Assembly (NCBI GenBank): GCA_010909165.1
Contig: MU008166.1
Coordinates: forward strand, 620,001-684,000
From: Anthoceros angustus
Taxonomy: Eukaryota > Plantae > Anthocerotophyta
Direction: 5' to 3'
Length of the DNA: 64,000 bases
Shown: positions 1-64,000 of the stretch, one piece after another
Numbering within the stretch: position 1 is the stretch's first letter
How the letters are laid out: each line of letters opens with the position of its first letter
Position numbers and translations under genes: made by a program
The notes under the pieces: generated by a model
What the model saw: the letters and a program-made list of their open reading frames with translations, nothing else
What the model was told of the DNA's origin: nothing
Databases searched by the model: none

Positions 1-1617
1 CCTCGCCGAGGTCCTATTATGTTGCGGCACATGGATGAGGAAACTTATGTGGTCTATATGTGAATGGAGGCAGCGTGCTTAACCTCACCGCCCATGTGCG
101 TGTGGAAATAGGAGGGATCGGGCCTACCTCGCAAGTGAGGACCCGTGCATACTTCTACCATTGCGCCGGTGTGGGGTTGGCCCCTATTATCGGAGGCGAC
201 TTTGGAGGAGTTGAGTGAGAGGAGGTCCGGCTTGGGTGGATGAGGAACCGTGGTAATCCTCGGCAATAGGCGGCCAGGAGGCGGAAGTTAGGCGGTACAC
301 CTCAATTAGGACGTCCAGCGGTGAGGTGGAAGTAGTGTGGGAGAACCCGTCCGATCGGCGTGGCGGGAGGCTCGTGGCGGCGGCAATGGAGGACGAGGGC
401 AGGCGGCCAGTCGAGGGAGGCGCGCGGATAGCGTCGAGGTGGTAGCATCCTAAAGATAATTTGAGGATGCCCCTGGACCTAGGATCGCTTAGAATTGTGG
501 GTGCGTCCCTTTGGTTTTAGGATCTAAAATCCGGGGCAGGTGCCGGCCGATGTATAAGAGGGGCAACTTTGCCCACCAGATAACTCCGGTTGAGATCCCC
601 ACGCTGTGGATGGTTGGAGACGTCCGATTAGCGAGGTGGTGTGTGCGAGGCGCTCCTAGGGGTGGTCGAGAGCTTGCTCCAACGGAGGAGGAGGTGATGG
701 AGCAATCTTGACAAGGAGGAGGAAACCAAGGGATTGGCGCGGGCGGTGGAGCTTGCTCGCACTGCGCCGGGTTCTTCTCCTTCACCTTGTCCCCGAAAGT
801 TGTGTTCAAATCGAGAAGTGTGAGTGGATGGTTGGAAGCTGTGGGCGAATTGAGGGAGGGAGAGAGAGAGAAGAGATTGGGTGAAGGAGAGATCAAATCA
901 GTCTGCGATGCGAGGTGTGAGATCGTAAGTGGGAAAGGGGTAATTGGAGGCTAGCGGTGGATGTGTGAATTGAGAAACTCAAACCGGTCTTTGGTGGAAA
1001 GTGCACAAGGAAAACAAAGTCTCTAGTAGAAAAGTGGGGTGGCGCCTTTGTGTGTGTGTGTGTGGAGGCGGTGGTATCCTAGGAACTTTGGTCTCTAGGA
1101 ATTGTGTGTGAATTGAGAAACCAAACCGGTCTTTGGTGGAAAGTGCACAAGGAAAACAAAGTCTCTAGTAAAAGTGTGAGTGTGGCGCCTGTGTGTGTGT
1201 GTGTGTGTGTGTGTGGAGTGAGGTGGAATTTGGTCCTAGGAATTGTGTGTGTGTGCATGAAGTGTGGAGTGCCAAATAAAGTCGATCGTGAGCCGGTAGC
1301 CCGTGCTAGGGGCCGCGCGCGGAGATAAGTCGCTAGGGTTTGGTGTGGGACCCACCTCGGTAGTCGTAGCAACTACCGGGTTGTGGAATGAGATTTGCGG
1401 TCGTGAAATGATTTGCGGTCGTTGGACAAGTCGGGGTAGTAGTTGAGTAGATAGGTAAGAGGAGTAATAGCAGTGAGTCCGACTTAGGCAAGGTCGATGG
1501 TGATAGAAGTTAGCGTCTTGGCACAAACCATTCCCTTGGGAGCGAATCCTAAGCCTACAACGACATTGAGGGTGAATGTGGACCTCACGGTGTCCCTGAC
1601 ACAATCCACACTCCACA
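1..1617 (+). repeat. 5' LTR (partial) of the Athila-like element
   Basis: Colinear with 38382-39911; ends ...CTCCACA directly before the PBS; TATA-like TATAAGAG near 553; contains (GA)n and (TG)n tracts. Confidence 0.85.
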
Positions 1618-1620
1618 TTT

Positions 1621-1635
1621 TGGCGCCGTTGCGGG
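1621..1635 (+). promoter_or_regulatory. Primer binding site (tRNA-Asp type), copy 1
   Basis: TGGCGCCGTTGC(GGG), complementary to the plant tRNA-Asp 3' end, 3 nt after the LTR terminal CA; the PBS type used by Athila elements. Confidence 0.85.
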
Positions 1636-1987
1636 AATGGAATCGCTCAGGACGTGGGAAGGACTAACCTAGCTTACGTAGAGTCTAGCATTACTAGATT
1701 GATGGATGCCTCGGGTGGAGACAAGCGATTCGATCCGACTGGGGAAACGCTCGCAAGGCAAGCGCAAGCGGAAAGATTGCGAGAGTTACGAGGAGAGCAC
1801 GGGCGGAGATCACTTCTTTGGGCGAGGAAGGCGGGGAGTCAACTCGGAACTAGGGATCGGATCTTAGCATTGATTCCCAACCTCGACTACTGAAGCGGTA
1901 CAAGGCGGTACAGATCCCCACCTTGTCTTTTGATCTCGCCCATTGCCTAGATCCTGCGTCCGTCAAATTCGTGAATGTAGGATCAGA

Positions 1988-3455
1988 CGTGGCGGCGGCA
2001 ATGGAGGACGAGGGCGGCCAAGTCGGGGAGGCGCGGATAGCGTAGGAGGTGGTAGCATCCTAAAGATAATTTGAGGATGCCCCACGACCTAGGATCGCTT
2101 AGAATTGTGGGTGCGTCCCTTTGGTTTTTAGGACCTAAAATCGGGCAGGGCCGGCCGATGTATAAGAGGGGCAACTTTGCCCACCAGATAACTCGGTTGA
2201 GATCCCCACGCTGCCTGGATGGTTGGAGACGTCCGATTGAGAGGTGGTGTGTGCGAGGCGCTCCTAGGGGTGGTCGAGCTTGCTCCGCACGAGGAGGAGG
2301 TGATGGAGCAATCTTGCGACAAGGAGGAGGAAACCAAGGGATTGGCGGGCGGTCCGAGCTTGCTCACGCCTGACGCCCTTCTTCTCCTTCACCTTGTCAC
2401 AGTTGTGTTCAAATCGAGAGAAGTGTTGAGTGGATGGTTGGAAGTGGGCGAGGGAGGAGAGAGAGAGAGAGAGATTGGGTGAAGGAGAGATCAAACACGC
2501 GATGCGAGGTGTGAGATCGTAAGTGGGAAGAGTAAGGTGAGGATTGGGCTAGCGTGGAGAATTGTGTGTGAATTGAGAAACCAAACCGGTCTTTGGTGGA
2601 AAGTGCACAAGGAAAACAAAGTCTCTAGTAGAAACCGTGTGGTGGCGCCTTTGTGTGTGTGTGTGTGGAGTGAGGTGGAATTTAGGAAGGGTCTCTAGGG
2701 GTGTGGGTGCATGAAGTGTGGAGTGCCAAATAAAGTCCGATCTGCAGTGGTAGCGCGCCGTGCATCCGCGGCGCTGCGCGGAGATAAGTCGCTAGGGTTT
2801 GGTGTGGGACCCACCTCGGTGTAGCAACTACCGTGTGGAATGAGATTTGCGGTCGTGAAATGAGATTTGCGGTCGTTGGACAAGTCGGGGTAGTAGTTGA
2901 GTAGATAGGTAAGAGGAGTAATAGCGTAAGTCCGACTTAGGCAAGGTCGATGGTGATAGAAGTTAGCGTCTCTTGGCACAAACCATTCCCTTGGGAGCGA
3001 ATCCTAAGCCTACAACGACATTGAGGGTGAATGTGGACCTCACGGTGTCCCGGACACAATCCACACTCCACATTTTGGCGCCGTTGCGGGAATGGAATCG
3101 CTCAGGACGTGGGAAGGACTAACCTAGCTTACGTAGAGTCTAGCATTACTAGATTGATGGATGCCTCGGGTGGAGACAAGCGATTCGATCCGACTGGGGA
3201 AACGCTCGCAAGGCAAGCGCAAGCGGAAAGATTGCGAGAGTTACGAGGAGAGCACGGGCGGAGATCACTTCTTTGGGCGAGGAAGGCGGGGAGTCAACTC
3301 GGAACTAGGGATCGGATCTTAGCATTGATTCCCAACTCTCGACTACTGAAGCGGTACAAGGGCGGTACAGATCCCACCTTGTCTTTTGATCTCGCTCCAG
3401 TTGCCTAGATCCTGCGTCCGTCAAATTCGTGAATGTAGGATCAGACGTGGCGGCG
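1988..3455 (+). repeat. Tandem second copy of LTR 3' part + PBS + leader (duplicate of ~376-1987)
   Basis: Near-identical to 376-1987; LTR end at 3072, PBS at 3076-3090; junctions share the microhomology CGTGGCGGCG. Confidence 0.85.
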
Positions 3456-3499
3456 CCAACTATGCGTTGGGACTACACCGGTAGTTATGGCGATACTCG

Positions 3500-6270
3500 G
3501 TGCTTGTTACTACTAAGCAATCTTACCGTTGTATGGAGAAAAGAAGGGCCATGAGGATCCCGACGAGTTTGTCGGCGTTTTGAGCGGTGGCACTTGCCAA
3601 CCGGAGGATGCGCGCCGTGCCCACTGCTTTATGGAGTCTTACGCGGGGCGGCGGCCAAGTGGTACAAGCGGGAGTACATAGCTTCTTCCACACCCCCAGC
3701 TACCTTTGGGGTGTTGAAGAGAGCTTTTTGTGAAAGATTCAGAGGGGTCGATGTGGAAGGGTATGTCTTGTCCAAGTTGGAGGATTGCAGAGAGGGAAGA
3801 AGAGACCGCAGCTTATGTGGAAAGGTTCCACCTACGGATCGGGCCGGTCCGCACCTCGAGCTAATGGCCATTCATTTGGTTTGCAAGAGGATTGGGCGGA
3901 GATGGGAAGACACGTCGTCTCAGTGAGAAAAGATTTGGATCGGGCGATCAAGGCTCGAACTATGAGGAGTCCAACGGAAGAGAAGAAGAACTCGAACAAG
4001 GCGCGCGGAAGGACAAAAGAAATACAAAAGAAGAAGAAGTACTATTCGTCCTCCAGGGGGTTCAGAGGAGGATAGCTCTTTTGACTCCTCGGGTAGCTCC
4101 ACGGAAGAGGAGACCCGAGGATTCGGAGGAGAATTCACGGTGAGCGAATCAAGGGATAGAAGGAAGAAGGGAAAAATGGGAAACAAAAGCGTGCAAAAGG
4201 GAAGGAGCTATATGCACGAAAGGACGGAGCAGTGAGAAGAGAGGTGGAAAGCAGCCAAAAAGTGGAGCAACAAGGGAACAAGATGGAGGAAATGATGGTC
4301 AAGCGGAGAAACTCCATCTTAATGCCATCAAGGACCACATAGAAGAAGGGTTGCTACCGGAGCGCGGCGAATCTCTTCGCTCAACTTGTGGACAGAGGGC
4401 ACTCGAGGTCGCTCACAAACAAAAGTGCAACCGGGCTACGAGGAGGATGAGGAGATGTGCTTGGAAGATACATACCAAATTCAAGAGGCAACACCGATCT
4501 GGTACCAAAACTTTGTACCTCAAGTTACGAAACCCCGGTATGGGTATTCGTATCGGATGGTAAGAACCCGGGCATGAGTGCCATCGTGTTACAATTGTCG
4601 AGGGTTCGCATCTTGCTGGATGCCCCTCCGCATCTCGCCGGAATGGTGATTTTGAAAGGCATGTGTGGATTGCAAGCAATCAGTCACGTGGCGGCGTCCT
4701 GCCGGACACCAAAAAACATGTGAGGATCGCTCAACCTCCGGTTCTGGCGACCCACCCCGCATGACAAAGCCCGTTGCGGCAATGCAAGTCGAAGATGCGC
4801 TCATGGGTATGGGAGGATTCCGACATCGAGGAGCCCGGAAGGGTTGGGGATGGAGTGGGTATTACGGAACTCCTGCGATGGTCGTTGAGCGGGAGGAAGG
4901 CGGACACCCTCAGAAGAGGGGAACGGGGGAAAAAGAGAAAGAAGAACGGAGTGGGAGCCTCCATAACGTCCGCAAGTGAGGAGGAAGAGGCGTCTTCATC
5001 AGGCGGGGAAGGAAGGGGGGTCCAACCACAAAAGGCGACGAGGGACTCGGTATGGGAACCAGCGGAAAAAAAAAAGGGCATGCGAATCCAGCGGACGGGG
5101 AGCAAGGCACGAACGCCACACCCAACGCGAGGTTGCGATTTGGATGGCATCACGGTGTAACTCCCTTAGCGAGACCGCGGATTCGAGGGTGAAGTGCAAA
5201 CGACATAGGACGGTGGGACTCGAGTCGACACATGGGGCGAAAACCCGCAAGAGGAAAAAAGGATGAGTCCACGTTTCCTGTCGTCGGGAAGTTATGGATA
5301 TGATCCGACAAGAACTGGAGCAGACTCCATCGTACCTTTGTTGGCCCCACCCACCTACCCTCTGTTTCAACGACCGCAACATCAACAGCTACCGGTTCTT
5401 GAAATGACGGTGGGGTTGGCAAGGAACCCGCAAATGAGTGCCAGGTTACAATTGCCGAGGGTTCGCATCTTGCTGCTGGATGCCCCTCCGCATCTCGCCA
5501 GGGAATGGTGATTTTGAAAGGTTGTGTGGATTGCAAGCAATCAGTCACGAGGCAGCGCCCTCCGCCAGACACCAAAGAAACATGTGAGGATCGCTCAACC
5601 TCCTACGGCGACCCACCCCGCATACAAAAGAAAGCCGAATGCAAGTCAAGATGCGCCATGGTCAGATGGAGGATTCCGAGGCTATACCGAGAGGAAGGGT
5701 TGGGGATGTGGATAGTGGGTATTACGGAACTCCTGCGATGGTCTCAACGCGGAGCGGCGAGAGGAAGGCGACACCCAAGAAGGGGGAACGGGGAAAAAGG
5801 AAGAAGAACGGAGTGGAGCCCATAACGTCCGCAAGTGAGGAGGAAGAGGCGCCTTCATCAAAGCGGGAAGGAAGAGAAGTCCAACCACAAAAGGCGACGA
5901 GGGACTCGGTATGGGAATCAGAAAAGGGCATGCGAATCCAAAATGGACGGGAGCAAGGCACGAACGCCACACTTAACGCGAGGATTGCGATTTGGATGGC
6001 ATCACAGCGTGTAACTCCCTTAGCGAGACCGCTGGATTCGAGGGTGAAGTGCAAACGAGGACAAGGACGGCGGTGGGACTCGAGTCGACACATGGGGCGA
6101 AAACCCGCAAGAGGAAAAAGGATGAGTCCACGCTTCCGCCTGGCGTCGGGAAGTTATGGATATGATCCGACAAGAATCGAACAGTTCGGCCGTATTTTGA
6201 CCACGACCCACCTACCGCCCTTCAACGACCGCAACATCTCAAACAACACCGCCGAAATGACGGGGGTTGG
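3500..6270 (+). pseudogene. gag: gag of the Athila-like element (frameshifted; zinc-knuckle region duplicated)
   Basis: GHEDPDEFV and LRGAAAKWYK...TFGVLKRAFCERF retrotransposon gag motifs; CVDCKQ..H zinc-knuckle-like motif at ~4660 and ~5523; 4562-5420 is repeated at 5421-6270. Confidence 0.75.
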
Positions 6271-6479
6271 CAAGGAGAAAAAAAGCACACAGTGTTCCTT
6301 TCAATTTGGAAGCTATCATGGACCAAAAGTTCATGATAACGTTGAGATGACTTCTCGGGGACAATCACAGCACTTGACCGTCAGTGGGGCATTGAAGGCG
6401 GCACAACCCAAGAAGAGACGAACCTTTCCACCCCAAGGCGAAAACCCCTTGTGAATATGGTGGCCATGATGGACTGAGT

Positions 6480-6830
6480 CTGAGCTCTGAGATAGAAATT
6501 GCGGGATGTGTAATCAAGAAGGTGCCGCTAGATTCCGGGTCGGGGGTCAACATCATGACAGAAGAGACCGCTCGGAAGCTTGGGTTGCAGATAGAACATA
6601 CGTCAAAGGTGCTGCGGCTGGCGGACATGTCCAAAATGGCGCCGGTGGGGGAGTTGACGGGAGTCCTAACCCATATTGGTACCATTCCGTACCTCATGGA
6701 CTATGTGGTCATTAAACAAAAAGCTCCAGGATATGAGGTTCTCATTGGTGAACATGGATGTATGGGGCACGTTGCACCTTCAAATGGGCGAAAGGAAGTG
6801 GGATTCAAACCTCTGGGACCCCAAAATTAA
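6480..6830 (+). pseudogene. Aspartic protease domain of the Athila-like pol
   Basis: VPLDSGSGVNIMTEETARKLGL...LRLAD...YEVLIG, a retropepsin D-S-G motif. Confidence 0.85.
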
Positions 6831-8949
6831 GGAGGAAGGATATGTTTGACTTGGAGCGGAGATACGTGCAGGGAGACACCCACGAACGGAGGGATACACC
6901 TCAAGATACCTGGGGAGGATGAGAAGGAGAAATTCCCATTCGCACATATTTCGTGGTCGATGAAGAGGACGACACGGAGAGATATTCCCATTCCATCAAC
7001 CTATTAGGGTGCTATGGAGTCACAATTGACAACCCGGTGGTCGGGAGGAGGATCCGAGAAGGTGGGACGGAGGTCGAGGAACAGAAGTAGAGGTGGGCGG
7101 GAGGGGCCTTGTCTGGACAAACGGAGGGATACACCTCAAGATACCTGGGGAGAGGATGAGAAGGAGAAATTCCCATTCGCACATATTTCGTGGTCGATGA
7201 AGAGGACGACACGGAGAGATATTCCCATTCCATCAACCTATTAGGGTGCTATGGAGTCACAATTGACAACCCGGAGGAGGATCGACCGAGGCTGGACGGA
7301 GGTCGAGGAACAGAAGTAGAGGTGGTCGAGCCGGGAGCGACGATCCGACAAACTGAGGGTGCGAGGAGGGTGTCTCACGTTTACCTCGACGACCTATTAG
7401 AATGGGGAATGCGTGAAGGAGAACCAAGACAGGGGAGGAAGGGTTGACATCACACATCACATGGGTGGAAAGAGAGTGGGTGCAGACGGATGAGGTCAAG
7501 GATGTGGAGGTGTTGCACAGGAAAGTCCTTAAGTTTTCGAGCAGGATGAATGCGAGACTTGGAAAGGGGATGAAACATTGGCGGAATTTATACATGTTTT
7601 GCTTTTGACGTTACGGACATGAAGGGTATACCGAGGGAGTGGGGAGCACAAGATTGATCTCGAGCGTGTGCCGGTCCGGATACCGCAATACAAGCTAAAT
7701 CAAAGTATTTGAAGGTAAAGGCAGTTGGAGCTCTACTTGCGTGCAGCGTATATCCTATCCTACTAGAAATGGCCCCTATGTTACGATCGTTGTTGCAATT
7801 TTATGTTACACTTGTAACTTGCAACATCATTTGGAGCTTAGTATTAAGTTTGTCATTTCTTTCCGCATTGGGCCTACAATCTTAACACGAACCTTGCTCT
7901 CTCTCCTACCACTTCACCCTCTTAACTACATCCCTCTCTCATACGCATTGTTTATGAATTCCCTCATGCAAATGCAACATGTATAACAAGGACCCTCTCT
8001 CTCTTCTCTATCGGTCCCCTCTTTATTACACCCCATTGGAAGTACAATTAGTTAATGTTTTTCCTATTGCTCTTCATTGCACTCTCTCTTCACAACTATT
8101 GTTAATGGCGCCAAACGGATATCACTAACATGGATATCACACTAACATGCTCATTAATTGTCTCTCATTAATTGTCTCCTTCCTCTACCACAGAACCATA
8201 ATTCCTATATCAACCTTTTCCCTACCATAGCTATTATTGGCTTGTATACTAATTGTTTATGGCTTACCATAGCTATTATTGGCTTGTATACTATTTGTTT
8301 ATGGCTTTTGCACGATATCGGTAGAGATAGAATACACATTACCTTCATAATGCATGTACCTACTTGTAGATACGGATTTACCTTCATACGTCTGGTACCT
8401 ACTTGTAGGTAGGTATTTGTACATGAACACGGATTATCTGATATTTTTATTTCGATACTGGATATATCGCACATTCTTGGCCGCCGTTACCTCTTGTTCT
8501 TGCGGTTGCAAAATCGCTTCGGCGACCGGCTTGTTCGTCACCATCCTCCTCCACTCCACCAACGCGAGTGCATGGACAACTAGGTTCCTTTATACATACA
8601 TACCTTGATGTCACAGAATTGGGAAAGGGTGGTACATGAGGACTAATCCCATGCTTTTGTCCGTACCCATGAGCAATGGCGTCGTCGTTTCCCCAACCCG
8701 TCTGCTGGTCGTCTTTTCACACATGCAGAAACCTAGCAATCGTGCTTCAACCCACACCTACCGGCAATTCTCGTGTCACAAAGCGGCAATGTCACAATTA
8801 TGCATTCTTGAGTCATCGATTCGGGGCAGCCACAAGCTTCTCCCTTTCGCCTTCACATCACCAGCTGCGAGAACCACATTCATCTAGATGGCGGCTAACT
8901 CATCGAAGCCCTCACTTTCTTCCTACATAAAACTAAATCCTATGCTACT

Positions 8950-10232
8950 TAGGCTTCTTGCAGACACCCCTACACTCATTGGTTGTCCTCGGAGGATTCT
9001 TCTTCTTCTTCCGTGTAGAACCCGTTCTTCCTTTGCTTGTTGGTGTCATGCTTGGTGCCCGCTTTCTCTTCCCTTGCTCACGCCTCCACGCTGCGTTTCC
9101 ACACATCCTTCCACAGCTTCCTTCTTTTACGACCACCATTGCAAAAGCAGTATCGATGTTCGCCCATTGCATCACCATTTGCATGACATGTTACACATTT
9201 GCCCTTACACTTTTCGACACGCTCCGTGTGATCCTCCGTGTCGGTGCCACCACTTCCACCGCTGTTGTCCCCCCTTCTTCCAGCTGCCCACCAGCAACTG
9301 TCTTCCCTCCCTCTCCCTCGTTGTCCCCCCCACCCTCTTCAACGCCTGCATGTGTACTGTCCCCTCGCCTCTGTCCATTGCTTCCCTCTTGCATTCCCGT
9401 CTCCAAGCATCCTGCACATGCCACTCCAGGTGATCACATCAGTCGACAAGCGTTGCCTCGCCCACTTGCCCTCTCACTGCCACCGTCATGCCTTTTCCCT
9501 TACCTCTCCAATACTCGGCATGTTCTCCAAGCCATTCCTCGCTGCCCACGCAGCTCCTCTTCGCTCCCTCCCCACCGTTGCACGAACTTCCTTTCAAAAT
9601 CTTTCGCCCTAGTGGACCAAAGGATTGGTCCCTTGATCATGCTTTTGGCCTTGCAGGCGTTGCGGCGGCTTCTTTGAGGTGTTGGCCACACCCCCATTCT
9701 TGTGCAACGTCACCACCCCACTCCACGGCCTTCCTCCATGCCTTCGTTGTGACATTCGGCGGATGGAGCCATTTCGCATCCTTACCCTTCTCCCTCCATA
9801 TCAATGCAGCTTGCCTCACCTTCTTCCCTACGTTGTGGTTCCTTGTCCGTGATGCACCTGCAAACCTCGCCACAATCTCATCCCGGTCGATACCTGGAAA
9901 CTCAATCTCTACCATACTCACCAGCCTCTCCCTCAGACTCTCGTCATGGCTTGTCCACGGCACCATCAACGTCATCTTCGCACACACTAGCTCCAAGACA
10001 CGCTGATGGAAGGCCCTCCTCAACAGTCCTTCTTCATCCTCCACCGCATCAGCCTGATCCGCATTTTCGACCCAACCTCCATCGCGTGGTGACGATATAA
10101 ACACTCCTCCCTTGGAGCACACTGTCTGATGATAGCGTCGTCGAGTTGCTTCAGCGTGGTGAGTTCTCCTATCTCTGCCGGAGTTGCGGTGGTGGGGGCG
10201 TCGTCTGTCACCCGTTCTTCCATGTCACCCAC
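8950..10232 (-). pseudogene. TnpA/ORF2-like protein of the outer CACTA element, copy 1 (frameshifted)
   Basis: ORF 9637-10122: W...RLVSMVEIEFPGI...F...RTR...HPPNVTTKAWRKAVEW, then DFERKFVQRWG and a charged coiled-coil-like tail; pattern shared with ORFs at 18615-19001 and 30360-31066. Confidence 0.55.
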
Positions 10233-11393
10233 CTCGGCCTCATCCTCGCATTGTCCTCGTCCTCGCCATTTCCATCCGCCTCGAGTCGGCCGTCTCGGCC
10301 TCGGGCTTGCCCCTCAACCCTGTCCTCATCTCCCACATCCGGTGTTCTTCACGGTGGAGGTCGGGAGCATGCCCTTCCTCCCTTGGCTCGCGTGCACCTC
10401 GCTCGCATTGCCGTCGGCATAGTGGTGCACTTCTCGGAGGCGGGATGGGCCCAGTGGGCGCACTTGCTAGGGCATCCATGCCACAAGGGCGGGGGACCGA
10501 TGTTCGCTCATCCCGAGGACCAGCCACCTGCTCCACGGGAAGGGCCACCTCCTGCCACTCCAGAGGACCAAAAAACCCCTCTGGAGCAGCCAGCAACTGG
10601 CCCATAGGAGCGGGTGCGCTCCCCTCCCCGGCAGGGGGTTGATGGTGGGAAGCATCTTCCTTCCCATCCCCACCCTCGACAGGGGCAACTTGCTGGGCAT
10701 CGCCATCACCTGCCTCCTCCGCAACCTTGGAAGGGACACTTGCCTGCCCATCTTCATGGTGGCGCTCCCCAGGTCTGTTGTCACCTGTGCCACCCTCCGC
10801 CACGCCCTCTCCTGTCGTCTCAGATGGAGCTGCCCCGGCCTCTATGGGTCCACCCACCGTTTCCACCTCCCGGCCTTCGCCGTTTCCCACCGCCGGAGCC
10901 GTGACACTTCCATGACCACTGTGCCGCTGCGCACAGGGTCCCCTTTCACTCGCGAGTGCTTGCCCACCACCAGCCAGCCACCATCGCCATTGCGCCACCT
11001 GCGGCGGGCGCCCTCCTTTTGCGGCCGACGCCATCTTCACCGGCGGTGTGTCACGGCGGTTGAAGTCGGTGCCGAACTTAGGCGGGGACCTCGGCCAAAT
11101 CCTCAAGTCCACGTCCCACACCATCTTTGTAACGCGCAAAGTCGAAGCGAGCGAGGCGGCAAGAGACAAGCGATTGCAACGCAAGGTGACGATTGAAAAG
11201 ATGCAAGTGGAAGTAACACCATGATGACGGTCGAAGTAATAGGCCATGTCTCCGGACGCATGCGATGCCGCGATCTGCCATGCGCCGCGCGTCGCCATTC
11301 AAAGTTGCCACCTCATCGCCTTCCCTTATGTCTCAACTCCTCATTATAACAAGTGGGACCTAATCAAGCGATGACCACACTTATCACTCGTAG

Positions 11394-12950
11394 ACATATA
11401 TAGTCACCAAATTCGCACACACATTTGACGGCCAAGAACATTCCAGTCATTTCGAGGGCCGAGGACATATGCTCCGCTTGTCATTGCCCAAGGAACTATT
11501 TGTCCTTGGGCCTCGATATCGTCCATGTCATGGCCCATGGTCATGTCATGTCAATAACATGCATATACATGTCATGGCCCACGGACATGACATGACCATG
11601 ACATGCTATATGCATGACATGGTCCAAGGAAACATTTTCATTGGACCATGTCATGTATATATCATTTCATCGCATGACATTTATATACATGCCATGGGCC
11701 AAGGACAAAGTTGTCCTTGGCCCATGACGTATCATGTCATGGGCCAAGGACAACTTTGTCCTTGGCCCATGGCATGTATATAAATGTCATGTCATATATG
11801 CATATGCATGTCCTGCATACGACATGCATATGCCGTCATGCGAAGGACAAAGTTTTCCTTGGCCCATGACATCCATATGCATGTCATGTGCCAAGCACAA
11901 CTTTGTCCTTGGCCCATGGCATGTATATGCATGTCATGGTTAAGACCATGCCATGCATTTACATGTCATGGGCCAAGCTCAAAGTTGTCCTTGGCCCATG
12001 ACAACTAGGCCCATCCCCATGCATGTTTGGCCACCTCATCATGCGCTCCTTGTGTTTTAAGTCCTCATAATAGCATGTCCTCCCAAATGAAGTCTACACC
12101 ACTCATGATTGCTATACATATATAGACACCAATATGTGCCTTGCCTTTCCGTGGGCCAAGGACAAATTTGTCCTTCGCCCATGACATGAATTTACATGTC
12201 TGGGCGGGGACAATTTGTCCTTGGCCCATATGAAAATTTATGTCTGGCCACACCATGCCATGCATAAGTTCGTGGGCCAAGGACAAATGTGTCCTTGGCC
12301 CACGAATGGCGTTCATGTCCTGGTCTTGACCATGCCATGCATTGCCATGGGCCAAGGACAAAGTTGTCCTGCCCATGAAACGCCTTGTAATATACATGTC
12401 ATGGCCCAAGGACAAATTTGTCCATGGCAATTATATAAATGTCCTTGGCCCATTATATAAATGTCATGCGCGACATTTACATGCATATACATTTCATGGT
12501 CAAAGGAAAAATGTTTCCTTGGACCATCACATGCATATGCATGTCATGGTCATATCATGTCCTTGGCCCATGACATGTATATGCACGTCATGGGCCAAGG
12601 ACATGACAGCGGCATGACCGCATGCACATGTCGAGGCCCAAGGACAAATAAATCCTTGTGCAATGACGAGGTCGCATTTGTCCTTGGCCCTCGAAATGCC
12701 GGCGAATGTGCTTGGCCGTCGCTATGTGTGGCGAGATATTCGTGACTATATGTTCGGCCATGACATGTAAATGCATGCCATGGTCAAGCCCATGACATGC
12801 ATATACATGTCATGGCCCAATCATCGATGTCCGTGGACCATGTCATGCATGTACATGTCATGGCGGAAGGACAAATGACACCACGGACATGGGCATTTCC
12901 CAATCCAAGGACCATGACATGCATTGACTCATCATGGACCAAAGACAATC
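11394..12950. repeat. Palindromic motif array with long inverted arms (foldback-like)
   Basis: Many TGTCCTTGGCCCATG / CATGGGCCAAGGACA units in both orientations; perfect 16-bp stems at 11693-11726 and 11738-11771; arms ~11394-11545 and ~12600-12753 are inverted copies. Confidence 0.9.
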
Positions 12951-14089
12951 CCGGTGACCACGAGACACGTTTCGTGTCGTCACCCTTGTGAGGCACCTCG
13001 GTGCAAGCGGTGTGCATCGTGGATAGCGTGGGTGTGAAATGAATATGTGTCATCCGGTCATTACAAAGCGTGCACTTGGGGTGTGCCATGATCCTAGGCC
13101 ATCCATCTGCTTGCACCATTGTCAAGGTTTATACATTACTTGTTCGATGTCTGTGATTGTACATTGTTAATTATGCTTACCTCACGAAAACCCGCTACTC
13201 ACGTCCATGGGCGACACCACCGCCAAAGGTCGCCATGGCGAGACGGGCTTTCGTGTGTGGCGTCAATGCACACCTGCCACGCCGCCTGAGCAGACGGTCG
13301 ATATCGCAGATTCTCCCAGCGTAAACCGATGTTCCGGAGGCACGGTTGCGTGTAGAAATCGGCTCTTCTCCGAGATTTGCTTTAACTACGAACTCACGGT
13401 CTTGTGAAAAGCTCCAGCTCTTGCTTAAGTCTCCTCCCTGCGGTTTGAGGCCTACCGTGAACCCCATCACTCCCCTCCACCCCTCCCCACCCAGCGTCTC
13501 CACCGTTCCTCTCCTCCCCACCCCGCCCCCCCCTTGGCGGGGCACGGTATGCGAGCCCTCGTCCCTAGTGTCCACAGCGGATGTGCGAGGCGGATCTGAC
13601 TTCCGCGTTCCTACATCTTGAATGGGTTGGGCATCTCGGCTTGCACTTTGGACACCTCCACGGCTGTCGATGGCCGTCGAGGACCCGGTGGCTGTGTGCG
13701 TGTGTGTATCCTCGCCCTTTTTGGAACCCCGTTCCAATGGCCAAGTGGAAGCCTCCCAACGCCTTGGGTTCGTGTCTCGACCACCCGGCCGGATCTCGGG
13801 GCCGTGGGGTTGGTGTGTGTGTGCGTCCATGACCAGTGCGGCCCAAGGTGTCGGCACGATTCACCCTTTTCACTCATTGCGTTCAATAGTTTTTGGTTCA
13901 CGCATGCGGCCGCCTTTTCCTTCCGTGCTCAACTATCTTCTTCCAACATTGCGGTGTGTGCGGAGGTTGTGGGCTCCTATAGATAGGCACCGAGTATGGC
14001 TATGAAGGATTGGACGGCGGGCCATGTCACGATGGCCATCAGGGCGATGGACGGAAGGTTGCTCTCCGTCCATTGCCCGAAGGGACGGA

Positions 14090-14600
14090 AGGTTGCTCTC
14101 GTCTGCCATCAAGGACTGGTATGCACGGTCCTCGCTCCCACAGGCTGTCTCTTCATAGGTACATCTTTGGTGGAGGGAGGAGGTGTACACCTCGGAGGTC
14201 GAGGTCGAGTGCGGCGATGTAGCGCCCGGAATGTCCTTTCCGGCAACTAGAATCTGTACACTTGGTGTGGGCTGGAAATAATAAAGCAGGCGCTGTGAGG
14301 TGGTTGGCGGAATGGAGGGTATGGGTGGTGCCTCCATGCAGGCGGACACCACAGCAACCCGGCGTCCGCGACATTTCCGTGTTACGTGGGTCATGATTGC
14401 CTTCAATTTATTGTGCCTTGGTGAGGATGGACATGAATTAAACAAAGGCTACTAATTCCGCACCTATTGCCCAAAACGTAAGGTCACCGCTCTAAAAGGG
14501 CAGTGCGGAATGTGTCGCGATGCGACACATGGACCCGTTAGGAAAGGAAGGAGTTCATATCCGCAGCCGAAAGAAAGGGCGAAGGTCCAAAGGAAGGCGA
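14090..14600 (-). pseudogene. Possible Ulp1/C48-like cysteine protease remnant
   Basis: Read across frameshifts: LLPF...H..FRAVTL...AFVFNS...VPMKRQPVG(S)ED(C)AYQSL, resembling H / D-S / Q...C ordering; the Cys needs an indel correction. Confidence 0.3.
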
Positions 14601-15714
14601 AGGCCAAGGGAGCCGCGAGGCGATGCGTCGAGGCCATCGTCCAGTGAGGCGAAGGAAGGAAATCGAGGCGTGGTTGAATGCGCGGATGCGGGGCTCTCTG
14701 CTCAAGCGGGCACCCCTCAGGCGAGGGGACTCCACTTGGGAAGAAGAGGCACACGGAGACCAGGCTGAAATTCTTGCAAAGGCTGCACGAAGTCGGAGAT
14801 GTTGTGCGATCTAAGTCGTCTGTTTTGGGCAGAATGAAGCTGCAGATGTGGAGGGTTCACATCGGATGCCATACTGTGGATGAAGATCCATTGAGCATGG
14901 ACACAGAGGGAGGACGGGCGGCATGGGACGCGATTTGCAGCCATTGGGTGCGGTGGTTTTGGGCTTGTTTTCGCGCTTGGGAGCTCTCTGAGATTTCGAG
15001 AGCATGAGCTCCACGCTTTCCCGTAGACAAAGTGCGATAAAGGAGGTTATGCACACTAGCGATGGTGGCTGCACGAAATGTTTTGCCTTTCACCGCATTC
15101 TTGACACAAGGCATGACACCGTCAATGTCGTGGCGGTCGCCAAACATATGACATTGAATGTTGCACGAGTGGAGTCACCCACGGCGGGCGAACCGTTCCG
15201 ACCGTTGTCCCCAACCTCGATATCGACCGTCATCCCTTTCTATCCATCGTTCGCCCCAGGCGGGTGGGTGTGGCGTGACGGCCAGGCGTCCATCCGGAAG
15301 ACATCTCGTGTTGAACTCGTCTTCCACGGCACTCTGCGGGGCTGACGGTAATCAAACACGGACCCACAAGTCCGTTCCATGCCACTCGATGGCTCGGGGT
15401 CGGTCTGGCGGTGGCATTTGGCGTCGAGACATCTTGGTGATGTCTCGCGCTTGATCAGTGAGAACACCATAGGGTCTTGTCGGAGGCTTCCATTGTCGAC
15501 ACGCCATATGCGGATGCTTTAGCTCTGCGGCGCATCTCGGGCTCCTGTTCCCAGGCAGGTCGGTCGTGAGTCCGGTCACGCGTCCATGGTGAAGCATTTC
15601 TTACGCGGCGAGACTTCTTTTGTTCGAATGGGCTTATTTGTTTGAAGTCGCGGAAGCGCTTCCATTTTGAAGTTCTTCCTCCCTTGATTCTTCTTCGCGT
15701 CATCCACAGTCACG

Positions 15715-16376
15715 GTGGGAGAATGCCACGAATCTGATCGTGTGTACAGCCCTTGCCGAGAGTGCGTCACGGTCGCGGGGCCGTATTCGACTCACGTCTC
15801 GAGTTCATTGCCTTCGCCAAGTAATGCAAGCGGCGGTGATGCGGACCATTGTGACCTTCGATCTGCTCCATATGGTTCAATTGTTGTGGTTAATGGCGGC
15901 CGCCCATGCAATAATTGCGGGGCGATGGGCATGGGCAGCCGTATGGTGGGCACCATGCATCCGCCGGACACGGTGTCACATATGTCCAGGGCACCGTCAG
16001 CAGTGGCGATGCTAAGTGATAGCGGAATTAGACAATTCGGAAGAGGCGGATGGTGAGACTTGCCCACCGGGTACCACGGTGGATGAGTTGTTGGCGACCG
16101 ACCACAGGCGGAGCAGGAGAAGCGATGCGGCTGCGTCTTGGCGGCGGTGAAACGCCCTTATCGACATCCCGAAGATGGTTGAAGGAGCGGGCTAAGCGCC
16201 ACACTCTTATTATTGTCTTGGCAATCAATGTATGACATCGATGGCGTCATCATGGCGGGACTTTTCTTGACTAATTACCCGATATTACGCCACCAGATAC
16301 GCCCAAAGACATGTACGAGGCCAAGGCACTTTTTACATGTTTGGGCCAAAGTGAGAAAATCCACTAGAGAGGGATG
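15715..16376 (+). pseudogene. 5' part of the outer CACTA transposase (TnpD/Tnp2-like)
   Basis: RVYSPCREC (transposase-associated zinc motif), then ...PKDMYEAK...KIH...G-C cut off at the nested CACTA terminus. Confidence 0.65.
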
Positions 16377-18399
16377 CACTACTACAAAATGGCGGTTATG
16401 GCGGAATTAAAGACATGGGAGAGATGATTCAGGTGGGAAAATGACAGCTACATTTGCCGAGCAATTCGTGATATGGTAGTCATTGAAATCGTGCTCGATT
16501 TGAATGGCGATCTCAACGTGCTTACATCTGCCGATTCACGTTTTGAGTTCCGTTAGTTGGACCACTCTCTCACTTGCGTGCAATGGTAGATAATTTCAGG
16601 GGTTGCGGTCGGATGGGGCGTTGTCGGTGATGATGAAATGGGCCGTCGTCGCCCCCCTCCCACGGCACCCACCTCCTCCATCCGTCCGCCTTGTGTGGTC
16701 CCCCTTGCGGGAGGCGCCCGTGGACAAGAGCCGGCACAGCCAGGTGTTTGGCATCTTGCTGTGGTCGGTCAACCTTTGACTGGGTGAAGCGTAGCCGCTC
16801 TGGTCAGGTCATCATGTTCAGTGTCATGCTTCTGGCGCACTTGTCCATTTCCACGCTGGCAGCCAGATACGTGTGGGAAATGGGTTCCATCAAATAAAAA
16901 ACATTCAGAATCGGATTTGGCTGATGCGAGGTTGTTGCAACAAGCGAGATTACCCAGCGCAAACTTAGCATACCTCCAGACTACATCTAAACGGTGTTAC
17001 AATTATTTGTTAGGAACCACATAAGATAACCCGATCCAATTAAGGTAATACAATGACCTCCAAAAGTCGGAAGAAACCCTCTCCGGTAGGACCTCACATA
17101 TCGTCTCGAACACCTTGGGTGGCGACTACGCCATCCGTAAACCCTCCCACCCTCCCATGACATTTCAATCTGATCATGCTTCCAGGCGCGCCTCCAAAAT
17201 GTCCTTAGTTACGCCTTCATCTTCCGCTGGCCTTCCTTGCGTGTGCATTCCTTTCGTTTCTTGAAGGCAATCGAGTTCCGCCTAGCGGCCGCCCGCCATC
17301 CCATGCCCCTACAAGTTCCTCTGCTTCTCCAGACCGCAAGGCCTGCCTGGTTATCCTGCGGGTGGGAGTGCCAATGACATCCTGCGTTTCATGGACAATG
17401 TCCACGGCCGAGATTCAAGTTGGGCGTTGTCCGGAGTCCGTCCAGATCCTTTGCCCGCGGCCACTTTCTCTCCTCCTCAGCTTATTCGCCTCGCATTATC
17501 GTGAGCCACCGACATCCCGCTGCCGTTTCTTCGAGCATCGCTTGCTTGCACACCAGAGCAAGAAGCCAGAATCGCCAGCACACCCGCACACCATCGACAC
17601 ATGCCAAATCAACAATACACACTAGCACCCTCCGGTGATTCCTTGGTGGCACACTAAAAACCATGTCCCACCGGGTCGATCTATCAGGCCTTTCAACGAC
17701 CTTAGCTTGGAGGAGCACCGAAAATATACCTGCCCTCCGAGCGCTCCCATCCGTTTCCAGGGCGCCCCCTCCTACAAACGAGTACACACCACCCGCTTAG
17801 TTCCCCTTTCCATATTCATGCAATGCATGGTACAAAGCATGACGGGTGGAGTGTACATCGTATATTCGATGACACCAGACACAACAATGTCGTCGACACG
17901 GTAGAAAGCCCGTGCACATTGGGACCTTGCATTATCATCTCAATGGCAAAATACAGGTGCATTCCTTACCTCTATGACTCACCACCGCTGCAAGAGCACC
18001 ACCCCCACCATCCCGGCCATTGTTGCAGTTCCGTTGTCGGTGAAGCGAGAGAACCACCAAAGCCCACACTTTCCAGCAGTCCTCCCCGAGTTGGATACCG
18101 TGGGCACTTACCTATTGTTCCTCCCTCTCCGTTTGATGGAGCTCCTATTTCCACTGCAATATGATGCCAGTGCAAGGGTTAGTCCATGAGTCCATGTGTC
18201 ACAACGAAACTCTCACCAGGTGTTTCCAGTCACCACTATTCTCGCATCTTGAAGGACAGTCTGCGACATGTGTACCTGTTGCTCCCTCGCTTCCACCTCC
18301 AGCCGATTGTCCTGTAACTAAAAATCAGGAAACGTTTAGGTTAGCCAGAATGGTATATCGCGCACACCACATCACGACATGACCCAGCTGGAAGCACAA

Positions 18400-19100
18400 C
18401 TAACAAAGATTTTCCTCACGTCGCCTCCCTCCGTTGGCAGCCCAGTATACGGGCATCCTGTCCAGACCGTGCTTCGCAGCCCACTGCACCTCCAAGACGG
18501 ATGGTTCTTGGCCATACATGTCCTCGAATCGGCGTCTAAAGTCCTGTCCACCGCCCCGACCAAATGGATTTGTCCCGGCTGTCCCATGTTTGTCCTTCCT
18601 TGCCTCCACTGCAGTCATCTGCGGACATCTTGGCCAGCTCCCATGCCCGCCTCGTATTGCGTGACTCCCCACTCGATTGTTGTCCACCACACTTCAGGAG
18701 TCACTGAGTCAGGGCGTAGCCGCGCAACTGGTGTCCTCTTCCCCAACGTCCTAAGAATCCGTGCCCCCTTCTTCACCCTTTGCAAGTGGTTGTAGCACCT
18801 AGCCCGTGTGCAATTGGAGAACTTTGTGCGGATGACTTCCTTGTTTGTGATCGACGGGTACTCCTCGGCCACCTTGTCCACCAGGTCTAGTCGAAGCGCG
18901 ATGTCATGCATCGTCCAGCACTTCAGAAACTGTAGCTTTGAGGCCACCGCCTCGGATTCTTTTTCGGATGGCTTCTCCGCCTCAAAGACGCTAGCGGACA
19001 TGTCTGCCCAACCTTAGCGGCCTCATCATACAGCTTGCTTGCCAACGTCGATATCCTCTGATGCCCATGGACCTTGATGAGTTTGCGGATCACATCGTGC
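18400..19100 (-). pseudogene. TnpA/ORF2-like protein of the inner CACTA element
   Basis: W...LRLDLVDKVAEEYPSI...KFSNCTRAR...RPDSVTPEVWWTTIEW, then DFRRRFEDMYGQEP. Confidence 0.55.
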
Positions 19101-21679
19101 AGGCCTCGATGAGCTCGATAACACCGCAAAGCAAAGAACCTCGATTCTCCTTGGGAGCCCTGCTCATGACCGTCACGCATGGAAGTCATGCGGTCACGCT
19201 GCCGCCATCTTCCCCGCATGTCCAGGTGATGTCATCCTCGTTTTCCGACCACTGGCCTCTTCTCGCCTGCGCATTGTTGCTAGCCCATCCGGCGAATCCA
19301 GCCAGTGCCCACCCGCAGCCATTACTTCCTCTTCCGGCCTTGCTTCCGATATGCCGGTGGCTACGGCAGATTCCACTTCCCTCGGAGTCGGCGTCTCTGT
19401 TCCAGGCCACCTAGCCCCTTCCGCCAGCACGGGAACCCGCCGAGGTGTGGGCTGATGGTAACACCACACAGTGACCAGACAAGGAGTTGTGAGCAGCAAG
19501 CGCTTACCTTGTTTGAAATTCGGAAGTGCATGTCCAGCGGGGGCATGCGCTGGCAGGGTGAGCAGAAGGGGGAGGGGGAGCGGGAGGCGCACGGAGGAGG
19601 GAAAGGGCAGGGGATGGGATGACGCGAGCGGAGCCGTACGCCTGCGCCTGCAGGTGTTGCTTATGGTCCCGCTCTGCCTCGAGTTCCCATGCCGGGATGT
19701 GGCATGGCGCCTCCGGGCTTCCCACAATCCGCACCGAGCTCAAGTCTACATAGAACTCATGCGTGGGCGGATCGGGAGGAGGCTTGGCTGCCTCCACCTC
19801 GGTCGACTGCGGCAGGCCGACATCCCCAGCCCTCCAAGGTGGAGGTCCGGGATGACGCTGCAGCGGACGGGGGCCTCTCGGTCTTCCACCTTCATCACCC
19901 GCACTGCCTCAAAGATCCCAGACGGGTCCTTGGCGGCCTGCGCCAACGCCCCTCGGCAAACCCTTCCATCCAACCCACGCGCTCTGGCGACTCCCCATCT
20001 TCCAAGCTCTTTGAGATGGCGCGTGTATTTGAGTTGCAGCCAACCTCACGACTCGCTGAGGCTAGAGCAAATCCGGGGCCGCCATGTGTGCTTGCTGACG
20101 GCAACTGCTCACGGACATCCTGCCTCCTCCATGTCGGGACCCGGCGTCTGCCACCTGGTGTTGATAACGCCCGACGGCGCTCTGCTGCAGACGCTCGCCT
20201 CATGAGCATCACCAACTGTGCCCAGCCGAGGCGGATTGCTTTCGCCAGATCCTCATCCATGCATGCCTCAGTTGCATTCAAACGGTCTGGCTGCGGGCAT
20301 GCCACCATGCTGAGGGCGATGGCCGCAGATAGCTCATCCGGGTCCGCATCCATGGGCCTTCCCTGCAAGGCGAGTGGAGGGCGAAAGCCTAACATAGCGC
20401 TCTCGAGAGCAGCCGCGGTCACAAACGCCATAAGGAGGAGAACTTCGAAGGCGTCGGTGCGAGAAGGCGGTGTCCAAATGGGAAGGAGCCCGCGTTTTGG
20501 GCATGCAGACAGGGGAATGGCCGGTTTGGGCCGACAAAATGATGGCCCACATCCCATAAATGGTTGGAGTAATTGCCGCCTACCATGTACTCTGAACATT
20601 CATGTCGAGCAATCGATTCCGTAGGATGCTGAGTCCTCCACTACCCGCCCTTCCGAACACTAAACACATTCCTACTTCCACTTCCACTACATGGGCCCGA
20701 GATGGTCACCTCGGACACCTTATCAAGGCAATACAATATGTGTGTACATGTTGAGGAACACAGTCCATGCAACCCAGACGCCGGACCAGACCATGGAGTC
20801 CGGCACACTGCGTAATCACAGCATCCAACTTCCCGCCCACTCCATGACCTCCTTCCGTGGTGCCTAGTTGGGAGGACGCGAAGAACAGTTTCCGCCGCAC
20901 CACCGCCATGTGGTTACGTGGTTGTGTAAGAGTCGGAGGTGGGTGTTGGTGGGGCGCCCGCGCTTGCAAAATCGGTATGGGTGCTTGCGAATCCATATGC
21001 CAATTTGAGATATGGATTGCCTGCCGCATCTTCAGACGCGCCCTGGTTGTGCGGGAGGCCCCGGTGTGTGACCTTCCAGAAGTTTCGTGCCCACCGAAAG
21101 CGATTTCCCACGATGGCACGCCCATTCCACGAGCTTTCAAAATACGTCGTGAGGCCGCCATCATGTCGGTGTCCGGACCATGGCATTTACAAGTGTCTAC
21201 TACCACGACCCACTGGTGCATGCGTCACGGGCATCACGCCGTAATTTGTTGATCGCCTGCCCGGAAGGCCGAAAAGTGCTATGCGGCACGGGTCAAGTTT
21301 ACATCCGTAGTCCGCATGGATACGCGGACCTTCGCGCGAACTACAATGCCACATTCGGGTCGCGCAGTAATCAAATTCCGCACATTCTACTTGGAATGTG
21401 AACCATGCGATTAATCAAGAACTACCAATGCGCCTCTTTCACACAAAGCAACAACAGCGCCTTCGCGCCAAAACTCCTCCCATTAAGTCCCATGTATACG
21501 TGGAAGGCTTCCTGTCACACCCAAGCTCCTTCGCATCGAGAATATAAACCCCGCACCCGCCCACCTCCCATTTTCAATTCCACTGCGCCTTTGCGGTTAT
21601 AGCCCTGCTCATTCTCTAGCTGAAATCATTCTTCGCAGCGCCTTTTGTGGGATGGAGAGCCGAGATGTTATTGTATCGA

Positions 21680-22964
21680 ATGACCGGTCTTCCGGCCATT
21701 CAAGCGAGAGTGAACCTAGTTCCTCGCCGGCTCCATTACGGACTCGCCTCCGATTCGGGTTCTCGACCCGAAAACCTTATCGCCTTCAACTTCACCCTTC
21801 TCGCCTCTCGATTCACAACTTGCGCAGAGGCCCCCAATCTCAGCTAGTCTGGAGGGCTCCGAGGTGTGGGCTATGAGCAAGCGACGTGTGCAATGCTGAA
21901 TGCCCGTCTTCCTGCGGCTCCGGTCTGGCAGTGGGATCACGCCGTGCCCAACTCTCTCCTGCGGGGACTACGCCATTGCCCTTGCGTTTCGCATCGGAGA
22001 AGTTGAACCACTTGGACTATGGGCCCCCGGTCCCGGCAAGTGGTGCATTCAGCTTGTGGAGCCCTGTGGATTGTTCACCTCGGAGAAATACAATTGGTTC
22101 ACACGACTTTCGACGAACGATGCTGGCCCATGGAATCTGCGGACGAAGGACAAGTGGCAAATTCCCAAGCCTTGGTACGGTGTGATCCGAGTGGGCCGGG
22201 CATGTTAGAACGTGCCAAAGAAATTGGGGACTACGTTGTCGACATTCTGGGAGAGATGAAAAAGCGGGAGGAACCCGTGAAGTTTGCGACACTGGTGGAG
22301 GTGGGGACTCCAGCAACCCATGTGGCCTTCAATTGCCGATTCGGAGCCCACCGGCTGGACATCTGGGTCCAGGAGCTGAACCCATGTTTTGTTGAGGAGA
22401 AGGAGGTGCTGCCGAAGCCTATCACTGGCCAGAACAACTTGAAAGCGGACATCGAGAGCGAGCTGCGGTGGCTGAAGTGGAGCGAGCATGGCGGGAGGAT
22501 GCTTCAGCGGACTGTTGGTCCAAGGTGGGATGAAGAAAGGCTTACGTTGTGGACGGGTCCTCAGGCCGGCTTGAAGAACTTGCTTGCTGCCGCGTGCAAG
22601 GGTGATGGGAAGTTGGCAAAAGAAGTCAATTGACAAGCGGTGCGTGGGTTTTGCCCACAAGCTCCATTTTGTCTACAACCATGTTGAACATTTCCAAGGC
22701 ACATCGATTTCCGTCAACGATGAAGGCATCTACCACATCCTAGAAGCCCGTGATCTAATTGTCAAATGTTGCCACCGCGGCCGGGAAGGAAGGGTCATGC
22801 TCGGTGGTCGGAGCGGTCTTTGCTTTCATGTTTTCCCCACGACCGGCACGCCATTGGAAGTTGATGTGCGTGATGCTCATGTTCGGATTACCTTTTTGGC
22901 TAGCGAAGCCCCAACGCCTTGGTGTATGCAGGATGTTTCAAGATGGCCTCGGCCACCGCTTTAG
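21680..22964 (+). CDS. Uncharacterised cargo ORF of the inner CACTA element (frameshifted, ~400 aa if joined)
   Basis: Overlapping ORFs 21647-21847, 21900-22208, 22019-22633 and 22584-22964 with globular-like composition; TATA-like TATAAA at ~21544; convergent with the transposase. Confidence 0.4.
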
Positions 22965-23185
22965 ACATTTGTGTTAGAAGCCCTTTGTCAGCAATTTGGG
23001 ACCGCAAGCCTCTCACAAGGCTGTTGTGTTTTGTTTGTAGCCCTTTGCTGGGCAGTTTTGTCTAATGGCTTCAAGCCCACCTTGGCCCGCTTTTGCCTCT
23101 TGGTCTCGCCCGAACATTGAACATCCGCCGGACAATCGGTGAACACCGCACATACACACGAGCTTGTGACCCTCGAACCCACTTC

Positions 23186-26100
23186 CTACCCACCGCGAAC
23201 CCGAGCCCTCACCATCATAAGGGCACGCACTCCCGCCTCTACTAAGAAGAGGAGCCCTCCTCTTTCTCTAGTAGTGAATCCCACCGAGATGGGATAGAGT
23301 GCAAATGTACCACCCCGCGCCTGTTCCACATCGGGGTGTGCGAAAGCCTGTTGGATGTGCCGGGCAAATGTGAAGGGCCCCTGCTTTGTGGTCCGTCGAT
23401 ACCTATACACGCGCCTTGTGTCCACTGCCGTGAAACCGCTAATGTCTGGTGCCATGGAGACATGGATTGCGAAGTGTCACGTAAACCACTTGATGAGGAG
23501 GACGAAGCACCGAGGTCGGCACCCTCGAAGGACACGTCTAGGATTTGCTCCACTTGCCCATAAAACTGGACTGGCTGGTCTTCCATGTCAAACGTGCCAA
23601 ACACCCAACTGTCCTGGGTAGAACGGCGGTGTTGATCACCTGCGATGGTGCGGTAGTGGTATCCCATTGTCTCCAATCCCCGGAAACACTTCACCTTCTG
23701 GCGCGGACCGTTCACAAAAGCTCTGATCTCGGTGTAGTCCACACTGGACGCCCATCGGTTTGTTTGCAGACCAGCCTCCAACCAAGTGAGGTAGGTGGAT
23801 GGATTCCGGCCCTCTGCCTCGAACTCACCACGGATTGCTTGCAGTGCTTCAGAGTGCAAAATGAAATGCCGGCACGACGCCGCTCAAGGCCGTAGAGTCT
23901 GGTCTTTGCTTTCCGATAGGGCGCTCATCCGAACGCGGTATTGAGGTTTGGTGGAACAAATGGGCTTGGGCGGGGTTCCCGCCGCCAGTAGTCCGTCGTA
24001 GAACATGCTCTCCGTTGCAAGGTAACCTGTGGCCATGCTCCCTTCCGGCCTTGCTCGTTGCCTGATTGATTGCTTCAGAAACCCTATATGGCATTCAATC
24101 GGGTACATCCAGCGGACATGGACAGTGCCATGCGAGGCCACTTCATCAATCAAATGTATAAACAAGTGCTGCATTGGGTTCCAAAGCACTGACGGGTAAC
24201 ACCGCTCCAATGCCACCATTGTGTTCACAACTTTTGCTCGCATCGCCGGAAGGTCATCTGGGTGTATTGCCTTCTGGCAAATCCACCTGTAAATGGAGGA
24301 AACCTCAATGAAGGACTCGTATTCAGGCCCTGTAAGCCGATGCCGCAATGCAATGGGGAAATAGTATTGCATCAACAGATGCCAGTCGTGACTTTTCAAA
24401 CCCGTGACTTTTGCACCACCAAAACAAGTTGCAAGGTTGGAGCCAAAAGTAGTTGGTGGCCTCATTTTGCATAACTCTGTTTTAACGGCCTGGATGTCCT
24501 CCTTGGACAATGCATAGGACGCTGCGGGCAGATGCGCCTCTTATCACAACGGGCCACAACCGTGGTTTGGAGTCCAAATCCATGAGGTCAATTCTTGCAT
24601 TGTGCGTGTCCCATCGCTGCTCCATACATGCCGAGAACGCTGCGCTTGTTCACCTCCGTGTGCATCACGTCTTTGACCCGAGCTTGAATTGCCGGCGTGT
24701 AAGGCGCTTTTTCAATGAAACCGACATGCGTTTCACACCCTGCACTAGGGTTCGCCGTGCAGACACCGGTGGTGCCCTCTGCCAGCGTCATCTCGTCCAC
24801 AATATCCTCGCACGGTGCGAGAAGGCGGCGGACGGAGCTCTACCGCATTGTCAAAAATTCACGGCCATAGGCTCGCCTCCTGTCATCCAACGAAGGGCAC
24901 CATCGTCGGTGACCATCGCACAACACCTTGTCCAAGGCATTGGACCACCTGGCTTCCAATAACCCACCGCAATCAACACAACACCGGTAGCCTCTGACCT
25001 GCAATCCGAACAGAGCTCCAAGACCAGGGTAATCGCAAGTGGCATGTAGCAGGCCAGCACGTAGCATGAACCAGTGACCTGGGTCGGACAATGGTTTTGA
25101 GTGATCGGCTACAGGAACACCTTCCCACAACATGGCCAGCTCTTCTAATAATGGTTGCAAGTATACATCAACATTCTTTACCTGTTTCGGCCCGGGGATG
25201 ATAATGGGCATTAGTATCCTCTGCCTCTTTGTTGTAAGCCATGGGGGGGGATTATGAATCAACAGAAGCAGTGCCGATGGAATAGGAAGCAGGCCGGTTC
25301 CCATTGGGATTAAAGCCATCAGTGGAAATCCCAAACCGGATATTGCGATCTTCAAGGCCAAAATCACTCACCGAATCCAAAGCCTGCCAAGCGGGTGTGT
25401 CCGCCATGATTCGCAGCTTCCCATCAGTGCTCCTATGGTCCTTCCACCAAGTCAGCTCACTCGCAGTGGCAGGACAAGCAAACATTCTCCGGCTACTGGG
25501 TGGGAAGTAAAACATGGTCGGAACAGCTTGACCAGCCGCTCTAGTTCGGAATCTTGGCTCGCCACAGGTGGCAAGCTTCTGTGATGTAGTAGGACCCCAA
25601 AACAAGCAACAGTCCCCAACGCAAGCATCAATCCAAGCGCTTCCCTGCCCCACATGTAACAACATCTTCCGCACATCCGCCCTAGACTCCGGCATGGTGT
25701 TCTTCACGGGCAAGATTGATGTGGACATAAGCTCAAAAATAGCGGACATTGCTGAGTTGGAAATCTTGAAACGCTCCTGTATGTTGAGGAAGGCTAGAGC
25801 CCGAGTCGTGTGTGCCGGATACTGCCGCAGTGATTGTCCAGAGGTTTCTCGGCCTCACTGTAAGGGATTTTGCCTCTTGCGAGCATTGCGAAACAAAGGC
25901 TTCCATGGCCGGACAAATGCGTGGCTTGATGTTTCCGCCTCCCCACCGGGCCTCAAGCGGTCCGCCCGCCCACCACCACCACCACCGCCAGGACGCGCAG
26001 CTGGTTGAAATCCACGGAGTTCCGGCCACTTTCCACTGTAGCTGCCGGCAGCAATCTCTGCAGGTGGCAAACCATCCGCCTCCGTGCCTCCACGCAATGG

Positions 26101-26342
26101 GACATTGGCATCTTCCAGATCGCCCACATCTCGCTACCGTCAAGCAAAATTGTCAACCAGAGGTATGCAGCCTTCGCAGGACCAGCCACCAAAAATGCAT
26201 GCCTTACCTCCGCAAGGAGCCGAGCCCAGGTGCGCTGATGGCGAGCTGCAATGTCGGCACGAACAGGTGGTGACCGACCTTCACAACCCGGGCAATTGCA
26301 AATAACGCGCGGAATCTGCTTGTTTGCGTGAGGAGGATCCAT
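23186..26342 (-). pseudogene. CACTA transposase (TnpD/Tnp2: Transposase_21-, DUF4218- and DUF4216-like regions) of the inner element, frameshifted
   Basis: RVICNCPGC; IDACVGDCCLF; RNIRFGISTDGFNP; IIPGPKQVKNVDVYLQPLLEEL; CDYPG; DVMHTEVN; GLKSHDWHLLMQ; RWMYPIE...RARPEGSMATGY; FYGQVEQIL. Confidence 0.95.
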
Positions 26343-26810
26343 CAGTCAGGAAAAGCAGTGGCTAGCCATGACAGCAATCGCGTGGCAGCCTCCCCTTATC
26401 TGCCGACGTAACCGGGCACAATGGAGACGTTGAAACGGCATCACAATCTGTCCCCTCTCACCAACGGCCACCCGTCCTTTCAGCCGCAACGGGGCCTCCC
26501 TGTACGGACGCCACCCCAAACCCGTTCCTTGCAACGGCACATTCTGGACAACGTTGGGCTTTCCATTGCAAGGCAACGGTCAACTGAGAACCCACTTGCT
26601 TGACCATGATAATCATCAACCCAACAAAGGTTTAAGCAGCATGTGCACACGAGGATAAGACAAAACCCGGCATCGTCATAACCAACGCACAATGCCTACC
26701 CGGAAAATTGTCATGCACCACATTCTTTGTCTATCTTTTATGACGGACAGTGCGGAAACGAGACCTTGTCATATCCCTCTTGTCATAAATCCGCTCATTT
26801 TGTAGTAGTG

Positions 26811-29170
26811 GTGTTTTATACAGGGGAGAGTACGCCGACTACACGCAGTGCCCAGAATGCGACACACCACGGTTTAGGGAAGGGTTTGATGAGGAAGATG
26901 AAATACCGCGTAAGGTGCTTTGGCATTTTCCGTTGAAGGCACGCCTGCGCGAAATGCCACATACCGAGATGATGACATGGTATGTGGGGAAAGCAGGCCG
27001 GGAGGGACATGACCATCATGGTCGACACCAGCTTGGACAGCTCTTGATGGAGTACGGCTTTGGGGAAGAGCAACGAACGTAAGGTTTGCATTGTGCAGAT
27101 GGCTTCAATCCATTTGGCCACAGTGCGCAAACACATCCATATGGCCGGTTTTGTTGTTCGTGCACAATATGCCACCATGGGCGAGCACAAAGGACGCGAA
27201 TGTGATTATGCCGTTGATTGTGCCGGGGCCTGGCATCGCCAGGAATTTCGATGTCTTTATGGCGCCTTTAATCGAGGACCTGCAGGACCTTTGGAGAGGC
27301 ATGGACACGGAAGACTTCTCCAAACCGTCAACCATCCAAACAGGCATTTCAAACTACGAGCAGCGATTTTGCACGCCATAGCAGACACCAGTTTTGGGAC
27401 TGACGGGATTGCAAGTGAGGGGCCCGTGCATGTGTTGATTCGGGAGGACTTGGATTCACGTATTCTTCGGACTTGAAGAAAGAAATATATGCTGGTTTTA
27501 GGAGGTGGCTTCCGCGGACGACGGACGGTGGATGACGCGGGCTGGTACAATGGAGTGGCGAGTATCGGCCCCACCGCCCGCCATCTTCGTCGATGTCATC
27601 AAGATATGGCGCCGAGTGAACGCGACCGGCGGACTGCGCCATCGAGGCCGGTTTGGAACCGACGGTCGGCCTTGTTTGTAGACCTCCCATCGCGGCGGTT
27701 TTTGAAATGGGCACCAAAGGACGTTATGCACGCCGAGAAAAACAACGCCAAGCCATTTGGCATACGCTGATGAGACCGAGATGACATAGCCTCACGGATG
27801 GACATGGAAGCGAGTGGAGGGAAAGGGTGGTTATGGCCTGTAGGAGAGGATGGCCATTGCCCCCCGGCGGCATATGTCCTGGGTCGAGAGGAACTGAAAC
27901 GGGTTATTGCGGAAATGAAACGCATAAAGCTGCCAACGGGGTACGGATCTAACATAGCTGCGAAAATCGCGAGCGGCAAGGTTGGGAGCCTGAAGTGCCA
28001 TGACTGGCACATAATGATGGAAGTAGTCTTCCCTATTGTCCTCCGAGGGTGCATAGACCCCGATGTGTACAAGGCGGTGGTCAAGTTAGGCCGGTCAGAG
28101 TGGATTTGCCGACAATACCGGCCATGAAATCCAAGCAATGAAAGAGGAGGCAGCGAGGGTGATGTGCGATCCGGAAAAGCCCTCCAAAATGTTTGATATA
28201 TCGACTCACCGATAATCCATCTAGTGGACGAGGTAGGCGGCTCGGACCGGTGCACACGAGGTGGATGTACCGTCGAAAGATACCTTGGGACGAGGAAGGA
28301 CCGTCCGGCAGCGGCGAGGCCGGAGGCCAAGATAGCGAGGGGTACTTGAAGGAGGAGAGCATGCACTATGGGATGGCATTTTGCGGCGTTATTATGGTCA
28401 CGTTGGAGGGCTATGGAGGCGAGCGAGAAGGAGAGAAGGTACTCGGTCCGGGAGGTCAGACAAATTGATGCCGTGGAGGCACGGAAGCGCACACTTATGT
28501 GTTGTACCACATGGAGGTGATGCACGCTTCTAGATATGTACGAGGAAGAGGTCGGAGGTATGGTTCACGTGGAGACCGGCGAACTTTCAAGGTTTGCATG
28601 CGGGAAGGGCTGCCAACGCATGGGAGAATCACCCGGCTATGACGATGAAGTGCGCGCTATCATGGACGGTCCACGAATGGAGGCGAGCTTATCGGCATAT
28701 GTGGAACAAAGGCAGCCACCTTAGAACTATAGGCGGATGAGCGGCGGAGCACTAAGGACAAGGTGCTCGCAAAATTTTTAATGAGCGGGATGAAAGGTAT
28801 GTGGTTGTGAAGGAGAGCGAGTGTTTTATGGTCACATACAGAAATTTTGCGTGCACTGGGAGGAGTACAAGCTGTTATCTTTGAAGGTTCGTTTGAGTGA
28901 GTGTGAGCCGAGTGGACCCGAGCCATCATTGCGGACATCGACACCGGATTCGACCGTGAACATGGAGAGACTTTGCACATACAGAAATTTTGCGTGCACT
29001 TCGGGAGGAGTACAAGCTGTTATCTTTGAAGGTTCGTTGAGTGCAGTGTGAGCCGAGTGGACCCAGGCCATCATTGCGGACATTCGGATTCGACCGGTGA
29101 ACATGGACAGACTTTGCACATACAGGGTGCGCTCCATCGATGGCCCATTTGTGTGGCCCTCACAGGTAAC
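26811..29170 (+). pseudogene. 3' part of the outer CACTA transposase, frameshifted
   Basis: VLYRGEYADYTQCPECDTPRF; SIWPVLLFVHNMPPW...IVPGP...DVFMAPLIEDL; DVMHAEKN; IKLPTGYGSNI...LKCHDWHIMM; GPVHTRWMY; FYGHIQKF. Confidence 0.93.
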
Positions 29171-30359
29171 CCAATGCATGCTACATCCAGAGACGATGGA
29201 GGAGAACATCGGGTGGGCAGTGGCAGTTCCCGCACCAGCGCGGGGATGGAGGGGGTAGGAACCCATGGATTGAGGCAGATAGGAATGATCGTAATTGGGG
29301 TAGAGATGATGACGAGCAAGTGACGGGTTTGCCGAACTGCATAATATGGCGGGCTTGCTGTATATGAAACGAATAAAGACTCAAAGACAACAACACTAAA
29401 TGCCTCGAATGCACATTGGTGACGCATACGGCGGTGGTACACCGGAAGTCAATGAACAAGGGATATGAGTGCGAGCGGCGTCCCGGCCATGTTTCGCAAT
29501 TGCCTCAAGGACGCCAAGGATGGCTCATATGTTTCAAATCTAAGGCCAGCCATTGTACGGACCGAGTGCACGATACCGCCATGAGGGACGAAGGAAGGAA
29601 AAGGTTGCCTGAGGGAGCCAAAAATTGCGGGGAAGGAAGGTCAACGCATGCACGTAAATGGCGTGAGACGGATAGAGGTGGCCAAGGATGTCGGCCGTAT
29701 GCGGCCGACTAACCTACCACATCGGGAGGCGTCTGACGGCGATGTGAGACCGTAGGAAGGTGGAGGGGATGAGGAGGGTAGGTCGTCTTGCCTATCCTCC
29801 TCATCCGCCCCATCCACCTTTCCGGCGTTCAATCGGCGAGCACGGTGGGAGGAGGCTGCCATCGGCGCAAAGGAGGCAACAAAGCGTGAAGGAGGGAAGC
29901 ACGCGATGGCGGGCACAGGTAGGTTCAGGTTCGATGACGTCGAAACTTGGCACCTTCCATCCCCGACGGACGACGAATTGGAGCAATGCAGGCCGAGCCT
30001 GCAGGACATGGACCAAGAAAGCGAAATGCTGGACCAGGTTAGTGTGTTGTGGCACATGATGATATCGTGACGCCACGCAACACATTGTACGGTGTCGACA
30101 TATAGACCAGATCCGGGATGAACGCTATTTCCATGTGCATTGTGTGAATGCGCTTGGATGTGCACGAAGACGATGGATGGCAAGTAGGGGGAATGGGAAC
30201 TATCAAGTGGAAGAGGAGAACAACCCGTCACGCTCCGCGGAGGAGTTGGATGTAAGAGAGGAGGACGAAATGCGGGAATGCAGAAGGTAGCACACAGGAC
30301 GGTCGGAGGGAGGGAGGACAGCAGGAAGGACCGACGGGTGCAGAGGCCCTAGAAAGGGA

Positions 30360-31200
30360 ATGGCGGGCGGAATTTGTTGCGGTGGAGGTGTCATATCAAC
30401 CGCGAGGCGTGGAAGGACAGGCACAGTAGACGTGAATGACCTGGTAAATGGTGTTGATAACGAGGCCTTGGTGAATGCTTTGCTGCACAAGCATGGGGTG
30501 AAATGGCTGAGGAACGCAATAGACAGAGTTGTGAAAGGCGTCGGTAGGGCACCGCTCGGTGGGCTAAGCGAAAGGAGACACGAAGAAATGCTGGAGCTAG
30601 TCAGGACAAAGGTTGTGAACGACCTGGGGTACCTGACAAGGTGGAGGGACGTTCCAAAAGCAGAGAAGGCCCGGTTAATCAAGTGTGTGGCGGAAGCCTT
30701 CCCAGATTTAGTGCTGAAGTCGTGCATAAGTAGACATTTCTCTCAAATGACGCGGACGCGAATGCCAGATGTGTGGATGCTGCGAAGGCCGTTGCGCTGG
30801 AAGAGAGGGAAAAGGGGGAACTACCTCCGAATAGGAAACCTTCCATGGTGGACGATGAAGAGTGGGAAGATGCCTTAGCATGGGCACGACACGAGCTGAA
30901 AAGGAACGGCCGTTTTCAGCCATCCAAGCACGAAATAGCAGCGAAGGAGAGACTAGCCAGAAATGGCGGTATGGGTCCAAACCCGTGGGGAAAGGGAGGT
31001 CGGACAGGCTGGGTGTTGCGGTTTCACAAACGGTATGGCACGTATCCCGCAGATGACGAGGCGTAGTATGGCATGCTAGAGGAACGACAAACATGGAAGG
31101 GCGGGCCCGCGATGATATTCGGTGCCGGAGTTCCTCGACGTGTGAGGGAGGCAAAGTATGGACGAACCCACGAGATGCGTGAGATTGCCGGATAACGCGG
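30360..31200 (+). pseudogene. TnpA/ORF2-like protein of the outer CACTA element, copy 2
   Basis: RWRDVPKAEKARLIKCVAEAFPDL...HFSQMTRTR...KPSMVDDEEWEDALAW...RFHKRYGTYP; downstream of and in the same orientation as the transposase, the usual ORF2 position. Confidence 0.6.
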
Positions 31201-33540
31201 GAAAGGATCGCTGGCCGAATGATATAGAGTTGGAGAAGGATCCCGATCTCGTGGCCTTCCAAGGAGGAGGATAGTGGAATGGGTCAATCCTTCCCGCCGA
31301 CAAGGGGCGCTAGATGTGAGGCGGAAGCCATTCGAGCCGCGGGGAGCCACAAGCATGTGGTGGAGAAAACGCGCACAAATGTGCGGAAGGAAGGACGAAT
31401 GGCGGGGACAACAAGGCGAAGTGGAACCCGACATGGAGAGGGACGCCACGAGGTGAACGATCAACCATGGGAGGACAGGACATCAAGGTGTGTGGTAGGC
31501 CATGGAGCACCAAATGATGTAACAAAAAACAGGGTGCGACCGGCGAGAAGGAAACGCTTACACGGTGGGGCAAACGATGCAAAGCGGCAGCTGTAAGGCG
31601 ATCGACATCGCCGACTATGGCGAGGCGGCGAGGTGGTGGTCCCAGACACCACGAACGGCCGTGGTTGTGGCGTAACATAGCAAAGGGTCATGATCGAGAG
31701 GGGGCATGGTGGGGCATGGGTGCCTCGGGAAAACGGGGCAACGAAGAACATGGTAGGGAGAGGGGCCACCGTAAGTGAGTTGTACATGGGGCCGGTACAC
31801 ATCCGTGGAATGGCGATGCATGGACATCAAGGGTAGTGGCGCAACAGGATGGGCGGATGGACAATGGAGGCGTGAGGGGGGACCGTGGGGTGACGACATG
31901 TGTGCGCAATGGTGCCAAAAACGTTGATCGGGCAGGAATGGAGGCGCGAGATGTAAATGAGACATCTCACACGGGGATCCAGCAGCCTCCAATGGACAGA
32001 TCGACGGCCACGACATGGTGACGATGAGGAAGAGGTGGAGGCGGAGGGGACCGTGGGGTGACGACATGTGTGCGCAATGGTGCCAAAAACGTTGCCTCGG
32101 GGCGGGCGAGGGAATGGGCGCGAGGCAATGAGACATCTCATCACGGGGATCCAGCAGCCTCCAATGGACGGGCCAGGCGTCACGACATGGTGACGATGAG
32201 GAAGAGCACGAGGTGGCGGAAGAGGATGGAGATGTGAACGCGCCTGCCGAACTTTGTACCCGACACATACCGCCGAGCCGATGCCGAGAGCATGGACTGC
32301 AGTGGGCTCCAAAAAGGTGACGCAACCTATGGAGGATGGAGGAGGCCAAGAGGAAAGGAAGGGAATGCCCAAGGCGATGGGGAAGGAAGAGTTACGGCCG
32401 AGGGCGTGGCAGCCAAGGAACGTGACAAGCACGCAATCGGAGGCGGAAGTGGGCGGAAACAAAACAAAGAGAAGGCCGAGAAGGTAAGCTCGCAAATTGC
32501 AACGCACTCGCCAGCGTTATCAAGGGCCATGGAATGGCATGTGGTCATATGTTCTGCAAATCCTGTGAAATGTGGAATCGCGGCTGCACGGAAGGAAAAA
32601 CCAGCAGACCGCTTGAGGAAGGGGAAGGGCAAAATCGGTAGCAGTGTGGGAGGTGCATGCCAGCTGCATGACGAGGAGTAGGCCTTCAAACGAACGGGCG
32701 GGCAACAGAATGCCAACCACAACCCCAATTCACCCCTCCGCGAGGAGGGAGCACGAGGTCGCGGATGGAGATTGCGTTCATTCCTCGCGCGACGAGTGAG
32801 CACGGACACGCGGATGCGGATGCCGGTAGATTCATCCCGCTACCGAGGGAGGACGCCAATTTTGGATGTGGATGCGGCAAAGAACCGCATGTTATCTCGA
32901 GGTGAAACTACGCCTTCGTTGTTCTTGTGGACTAAGGGTTTCCAAAACAAGTACCCTATACGGGACGCCCACAAGGGCACGAAATACGAGTGACGTGAAA
33001 GGCACCGCATAATAGGTGGAAACAACGCGTAAAATTTGCGGTGCCGCACAGTATTGCAAAACGGAGGACAACACATACCACTTGTACGCATAATTTGAAA
33101 AGGCATCGATATAAATTTTGAGTAATGACATCGGGCAATACGTGCACGGAAGCCAAGGCATATTATATACTTATAGTCCGTACACGATAACAATAAAGGC
33201 GGGGAAAACAAAGGAATGAAAGCAATAATGGCAAACCCACATGGGAAGGAGGTTCGGTACCAAGCCTGCAAAACTGGAACATAAGAGGGTGTAACACTTT
33301 GGTTGTTGCAAATATGTTGAAATTTTGAAAGGGCCAAATACCGCCTCTTACTACAATGCAACAAAATTGCAACAAGATCAGAACGCGATTGTAACAAGAT
33401 GGAGGGTTGGTTACCAAGCCCCGACGTAACAAGGGCCAAATAAGTGTAACAAGACCCCACGATTTCAACATAATTGCAACATGGGGGGGTTCAAATCTTA
33501 ACAAAAAGTGTAACATAGGGGGCCATTTCTAGTAGGGTAT

Positions 33541-36020
33541 TGTGACATCGGAGTGGGTAGCCCCAATTGTGGTGGTTCCCAAAAAGCAGAAGGGAAAGAT
33601 ACGGGTCTGTCAGGATTGGAGGAAGTTAAACAAGGTGACCAAAAAAGACCATTACCCGCTTCCATTCATAGACAACATAATCGGACTTAGTTGCAGGAGA
33701 ATGGTCTACCTGCTCGGATGGGTATTCGGGTATAACCACCACATCTCGTGGAGAGTGATTGGCCACCAATGCCCTTCACTACAGATCGGGAACCTATGCC
33801 TACAAACGGAGCGCTGCTCGGATTAACAGGGCACCGTGATCCTTCATGCGACAGTTGTCAAGATTTTCAAGGAATACCTTAGGGACTTCATGGAGGTCTT
33901 CTGGATGACCTGCGTGTTTGAGCAGCGAAAGATCACCTCAACCACCTTCGCAAATGTCCGAACGGTGTCAATGCACAATTGTGTCTACATCCCGAGAAAT
34001 GTTATTTCGCATGCCGAGGGTATTTTGTTGGGGCACCGTGATTGCACGGGGATAGAGGTCGACCCGATAAGGTCAAAATCATTACCGCCTCAAGCCACCT
34101 ACCACATCAAGGAGCTTAGGGATTCCTCGGAATGGTAGGCTATTATCAAGGTTTGTGAAGAATTTTTCCGTAAGGGCCCGCTACGCATGACCAAGGAGCT
34201 TAGGGATTCCTCGGAATGGTAGGCTATTATCAAGGTTTGTGAAGAATTTTTCCGTAAGGGCGGCTACTCGCGCAGGACCAGGTGGGAATGGACGCAAAAC
34301 GAGAGGAGGCCTTCAATGATCTTCGACCACCGATCACAAAGACCCACGCGACCGATCGAGCAAGAAGTTCCACGTGTTTGTAGACGCTTCGCCTATGCAA
34401 TCGGTACCATTCTAAGCCAAAGGGATGACAAGAAGCACGATTACCCAATCTATTATGCAGGGAGGCAGCTCACTGACGCAGAAAAGAAGTATACCACCAC
34501 CGAGAGGGAGGCGCTGGGGATGGTGTACTCGGTTCGCAAGTTTCGTCACTATTTGCTATCCTACGAGTTCGTCTTCCATGTGGACCACTTCGCCCTCAAA
34601 CACCTGGTAAACAAAACTGACTTGTCTGGACGCATAGCAAGATGGATCCTACTCCGCAAGAATTCACGCTCACGGTGGAGACCAGAGGAGGTAAACATGT
34701 GAATGCGATTACATTTCGAGGTCGAGATGAGGAGGTTACACAGACCAAAACGACGATTTTCCCGATGAAGCTCATGGCAGAGTTAGAGGGGGCAGCCGAA
34801 CCATAAGGCGAGGTAAATGGTGGCTCGGCAGAAATGAGAAGGGAGAACGGATACACAAGGCCCACCACGAGGAGATGATGGAATTCGAACGGAAAATACC
34901 ACCGGATCTTTCAAACCCCAGCGGCAAAGCGCTTAGCGTCCGCTTGTACGACGCAAAGACAATCACAATCGGACCGGATGGGCGGGAGTTATGGGTAACA
35001 AGGAGCGAGTTATCCGAGCCGACGGAGATGCACGAGGGGAAGCGGAGGACATTTTGCGCATATATCACGTGCAAGAAGGTGCTTGAAACGGGTACCGGTG
35101 GCAAACCATGCATCGTGATGCTAGGAGTTTGTTAAACGCTGATGCCCCGCGAGGTTGGGAAACCGTCGCAACCACTCAATGGCCAATGGTTCCGATATTG
35201 GCCCCGCGCCATTCGAGAAATGGGGAATAGATTTGTTGGTCCCATACAAAAAGCGAGGGCGACAAAACCAATACATCCTCGTGGCTGACTATTGCACGCG
35301 TATGGTGGAAGCCCAAGCACCTGTAGACACCATGTAGTGGCTGTTCCTCTATGAACACATTATCACTCGATATGGTCCCTTGGAGCTTGTCACGATGAGG
35401 GTCACATTTCGTCAACGGTTATATCTCATATGACGATCTACTTCAACGCGCCACAGAAAACGACTTATAATCCCAAGGCAAATGGCTTAACGGAAAAGGC
35501 GAATGGGCTCTTGTGCGGGATCCTCAACAAACTAACGGTGGAATATGCGATTGGGATCTTAAGCTTCACCCGCCCGCATACCGGATCGCAGAGAAAATAA
35601 CAACGCAACAAACACCGTACTACCTCACCTACGCCATTCTCCTAATGCCTATTGAGTTTGAAATTCCCACCGCGATCTGTGAAACTAACCGCATGGCAAG
35701 AGAGGAAAGTCACCGAACGCCTGGTCGCCTTCGCTAAACATACAGAGGATAGGGAACGGCTGAGCGCATGCGTGATATTCAAAGTAAACGGAAAATATGG
35801 CATGACAATCGGTTGCGGAAGCAAGAGTGGGTAGTTCCTGTGACTTGGCCTCATTGCACGACAATAGGTATATGCACTTTCCGGAAGCTCCATCTTCGAT
35901 GGATGGGGCCATACAAAGTTCTCAAGTCTTCAAAGAATGGCTCAAGACAACCGCAAGAGTTAGCGGGACCTCCACTACCACCCGAGTCAATGGGTGGAGG
36001 GTCAAGAAGTATTATATAAG
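33541..36020 (+). pseudogene. pol: pol (RT, RNase H, integrase) of the Athila-like element, frameshifted
   Basis: VTSEWVAPIVVVPKK...DWRKLNKVTKKDHYPLPFID; PIYYAGRQLTDAEKKYTTTEREAL...VDHFALKHL; PFEKWGIDL; PKANG; RWMGPY; VNGWRVKKYY. Confidence 0.93.
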
Positions 36021-36052
36021 TTGGCGAGGACGCCAACAAATGAGAAGGAGTA

Positions 36053-39000
36053 TGTAAACGATCTAGTCTCGAAACCCCTGTTAAAATGTGCCCAAGTGAA
36101 TTTTTTGTTTTTGAGAGTGGTGTGAAAATAAGTCGATTGAGTAGTTGGGGATATTCATAGTAAAATGTCCTTGGCCTATGGAGTTCTTTTTGTTTTATTG
36201 CCTAGGTTAGATAATAAATGGTCCGGAATTTGGTGTTCCTTGGCCCATGGACCTCGATATCCACTACAAGGTCTATATATGGATAGGGGGGGTGGTTATT
36301 TGGGGTTTGTCTATAAGTTAGGGGTCGACCACGCGGTAGTGAATGAGTATGGGGTTGTGGATTGGGATGGGCGGTCGAGAAGACAACCGCAGCCAAACTT
36401 AACCCTAAGGAAATGTAGGTGACACTGCTCAAACAACGGAGCAACGGCGGAGCCGGCGGGGAGTGGAGCGCAACGGGCGGCCGGAGCGTGAGGTCGCCGA
36501 GGAGCCGTGATTCGAGAGGCGGACCGCGATCACGGAGAGCGAGAGGCGCGATCGTGGTGGAGGCCGCCTCGAACCCTCACCGGTGAAGTCGCAACCCCGG
36601 GGAAGGAAGGCGCGCGGCGCGCTTGGAGGAGGTAGGAACTCGAGACCGACCTTGTGAAATTCAGCGAGGTGGCACTGTGGCGCGAGACCGGGAAGACTAT
36701 CGGAAGGATGGCGCCCAAAGCCACAATGAGATTGCGCTTGCCCAATGGCCAAACATGGATCATTGGAAAGTCCGAGCTGGGGCCCGTGAAGGAGCTGGTG
36801 GGTTTCATGGAGAAGCGGTGGAATTACATGAACGGGATCGGTGCAGGAGTGCGCGCCACCTAAAGACAAGCAACCGGCGAGGGAATTAGAGCAAAACCTC
36901 GGGATTGGGACCGCATTGGTTAGGGAAGTGTATGGGCGCAGAAGGAGGAGGCGGAGGTTTGGTGATGGAACCTTCTCGGAAAAGGAGCACAAAGAAGAAG
37001 CAGCGCCCGGTGAAGGCGGGCGAATCCGGAACCCAATGGTTCGACGAATTGGCAACACAGCTTAATGGTCCGCCAGATGGCTTCTGCTTCCTACAAAGAC
37101 AAGAAGCAGGATTATTTGTCCGACCACTTGCCGTTGTTCCTCCATGAAGTTGTCAAGGCGAAAATCGATCGGGACGAATCCTCTTGAGAAGTTGAGTGAA
37201 GAAAGGTTGAACTGATTTCTCCTACCCTCGGCCCTCTCTAATTTCACCATTCCTAGTTCATCTTTATGCGCATGCTAATTGCCCCGCCAGAGGTAGAAAT
37301 TGTGGCCTCCTTCATATGTGGAAGCCTAGGAGGTGAAGTGGAAGGCGGAGGAGCCCAAGGAGGAAATTGAGGAGGAATCGGACACTGGGAGTCCATGGCG
37401 ATGTGCCCGAGGAAGAGAAGGAAATTCTACCAAAGAAGAAGAGGAAGACCGAGGCGACGGTCCCAAAAAAAAGTGAAGGTGGACGCCAGTCGGCGGTGCC
37501 GCTACCACGAAAAAGCAAAGAAAATGAAAGCCAAACGCATCGAGGTGGCGGAGGAAGAGGCGCGATCCGAGGAAGAAAATTTTCTTGACACGGATGCGAT
37601 GATGAATCAACCCGAGGAATTAGGTCGACCTCGTGAGCGGACCCTCCTCAAAGATGGGAAGAGATTTTCAAGGGACTCCAGCAGCAGAGGTGGATGCAAT
37701 TAATTGGTGAGGGTGCGCACTTTGTTGGGAAGGAAGGTGCTCGACGGAGGATGGCGCCCGCACGGGCCACAACAAGTGGAATTACAGGAGCCGAGACATC
37801 GATGATCCGGGCCCAAGCGATTTGTTGGACCAAGCGGCCTTGGCTCTCACATGGCTCGGTGCAAGGGCGGCGGAGGAAGTGGTGAAGGCCAGTTTGACGA
37901 GGAGAGGCCAAGCGCAAGCAATCGGAGGAAGACAAGCGGCCTTAGAGGAGATAAGATCAAGCTTCAGGATTTGTGCAGGCCTGTGAGAAGAGCCATGACG
38001 AGTCACAGGAAGCGCCATGGCTCAAATCAAGGATGCCCACGAGTCAAACCAGAGATGGTGGAGTTGTTGCGAGCCCAGAGTGTGAGGCGGCCTCTGTGGA
38101 GAAGGTCCATAAGCTGGCGGAACGGTATAAACGGGAGCGGATGAGGCACGTGGCCGAACGAGAAAAGAGAAGGGAAGCGAGGTGGACCACGACCGGGTAG
38201 TGGAAGGCACTACCGAGGGAAGGAACAGCCAAGGTAGTCAAACACCTACCACGGCCGGACCAACGACGGTCGTGGAGACCACCGTAGCGGAAGCCAAGGG
38301 ATCGGCGGGGCGACAGTGCGACGCGCACCCGCGAGGACATGGACCGAGCAACGGTGTAGTCTACGGAGGAGGGGGTAAGCACCTCCGCAGCAGGATCCTA
38401 TTATGTTGCGGCACATGGATGAGGAAACTTACGCTCGGGTCTATATGTGAATGGAGAACGCGGCTTAACTTCACCGCCCATGTGCGGTGGAAATAGGAGG
38501 GATCAGTCCTACCCATCGCAAGTGAGGACCCGGTGCATACTTCTACCATTGCGCCAGTGTGGGGATTGGCCCCTATTATGCGGAGGCGACTTGGAGGAGT
38601 TGAGTGAAGAGGAGGTCCAGCTTGGGTGGATGAGGAACCGTGGTAATCCTCAAGAATAGGCGGCCGGAAGAGGCGGAAGCCCGGTGGTATGCCCTCAATT
38701 AGGACGCCCAGCAGTGACAGTGAGGTGGAAGTGGGAAAACCCGCTGACCGGGCGGGTGAGGGCTCGTGGCGGGCGGCGATGGAGGACGAAGGCCAGGCGG
38801 ACGAGTCGGGGAGGGCGGATAGCGAGGCAATAAGGTGGTAGCATCCTAAATGAAAATTTGAGGATGCCCCATCGACCTAGATCGCTTAGAATTGTGGGTG
38901 CGCCTTTAGCTTTTTAGGATCTAGAAACTGGGAAACGGGGCCCGATGTATAAGAGGGGCAACTTTTGCCCACCACAACAGATAACTCGTTGAGATCCCCA

Positions 39001-39911
39001 CGCCTGTGGATGGTTGGAGACGTCCGATTGATGAGGTGGTGTGCGAGACGCCCCGGGAGTGGTCGAGAGCTTGCTCCGCAACGGAGGGAAGGAGGTGATG
39101 GAGCAATTTGCCGACAACGGAGGAGGAAGCCAAGGGATCGGCGGCGGTCCGGAGCTTGCTCAACGCCCGCGCGACGCCTTCTCCTTCACCTTTAAACCCG
39201 AAAGTTGTGTTCAAATCGTGAATTGTGTGAGTGCATGGTTGGTAGCCTGGGCGAATTGAGGGAGGGAGAGAGAGAGAAGAGATCGGGTGAAGGAGAGATC
39301 AAATCAGATGCTGGCGCGAGGTGTGAGATCGTGGCGGAAGAGTAAGTGAGCGAATTGGAGCGTTAGCAAAGGAGAATTGTGTGTGAATTGAGAACTCAAA
39401 CCGGTCTTTGGCGTGGAAAGTGCACAAGGAAAACAAAGTCTCTAGTAGAAACCGTGGGGTGGCGCCTGTGTGTGTGTGTGTGTGTGAGGAGTAAGCGTGG
39501 TATCCTAGGAACTTTGGTCTCTAGGAATTGGTGGTGTGCATGAAGTGTGGAGTGCCAAATAAAGTCCGATCCGTGAGCACGTAGCGCCCGTGTCCCGCGC
39601 CCGCCGGAGATGAGTTGCTAGGGTTTGGTGTGGGACCCACCTCGGTAGTCGTAGCAACTACCGGTTGTGGAATGAGATTTGCGGTCGTGAAATGGGATTT
39701 GCGGTCGTTGGACAAGTCGGAAGGTAGTAGTAGTTGAGTAGATAGGTAAGAGGAGTGATAGCAGTGAGCCCGACTTAGGCAAAGGTCGAGTGATAGAAGT
39801 TAGCGTCTCTTGGCACAAACCATTCCCTTGGGAGCGAATCCTAGGCCTACAACGACATTGAGGGTGAATGTGGACCTCACGGTGTCCCTAGACACAAGGT
39901 TACACTCCACA
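36053..39911 (+). repeat. 3' LTR of the Athila-like element (3' end firm; 5' start tentative)
   Basis: 38382-39911 matches 1-1617. Candidate start TGTAAAC at 36053 follows hairpin GTTGGCG-AGGA-CGCCAAC and purine tract GAGAAGGAG. Confidence 0.55.
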
Positions 39912-40899
39912 CAGCCTACACCACCGAGTTTCGGCAGTTGGTAATGAGTATCCCTGGGATGACGGACGAGGAGAAGTTGGACCGGTACTCCCGTGGGCTG
40001 AAGCATGCAGTACGGAAGGATGTGGTGATGCACGCCAAGTGCGAGACATTCGAGGAGGCTGTCACGAGTGCCCAGCAGTCCGACGCACTGTATCACGAGT
40101 TTAAAGGCTGGTACAAGCCAACTAGGGGCGTTGAGAATTCGGGGCGAGGCCACTCCGATGGAGCTCGGGCATTCGAGCATTCGAGGCGTGCTATACACCT
40201 TGATGGGGCATCGCGCGCGCCCCACAGAACTCCCGCGAGGCTGGACGTGGACGAGGAAGACGGTTCCATAACAACAGAGGAGGTAACCGTGAAGTGAACC
40301 TTGCACAGGCAGACGTTGCTAAGACATTGGGAAACGGGGCCCCCGTGATTAGTCGCATGTTGGGCGGGGGCCGCTGCGTCAGCGGCGAAGCCTCGAGATA
40401 CGACAATTATTCACAGTGCAAGGCCATATCAACGGGATACCTTGCCGAATCTTGATCGATTGCGGTGCGAGTACTAATTTCCTGTCCCGTTGTTTTGCAA
40501 GGAAGGCGTGCTGGATCTGGCAGGCACAGAATGCGGTTAGCTAATGGCCAGCTACAAGGGAGAGCTACACACAGCCGCCCCGTAAACCTACGGATGGGAG
40601 CGTACTGTGAAAGGGTGAGCTTCACCATAACAGAATTGGGGAATGGACACGATGCCATTTTAGGCATGCCTTGGCTCGAAGACCGCAATCCAGCCATCAC
40701 CTGGCCTCAACACGAATTGTCTCTTGTGCTGAGGCGATATCTTGTAAAGGAGCAACAGCAGTGGCGAGGTTAGATTTGGAAGGTTTCGACCGCGAGCATG
40801 CGGAGGAGCATCAAGAAGAGGGGAGAGCACGGGATGACCCTGTTTGTCATCAAGGAGAGGCTCTGCCCTACACGACAAACAAGCTTTTGAAGGTGATCT

Positions 40900-42200
40900 T
40901 TGGGATTACTCAAATCATGGGCGATTTCCGGGGCGTCCTTGTCAACACCCTGCCTGCGGGGTTGCCACCATCCAGGAGTGTTGACCATCGGATTGAGCTT
41001 GTGCCAGGATTTCATAAACCCCCTATCGACCAAGATATCGGATGTCCCGTTGGAAATTCAGAGTCAACTGCGGTGGAAGAGGCTCTACATAAAGACATAA
41101 GACCTTCCAAATCGCCATATGGGGCACCCATTTTGTTTTCGCGTAAGAAGAACGGTAAGTTACGTATGTGTATTGACTATCGGGGGTTGAACAACCTCAC
41201 TAAGAAGAATACATTTCCTCTCCCTCGCATTGATGAATTATTGGAGGGACTGGCAGGGGCCCGCTACTTCTCAAAATTGGACTTAGTTAGTGGCTACCAT
41301 CAGATCAGGATTGCTGCTGGAGATGAGGAGAAGACAGCCTTTAATACCAGGTATGGCCACTATGAGTGGCTTGTTATGTCGTTTGGCATGACAAACGCCC
41401 CCGCATCATTCCAAACGCTCATGAACGATGTTTTTCATGGCCTAATCAACAAAGGTATTTTGGTCTACCTTGATGACATACTGGTTTATGGTAGGGATAG
41501 GGCGGAGCACGACAGGAACCTACGCGAGGCCCTGTCACGGCTCAGGAAGCATCAACTGTATGTCCAAGCCCCGAAGTGTGAGATACTACAGCGGCAGGTA
41601 GAGTATCTTGGGCACATTGTCGAGAAACCCAGATTCTCGACTCGACCAAAAGGTGCTGTGTCCGAGAATGGCCCACTCCATCACAAACACGTGATGTACA
41701 AAGTTTTCTTGGCCTCGCATCTTACTATAGAAAATTTATCTTGGGTTTCGCTAAGATAGCCGCACTGCTGACGCCTTATTGTTAGGGGTGTGCATGGGGC
41801 GAATGAGGCCGCTGCTATCAGCGGCCACCACCGCTCCCGTCCTTGCATACCCCGAACCGTCCGTGCCATTTATCGTTACCACAGACGCATCCGATATTGC
41901 TGTAGGGGCCATTCTACAGCAGGACCAAGGAACGGGCAGGCAGCCTGTAGCCTACTTCTCGCGGAAGCTTAAGGGCGCTGAACTCAATTGGACGACAAGC
42001 GAGAAGGAGACGCTAGCCCAGGTACTCGCATTAAAAAACTGGCGTTGTTTTCTTGAAGGGGTAGCTTTTGACCTCGAGATACCACCCGCCCCTTGTTTAC
42101 TTACGCATAGCATCTCTCGCAAGGTGCCCGGAATTCTGCAGCAGCCAGATACTATCCGTTATGTCAAAGGCGTGCGAGCGTTGATGCCCTTAGTCGATTG
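40900..42200 (+). pseudogene. pol: Chromovirus RT and RNase H
   Basis: SKSPYGAPILF...LRMCIDYRGLN...FSKLDLVSGYHQI...YLDDILVY; TDASDIAVGAILQQ...PVAYFSRKL...EKETLA. Confidence 0.95.
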
Positions 42201-43697
42201 CAGACTAATACTCTTGTCACTGAGGTACAGGTCCAGCCAACCTGGCACGCGGAGATTCGTGAGGCCCTTAGCGCCGATCACACCGCGGTGGCAGCATCCA
42301 AGGCGATTCAGGAGGGCTCCGCAGATTGGCAACTGCTGGATGGTTTACTATGGTATAAGCAGCGCTTGTTTGTTCCCCAACTGCCACATATCCACCGCCA
42401 AATCATTAAGGAGGCTCATAATTCCCCCTCCGCCGGCCATCAAGGTGTTCACAGGACCACAGCCCTCGTTCAACAGTCCTACTTTTGGCCCGGCTTACTC
42501 AGCGACGTTCGCGACTACGTCACTTTATGCTCCGCTTGTCAGCATAACAAGCCTTTGAGGCAAGTACCTGCCGGCCTTCTCCAACCCTTGCCAGTCCCTC
42601 TGATGCCTTGGGAGCAGGTGACTCTTGATTTCATCACCGGTCTTCCGCGGACTGACGAAGGTTTTAATGCTATTATTGTGTTCACCGATAAGCTCACCCG
42701 CCACGTCCTTCTTCATCCTACGCAGGATACCTGTACGGCGGAGGAGACTGCCGACATCTTTCTTAAGGTTGTCTATCGTGCTCATGGCTTACCCCGATCT
42801 CTTGTAAGTGATCGCGACCCTCGCTTCACATCCAGGTTCTGGCAGGCTGTACATGCGGGACTTCAAACTAAACTCTGTTTCTCCACAGCCTTCCACCCTC
42901 AGACCGACGGGGCCACCGAACGGGCCAATCAGGTTCTTGAAGATATGTTGCGGGCATATGCTGGTACTCATCAGGACCAATGGGCCACCTATTTGCATTT
43001 TGCGGAGTTTGCCTACAACAACGCCCCCAACAGCTCTACTGGTGTCTCCCCGTTCCTCTTCAACAAAGGCTTTCACCCGCGCACCTGTCTCTCCGCCTCC
43101 CTCCCCGCTCACTCTGCTGTCCCCGCTGCTACGGAGTTCCTGGCTCGCCGCCTCACCATTCAACAACAAGCTTGCCGCCTGGCCCATGAGGCCCAGAACC
43201 GGCAGGCTCAGTATGCCAATCGTCACCACCGCCCGCACTCTCTTCGTGTCGGCGATTTTGTCCTGCTCTCGTCCCGTCACCTTCCCCCCTCTCTTGGTGT
43301 TCGCAAGCTCTCCCCTCGGTTCTTAGGTCCCTATCGAATTCTGCGTTAGATTGGCCCCGTTGCTTTTGAGCTCACCCTCCCTCCCCACTGCCGCTTGCAT
43401 CCCGTTTTTCACGTCTCTCTCCTCAAACCCTTTCATGGTTCCCCTCCCCCTGTCCCTGCCCCCATCCCCACCCCTTCTGGGCCCGAATTCGAAGTCGAAG
43501 CTATTTTACGTCATCGCCTTGTCCGTCGTCGCTACCAATTCCTGGTCCTCTGGAAGGGGTATCCCCTCACTGATGCCACTTGGGAACCCCTGTCTCACCT
43601 TACGAACGCCCCCGACCTCTTGCGCCAGTACCTTCACCAACACCACCTTCCCCTTCCTCCCTTCGTGGTCGAAGCTTCTTCTTCCCCCCCGGGGTGA
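42198..43697 (+). pseudogene. Chromovirus integrase + chromodomain
   Basis: H...H...CSAC zinc finger, LDFITGLP, SDRDPRF, HPQTDGATER, GPY motif; one in-frame TAG at 43347-43349; EFEVEAIL...FLVLWKGYPLTDATWEP chromodomain. Confidence 0.95.
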
Positions 43698-43699
43698 GT

Positions 43700-43928
43700 T
43701 GTCACGACCCATGCCCTAACCATGACCTAAGCGCCGATCTCGGGAAAGCATAGTAACTTGAATCACGGGCCGTAGGATACGCGCCAAGTAGACGGCGCAA
43801 TCAGGGCCCGTGATTGCACCCTTTCTCTTGTATAAAGCCCGCGGCTCAACTTAAGCAAAGGATCTTTTTGTTGCGTGGAACCACTCCCCGGTTGTAGGTT
43901 CGCTCGGCCTAGCCCCATGACCATCACA
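43700..43928 (+). repeat. Chromovirus 3' LTR (end tentative)
   Basis: TGTCACG start after GGGGTGAGT; TATAAAG at ~43831; candidate end CATCACA; partner LTR is not in the window. Confidence 0.5.
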
Positions 43929-45339
43929 ATTACAGTGTGTTCAAAATGGATAGGGCATTTGGAGTTCATGATCGAGTGCTTGGTGCATAGGTTGAGACCA
44001 CAGATGGGTGACCAGGTGCGGGCGCACGGCGTTGAGAGGAGTGCGGACGAGAGCCGTTGAGAGGAGGGCGGAGGGAGCCGTTGAGAGGAGCGACGACGGA
44101 AGCCCGTTGCCGGAGAGGGAGACACTGGAAAGAAAGAGAGGCATGCCGGCCTCATGCCTCTCGGCTTTGCAATGGGCGTGGCCACACGGGCGGTATGAAT
44201 GGCAGGGCTCATTAAGTTTGCGTTAGCCTTAGGAGACGGGGGTCCAAACTGTGTCGGTTTGGACAATCCATGGTGGTCGGTCCAAACTGACACATTTTGA
44301 GACCAGGACGTGGCATCCTTGAATACGAGCTTCCAAAGCACAAAACATCGCTGAACAATCTGACAGGAGCCGACACTTACCGTTTCATTATGGCCAAGTG
44401 CGTTCTTTATCATGTTATGAGTTAGAAAGTCCCCGAGATCTTATCATGTATGTGGGCCTCGGTGAATGAGGACCGCCAGGCCGATGTGAAGGGACCATGG
44501 TCCATATGTGCCTCGTGGCATTCCGGACTCCATGTCATCCAGTCTCAAGGTGTCAGTCATACCTAACGAGATCGCTTCGGTATGAAGCTCTAAGCACAAA
44601 ATGAAAATGTGCCAGCAGTAGGCCATGACTTGCACTGCGCGCATTCTCTTGGCCCCCTTTTCCACAATTCTTCTGCATTTGGCTCTTTTTTTCCACGGCT
44701 CAGGCTTGCAGGACCTGTGCGAAGTAGGCGTTTTAAGCGTTGGACTGTTAGTTTGTGTGGCACCATGGCCTCCCTTCCCTGAAGTGAGAGATCGCAAGTG
44801 CCTCCGACTCCGGATGAGGAGGCGGAGATCACTGGTCTGATGCGGTGGTGCAAGATTGAAGAGGCAAGATTGTTAGAAGAGAACAACTAGTTTTAAGGGG
44901 AGAGATGTTAGAATAAATAGGTTTTAGGGTTTGGTGATAACTATTCTCACTACCATATATGCAACGCAAGGGCGAAAACGGCACATGGGCATCCCCGCTC
45001 CCTTGATTACCAAATCTACTGATTTTATGAGTGAGCCGCGAAGATAGAAGCGTCCGGGGTTATGGCTAAAATCCCCTCTTTTTTTGGGCAAAAATCCGTA
45101 TTCGCTTTTTTTTTGGGCTTTTTTTAAGGGTGTTTGCTAATTTTAATGTGATGTTCAAACCCGCGGCACCACATCCTACATGTTCATTTGGTCACAATGT
45201 GACGCATCCATGGTAGAGCACCGCGATTTTGAAGAGGTGAAGACAATCAGAACCGTCAGTTATATGCTATTTGTGCATGTTCGCCGTTCATCCCATACAA
45301 GTGTTTTTGTTAGAAAACAGATAGCACAAGATGAGTGCC

Positions 45340-45670
45340 CAAACAAGTTTGCGCACCCAACGTGATAATGTACAAGCTTGTTTGCGCAAAATGAGCAAGA
45401 AGATCTAGGTGCGCAAACATGTTTGCGCACTTGGGGGCAAGAAGACGCAGGTTTGCGCACCTAGGAGCAAGAGGGCCCAGGTGGGCGAACAAGTGCACGC
45501 ACCAGGGGACAAAGGCGCCCAAGTGGGCGAACAAGTGCGCGCACCAGGGGACCCAAGTTGGGTGAACAATTGCGTGCACCATGGGGCAAGGGGGCCCAGG
45601 TGCACGCATAAGTGCGCGCACCAAGGGGCAAGGAGGCCCAGGTGCGCGCACTTGTGCGCACACCCAGGGT
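45340..45670. repeat. Degenerate GC-rich minisatellite
   Basis: Recurrent GCGCACC...AGGGG...CCCAGGTG / CAAGTG units. Confidence 0.75.
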
Positions 45671-48600
45671 CATGGAGGGCCTAGGGGCATGAACCCATAT
45701 GGTTCACGCCTCCTAGTGCATTCCCTGACGGTTCACCCAAAGAAAAAAAGAGCAAAAAATCTGAAAATACGAAAATATCCCAAAAATCCAATTTTTTGAG
45801 GCAAGTGTGCATACTTGTGTGCGCACTTGCCCTTGGTATTTTTCTGCGCTGTTTTTGTTTTTTTTATATTTTTATTGTTTTAAAAGGTTCCTTTCGGCGT
45901 TTTCAACCCTTTTTATGCACCTCCCTAATGCGGATATGTCCTTATCTAAACTTAGCCCTCATCTTTTTTCTAGTGGTTACAACTTTGAACTAGTAGTGAG
46001 AACCTTTTGCATCTTTTGAATCTTGAGACATTTGGCATGGGTCCAGCTCCAAGTGCAGACCATACCACTCTCATTCTCGCACTGCACGCGCATCAAGAAG
46101 AGCATCAGGTCAATGAAGATATTATTGTCTCGATGTCTAAGAAACAAAGTCCTGTAGAATTTCTAGAGCGAGAGTATAGTCTTAGGATTGACTGGTACGA
46201 GAGAAAGGTTGGTGCGCAAACAAGTTTGTGCACTAGAATGACAGCAAGCCCTAAAAACTCTAAATGTTTGTACGCATGCCGGTTGTGAGAATGACCTTCT
46301 TTTAGGAAGGCTCAGAATTGGATGAAGTATTAAATCAAATATGTTTGTGCACGCGTAAACAAGATCTAAACTCTTCAAAATGGCCGTTTTTAGTGTGGAT
46401 TTTTTAGCATGCAATTTGGGGTTTGCAGAAGTTTGTGTGCAAAAAGGGGTTCCTGGAGAAACCCCTATCTACCCAGATGGTGTTATATAAGGGTCCTGAA
46501 GGCTGTGTTCTATACACTTGATCTTCAGTAGATCCTCAATAGAAGAAGAATATACCAGATCCTCAATAAAAGAAGCAAACAACAGCGTACAGGAAATTGG
46601 AGCAAAAAGTAAGCACGATCGACAATGGTGTGCTCCTAGGATCCCATGACAGGAGGTTTGTAAGGTTCAATGGTAGGAGGTTTGCAGGGTTCCGTGGCAG
46701 GAGGTGTGCAAGATCTATTGTAGGAGCTGGTCTGGGATATGTGGCAGGAGTTGGTCTGGGAAAGGTGGCAAGAAGTGATTTGGATACCATCAAGATGCTC
46801 CAATTGCGTGAACTTGTGGCGGGCGATGAGTTAACCTATTCTTTCGAGAAGACAAGAGCGGACGACAAGAGCAGCGCATATCTATTTCATCTGCGGGGTT
46901 CATCAGCACAGACTAATCACTTTGCAACTATTGACCACAACATGTTGGATCTTTCTAAATGCAGTCAGCATCTCTTAAGTGCCGCAACTTAAGGCATGTC
47001 CCTATGTTTGTTTGTTTATTTCTACAAGCTTGTGGCCTAGTATAATGTGTCACCTTCTGAGGTTTGGTTGTAAATTTGCGCACCTTTTCAAAAGGCTGAG
47101 ACACTGAAGATCGGTGACGTTCACATTCTTGGTTGCATAAGCAATAGCATACTTTGTATAAGGAACGCCAAGTTCTAATTAAGGTAATGCTGCTTTACAT
47201 CCCACTCTAAATCTATGCCCCTTTTCTACATGAATGTCAGTTGCAAACTTTGTGAGCTAATGTAGCTGTCCACTTCACAACGCGATAGGTTGTGTCATGG
47301 CTTGAAGAGATAATATAGAGTATATATAATGAAGGTGGTAGGCTATGGGCCGAATACCTAGGTTGATATGATGTGATATATATGTGTGTGTTATTCATGG
47401 ATGTCATGTAGCATATATGTGGATGTGTGGTGTATGGCATGATGGTAGGGTATGGATATTATATGTTCATATGTATTTAGATTAAAATATTAAAATATTA
47501 AAAGTATAATAATAAAGCATATTTATATAATATAAATTTAAAATAGATATAATATCTAATTAGCTATGGCATGAGTCTTAGATATGTAGTTGTGATCCAA
47601 TATCGATTGAATTTTCAATAGTTTTTCTTGAAAATTTATCTTCTGAAAAATAAAACGATAATATACTTGTCCCACACCTTGTCTTTCTTCCATTGCAAAC
47701 TACAACGCTGGTTGTTGCATGTTCATTGCAATCTAGTTGTTGCATGCATACGAAGGAGAGCTAAAAATAATTTCTTTATTCACGTGATAAGAATTTTGAT
47801 AATTATTTTTTATAATTTATTTTAATAATTTAGATAATATATTTTTTGGGAGACTTATTTAAGAGACTCATTATATTATAATTCTATTTGCATACTTATC
47901 TAAACTGTGAAGCCTAGGGCTTCACAAACATACTAGGCCATGAGCTCGCTTGGCCATGGACAGCTACAGTAAAGGAGTCCGGGCCAAGTTGCCCTCTTGT
48001 CGGGCTACGAGTAGCCCGAGCATAAATAGGAGTTCCCCAACGGAATAAATAGGAGTTCCTATTTATTCCGTTGGTTGTGTTATTTTAGCTTGTGAGTATC
48101 CCAGCTAGCACCCCATATCACTTCTAAAACTACTAGAAGTGTGTATTTAAGGACACTTATCGCTGTGTATTTATCCCATATTTGTACTCGTATATGTTAC
48201 TCTTCACAAGGCAACAAGACCGTTTACAAAGTTCCATGGTTCGTGGCCAACCATAGTCACTCAAAACTTGTTGTCACAACTATGAATGATACATGATAAT
48301 TACCAGCTCATTCTACTCTATTATTTTCTGTATGACTATTTGTTTTTTATATTCCTAGTTTAGTATCCTCTCGACCCAATTGGGTTGAGAGGATTCTTAG
48401 CATTGGCTGCCTTGGCGGTGTTGTAGGCCATGGAATATTTTAATTTAAAATATTATAACATGCAGCTAGGGATAGGTATTAAAACAATAAGATATGAACT
48501 AGACCCCTTTAAAGTGGATTTGACAATATGGGGTTTTTATTTCATATTTTTTTACATGCCTTCACAACTCCAAAGCAAGGAATCTGACATGCCCTATGAC

Positions 48601-48719
48601 AGCGGGGTTCGACCGAATTTTCTTTTATAGGAAATATTTGTTACTTTTAGAAAATAGAATATTGATGTAAGTTTTCATGTCGTAAGTGGGGTTGTTATTC
48701 TACACTTAATGAATCGAGA

Positions 48720-49190
48720 TTGAGTGTTAGAAGCCCATCTCGGCTTGTGTTAGCAACCCATCTGGGTTTGTGTTAGAAGCCTATCCAGGTTTGAGTTTTT
48801 GAAGACCATTCAAACTTGAGTATTAGAAGCCTATCCATGCTTGAGTTTTAGAAGACCATTCAAACTTGAATGTTACAAGCCTATCCGAGCTTGAGTATCC
48901 AAGCTCGGTTAGAAGCCTATTCGAGCTTGAGTATCTAGGTTCGAGTGTTAGAAGCCTCCAAGCTTGAGTGTTAGAAGCCTACCCACGCGTTTGAGTGTTA
49001 GAAGCCTACCCACGTTTGAGTGTTAGAAGCCTACCCAGGCTTGTCAGTGTTAGAAGCCTGCTCGAGCTTGAATGTTAGAAGCCCATCCGGGTATGAGTGT
49101 GAGAAGCTCGTCCAGGCATGAGAGTTACCCATCTGGGTAAGAGTGTCACAAGCTATCTGGGATTGAATATTAGAAGCCTCTTTGGACTTA
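48720..49190. repeat. Minisatellite with ~25-bp unit
   Basis: Repeated TTGAGTGTTAGAAGCCTAYCCRRGC-like units. Confidence 0.9.
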
Positions 49191-50278
49191 ATGTCAAATC
49201 TTTTAACCTTTGAAAGTCCCTTAAGGATATGCTTCATGTTCTCTTGGCTGGATGAATTTGGTTGGATCGGGCCAACTAGTTGGGATTGAATCTGTTAGAA
49301 CCGGGGCTGAGAAATGCCTTCAAGGTTGGCCCTACTGGCCCTACACGTCTGTAAGTTGGGCTCATGGTTAGGTGGCAAAGAAAATGTATTTCTTAAAGGT
49401 GTGCGAACATAGGGCTCTATGAGCCGCCATCATCTTAATGAGTACTAGGGAAATTTATGTGAAGGCTAAGCACTATAAGAGAGGTCCCATATTCTGTAAT
49501 TTTAGGCTTGACAAACTGCAGGGCTTTGTCCTCAAGCCTTATAACAATTTCTCTTTTATTCTGTGCATGATGTTTGCGAGCTGGTGCGCAAGCTTGCAAG
49601 TCTACCCCTTTGCTCACGTTTTCTGTTGCTATATGTTGCCTTTGAACTAGGCGCATTAGCAAGAGTCTGGAGCCCGCTTGCACCTGCCTTACCGTTTGAT
49701 GAAACAGTGTCGTGTGAAGCACCGCTGTGCAATTGCTGTCACTGACCAGAGTCATCATTATTTCGTGTTGAAGCCTAGTGTGAAACACTGAGTTGTGAGG
49801 CCCCATGCTCATTCAACAACTGGCACCCTTGTCAGGACCTCTCAAGAGTGGAAGGCCGGCTACCTGACAACTTAAACCCTGATTTGTTAGTGGTTGTCTG
49901 ACTGACTAAATGAGCTTTTTTCTGGCTTCCCTTTAAATTCACCTAGTAGGTCCAACTCCCCCCTCTTGCCCCGTCCCACCTCCTCCCGCCCCTCCCCTAC
50001 CGCCACCCTTTGTTAGCATGAGGTTCATGGGTGGGTACATTAGAAACAAGCCCATCTCACAAGCCTTGCCAAAACCCAAGATACTTACCGATCTCTTGAG
50101 AAGATTTAGGTGTGTAATTTAAGTAGGAATGGTTGGCAGGCAATTGGCCTTTTCGCTTGGACGTGTCTGTGCATTCTATCCTATACCATTTGCAATGCTA
50201 CGGCCAGACAACCTCTCTAGGTACCCTTTGGTCTAGCCAATTCCCCAACCCTCTTTCAAGTATAGATTGTAAGACCCT

Positions 50279-50908
50279 TTGATGGCCTTCTTGAGTTCAG
50301 AGTCTGCAATGGCTGGAAGGTACGTTGACTCTGCTGCCCTCCCACAATTTTTTGGCTCCCCCGGTGAAGACCCGGACGAGCACCTGCAGTTGTTCAAAAG
50401 AGTGCTCAAAACTAAGATGCTTGGTTCAAAAAGGAATTATTTGAAGCTCTTCCCTGCGTCGCTCTAAAGTGAGGCCAAAGTGTGGTTTGAGAATCTCTAT
50501 GATGTTGGTAGAACGGACATGGCAACCTTGTGTTCCTCCTTCCTAGCCTAGTTTCGAAGTAAAACGTTTTTGCTGCTTGCTGCAAGGAAGAGCTTAGTTG
50601 ACTATGTGAAGGACAGAAAGAGAGCATCATTGACTATATCGAGAAAACCTGGGCCCTTGTCTGGAAGCTTGGTGCCTACCCAAGTTGCTGCTGGCCCGTT
50701 GGGATTTAGGGTCATGGAAAGGTTGGATGAAGACACTGCCCACGAGGAACGACTTGTACAACTTTGCAGACTTGATGAAGAGAGAAGGTCGGCAGCTGAG
50801 CAGATGTGCCAAAGGAAGAACGAGATTAAGCAAAGCTTTGATGAGAGTAGGGTGGTGTTTGAGTTGGCGCCAGTGGTCTACTCTAGGTGTTTCTTAAGGA
50901 TAATTTAA
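50279..50908 (+). pseudogene. Degenerate LTR-retrotransposon gag remnant, possibly joined to an integrase tail
   Basis: LPQFFGSPGEDPDEHLQLF...LKLFPASL*SEAKVWF is a retrotransposon gag motif with stops. Confidence 0.7.
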
Positions 50909-51160
50909 CTATCTGTCATGTTTGGAACTCCACAATCAAGCGTCCTTCGGATGGATTAGTACTTGGATGGGGTACCACTTGGCCCTCATCCCCCATTTCA
51001 TGGGCCTACGAGGTCCTTATTGTAAAAGTCGTATGCAGTGTGCGGGGCCGTGTGTTGTAAGAGCCCTACAGAGCTATTCCTAATGAAATCATGGTATGGG
51101 ACTTTGATGTATATTTCAAAATACCTATAAAATCTCCAAATTCGCTAAAACAAATGACAT

Positions 51161-51575
51161 CAGGGTGTCATTTTGACCCCGTCCCAAGCTCGGTCCCGGT
51201 CCCGGCATGTGTTAAAAAAAACATGGGACCGGAGGTTCTTCAGGAGTCCGGTCCCCACCCTCGGTCCCCTAGGGGACCGAGGGTTCATAAAAAATCCGAT
51301 TTAAAATTAATAAATTATTTAATTTTATATCAAGGATTTATAATTATTATGGACAAATGGACTCATCTTATCATGGACGCAGTCTGCCTACTGGGCTGCA
51401 GTCTACGGACTCCGCAGTCTTTTATATTATTTATAAATTATTTATAAATTATTTATAAATTATTTATTATATTTAGTGACCAAGGGTCGCAAAAGGCCGC
51501 AGTCCCTCCTCGGTCCGGGACCAAGCGTAACCAGCTAAGCAGCGTGAGATAGTACTCGGTCAAAATGACACCCTG
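51161..51575. mobile_element. hAT-type MITE
   Basis: Perfect 18-bp TIR CAGGGTGTCATTTTGACC / GGTCAAAATGACACCCTG; perfect 8-bp TSD AATGACAT; GGTCCC/GGGACC subterminal motifs; no ORF. Confidence 0.92.
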
Positions 51576-52434
51576 AATGACATGATCAACCATGATTTAG
51601 TAATCCACAAAGCTATCAAATGCCTTCGGCCAAATGCACACACAGTTATAAAAACGTCCCTATTAAGCATCATGTGCTTAGATTGGTACTTGGATAAGGT
51701 GCCTAGAGGGAGTGCAAGTAGCTTAGGCACCTCATGGTACAAGTTGTTAAGAGTGAAGTATAACATACTTTTTCTTCTTCTATTGAGACCCTCAATCCAT
51801 TTCATCCAAGTGGACCATCATAGACTCTTTCTTCTTCTATGAAGACATTTCTGGGAACTATTTATTATGAAAATAAATTATTTAATTTTATATCAAGGAT
51901 TTATAATTATTATGGACAAATGGACTCATCTTATCATGGCGATCGCCCTCTTTGGGCTGCAGTCTACGGACTCCATGATCTTTTATATTATTTATAAATT
52001 ATTTATAAATTATTTATAAATTATTTATTATATTTAGTGACCAAGGGTCGCAAAGGCCGCAGTCCCTCCTCGGTCCGGGACCGTAGCCAGAGCTAGGCAG
52101 TCCGGGACCGAGATAGTACTCGGTCAAAATGACACCCTGAATGACATGATCAACCATGATTTAGTAATCCACAAAGCTATCAAATGCCTTCGGCCAAATG
52201 CACACAGCTATAAAACGTCCTATTAAGCATCATGTGCTTAGATTGGTACTTGGATAAGGTGCCTAGAGGGAGTGCAAGTAGCTTAGGCACCTCATGGTAC
52301 AAGTTGTTAAGAGTGAAGTATAACATACTTTTTCTTCTTCTATTGAGACCCTCAATCCATTTCATCCAAGTGGACCATCATAGACTCTTTCTTCTTCTAT
52401 GAAGACATTTCTGGGAACTATTTATTATGAAAAT
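51311..52434. repeat. Tandem duplication (~563-bp unit) of the MITE right half plus flank
   Basis: 51311-51873 is repeated at 51874-52434; the second right TIR ends at 52139. Confidence 0.9.
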
Positions 52435-52892
52435 AGGCAATTAACCCAGAACTGTTTATTTTGTAAATAGGCAGTTAATGATGCTAATCAAGAATTCTAT
52501 TAATTACCTACCTATTTAGAAACAATTAGGTATAAATACATGTCGGGGAAAAATAATTTCCTACAGCTTATGGACCTCCGGTCAGATGGAAGTATGAGTC
52601 TGACCACGTGCCACCCAACAACCGAATCATTACTTGTAGAGTTCACCGTTTGGCGGGAGACTCATCTTGGCTTTCTTTGCCAATCTTCACTGGCGAATGT
52701 CCTCAGGATGGTTTGGTGATGTAGAATCCCAGGATGTAGATTAACTATGGTGCACAGGGGAAAAGAAATGCATGTAGTTGCCTGAGTTGCTGTGGAGAAA
52801 GACTAGGCAATCTTGCATGCAGAACGTCGCTGAAACGGAGTGGCCGGTGGTTTGGGAGGTGTACATATTCAGGAGGTGAGCAAAAGGAGACA

Positions 52893-54662
52893 ATGGGTGC
52901 CTGCTTTGCCAAGCAAGGCAAAGCTGATTCATGCAAGCTTGAAAACCAGAAAGCATCAGCTAACGTTCCAGCTTCTGCGAAAGCTCAGCAGCCTGTGATT
53001 CCCCATCAGAATCGGCTGTTTGGCTTCAGGTTGTGTCCTTTCACAGCAAGAATCCGTCTGGCAATTCAAGCTAAGGGAGTGAAATTCGAGCAAGCTTGGG
53101 AACCTGGAACTGAGGATTGGTTCAACTTTGACTGGGTGGGAGCTGCAAGAGCTAGCCAGAAGGTTCTGGCCTTGCAGCATGGGGAGCGCATGGTGAGGGG
53201 ATCTCCAGATGCCATAATTGAGTACATAGATGAGACGTTCAGGGAGCCGCCCTTGATTCCCTCCGGAGATGTAGAAGAACCTGTCCGAGAGTGGACATCC
53301 TATGTCCGTGACAAGTTCAGCCCGCTAGTGAGCCAGCTTTTGTGTGATGGGAGCGAGGCCACCCAGCAGGAGCTTGTGCCGAAGTTGGACGCAGTATTTG
53401 AAAGGCTGGACCATGCTATGTGGTTGAACGGTACAGGAGGCCCGTTCTTCTTTGGATCCCAGTTTACCATGACTGATGTGTACTTGATCCCGTTCCTGGA
53501 TCTGGTTCAGCTTCTCACATATTTCCGGGGCATAGAAATCAGCTCCAGTTACTCTCGTTTACTGTCGTACAGCAAGAAGATGCAGAGCTTTTCGGTGCAT
53601 ATTCCGGTGAAGTTGGACATCGCTGTGTTGAAGTCGTCAATTGCCAAAAAGCTGTTGGACGGAGCTCCTCCACCAGTGCTGATCGTCACAACTTTACAGC
53701 ATAAGAGCATATTGGCTCACTTGGATAGGGTTGTGCAGCTTGCTGATGAGCTAGCAGGTCGGAAACAGGGCCTGGTGGCAACAAACCAGCAACAGGGCAT
53801 AAGCCAGATGAGACTCCTGTCAAAAAAGTATGGCCAGCTTGTGGAGATCATGCAGGAACATGCACAGATGGAGGAGAGATTTGTTTTCCCTGCGCTTGAG
53901 AATGTTCACACAGGTTGGTAGCTCCATGATAAGCGTTGAATGTGATGAATGGTATGGTCCAGGAGGGCTTGAATTTTTGCATTTTCCTCCTGGATGACAA
54001 GAAAATTGCTGGAGGCTGACAAGCTGTGCTCGCAGGTGTTACCCAGATGGCTGACAATGAGCATGCAAGACAGCTTCCCATCATGAATGGCATCCGGGAG
54101 GATATCAAGTCAATAACTGCTCTGGAAATGCGCAGCCCTGTTCGTGATGAGGCCCTTCACGCTCTAGCCATCCGTCTGCGAAAGTTTACGGTACCAAGCT
54201 TTATCACATGTGAAGGCAACTGCGGTTGCCAGCCGTTGTGCATGTTCCTGAAATTCGTCGTTCATTGCTTAGCATTTGGATGGCATTCATTTCATGTGGA
54301 ATGACATGCAGGAGCAAACTACAGAGCACTTTAAGGAGGAGGAGAGCAAGCTACTACCTGTGCTGCAACAGGCTGGACTAGGAGTAAAGCATCAGGAAGT
54401 CCTGGTTACAAAATCTTTGTGTGTGATGGAGTCATCTCATTCACATCTCCTCCCAAATCTCTTATCCACGCTCAGCCCAAACGAGATTCACCAGTACATG
54501 AATGTGGCTCAAAAGTGCCTGGGAGACAGCAAACCGGTTCTCCTTCGCAGGATGATACAGATGCTCAAGGCCGCAGATGAGGAACTGCAGAGCGTGTGGA
54601 AGGTGATTCAGGAAAAGCTTCCGGCTCTCGCAACCCGGTGGGACTGTGCTGCTGGATCCTAG
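52893..54662 (+). CDS. Hemerythrin-class glutathione S-transferase (GST-N + GST-C + hemerythrin/HHE), 508 aa; exons 52893-53913, 54036-54190, 54312-54662
   Basis: LCPFTARIRLA (CPF motif); GPFFFGSQFTMTDVYLIPF GST-C motif; QH...EHAQMEE..VFP...EH...EHFKEEE..LLP hemerythrin ligand pattern; two GT-AG introns keep the frame. Confidence 0.9.
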
Positions 54663-56629
54663 AATGTACTGCACTCGGTTCGGCCTCTGGCACAGTCTGG
54701 AGCGTTTTCAACAAGTCATAGAGACAGGTTGCGTGCTCATGGCAGTCCCGCAACAAACTATTGCTGGTGCCAGAAGCTTTTGTACCAAAGAAAATTTGAT
54801 TTGAACTGCTGAAAGCGACACCCTTAAGGTCACTGCTACCTGCGTACATACCGACAGTCACCGAAGCTTCCCTCGAGCACAGCAAGCCCTGACTCAAGGC
54901 TCTTCGACACTTTCAAGTACATACACCACCAGCAAAGCCCAGGGGCTTACACGTCCCTAAAATTAGCAACTCTTGTCAAGTCCAGAACGCTCTCATCTCA
55001 CACGCAATCCCTCTCCCTCCGACTCCATCCCTCATCTGCATTGCCAGACTCCCACGACATGTGCCTCCTGAAAGCTGTTGCAAGTGGAAGCACCAGTACA
55101 CCATACAAGATAGCCCGGATCCGATCCCGACCTCACATGCTCCAGTTGCAGCCAGCTGGTCTCACCTCCTTCTGTTGCAGGTCCGACCTAATATAGCTCT
55201 CCTTTTAAAAGTCTGCAACACTGCAGACTTATCACTTCCTTCCCCAAGGGCTGTACACATCTGCCAGAAGCAATGTACATATGTACATCCATAAACGCAA
55301 CACACACTCCAGTCACACATCATGTACAGGCATGCACTGCATGCAACACAGTCTCCATTCAACCGAATCACGGAAACTTCTTACATATCAAGTTGTCACC
55401 CGGTCGTCACCAACTGTCGCGAAAGGATCGCACAACCAGCAGGACAGCAACAGCTGGGGCGGGCAGTGTTTTGTAGTCCGGGAACAATCAAGAAGGAAAG
55501 CAACAACGCAAGCAGCTGTGCTCCCGGTGTCCGTCCGGCTCTGGATACACCACATCCTCTCACGCGCACGCAAACATGCCTCCCCCCCGGGCCCAGACCC
55601 CCGGCTAATTCCAGCGCTCCCGCAACGGCCTCCAAATCTGGCGGTGCTTACCGCCGGCCCTAATTCTGGCCGCACATCCTTCCAGCGAATCCCTGTCTGG
55701 CACACAGCGCTCTCGGGCCCGACGTGCGGAGATGGCATCAAACAGCCCGATTCGGGCTGGCTGGCTGGCTCGTACCTACAATGCCGCCGGCCTCGTGTCC
55801 GGCGTGGTGCAGCTGCAGTCTGCGGCACGGCAACAGCACCCCCGGCTTAACCCCGGTTAAGATAACCGCATCCAGCGGTCAGGCGACTCAGGCACAGGAC
55901 ATGGAGCAGGGAGCAGGGAGCAGGCTGGCAGGGAGGACTATACATAGACCCCGGGAGGGGCAGTACGCAATAAGCCCTCAGGTGTCATGTACTCTGCCAT
56001 GTCCTTTAAATTTTTGTTTGCGAACGTACATACCATGGTTACTTGGGCCCGTGACCGCGGGAAATCGCGGTCACGAGGTCGGCGCCCGGCGGTAGGGCGC
56101 GAGCCCCGAGAGATCATCGCAAGTACATTTTGCATTAGTATATGGTGCAGGTAATCGTTGTTTGCACATCGGCCAAGCAAAGCTGCAGAATGCCAGGCCG
56201 GCTGCTGCGGGGATTCAAGTTTTAATGCCCATTGAATGCAACTCTGCAGTGCAGGGCAGTGCCCGGCGGAGGACCCGCCGGGTCGGAAGCCGGCCCCCCT
56301 CCATATCGCAACTCCGTTCCCATCCCGTTTTCAAACTCCCATCGCTCGTGTGCCAGGGCTCTTGCTCTTTCTCGACTCCCGCTACCCGACACACCCGCCC
56401 GTCAGCCTTGGGCGACCGGTGGTCCGAGGCGCCCGGGGCGTCCGGTACCCGCGCCCCGAGCCCCCTCGTCACTCTGCCCAACTTCCAACCGGCCCGACCC
56501 CCCAGAACCAGACCTATCCTCTGTCCCGGCAGTTCAAAAAAACTTCAAACCCTCATCCAGGACCCGCAGGTGGATGTACGTAGGTAGTCCCAATGGCTTA
56601 GGCCACATGGACACACATTTATAAGAACA

Positions 56630-56755
56630 CCGCTGTTAGCATCTTGTGCTTACAAGATGGGTACTTACAAGGGGTGCTTAGAAGATGGGTACTTAGATGC
56701 GCTGACAAGATGGGCACTTAGATGGGGTGCTTAGAAGATGGGTACGTAGATGGGG
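56630..56755. repeat. Short degenerate tandem repeat
   Basis: CTTA(G/C)AAGATGGG(T/C)AC units. Confidence 0.7.
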
Positions 56756-57584
56756 GTGGTGGAGGGAGTGGATGCCCTTGGTGCAAATAGCTTAGCACAC
56801 CATGCTACAACTTGGTAACTACGAAGTCCCATCTCAATTTCATCAGAAGAAGAAGAAAGACGAAGTCTATTTGTGTCCACTCGAGTATCATAGAGATTTG
56901 TCTTCTCTTCTTCATCTTCGTAGGGTTCAGGGTTTAGGGTTTGGGATTACAGTACATTCATTTTAGCAACTTGGGAGAAGCAAGGAGACGTGGGTGTCGC
57001 GGACTCTGCCTTGGCTGACCCGGGGACTCGATCGAAAGCTCAGAAGCCGAGATGCCGAAGTCAAAAACATCCTCGACTTCCACAAAACTGCAGCATCTCG
57101 TATTCCCGGCGCCCACACGGCATACGGTCTCGCAAATTCCGATACGGTGTACATATCTAGATGTACGTCCTTTTAGGAGTCGGAACAAATGCGCGTAGCC
57201 GCGGCCGGCTGCATAATACCTCGCATGTACGTGTACGCCGCTGTGCCACGTACGAGAACGAGACGTTTCATCGACCATATATAGAAGAGAAGGGAAGGTG
57301 AAGGGAAGCATCCAGAACCCATTCAAGGCCGGCCGCCGGCCCCACCCGCCCGACTTAACACCAATTTAGCTCCAACAAAGATTGGGGATATCGGCCGGTG
57401 CCGCTGGTTACAGCCTGTTACTGTTTAGGATTTCATTAGCGCACGCGTAATCTGGTATATTCTTTACTTGGCTCCCGCGACCATAGGGCGCGGCGAGACC
57501 CCGTTCAAATCGACGGAAGAGTCGGGAATCCGTTTGGGGAGGCGATCGGACCTGACCTGCCGTGGAGGTCAGGTGGGAGGTCCG

Positions 57585-57666
57585 GTTGGGTGAGGTGAGG
57601 TCAGGTAAGGTTAGGTTGGGTCGGGTTAGGTTGGGTTAGGTTAGGTTAGGTGCAGGTTAGGTTTGG
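57585..57666. repeat. Degenerate (GGTTA)n pentamer tract
   Basis: GGTTAGGTTGGGTCGGGTTAGGTTGGGTTAGGTTAGGTTAGG. Confidence 0.8.
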
Positions 57667-60562
57667 TCCTGTTCCCCGTTCCCCGTTACTCTAAGGTTTC
57701 ACGCGCCGTGGATCTTGGGCGGTTACTCAGAATATTCAAATGGTGTCATGCCATATGCATGCCCATGAGGGTGCATGATGGGCGAGCGATGCGCCAGGCT
57801 GGAATTTCCGCGTTCTCTTCTCATGGGCGATAGATATTCACCTCGCTCCCACGGCGTGCAACGCTATGCATGTCCTGCGGGCCTGGCTCCGTTTGTTTGC
57901 TCCACCCGCTTTCTCGCTGCAATCTGCAGCCTTTTATGGAAAGCCGGAATCCCCACAACGTGGCCATCAAGGCTCGCCCTCGTCATCACTCTTAAATAAC
58001 TGCCTCCACAGTCCTTTATTCACTCAAATTTATGTGAGGAAATCTGGTGCCACAAGCCTCAGCTCACACCCATGTCCTCACCTCGTCTTCATTCTTGAAG
58101 ATCCCTTCAACAATGTCGCAAAATGAGTGTTGCACTTGCTGTCGTAAGTGCACACTTGGCAACATAATACGTAGCAAAGCCCATCTCATTACTGAGTCAC
58201 TAAGTACAGCACATCAGCTTAAAATGCGATAGAAACATGACAATAATTCCGAAGCACTTCTTTCTCGTAGCTGTTGTGGAAAGAGCAAGCAAGTAATTCA
58301 AATTCGCCTTTACGTTTACGAATATGAATTTGAATCTCAGAACTTTCCTTCGTTCGTATCGTATCCAGGCACGAAAGCCCATACCCGGGCTAAAAACGAG
58401 CATATCTATCTCGCCACCAAGGCACAAATACCCACCTAAGCGAGGACGGGACAATGTGTGATTAGCTCACGCTTGTGTCACGGGGCGAGAATTAAGCGGG
58501 TATGGAATTTTTGAATATGTAGCTTAACGGTAAATGAGAATCCGAAATATTTCAGGGCTTTGGGGAAATGCGGAATATGTGGTGTCCTAGCCGGGCGGCT
58601 GTTGCGGGAATATGTGATATGATGAGCCGACCATGAATGCGGGGCAGGGACGGGCGGCCCGTTTCAGGCTGCCTTGGACGCGACAAAAGAAAGTGTCAAC
58701 TGTGTTACAGCAACCGGCCAAAAACACGGACTGAGTTCAGAGCAGAGCAGAGCTCCAGATGCGCGTGGCGCGAGACCTTTTTCTTTCAGTATTTTGCCCG
58801 GTCAGTGGAATAATATTTTATTGGCCTGGGCCCTGGGCGGTCCAGAAGTCGACTCGAGGGCTACCAGTTCACAGGGGTAGGGTAATGGTAGTCTGCGCCA
58901 GTGGCTGGGCCATGGCGGGGTAAAGAAGACAAGGGACACACTCACGTTCCTGGACGTGGCCCCGGCACCTGCGGCCGTGCTTTTCTCGCGGCTGTGCATT
59001 CCGATCTCCGGGGCTTGTCGTCCCCGCTGGCCCCGCGTCCTTGCTTGTGCTGCGCGAGTGCGTTACTGTAGCCCTGTTCTACTGTGGAGACGGGAGCTTA
59101 CCTGGAGCGGCGATGGAGGAGGCGATTTGGCCTCGTCTTCCGTGCCAGGTTGGTGGAGGTTGCTCCTGTTTCATTTCGCTGCTTCTTGCGAGGTTGCTTG
59201 TGGCAAGTGTGCGGGCTAGGAAGGAAGGTTGGATAGGCAGGCTGGCTGGCAAGCTACACGCGTCTCTCTCCTCGGCTCTTGCTGCTACAGCGGTATCATC
59301 TCGGGTTGAAAGCGGCAGAGATGGACTTTGTGCTTGGACCTCTCGAAATTCCCCTGCTCTGACTGGCTGGAAAAGGACTCTGCACCCTGCTTGCTCCCTG
59401 GCTCGCCGTCAGTCAGATTTGCTTGCCCTGCTACCTCCCTTCTCTGCATCCATTCCGTATTCCGCTGCTCTGAGAACTCCGGACGTCGCCGGCAGGCACG
59501 CTGCTTTGTCCCTTGTTTGCTTCTCTTCTTCCTCCTCTCGCGGCACGCAGCCTGCCTGCCTGCCTTGGAGGTCGAGATTGAGCTCCCGAGTCTTCCTGCG
59601 CCTCTGCGCGGCCCCGCTTTTTTGACTGCCTTGCTCCGCACTCGTTGCTCCCTTCTTGCTTGCGTTCTTCCTGTGTGAGCGTCGGCGTTGCCCGTGGCTT
59701 GGCTCAGCGGGGGTTTGTTCCGATGTCGGTGCTTCTTGTTTGACCTACATGTAGCCTTTCTTCTTTGCCTGCCCCGCCCTCCTCTTAAACTCCCGTCCTG
59801 CTAGCCTTCTTGTCGCGTCTTGCTGGACGCTTCAATTGAGCCCCGCCGCTGAACCTGGATGCCCGTGTCCAATTTCCAGTCGAGGGGGACCCCGGTGTTG
59901 GAGTCACGTCAGAAAGTGAGGTCAACAGCTTGTACGACAGCTTCATTTGAGGCGCTCATGAGCAATTCTTTGGAGTTGCGACAATCCGCGTGTAGCAGGT
60001 TTGCTCCATCTTCTGTTTGCTCTTCTGGTGGGATGTGTCGTGTCGGCTTGGTGCTTCTCACGAAGCAATTGGAGGAGAGTCGTGATGGTTAGGTGTCAGG
60101 CTGGAAACTCGACGGGTTTCAATTTCACTAGGCGCAGTGCGTCGGGGAGTGCGTCTTCTCCTTCCTCATGTTTCTTGGACCGATTCTTCAAGAGCCTCTG
60201 GCCGGCTTTGCCTGCTCTTTTCTGTAGTGCTAGTCTCGACTCCTGAGGCCAGCTTGAGTTGGATTTGGACTTGCTTGGCCCTTCCCCTTCTGTCCTTGGC
60301 AAGGTCCTTGTGGCCGCATCGAAAGTGTCGCGCACTTTCCTCCTCTCGGGGAGTTCGACGGTTTCTAGGTCGGAGCTATCGATGTTCCCTGTGTCTGTTC
60401 TTATGGTGCGACGTACTTTGCAGATATTCTTGGAGAAACACAGTCTGGGAGCACAGAAGCTGAGCATTCGTCTTTGACTTAGTAGAACAGAACTTGTGGG
60501 GAAGGAAAGCAGCCTCCGAGTTGGTGTAGCTGGAGTCGTTACGTAAGTTCCTGCTCAGGAAA

Positions 60563-62373
60563 ATGGCCGAGGTTCTACCACCTCGGCATTATATATCGGA
60601 CAGTCCCGACTCCGATGACGCCATGTTCGATTTCAGCGGGCCAGGTTCTTCGCCGATGAGTTCCCGGATGACTAGGTTTACCTTGAACTCAGACAACAAC
60701 AGAGAGTCGGATGAATACGCGTCGGATTACTGCAACACTGCCGTCTCCCCCCTCATCACTCATCCATCAGAGACAGATGATGACAACGCGCTTCCTTACG
60801 AGAGCACAAGTAGTGCCGCGGAGAACAGCAGACGAGGTGGAAGAGTGGGCAGGCATGGTGGAGAGTTGATGGTGAGGTCTGACCAGGAAAGCGCCGAGCT
60901 ATCCATGTTAGCTCTAATGATAGCAGCTGTTCGGAGATCTTTGCTCACATGCAACACCGGGCCTGAAGACGGAATGGATATTGGGTGGCCCACTAATGTG
61001 CAACATGTAGCTCATGTGACATTTGATCGCTTCAACGGCTTTCTCGGACTCCCAGTAGAGTTTGAAGTTGAGATCCCAAGGAGGGCCCCAAGCGCAAGGT
61101 GAGGTTCACTGTCTACACTAGGTGCTCGTGGAACAAGTCTCGGCCCTTCTGCCGCCAACTGTTGAAAGCTTGCCTCACCGTTTTCTTTAATGGCAGTGCA
61201 AGCGTCTTTGGAGTTTCGGCGGAATCTATGCAATGCTCTTATGATATGAAGGGCAACAGCGTGCCAACCATCCTGCTTTTGATGCAAGAACAATTGTACA
61301 ACCAGGGTGGTCTTAAGGTATAGATCAGTCACAGTGTTGACGTCTGCAGTTATGTTTCGTCGGCCATAACTTAGCCATCCAAGTCTTTGTCAGCTGAAGC
61401 ACTCTATGTTAATGTTTTACTGGTTTTGTTTTCTCAGGCAGAGGGGATCTTCAGAATAAATGCCGAAAATAGCCACGAAGAGCATGTACGGGACCAGCTG
61501 AACAAAGGCCTTGTACCGTATGACATTGATCTACACTGCTTAGCCGGTCTTATCAAGGTAAGAAAAGGTGCAGCTTGTAAAAGTGGATTATTCTCTGGAA
61601 ATTGCTCGGTCATGTGCTTAGTCTCATGCTCGAGTGGCTTTTTTGCAGGCTTGGTTTCGAGAACTACCAAGAGGAGTCCTGGATTCTTTGACTCCCGAAC
61701 AAGTCCTGCAATGCCACACTGAGGAGCAGTGTGTGGATTTGGTGAAGGAGCTCCCACCTACACAAGCAGCTCTCCTAGACTGGGCTATCAATCTTATGGC
61801 TGACGTTGTGCAAGAGGAGGCCACCAATAAGATGAATGCCCGAAATATTGCTATGGTGTTTGCTCCAAATATGACTCAGGTATTTGTTTAAGCCACTCCA
61901 ACTCATGCCCTCTTGACTTGGCTCCAGTTTCAGTTGTGGTGGCTTCTCAGCTGACCAATCTGCCGGATTTGGGAGCTTTGCTGCCTGGAAGGTTTACTAG
62001 TTCTCACCATCTTCTAATTTGGTTGCAGATGGCAGATCCCTTGACAGCGCTGATGCATGCTGTCCAAGTAATGAATTTTCTGAAGACTCTGATCTTAAGG
62101 ACTTTGCGAGAGCGACAGGAGGCCGCTCTTGATCCTCATCCTACTTCCTCGCGGCCTGAGGAACCTCATGAAGATAGTCGGGACAACGATTATGGGGGTG
62201 CTCTGCTCAATGGCTTCACCTCTCGAGATAGTAGCGTGAGGGAGCCGAAATTGGAATATGAGGACTACACTCACCGGAAAGCTCAATCCAAGCCGCGTGG
62301 CAAGTCGAAGAACAGAGGTGGAAGGCTTGTGAGCACTATAGATCAACAAAGTGAGCGAGTGGAGGCATGGTGA
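60563..62373 (+). CDS. ROPGAP: CRIB-domain Rho GTPase-activating protein (RopGAP), 450 aa; exons 60563-61098, 61197-61317, 61438-61557, 61649-61879, 62029-62373
   Basis: CRIB MDIGWPTNVQHVAHVTFDRFNGFLGLP; RAPSASASVFGVS; AEGIFRI arginine finger; AWFRELP; NKMNARNIAMVFAPNMTQMADPLTALMHAVQVMN; four GT-AG introns in phase. Confidence 0.97.
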
Positions 62374-62896
62374 GAAGACCATATGAGAAGTCTCCTTCCA
62401 TTCGAACTGCAGGAGAGGGCAAGATACTATCGATGCATCTCGTCCACTGATTTGTCGGAAGATAAAGGCACATGAAGACGTTGTTGATGTTGAATGTCCG
62501 CAGCGTGCATCTGCGGTAGGTGAGGTGGTTGGTGTTGAGACGCTTCGGGTCTCGGGAGAAGCAGGCGGCAGCCGGTCATCGGACAAGATGGAAACTGGTT
62601 GTCAGTCTGGCTTGGAATAGTATCATGTGCAATGTCCGTTTAAGTGACGCAGCAGTGCAAGGCTAGATGGTTCATGCCCTTGGGTGCAAAGTAATTTGCC
62701 CTCCTGTCCAGCATCTAAAACTGTAGGTGATCCACAATCAGGACAAAGTTAACTTCAAATCTAGGTGAGAAGCTTCCACATCCTGTACCAACTACCCTGT
62801 AAAGTTGTGTAAAATAATTCCGGTGACTTTCAACCCAATGGGTGCTTGTGCACAGAGTTGCATCTTGGTTGCACTTGGGGAATGGCAGTCCTCCTT

Positions 62897-63070
62897 GTGG
62901 AAGTCTGCTTGTAATCATGCCTGTGACTGATGCATTGCCTGTGGAAGTCTGCTCGTAATCATGCCTGTGACTGATACATTGCCTGTGGAAGTCTGCTCGT
63001 AATCATGCCTGTGACTGATACATTGCCTGTGGAAGTCTGCTCGTAATCATGCCTGTGACTGATACATTGC
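62897..63070. repeat. 44-bp tandem repeat, ~4 copies
   Basis: GTAATCATGCCTGTGACTGATACATTGCCTGTGGAAGTCTGCTC starting at 62911, 62955, 62999 and 63043. Confidence 0.95.
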
Positions 63071-63689
63071 CGAAGTCCAAGATAACGTCGATGATCCCCG
63101 CACTCGTTTTCCTCAGCGGCAGTCTCTGGCTGCCTGACCCTGGCAACAATGCTATCGCTACAGGGACTTGCAAGTGTTTGATTTGGATACAGAGCGAGAT
63201 GAGAAATTGCAAACAACTATGCATTTCATGTGCCTGGATTCCGCTGAGGTTTGCGCCCACTAGGGGCGGGGTCTGACAGTGCCGGCGGAACGAGATTCTT
63301 TGGATCGCGGGCTCCTTGGAGTGCTTCTGACCATACTGACAATGACGATATCTGTTGCCTCTGTGCAAGTTGTTTATAAGCAGGATCTTTCTTTGGTCGA
63401 CAGACAGCACACGTGGAATGACGAGACTGGAATGGAAATTTGAATTATAAATTCCTAACTAACGAATTCTAAATCTATGACATGGTAGGGCATACGAGTG
63501 ACGCGGAAAGAGTTTGACATGGTAGGGCATAGGAGTAACATGATAGGGCATATGAAAAACGTAGAAAGAGTTTGACATGGTAGGGCATAGGAGTAACGAC
63601 TCTTTCTACGCAGCTAATAAGGAATCGACAAGTACTAGCTTCCCAGCGGTCTAGGATCTTGCCAATTCACTCCACAACAGACTTGCACG

Positions 63690-63925
63690 ATTCTCGGTGC
63701 TCTCAACCTCACGACGCAACACGAGGCTCCAAGTAGCTCGCCAGCTTTCAACCTCACGACGCAACACTAGGCTCCAAGTAGCTCGCCTAGGCTCCAAGTA
63801 GCTCGCCATCCGCTCTCAACAATTCTCAGTGCTCTCAATCTCCCAACGCAACACTAGGCTCCAAGTAGCTCGCCGTCTGCTCTCAACCTCATGACGTAAT
63901 ACTAGGCTCCAAGTAGCCCGCCATC
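63690..63925. repeat. Degenerate tandem repeat
   Basis: CTCTCAACCTCACGACGCAACACTAGGCTCCAAGTAGCTCGCC-like units. Confidence 0.8.
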
Positions 63926-64000
63926 CACTAACAACTCGCAGACCACCTCCTCGAAGTGGTGCTCTTCATTGATAGAATACACACTTGAGTGTGGCTATCT

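Follow-up and report, generated by a model that had tools for sequence, protein, structure and literature searches.

Introduction

Transposons of the CACTA/En-Spm group terminate in 5'-CACTA/CACTG ... TAGTG/CAGTG-3' and carry subterminal repeats of 10-20 bp, and plant CACTA elements generate target-site duplications (TSDs) of 3 bp. Published CACTA definitions and pipelines anchor on CACTA/CACTG (PMC10741241, PMC8978399), and the CMC/Transib/RAG group, the termini of which begin with 5'-CA, has an A at terminal position 2 in nearly all cases (PMC12730594). Within the CACTA superfamily, the TRC elements are known from animals and fungi, including SmTRC1 and representatives from Tribolium and Aedes (DeMarco et al. 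2006, PMC1636069). CCC/CCCTA termini were described in the same study for animal CACTA-related elements, namely in Tribolium, where the terminal inverted repeat (TIR) of the TRC element starts with CCCTAGTAG and is accompanied by a 2-bp duplication (PMC1636069).

Here, we report the analysis of a 64,000-nucleotide stretch of Anthoceros angustus contig MU008166.1 (positions 620,001 to 684,000), referred to as the window and used for all coordinates given below. A first-pass annotation had proposed a large CACTA-superfamily element with unusual ends and had measured it against angiosperm elements, a frame of reference that was off for a host outside the seed plants, namely a non-seed land plant. 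We consider it very probable that positions 7759-33537 represent one old, dead copy of a CACTA/En-Spm (CMC) cut-and-paste transposon with CCCTA ends, which lies within the reverse transcriptase (RT) of a resident Ty3/gypsy retrotransposon and was later interrupted by a CACTA element (Table 1).

Table 1 Features of the outer element, its nested insertion and their flanks in window coordinates.
Feature	Position	Strand	Evidence or remark
Left TSD, TAT	7756-7758	.	Alternative: TA at 7756-7757, with 7758 as mutated first TIR base
Left TIR, outer element	7759-7784	+	CCTACTAGAAATGGCCCCTATGTTAC, 26 nt; short by one C at the tip and one C in the inner C-run
Left subterminal region	7785-8000	.	Short repeats of TGTAACA / TGTTGCAA type
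Foldback array	11394-12950	.	Palindromic units of about 40-70 nt, left arm of outer element
Transposase B, final piece before nested insertion	16302-16376	+	PKDMYEAKALFTCLGQSEKIH, then stop or frameshift
Nested canonical CACTA element, 10,434 bp	16377-26810	-	Inverted-repeat blast; end motif CACTACTACAAAATGG
Transposase A of nested element	23887-25854	-	Pfam domains (see text)
Right flank triplet GTG of nested element	26811-26813	.	Second TSD copy, 1 mismatch
Transposase B pseudogene	26813-28465	+	Pfam match and collinearity with transposase A
Right subterminal region	33290-33509	.	Repeated motifs AGTGTAACA / ATTGCAACA
Right TIR, outer element	33510-33537	-	Reverse complement CCCTACTAGAAATGGCCCCCTATGTTAC, 28 nt
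Right TSD, TAT	33538-33540	.	Direct reading

Results

Ends and target site of the outer element

The outer element spans 25.8 kb, and its TIR pair represents the top long-range inverted repeat within positions 7000-34500 (blastn-short, E 0.002). All 26 bases shared by the two arms are identical (26/26), the differences being two single-C gaps that both fall into C-runs; this agrees with the first-pass annotation, which had read CCCTA TIRs of about 28 bp with a left copy lacking one C in each of two homopolymers. The outer-TIR 15-mer was found twice in the window in inverted orientation when up to one mismatch was accepted, compared with 0.07 expected occurrences. With 26 and 28 nt, the arms lie in the range of short TIRs (about 10-50 bp) that is characteristic of the CACTA superfamily. 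The ends are known here from one copy with an imperfect left tip (CC, not CCC). The differences in C-run length could stem from assembly errors.

The terminal pentamer reads CCCTA at the right end and CCTA at the left end, and is thus neither CACTA nor CACTG. Position 2 of the TIR is a C at both ends, where C precedes CTACTAG on either side, which makes a one-off or single-end base error unlikely. It is therefore hardly credible that ordinary CACTA ends were altered in this copy alone by mutation or base-calling error; although both differences between the arms concern homopolymer length, as is typical of long-read errors, the C at position 2 of both ends would require two independent and identical A-to-C changes.

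The target site allows two readings, both of which lead to an identical empty site. If the left tip has lost a C, the TSD is TAT (3 bp), while a C-to-T exchange of the first base would leave TA (2 bp); correspondingly, the right end begins with CCC and the left end with CC, or with TCC if the TIR starts at 7758. A 3-bp TSD had been proposed initially, and TAT does flank both ends, but it is not the sole reading since the 2-bp TA duplication fits as well. Plant CACTA elements duplicate 3 bp, the nested element of this locus is flanked by ATG and GTG, and the second difference between the arms is also a C lost from a C-run, which favors an indel at the left tip. The same element with a 2-bp TA duplication and a left TIR that extends to 7758, where the first C would have changed to T, which would make it a plant counterpart of the CCC-ended TRC elements, nevertheless deserves some, if limited, credence, as TCCTACTAGAAATGG is found at 7758 with 1 mismatch, TA then flanks the element on both sides, and the CCCTAGTAG TIR of the Tribolium TRC element comes with a 2-bp duplication (PMC1636069).

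Excision of 7759-33540, the 25,782 nt of which are divisible by 3, yields ...TAT CCT AT|T GTG ACA TCG GAG TGG, which translates into YPIVTSEW; removal of the outer element together with one TAT restores the frame of the host Ty3/gypsy RT. The earlier claim that the element splits a Gypsy RT exactly, with Y-P-I-V-T-S-E-W regained in frame upon removal, was borne out. The right flank reads on as VAPIVVVPKKQKGKIRVCQDWRKLNKVTKKDHYPLP, a typical Ty3/gypsy RT start, and this part of the RT shares 43% identity with a second gypsy RT at 41112-41303, for which an RVT_1 match was obtained (E 6e-38). Both the host RT and transposase B were searched as separate pieces on either side of the breaks.

Transposase B and further content of the outer element

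The outer element contains a transposase pseudogene, B, which is split over three frames. Downstream of the nested insertion, B comprises the CxxC piece VLYRGEYADYTQCPECDTPRF and a Transposase_21 domain (PF02992) in the ORF 27013-27378(+) (E 8.2e-17, above the gathering cut-off), and resumes in another frame at 27419-27526; the motif KDVMHAEKN and a DUF4218-like region at 27849-28343 are also present, and an in-frame stop lies immediately upstream of the DGFNPF motif. B and transposase A, which belongs to the nested element, are collinear over the Transposase_21, DxMH and DUF4218 blocks, with 30-50% identity in the conserved blocks. This Transposase_21 pseudogene of its own, collinear with the canonical transposase that the nested element carries, supports membership of the outer element in the CACTA superfamily, and the original assignment is upheld also by TIRs that are close to the canonical ones and by subterminal repeats. 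Judging from its position, B would be the transposase that is matched to the CCCTA ends.

Feature-based Atlas neighbors of B were nematode and basidiomycete Transposase_21 clusters, with a recognition score for B below the threshold of the tool, while those of A were Streptophyta clusters. This difference is a weak lead towards a TRC-like element with a 2-bp duplication, against which stand the KDVMH.E.N and DUF4218-like blocks that B has in common with the plant-type transposase A. A word search using the Transposase_21 ORF of B gave no match within a length window of 0.55-1.75x, outside of which full-length transposases fall, and the DUF4218 ORF of A retrieved one ENA fragment with 41% identity in the same length window.

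Copies of the motifs TGTTGCAA, GTGTAACA and ATTGCAACA, modest in number and in both orientations, cluster within 540 bp of each end. Five of the eight occurrences of TGTTGCAA in the window, and four out of five in the case of GTGTAACA, fall within the 1.08 kb adjoining the outer ends, so that the outer element carries subterminal repeats as is characteristic of the CACTA superfamily. The description of the element as "cargo-rich" had to be abandoned since Pfam analysis of all 134 internal stop-to-stop ORFs of at least 90 aa returned transposase domains only, and no captured genes were detected among them. ORFs of this length also gave no Pfam match to a TnpA-like second ORF (Transposase_24 / Transposase_23) in this decayed copy; TnpA-like proteins are poorly conserved. 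The approximately 8.5 kb that separate the left end from the first recognizable piece of B lack recognizable content, and tblastx of the left arm yielded noise only.

The undetected TnpA-like ORF and this unexplained 8.5-kb stretch would also be in line with TIRs from a different superfamily that duplicates 3 bp (PIF/Harbinger, for example) and with B being just a passenger or the remnant of an older nested insertion, and below E 0.01 the Pfam transposase search was limited to Transposase_21. We regard such an origin as very unlikely, as the outer TIR closely resembles the canonical CACTA TIR of the same window, the internal transposase domains are Transposase_21 and DUF4218 only, and no second pair of ends was found around B.

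No further fragments of the outer or the nested element were found elsewhere in the window. The exact look-up of a 352-aa ORF returned nothing on record, a metagenome scan with the 26-base TIR pattern gave 0 matches, and the only CCCTACTA-type strings encountered in the literature were primers. A single metagenomic match to a 19-mer of the TIR (L001, n = 1) was discarded as a chance hit, being AT-rich and without similarity outside the 19-mer.

The nested element

What had initially been treated as an "insert" is a canonical CACTA element, the transposase of which differs from that of the outer element. Its 15-nt TIRs, CACTACTACAAAATG, are perfect (16377-16391 / 26796-26810) and correspond to the initial 15 nt of CACTACTACAAAATGG, the motif at the left end, while the flanking triplets ATG and GTG form an imperfect 3-bp TSD. 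In the alignment of the outer TIR with this canonical TIR, 13 of 16 positions agree, and the two differ chiefly at position 2. The nested element interrupts the zinc-finger (N-terminal CxxC) region of B; without it, the outer element amounts to 8,618 + 6,724 = 15,342 bp, which matches the previous estimate of about 15.3 kb. In A, Transposase_21 is distributed over the ORFs 25255-25854 (E 3e-9) and 24843-25367 (E 3e-25), which overlap but are read in different frames, revealing a frameshift, and DUF4218 was assigned to 23887-24540 (E 1e-23). An LTR element as the insert was ruled out by the lack of a long direct repeat inside. A motif-anchored scan for additional CACTA/CACTG/CCCTA pairs with TSDs remained empty because perfect TSDs were required; the nested element itself was obtained by inverted-repeat blast.

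Discussion

Comparison of the outer element with plant CACTA/En-Spm elements (among others maize En/Spm, Tam1, Caspar and Tgm) revealed agreement in the DDE transposase of the Transposase_21 type, which includes a DUF4218-like block, the short TIRs (26-28 nt here) with the superfamily-typical sequence CTACTAGAAA after position 2, the subterminal repeats in two orientations, the large size (15 kb) and, under the simpler reading, the 3-bp duplication. It differs in having the pentamer CCCTA in place of CACTA/CACTG, in that a Transposase_24 ORF was not detected, in its non-seed land plant host, and in a transposase B that is 30-50% identical to the canonical-ended transposase A nested in it. The nested element belongs to the same superfamily and genome and resembles the outer element in its collinear transposase and its TIR (13/16), but has CACTA ends, a lineage A transposase and Streptophyta Atlas neighbors. 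With TRC elements, the outer element has Transposase_21 and CCC-starting TIRs in common, and the start of the Tribolium TRC TIR, CCCTAGTAG, is identical to its CCCTACTAG at 8/9 positions. However, TRC elements duplicate 2 bp and occur in animals and fungi, whereas the outer element duplicated 3 bp or 2 bp, and B has plant-type blocks in common with A.

In the most probable reading, the outer element inserted into the RT-coding region of a Ty3/gypsy retrotransposon that was already in place. B, a Transposase_21-type DDE transposase on the plus strand, is predicted to have bound the TIRs of 26-28 nt as well as the TGTAACA/TGCAACA repeats in the subterminal regions and to have cut at the termini, a chemistry that we infer here, and integration presumably proceeded through a short staggered cut that gave rise to a duplication of TAT (or TA). 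Another CACTA element, with canonical CACTACTACAAAATGG ends and a transposase of the different lineage A, subsequently entered the N-terminal CxxC region of B, which further acquired frameshifts and a stop. As both A and B are frameshifted, the copy is dead, and the nested insertion together with the frameshifts and the stop in B renders it immobile by itself. Given its nearly intact TIRs, it might still be mobilized in trans, provided that the genome encodes an intact transposase of the B type elsewhere. CCCTA may be the consensus of the putative distinct family that the first-pass annotation had proposed.

The outer element is no new kind of element, and CCC/CCCTA termini are already known from its animal relatives. 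As definitions and pipelines anchor on CACTA/CACTG, it could plausibly escape motif-anchored tools. Structure-based finders, like manual protocols, would skip CCCTA-ended elements where they demand CACTA/CACTG at both ends, and such elements, 4-25 kb in size, could remain unclassified in bryophyte, lycophyte or fern genomes. It is an unlikely, more far-reaching scenario that the CCCTA-ended elements of this genome constitute a separate old CACTA/CMC lineage in non-seed land plants, with a transposase nearer to TRC than to seed-plant CACTA and with position 2 co-varying with the transposase (CACTA in the case of A, CCCTA in that of B). With A and B, the window contains two transposase lineages that are related but occur with different terminal pentamers, and these would offer a natural pair for identifying the transposase residues that read position 2.

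Ends and insertion site of the outer element

Reading of both boundaries of the outer element, a CACTA-superfamily transposon, gave ...GCGTATATCC TAT / CCTACTAGAAATGGCCCCTATGTTAC... on the left and ...GTAACATAGGGGGCCATTTCTAGTAGGG / TAT TGTGACATCGGAGTGG... on the right, which bore out the first-pass annotation in its description of CCCTA rather than CACTA ends, of a left copy one C short in two C-runs, and of a flanking TAT duplication. When the left end was globally aligned to the reverse-complemented right end, 26 of the 26 shared bases of the terminal inverted repeats (TIRs) matched, and the two gaps, one base each, both fell within C-runs (CC on the left vs CCC on the right at the tip, CCCC vs CCCCC inside). 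The likeness faded past ~28 nt, in agreement with the ~28-bp TIRs previously proposed. This pair was the top long-range inverted repeat within 7000-34500, and the 15-mer CCCTACTAGAAATGG had two inverted copies in the window (at most one mismatch) against 0.07 expected from shuffles. As a C precedes CTACTAG at both outer ends, CCCTA cannot be put down to one mutation or to a base-calling error confined to one end.

Deletion of 7759-33540 takes out 25,782 nt, a length divisible by three, and leaves the junction TAT CCT AT/T GTG ACA TCG GAG TGG (YPIVTSEW), after which the right flank of the host continues as VAPIVVVPKKQKGKIRVCQDWRKLNKVTKKDHYPLPFID. In Ty3/gypsy elements this stretch corresponds to the start of RVT_1 and the residues just before it, and the host right flank is 43% identical to the reverse transcriptase (RT) of a second gypsy element, itself recognised by Pfam. 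The earlier claim that removing the element rejoins the start of a Gypsy RT in frame was thus reproduced.

The length of the target-site duplication (TSD) depends on how the T at 7758 is read. Taken as flank, it yields a TSD of TAT (3 bp) and a left tip minus one C; taken as the mutated first TIR base (TCCTACTAG, a match with one mismatch), it yields a TSD of TA (2 bp) and two full-length TIRs. Under either reading the excised 25,782 nt, the empty site and the restored frame are identical. The TSD length is therefore ambiguous, 3 bp or 2 bp, in the single copy read: of the 3-bp duplication originally described, TAT at both ends stands, while a strict length of 3 bp does not. This ambiguity matters because published CCC-ended relatives make 2-bp duplications.

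The host Ty3/gypsy element is old and stop-riddled. Its LTR-like repeats are ~84% identical, the left one being swollen by internal tandem duplications, and further duplications lie on its gag side and in its RT region. A second, better preserved Ty3/gypsy pol lies to its right.

Coordinates of features in the window
Feature	Position	Strand	Evidence or remark
Host LTR-like repeats	1-3459; 38382-39911		~84% identical
Tandem duplication, host left LTR-like repeat	1099-2001; 2559-3459		94%
Further tandem duplication, host left LTR-like repeat	373-1099; 1988-2699		88%
Host gag-side tandem duplication, ~0.87 kb	4555-5425; 5414-6276		83% identical
Additional duplication, 0.2 kb	6882-7096; 7117-7325		93%
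Outer element	7759-33537		first and last base
Left arm, outer element	7759-16376
Foldback array, 1.5 kb	11394-12950		left arm
Nested element	16377-26810		canonical CACTA
Transposase A, DUF4218	23887-24540	minus	Pfam, E 1e-23
Transposase A, Transposase_21	24843-25367	minus	Pfam, E 3e-25
Transposase A, Transposase_21	25255-25854	minus	Pfam, E 3e-9
Transposase B, Transposase_21	ORF 27013-27378	plus	Pfam, E 8.2e-17
Transposase B, matches to A	27148-27526; 27849-28343	plus	tblastn
Transposase B, DUF4218 (faint)	28163-28465	plus	Pfam
Tandem duplication, 84 bp, near-perfect, host RT region	34108-34267		70 nt identical, spacing 84
Second Ty3/gypsy pol	40671-43349	plus	RVT_1, RT_RNaseH_2, Integrase_H2C2, rve, SH3_Tf2-1 start
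Second gypsy RT	41112-41303		RVT_1, E 6e-38
GST-hemerythrin fusion ORF	52893-53921	plus	single exon, 342 aa
ORF with P21-Rho-binding (PBD/CRIB) domain	60563-61102	plus	E 7e-6

Nested element and the two transposases

An LTR element was rejected as the insert, no LTR pair being present inside the outer element. An inverted-repeat search instead returned a perfect 15-nt pair (16377-16391 / 26796-26810) bounding a 10,434-bp canonical CACTA element (GATG / CACTACTACAAAATGG ... CATTTTGTAGTAGTG / GTGTTT), complete at both ends and with an imperfect 3-bp flank (ATG/GTG). Its subtraction (25.8 kb - 10.4 kb) leaves 15,342 bp, matching the ~15.3 kb first estimated for the outer element without its insert. 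The transposase of the nested element, A, is dead; its two Transposase_21 ORFs overlap, lie in different frames and match successive positions of the profile, indicating a frameshift.

Using pieces of A as tblastn queries, we found a second, divergent transposase, B, directly adjoining the nested element on its right and collinear with A block for block: a CxxC...PRF piece (CPECDTPRF in B, CGEPRF in A), the Transposase_21 start (TPAW... in both, 50% identity) and core (48% identity over 60 aa), F.LRA..LHA in both, the DxMH motif (KDVMHAEKN in B, KDVMHTEVN in A) and the DUF4218 block (30-34% identity). The flanks of the nested element read PKDMYEAKALFTCLGQSEKIH on the left and VLYRGEYADYTQCPECDTPRF on the right, and hence it interrupts the N-terminal Cys-rich region of B, which by position is the gene of the CCCTA-ended element. 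B is split across all three frames within blocks unbroken in A, and an in-frame stop lies immediately upstream of its DGFNPF motif. B is dead, as is this copy of the outer element, with a canonical CACTA element nested in its transposase gene. Two transposase lineages thus occur in this window, each having a terminal pentamer of its own.

Other contents of the outer element and the window

Within the subterminal 540 bp at each of the outer ends lie 5 of the 8 window copies of TGTTGCAA, 4 of 5 of GTGTAACA and all 3 of ATTGCAACA, in both orientations, which is the usual CACTA layout of subterminal binding-site-like repeats. Apart from the foldback array, whose palindromic units (40-70 nt, core GGCCAAGGACAAA.TTTGTCCTTGGCC) are flanked by CATGTCATG-type motifs, the left arm has no recognisable domain. 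Pfam scans of all 134 stop-to-stop ORFs of at least 90 aa inside the outer element returned Transposase_21, DUF4218 and a single Mrr_N match at chance level, and nothing else; no captured host gene was evident among them, and the description of the family as cargo-rich was not upheld. At 27-33 kb the plus strand is strongly purine-rich, and the many long minus-strand ORFs opposite are probably not genes.

Elsewhere, the GST-hemerythrin fusion ORF codes for GST_N and GST_C domains and ends in a hemerythrin domain at the C-terminus. Its top matches with a name come from Diphasiastrum (48%), Selaginella (44%) and Sphagnum, which places the host genome among the non-seed land plants. The ORF with the P21-Rho-binding match is possibly part of a host gene.

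Relation to known CACTA elements

Transposase (Transposase_21) and TIR architecture place the outer element in the CACTA superfamily, as initially assigned. The outer TIR (CCCTACTA-GAAATGG) aligns with the nested TIR (CACTACTACAAAATGG) at 13 of 16 positions, position 2 being among the differences, which identifies it as a CACTA-type TIR with C for A. At this position the outer element fails the name-giving terminal motif at both ends. In reviews, the defining traits of plant CACTA elements are termini of CACTA/CACTG, TIRs <50 bp and 3-bp duplications (PMC10741241), and at least one curated study made an intact CACTA motif a precondition (PMC8978399). Kojima describes common 5'-CA termini "in most cases" for the CMC-Transib group, with duplications of 2-5 bp (PMC12730594), and DeMarco et al. 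(2006) reported animal Transposase_21 elements with CCC-starting TIRs and 2-bp duplications, among them a Tribolium TIR (CCCTAGTAGCACC...) identical to the outer TIR start at 8 of 9 positions (PMC1636069). CCCTA ends are thus an already known state in the superfamily.

Feature-based Atlas neighbours placed A nearest Streptophyta clusters and B nearest nematode and basidiomycete Transposase_21 clusters, the latter with a recognition score below the tool threshold. As A and B also have the plant-type KDVMH.E.N and DUF4218-like blocks in common, the Atlas placement of B is only a lead. Word searches, exact look-up and two metagenome scans returned no relatives or further copies. CCCTA ends are a likely candidate for a family-wide trait, and a land-plant CCCTA lineage beside a canonical lineage in one genome may be new. 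The CCCTA-ended element is of use to annotators and, on the mechanistic side, a modest curiosity.
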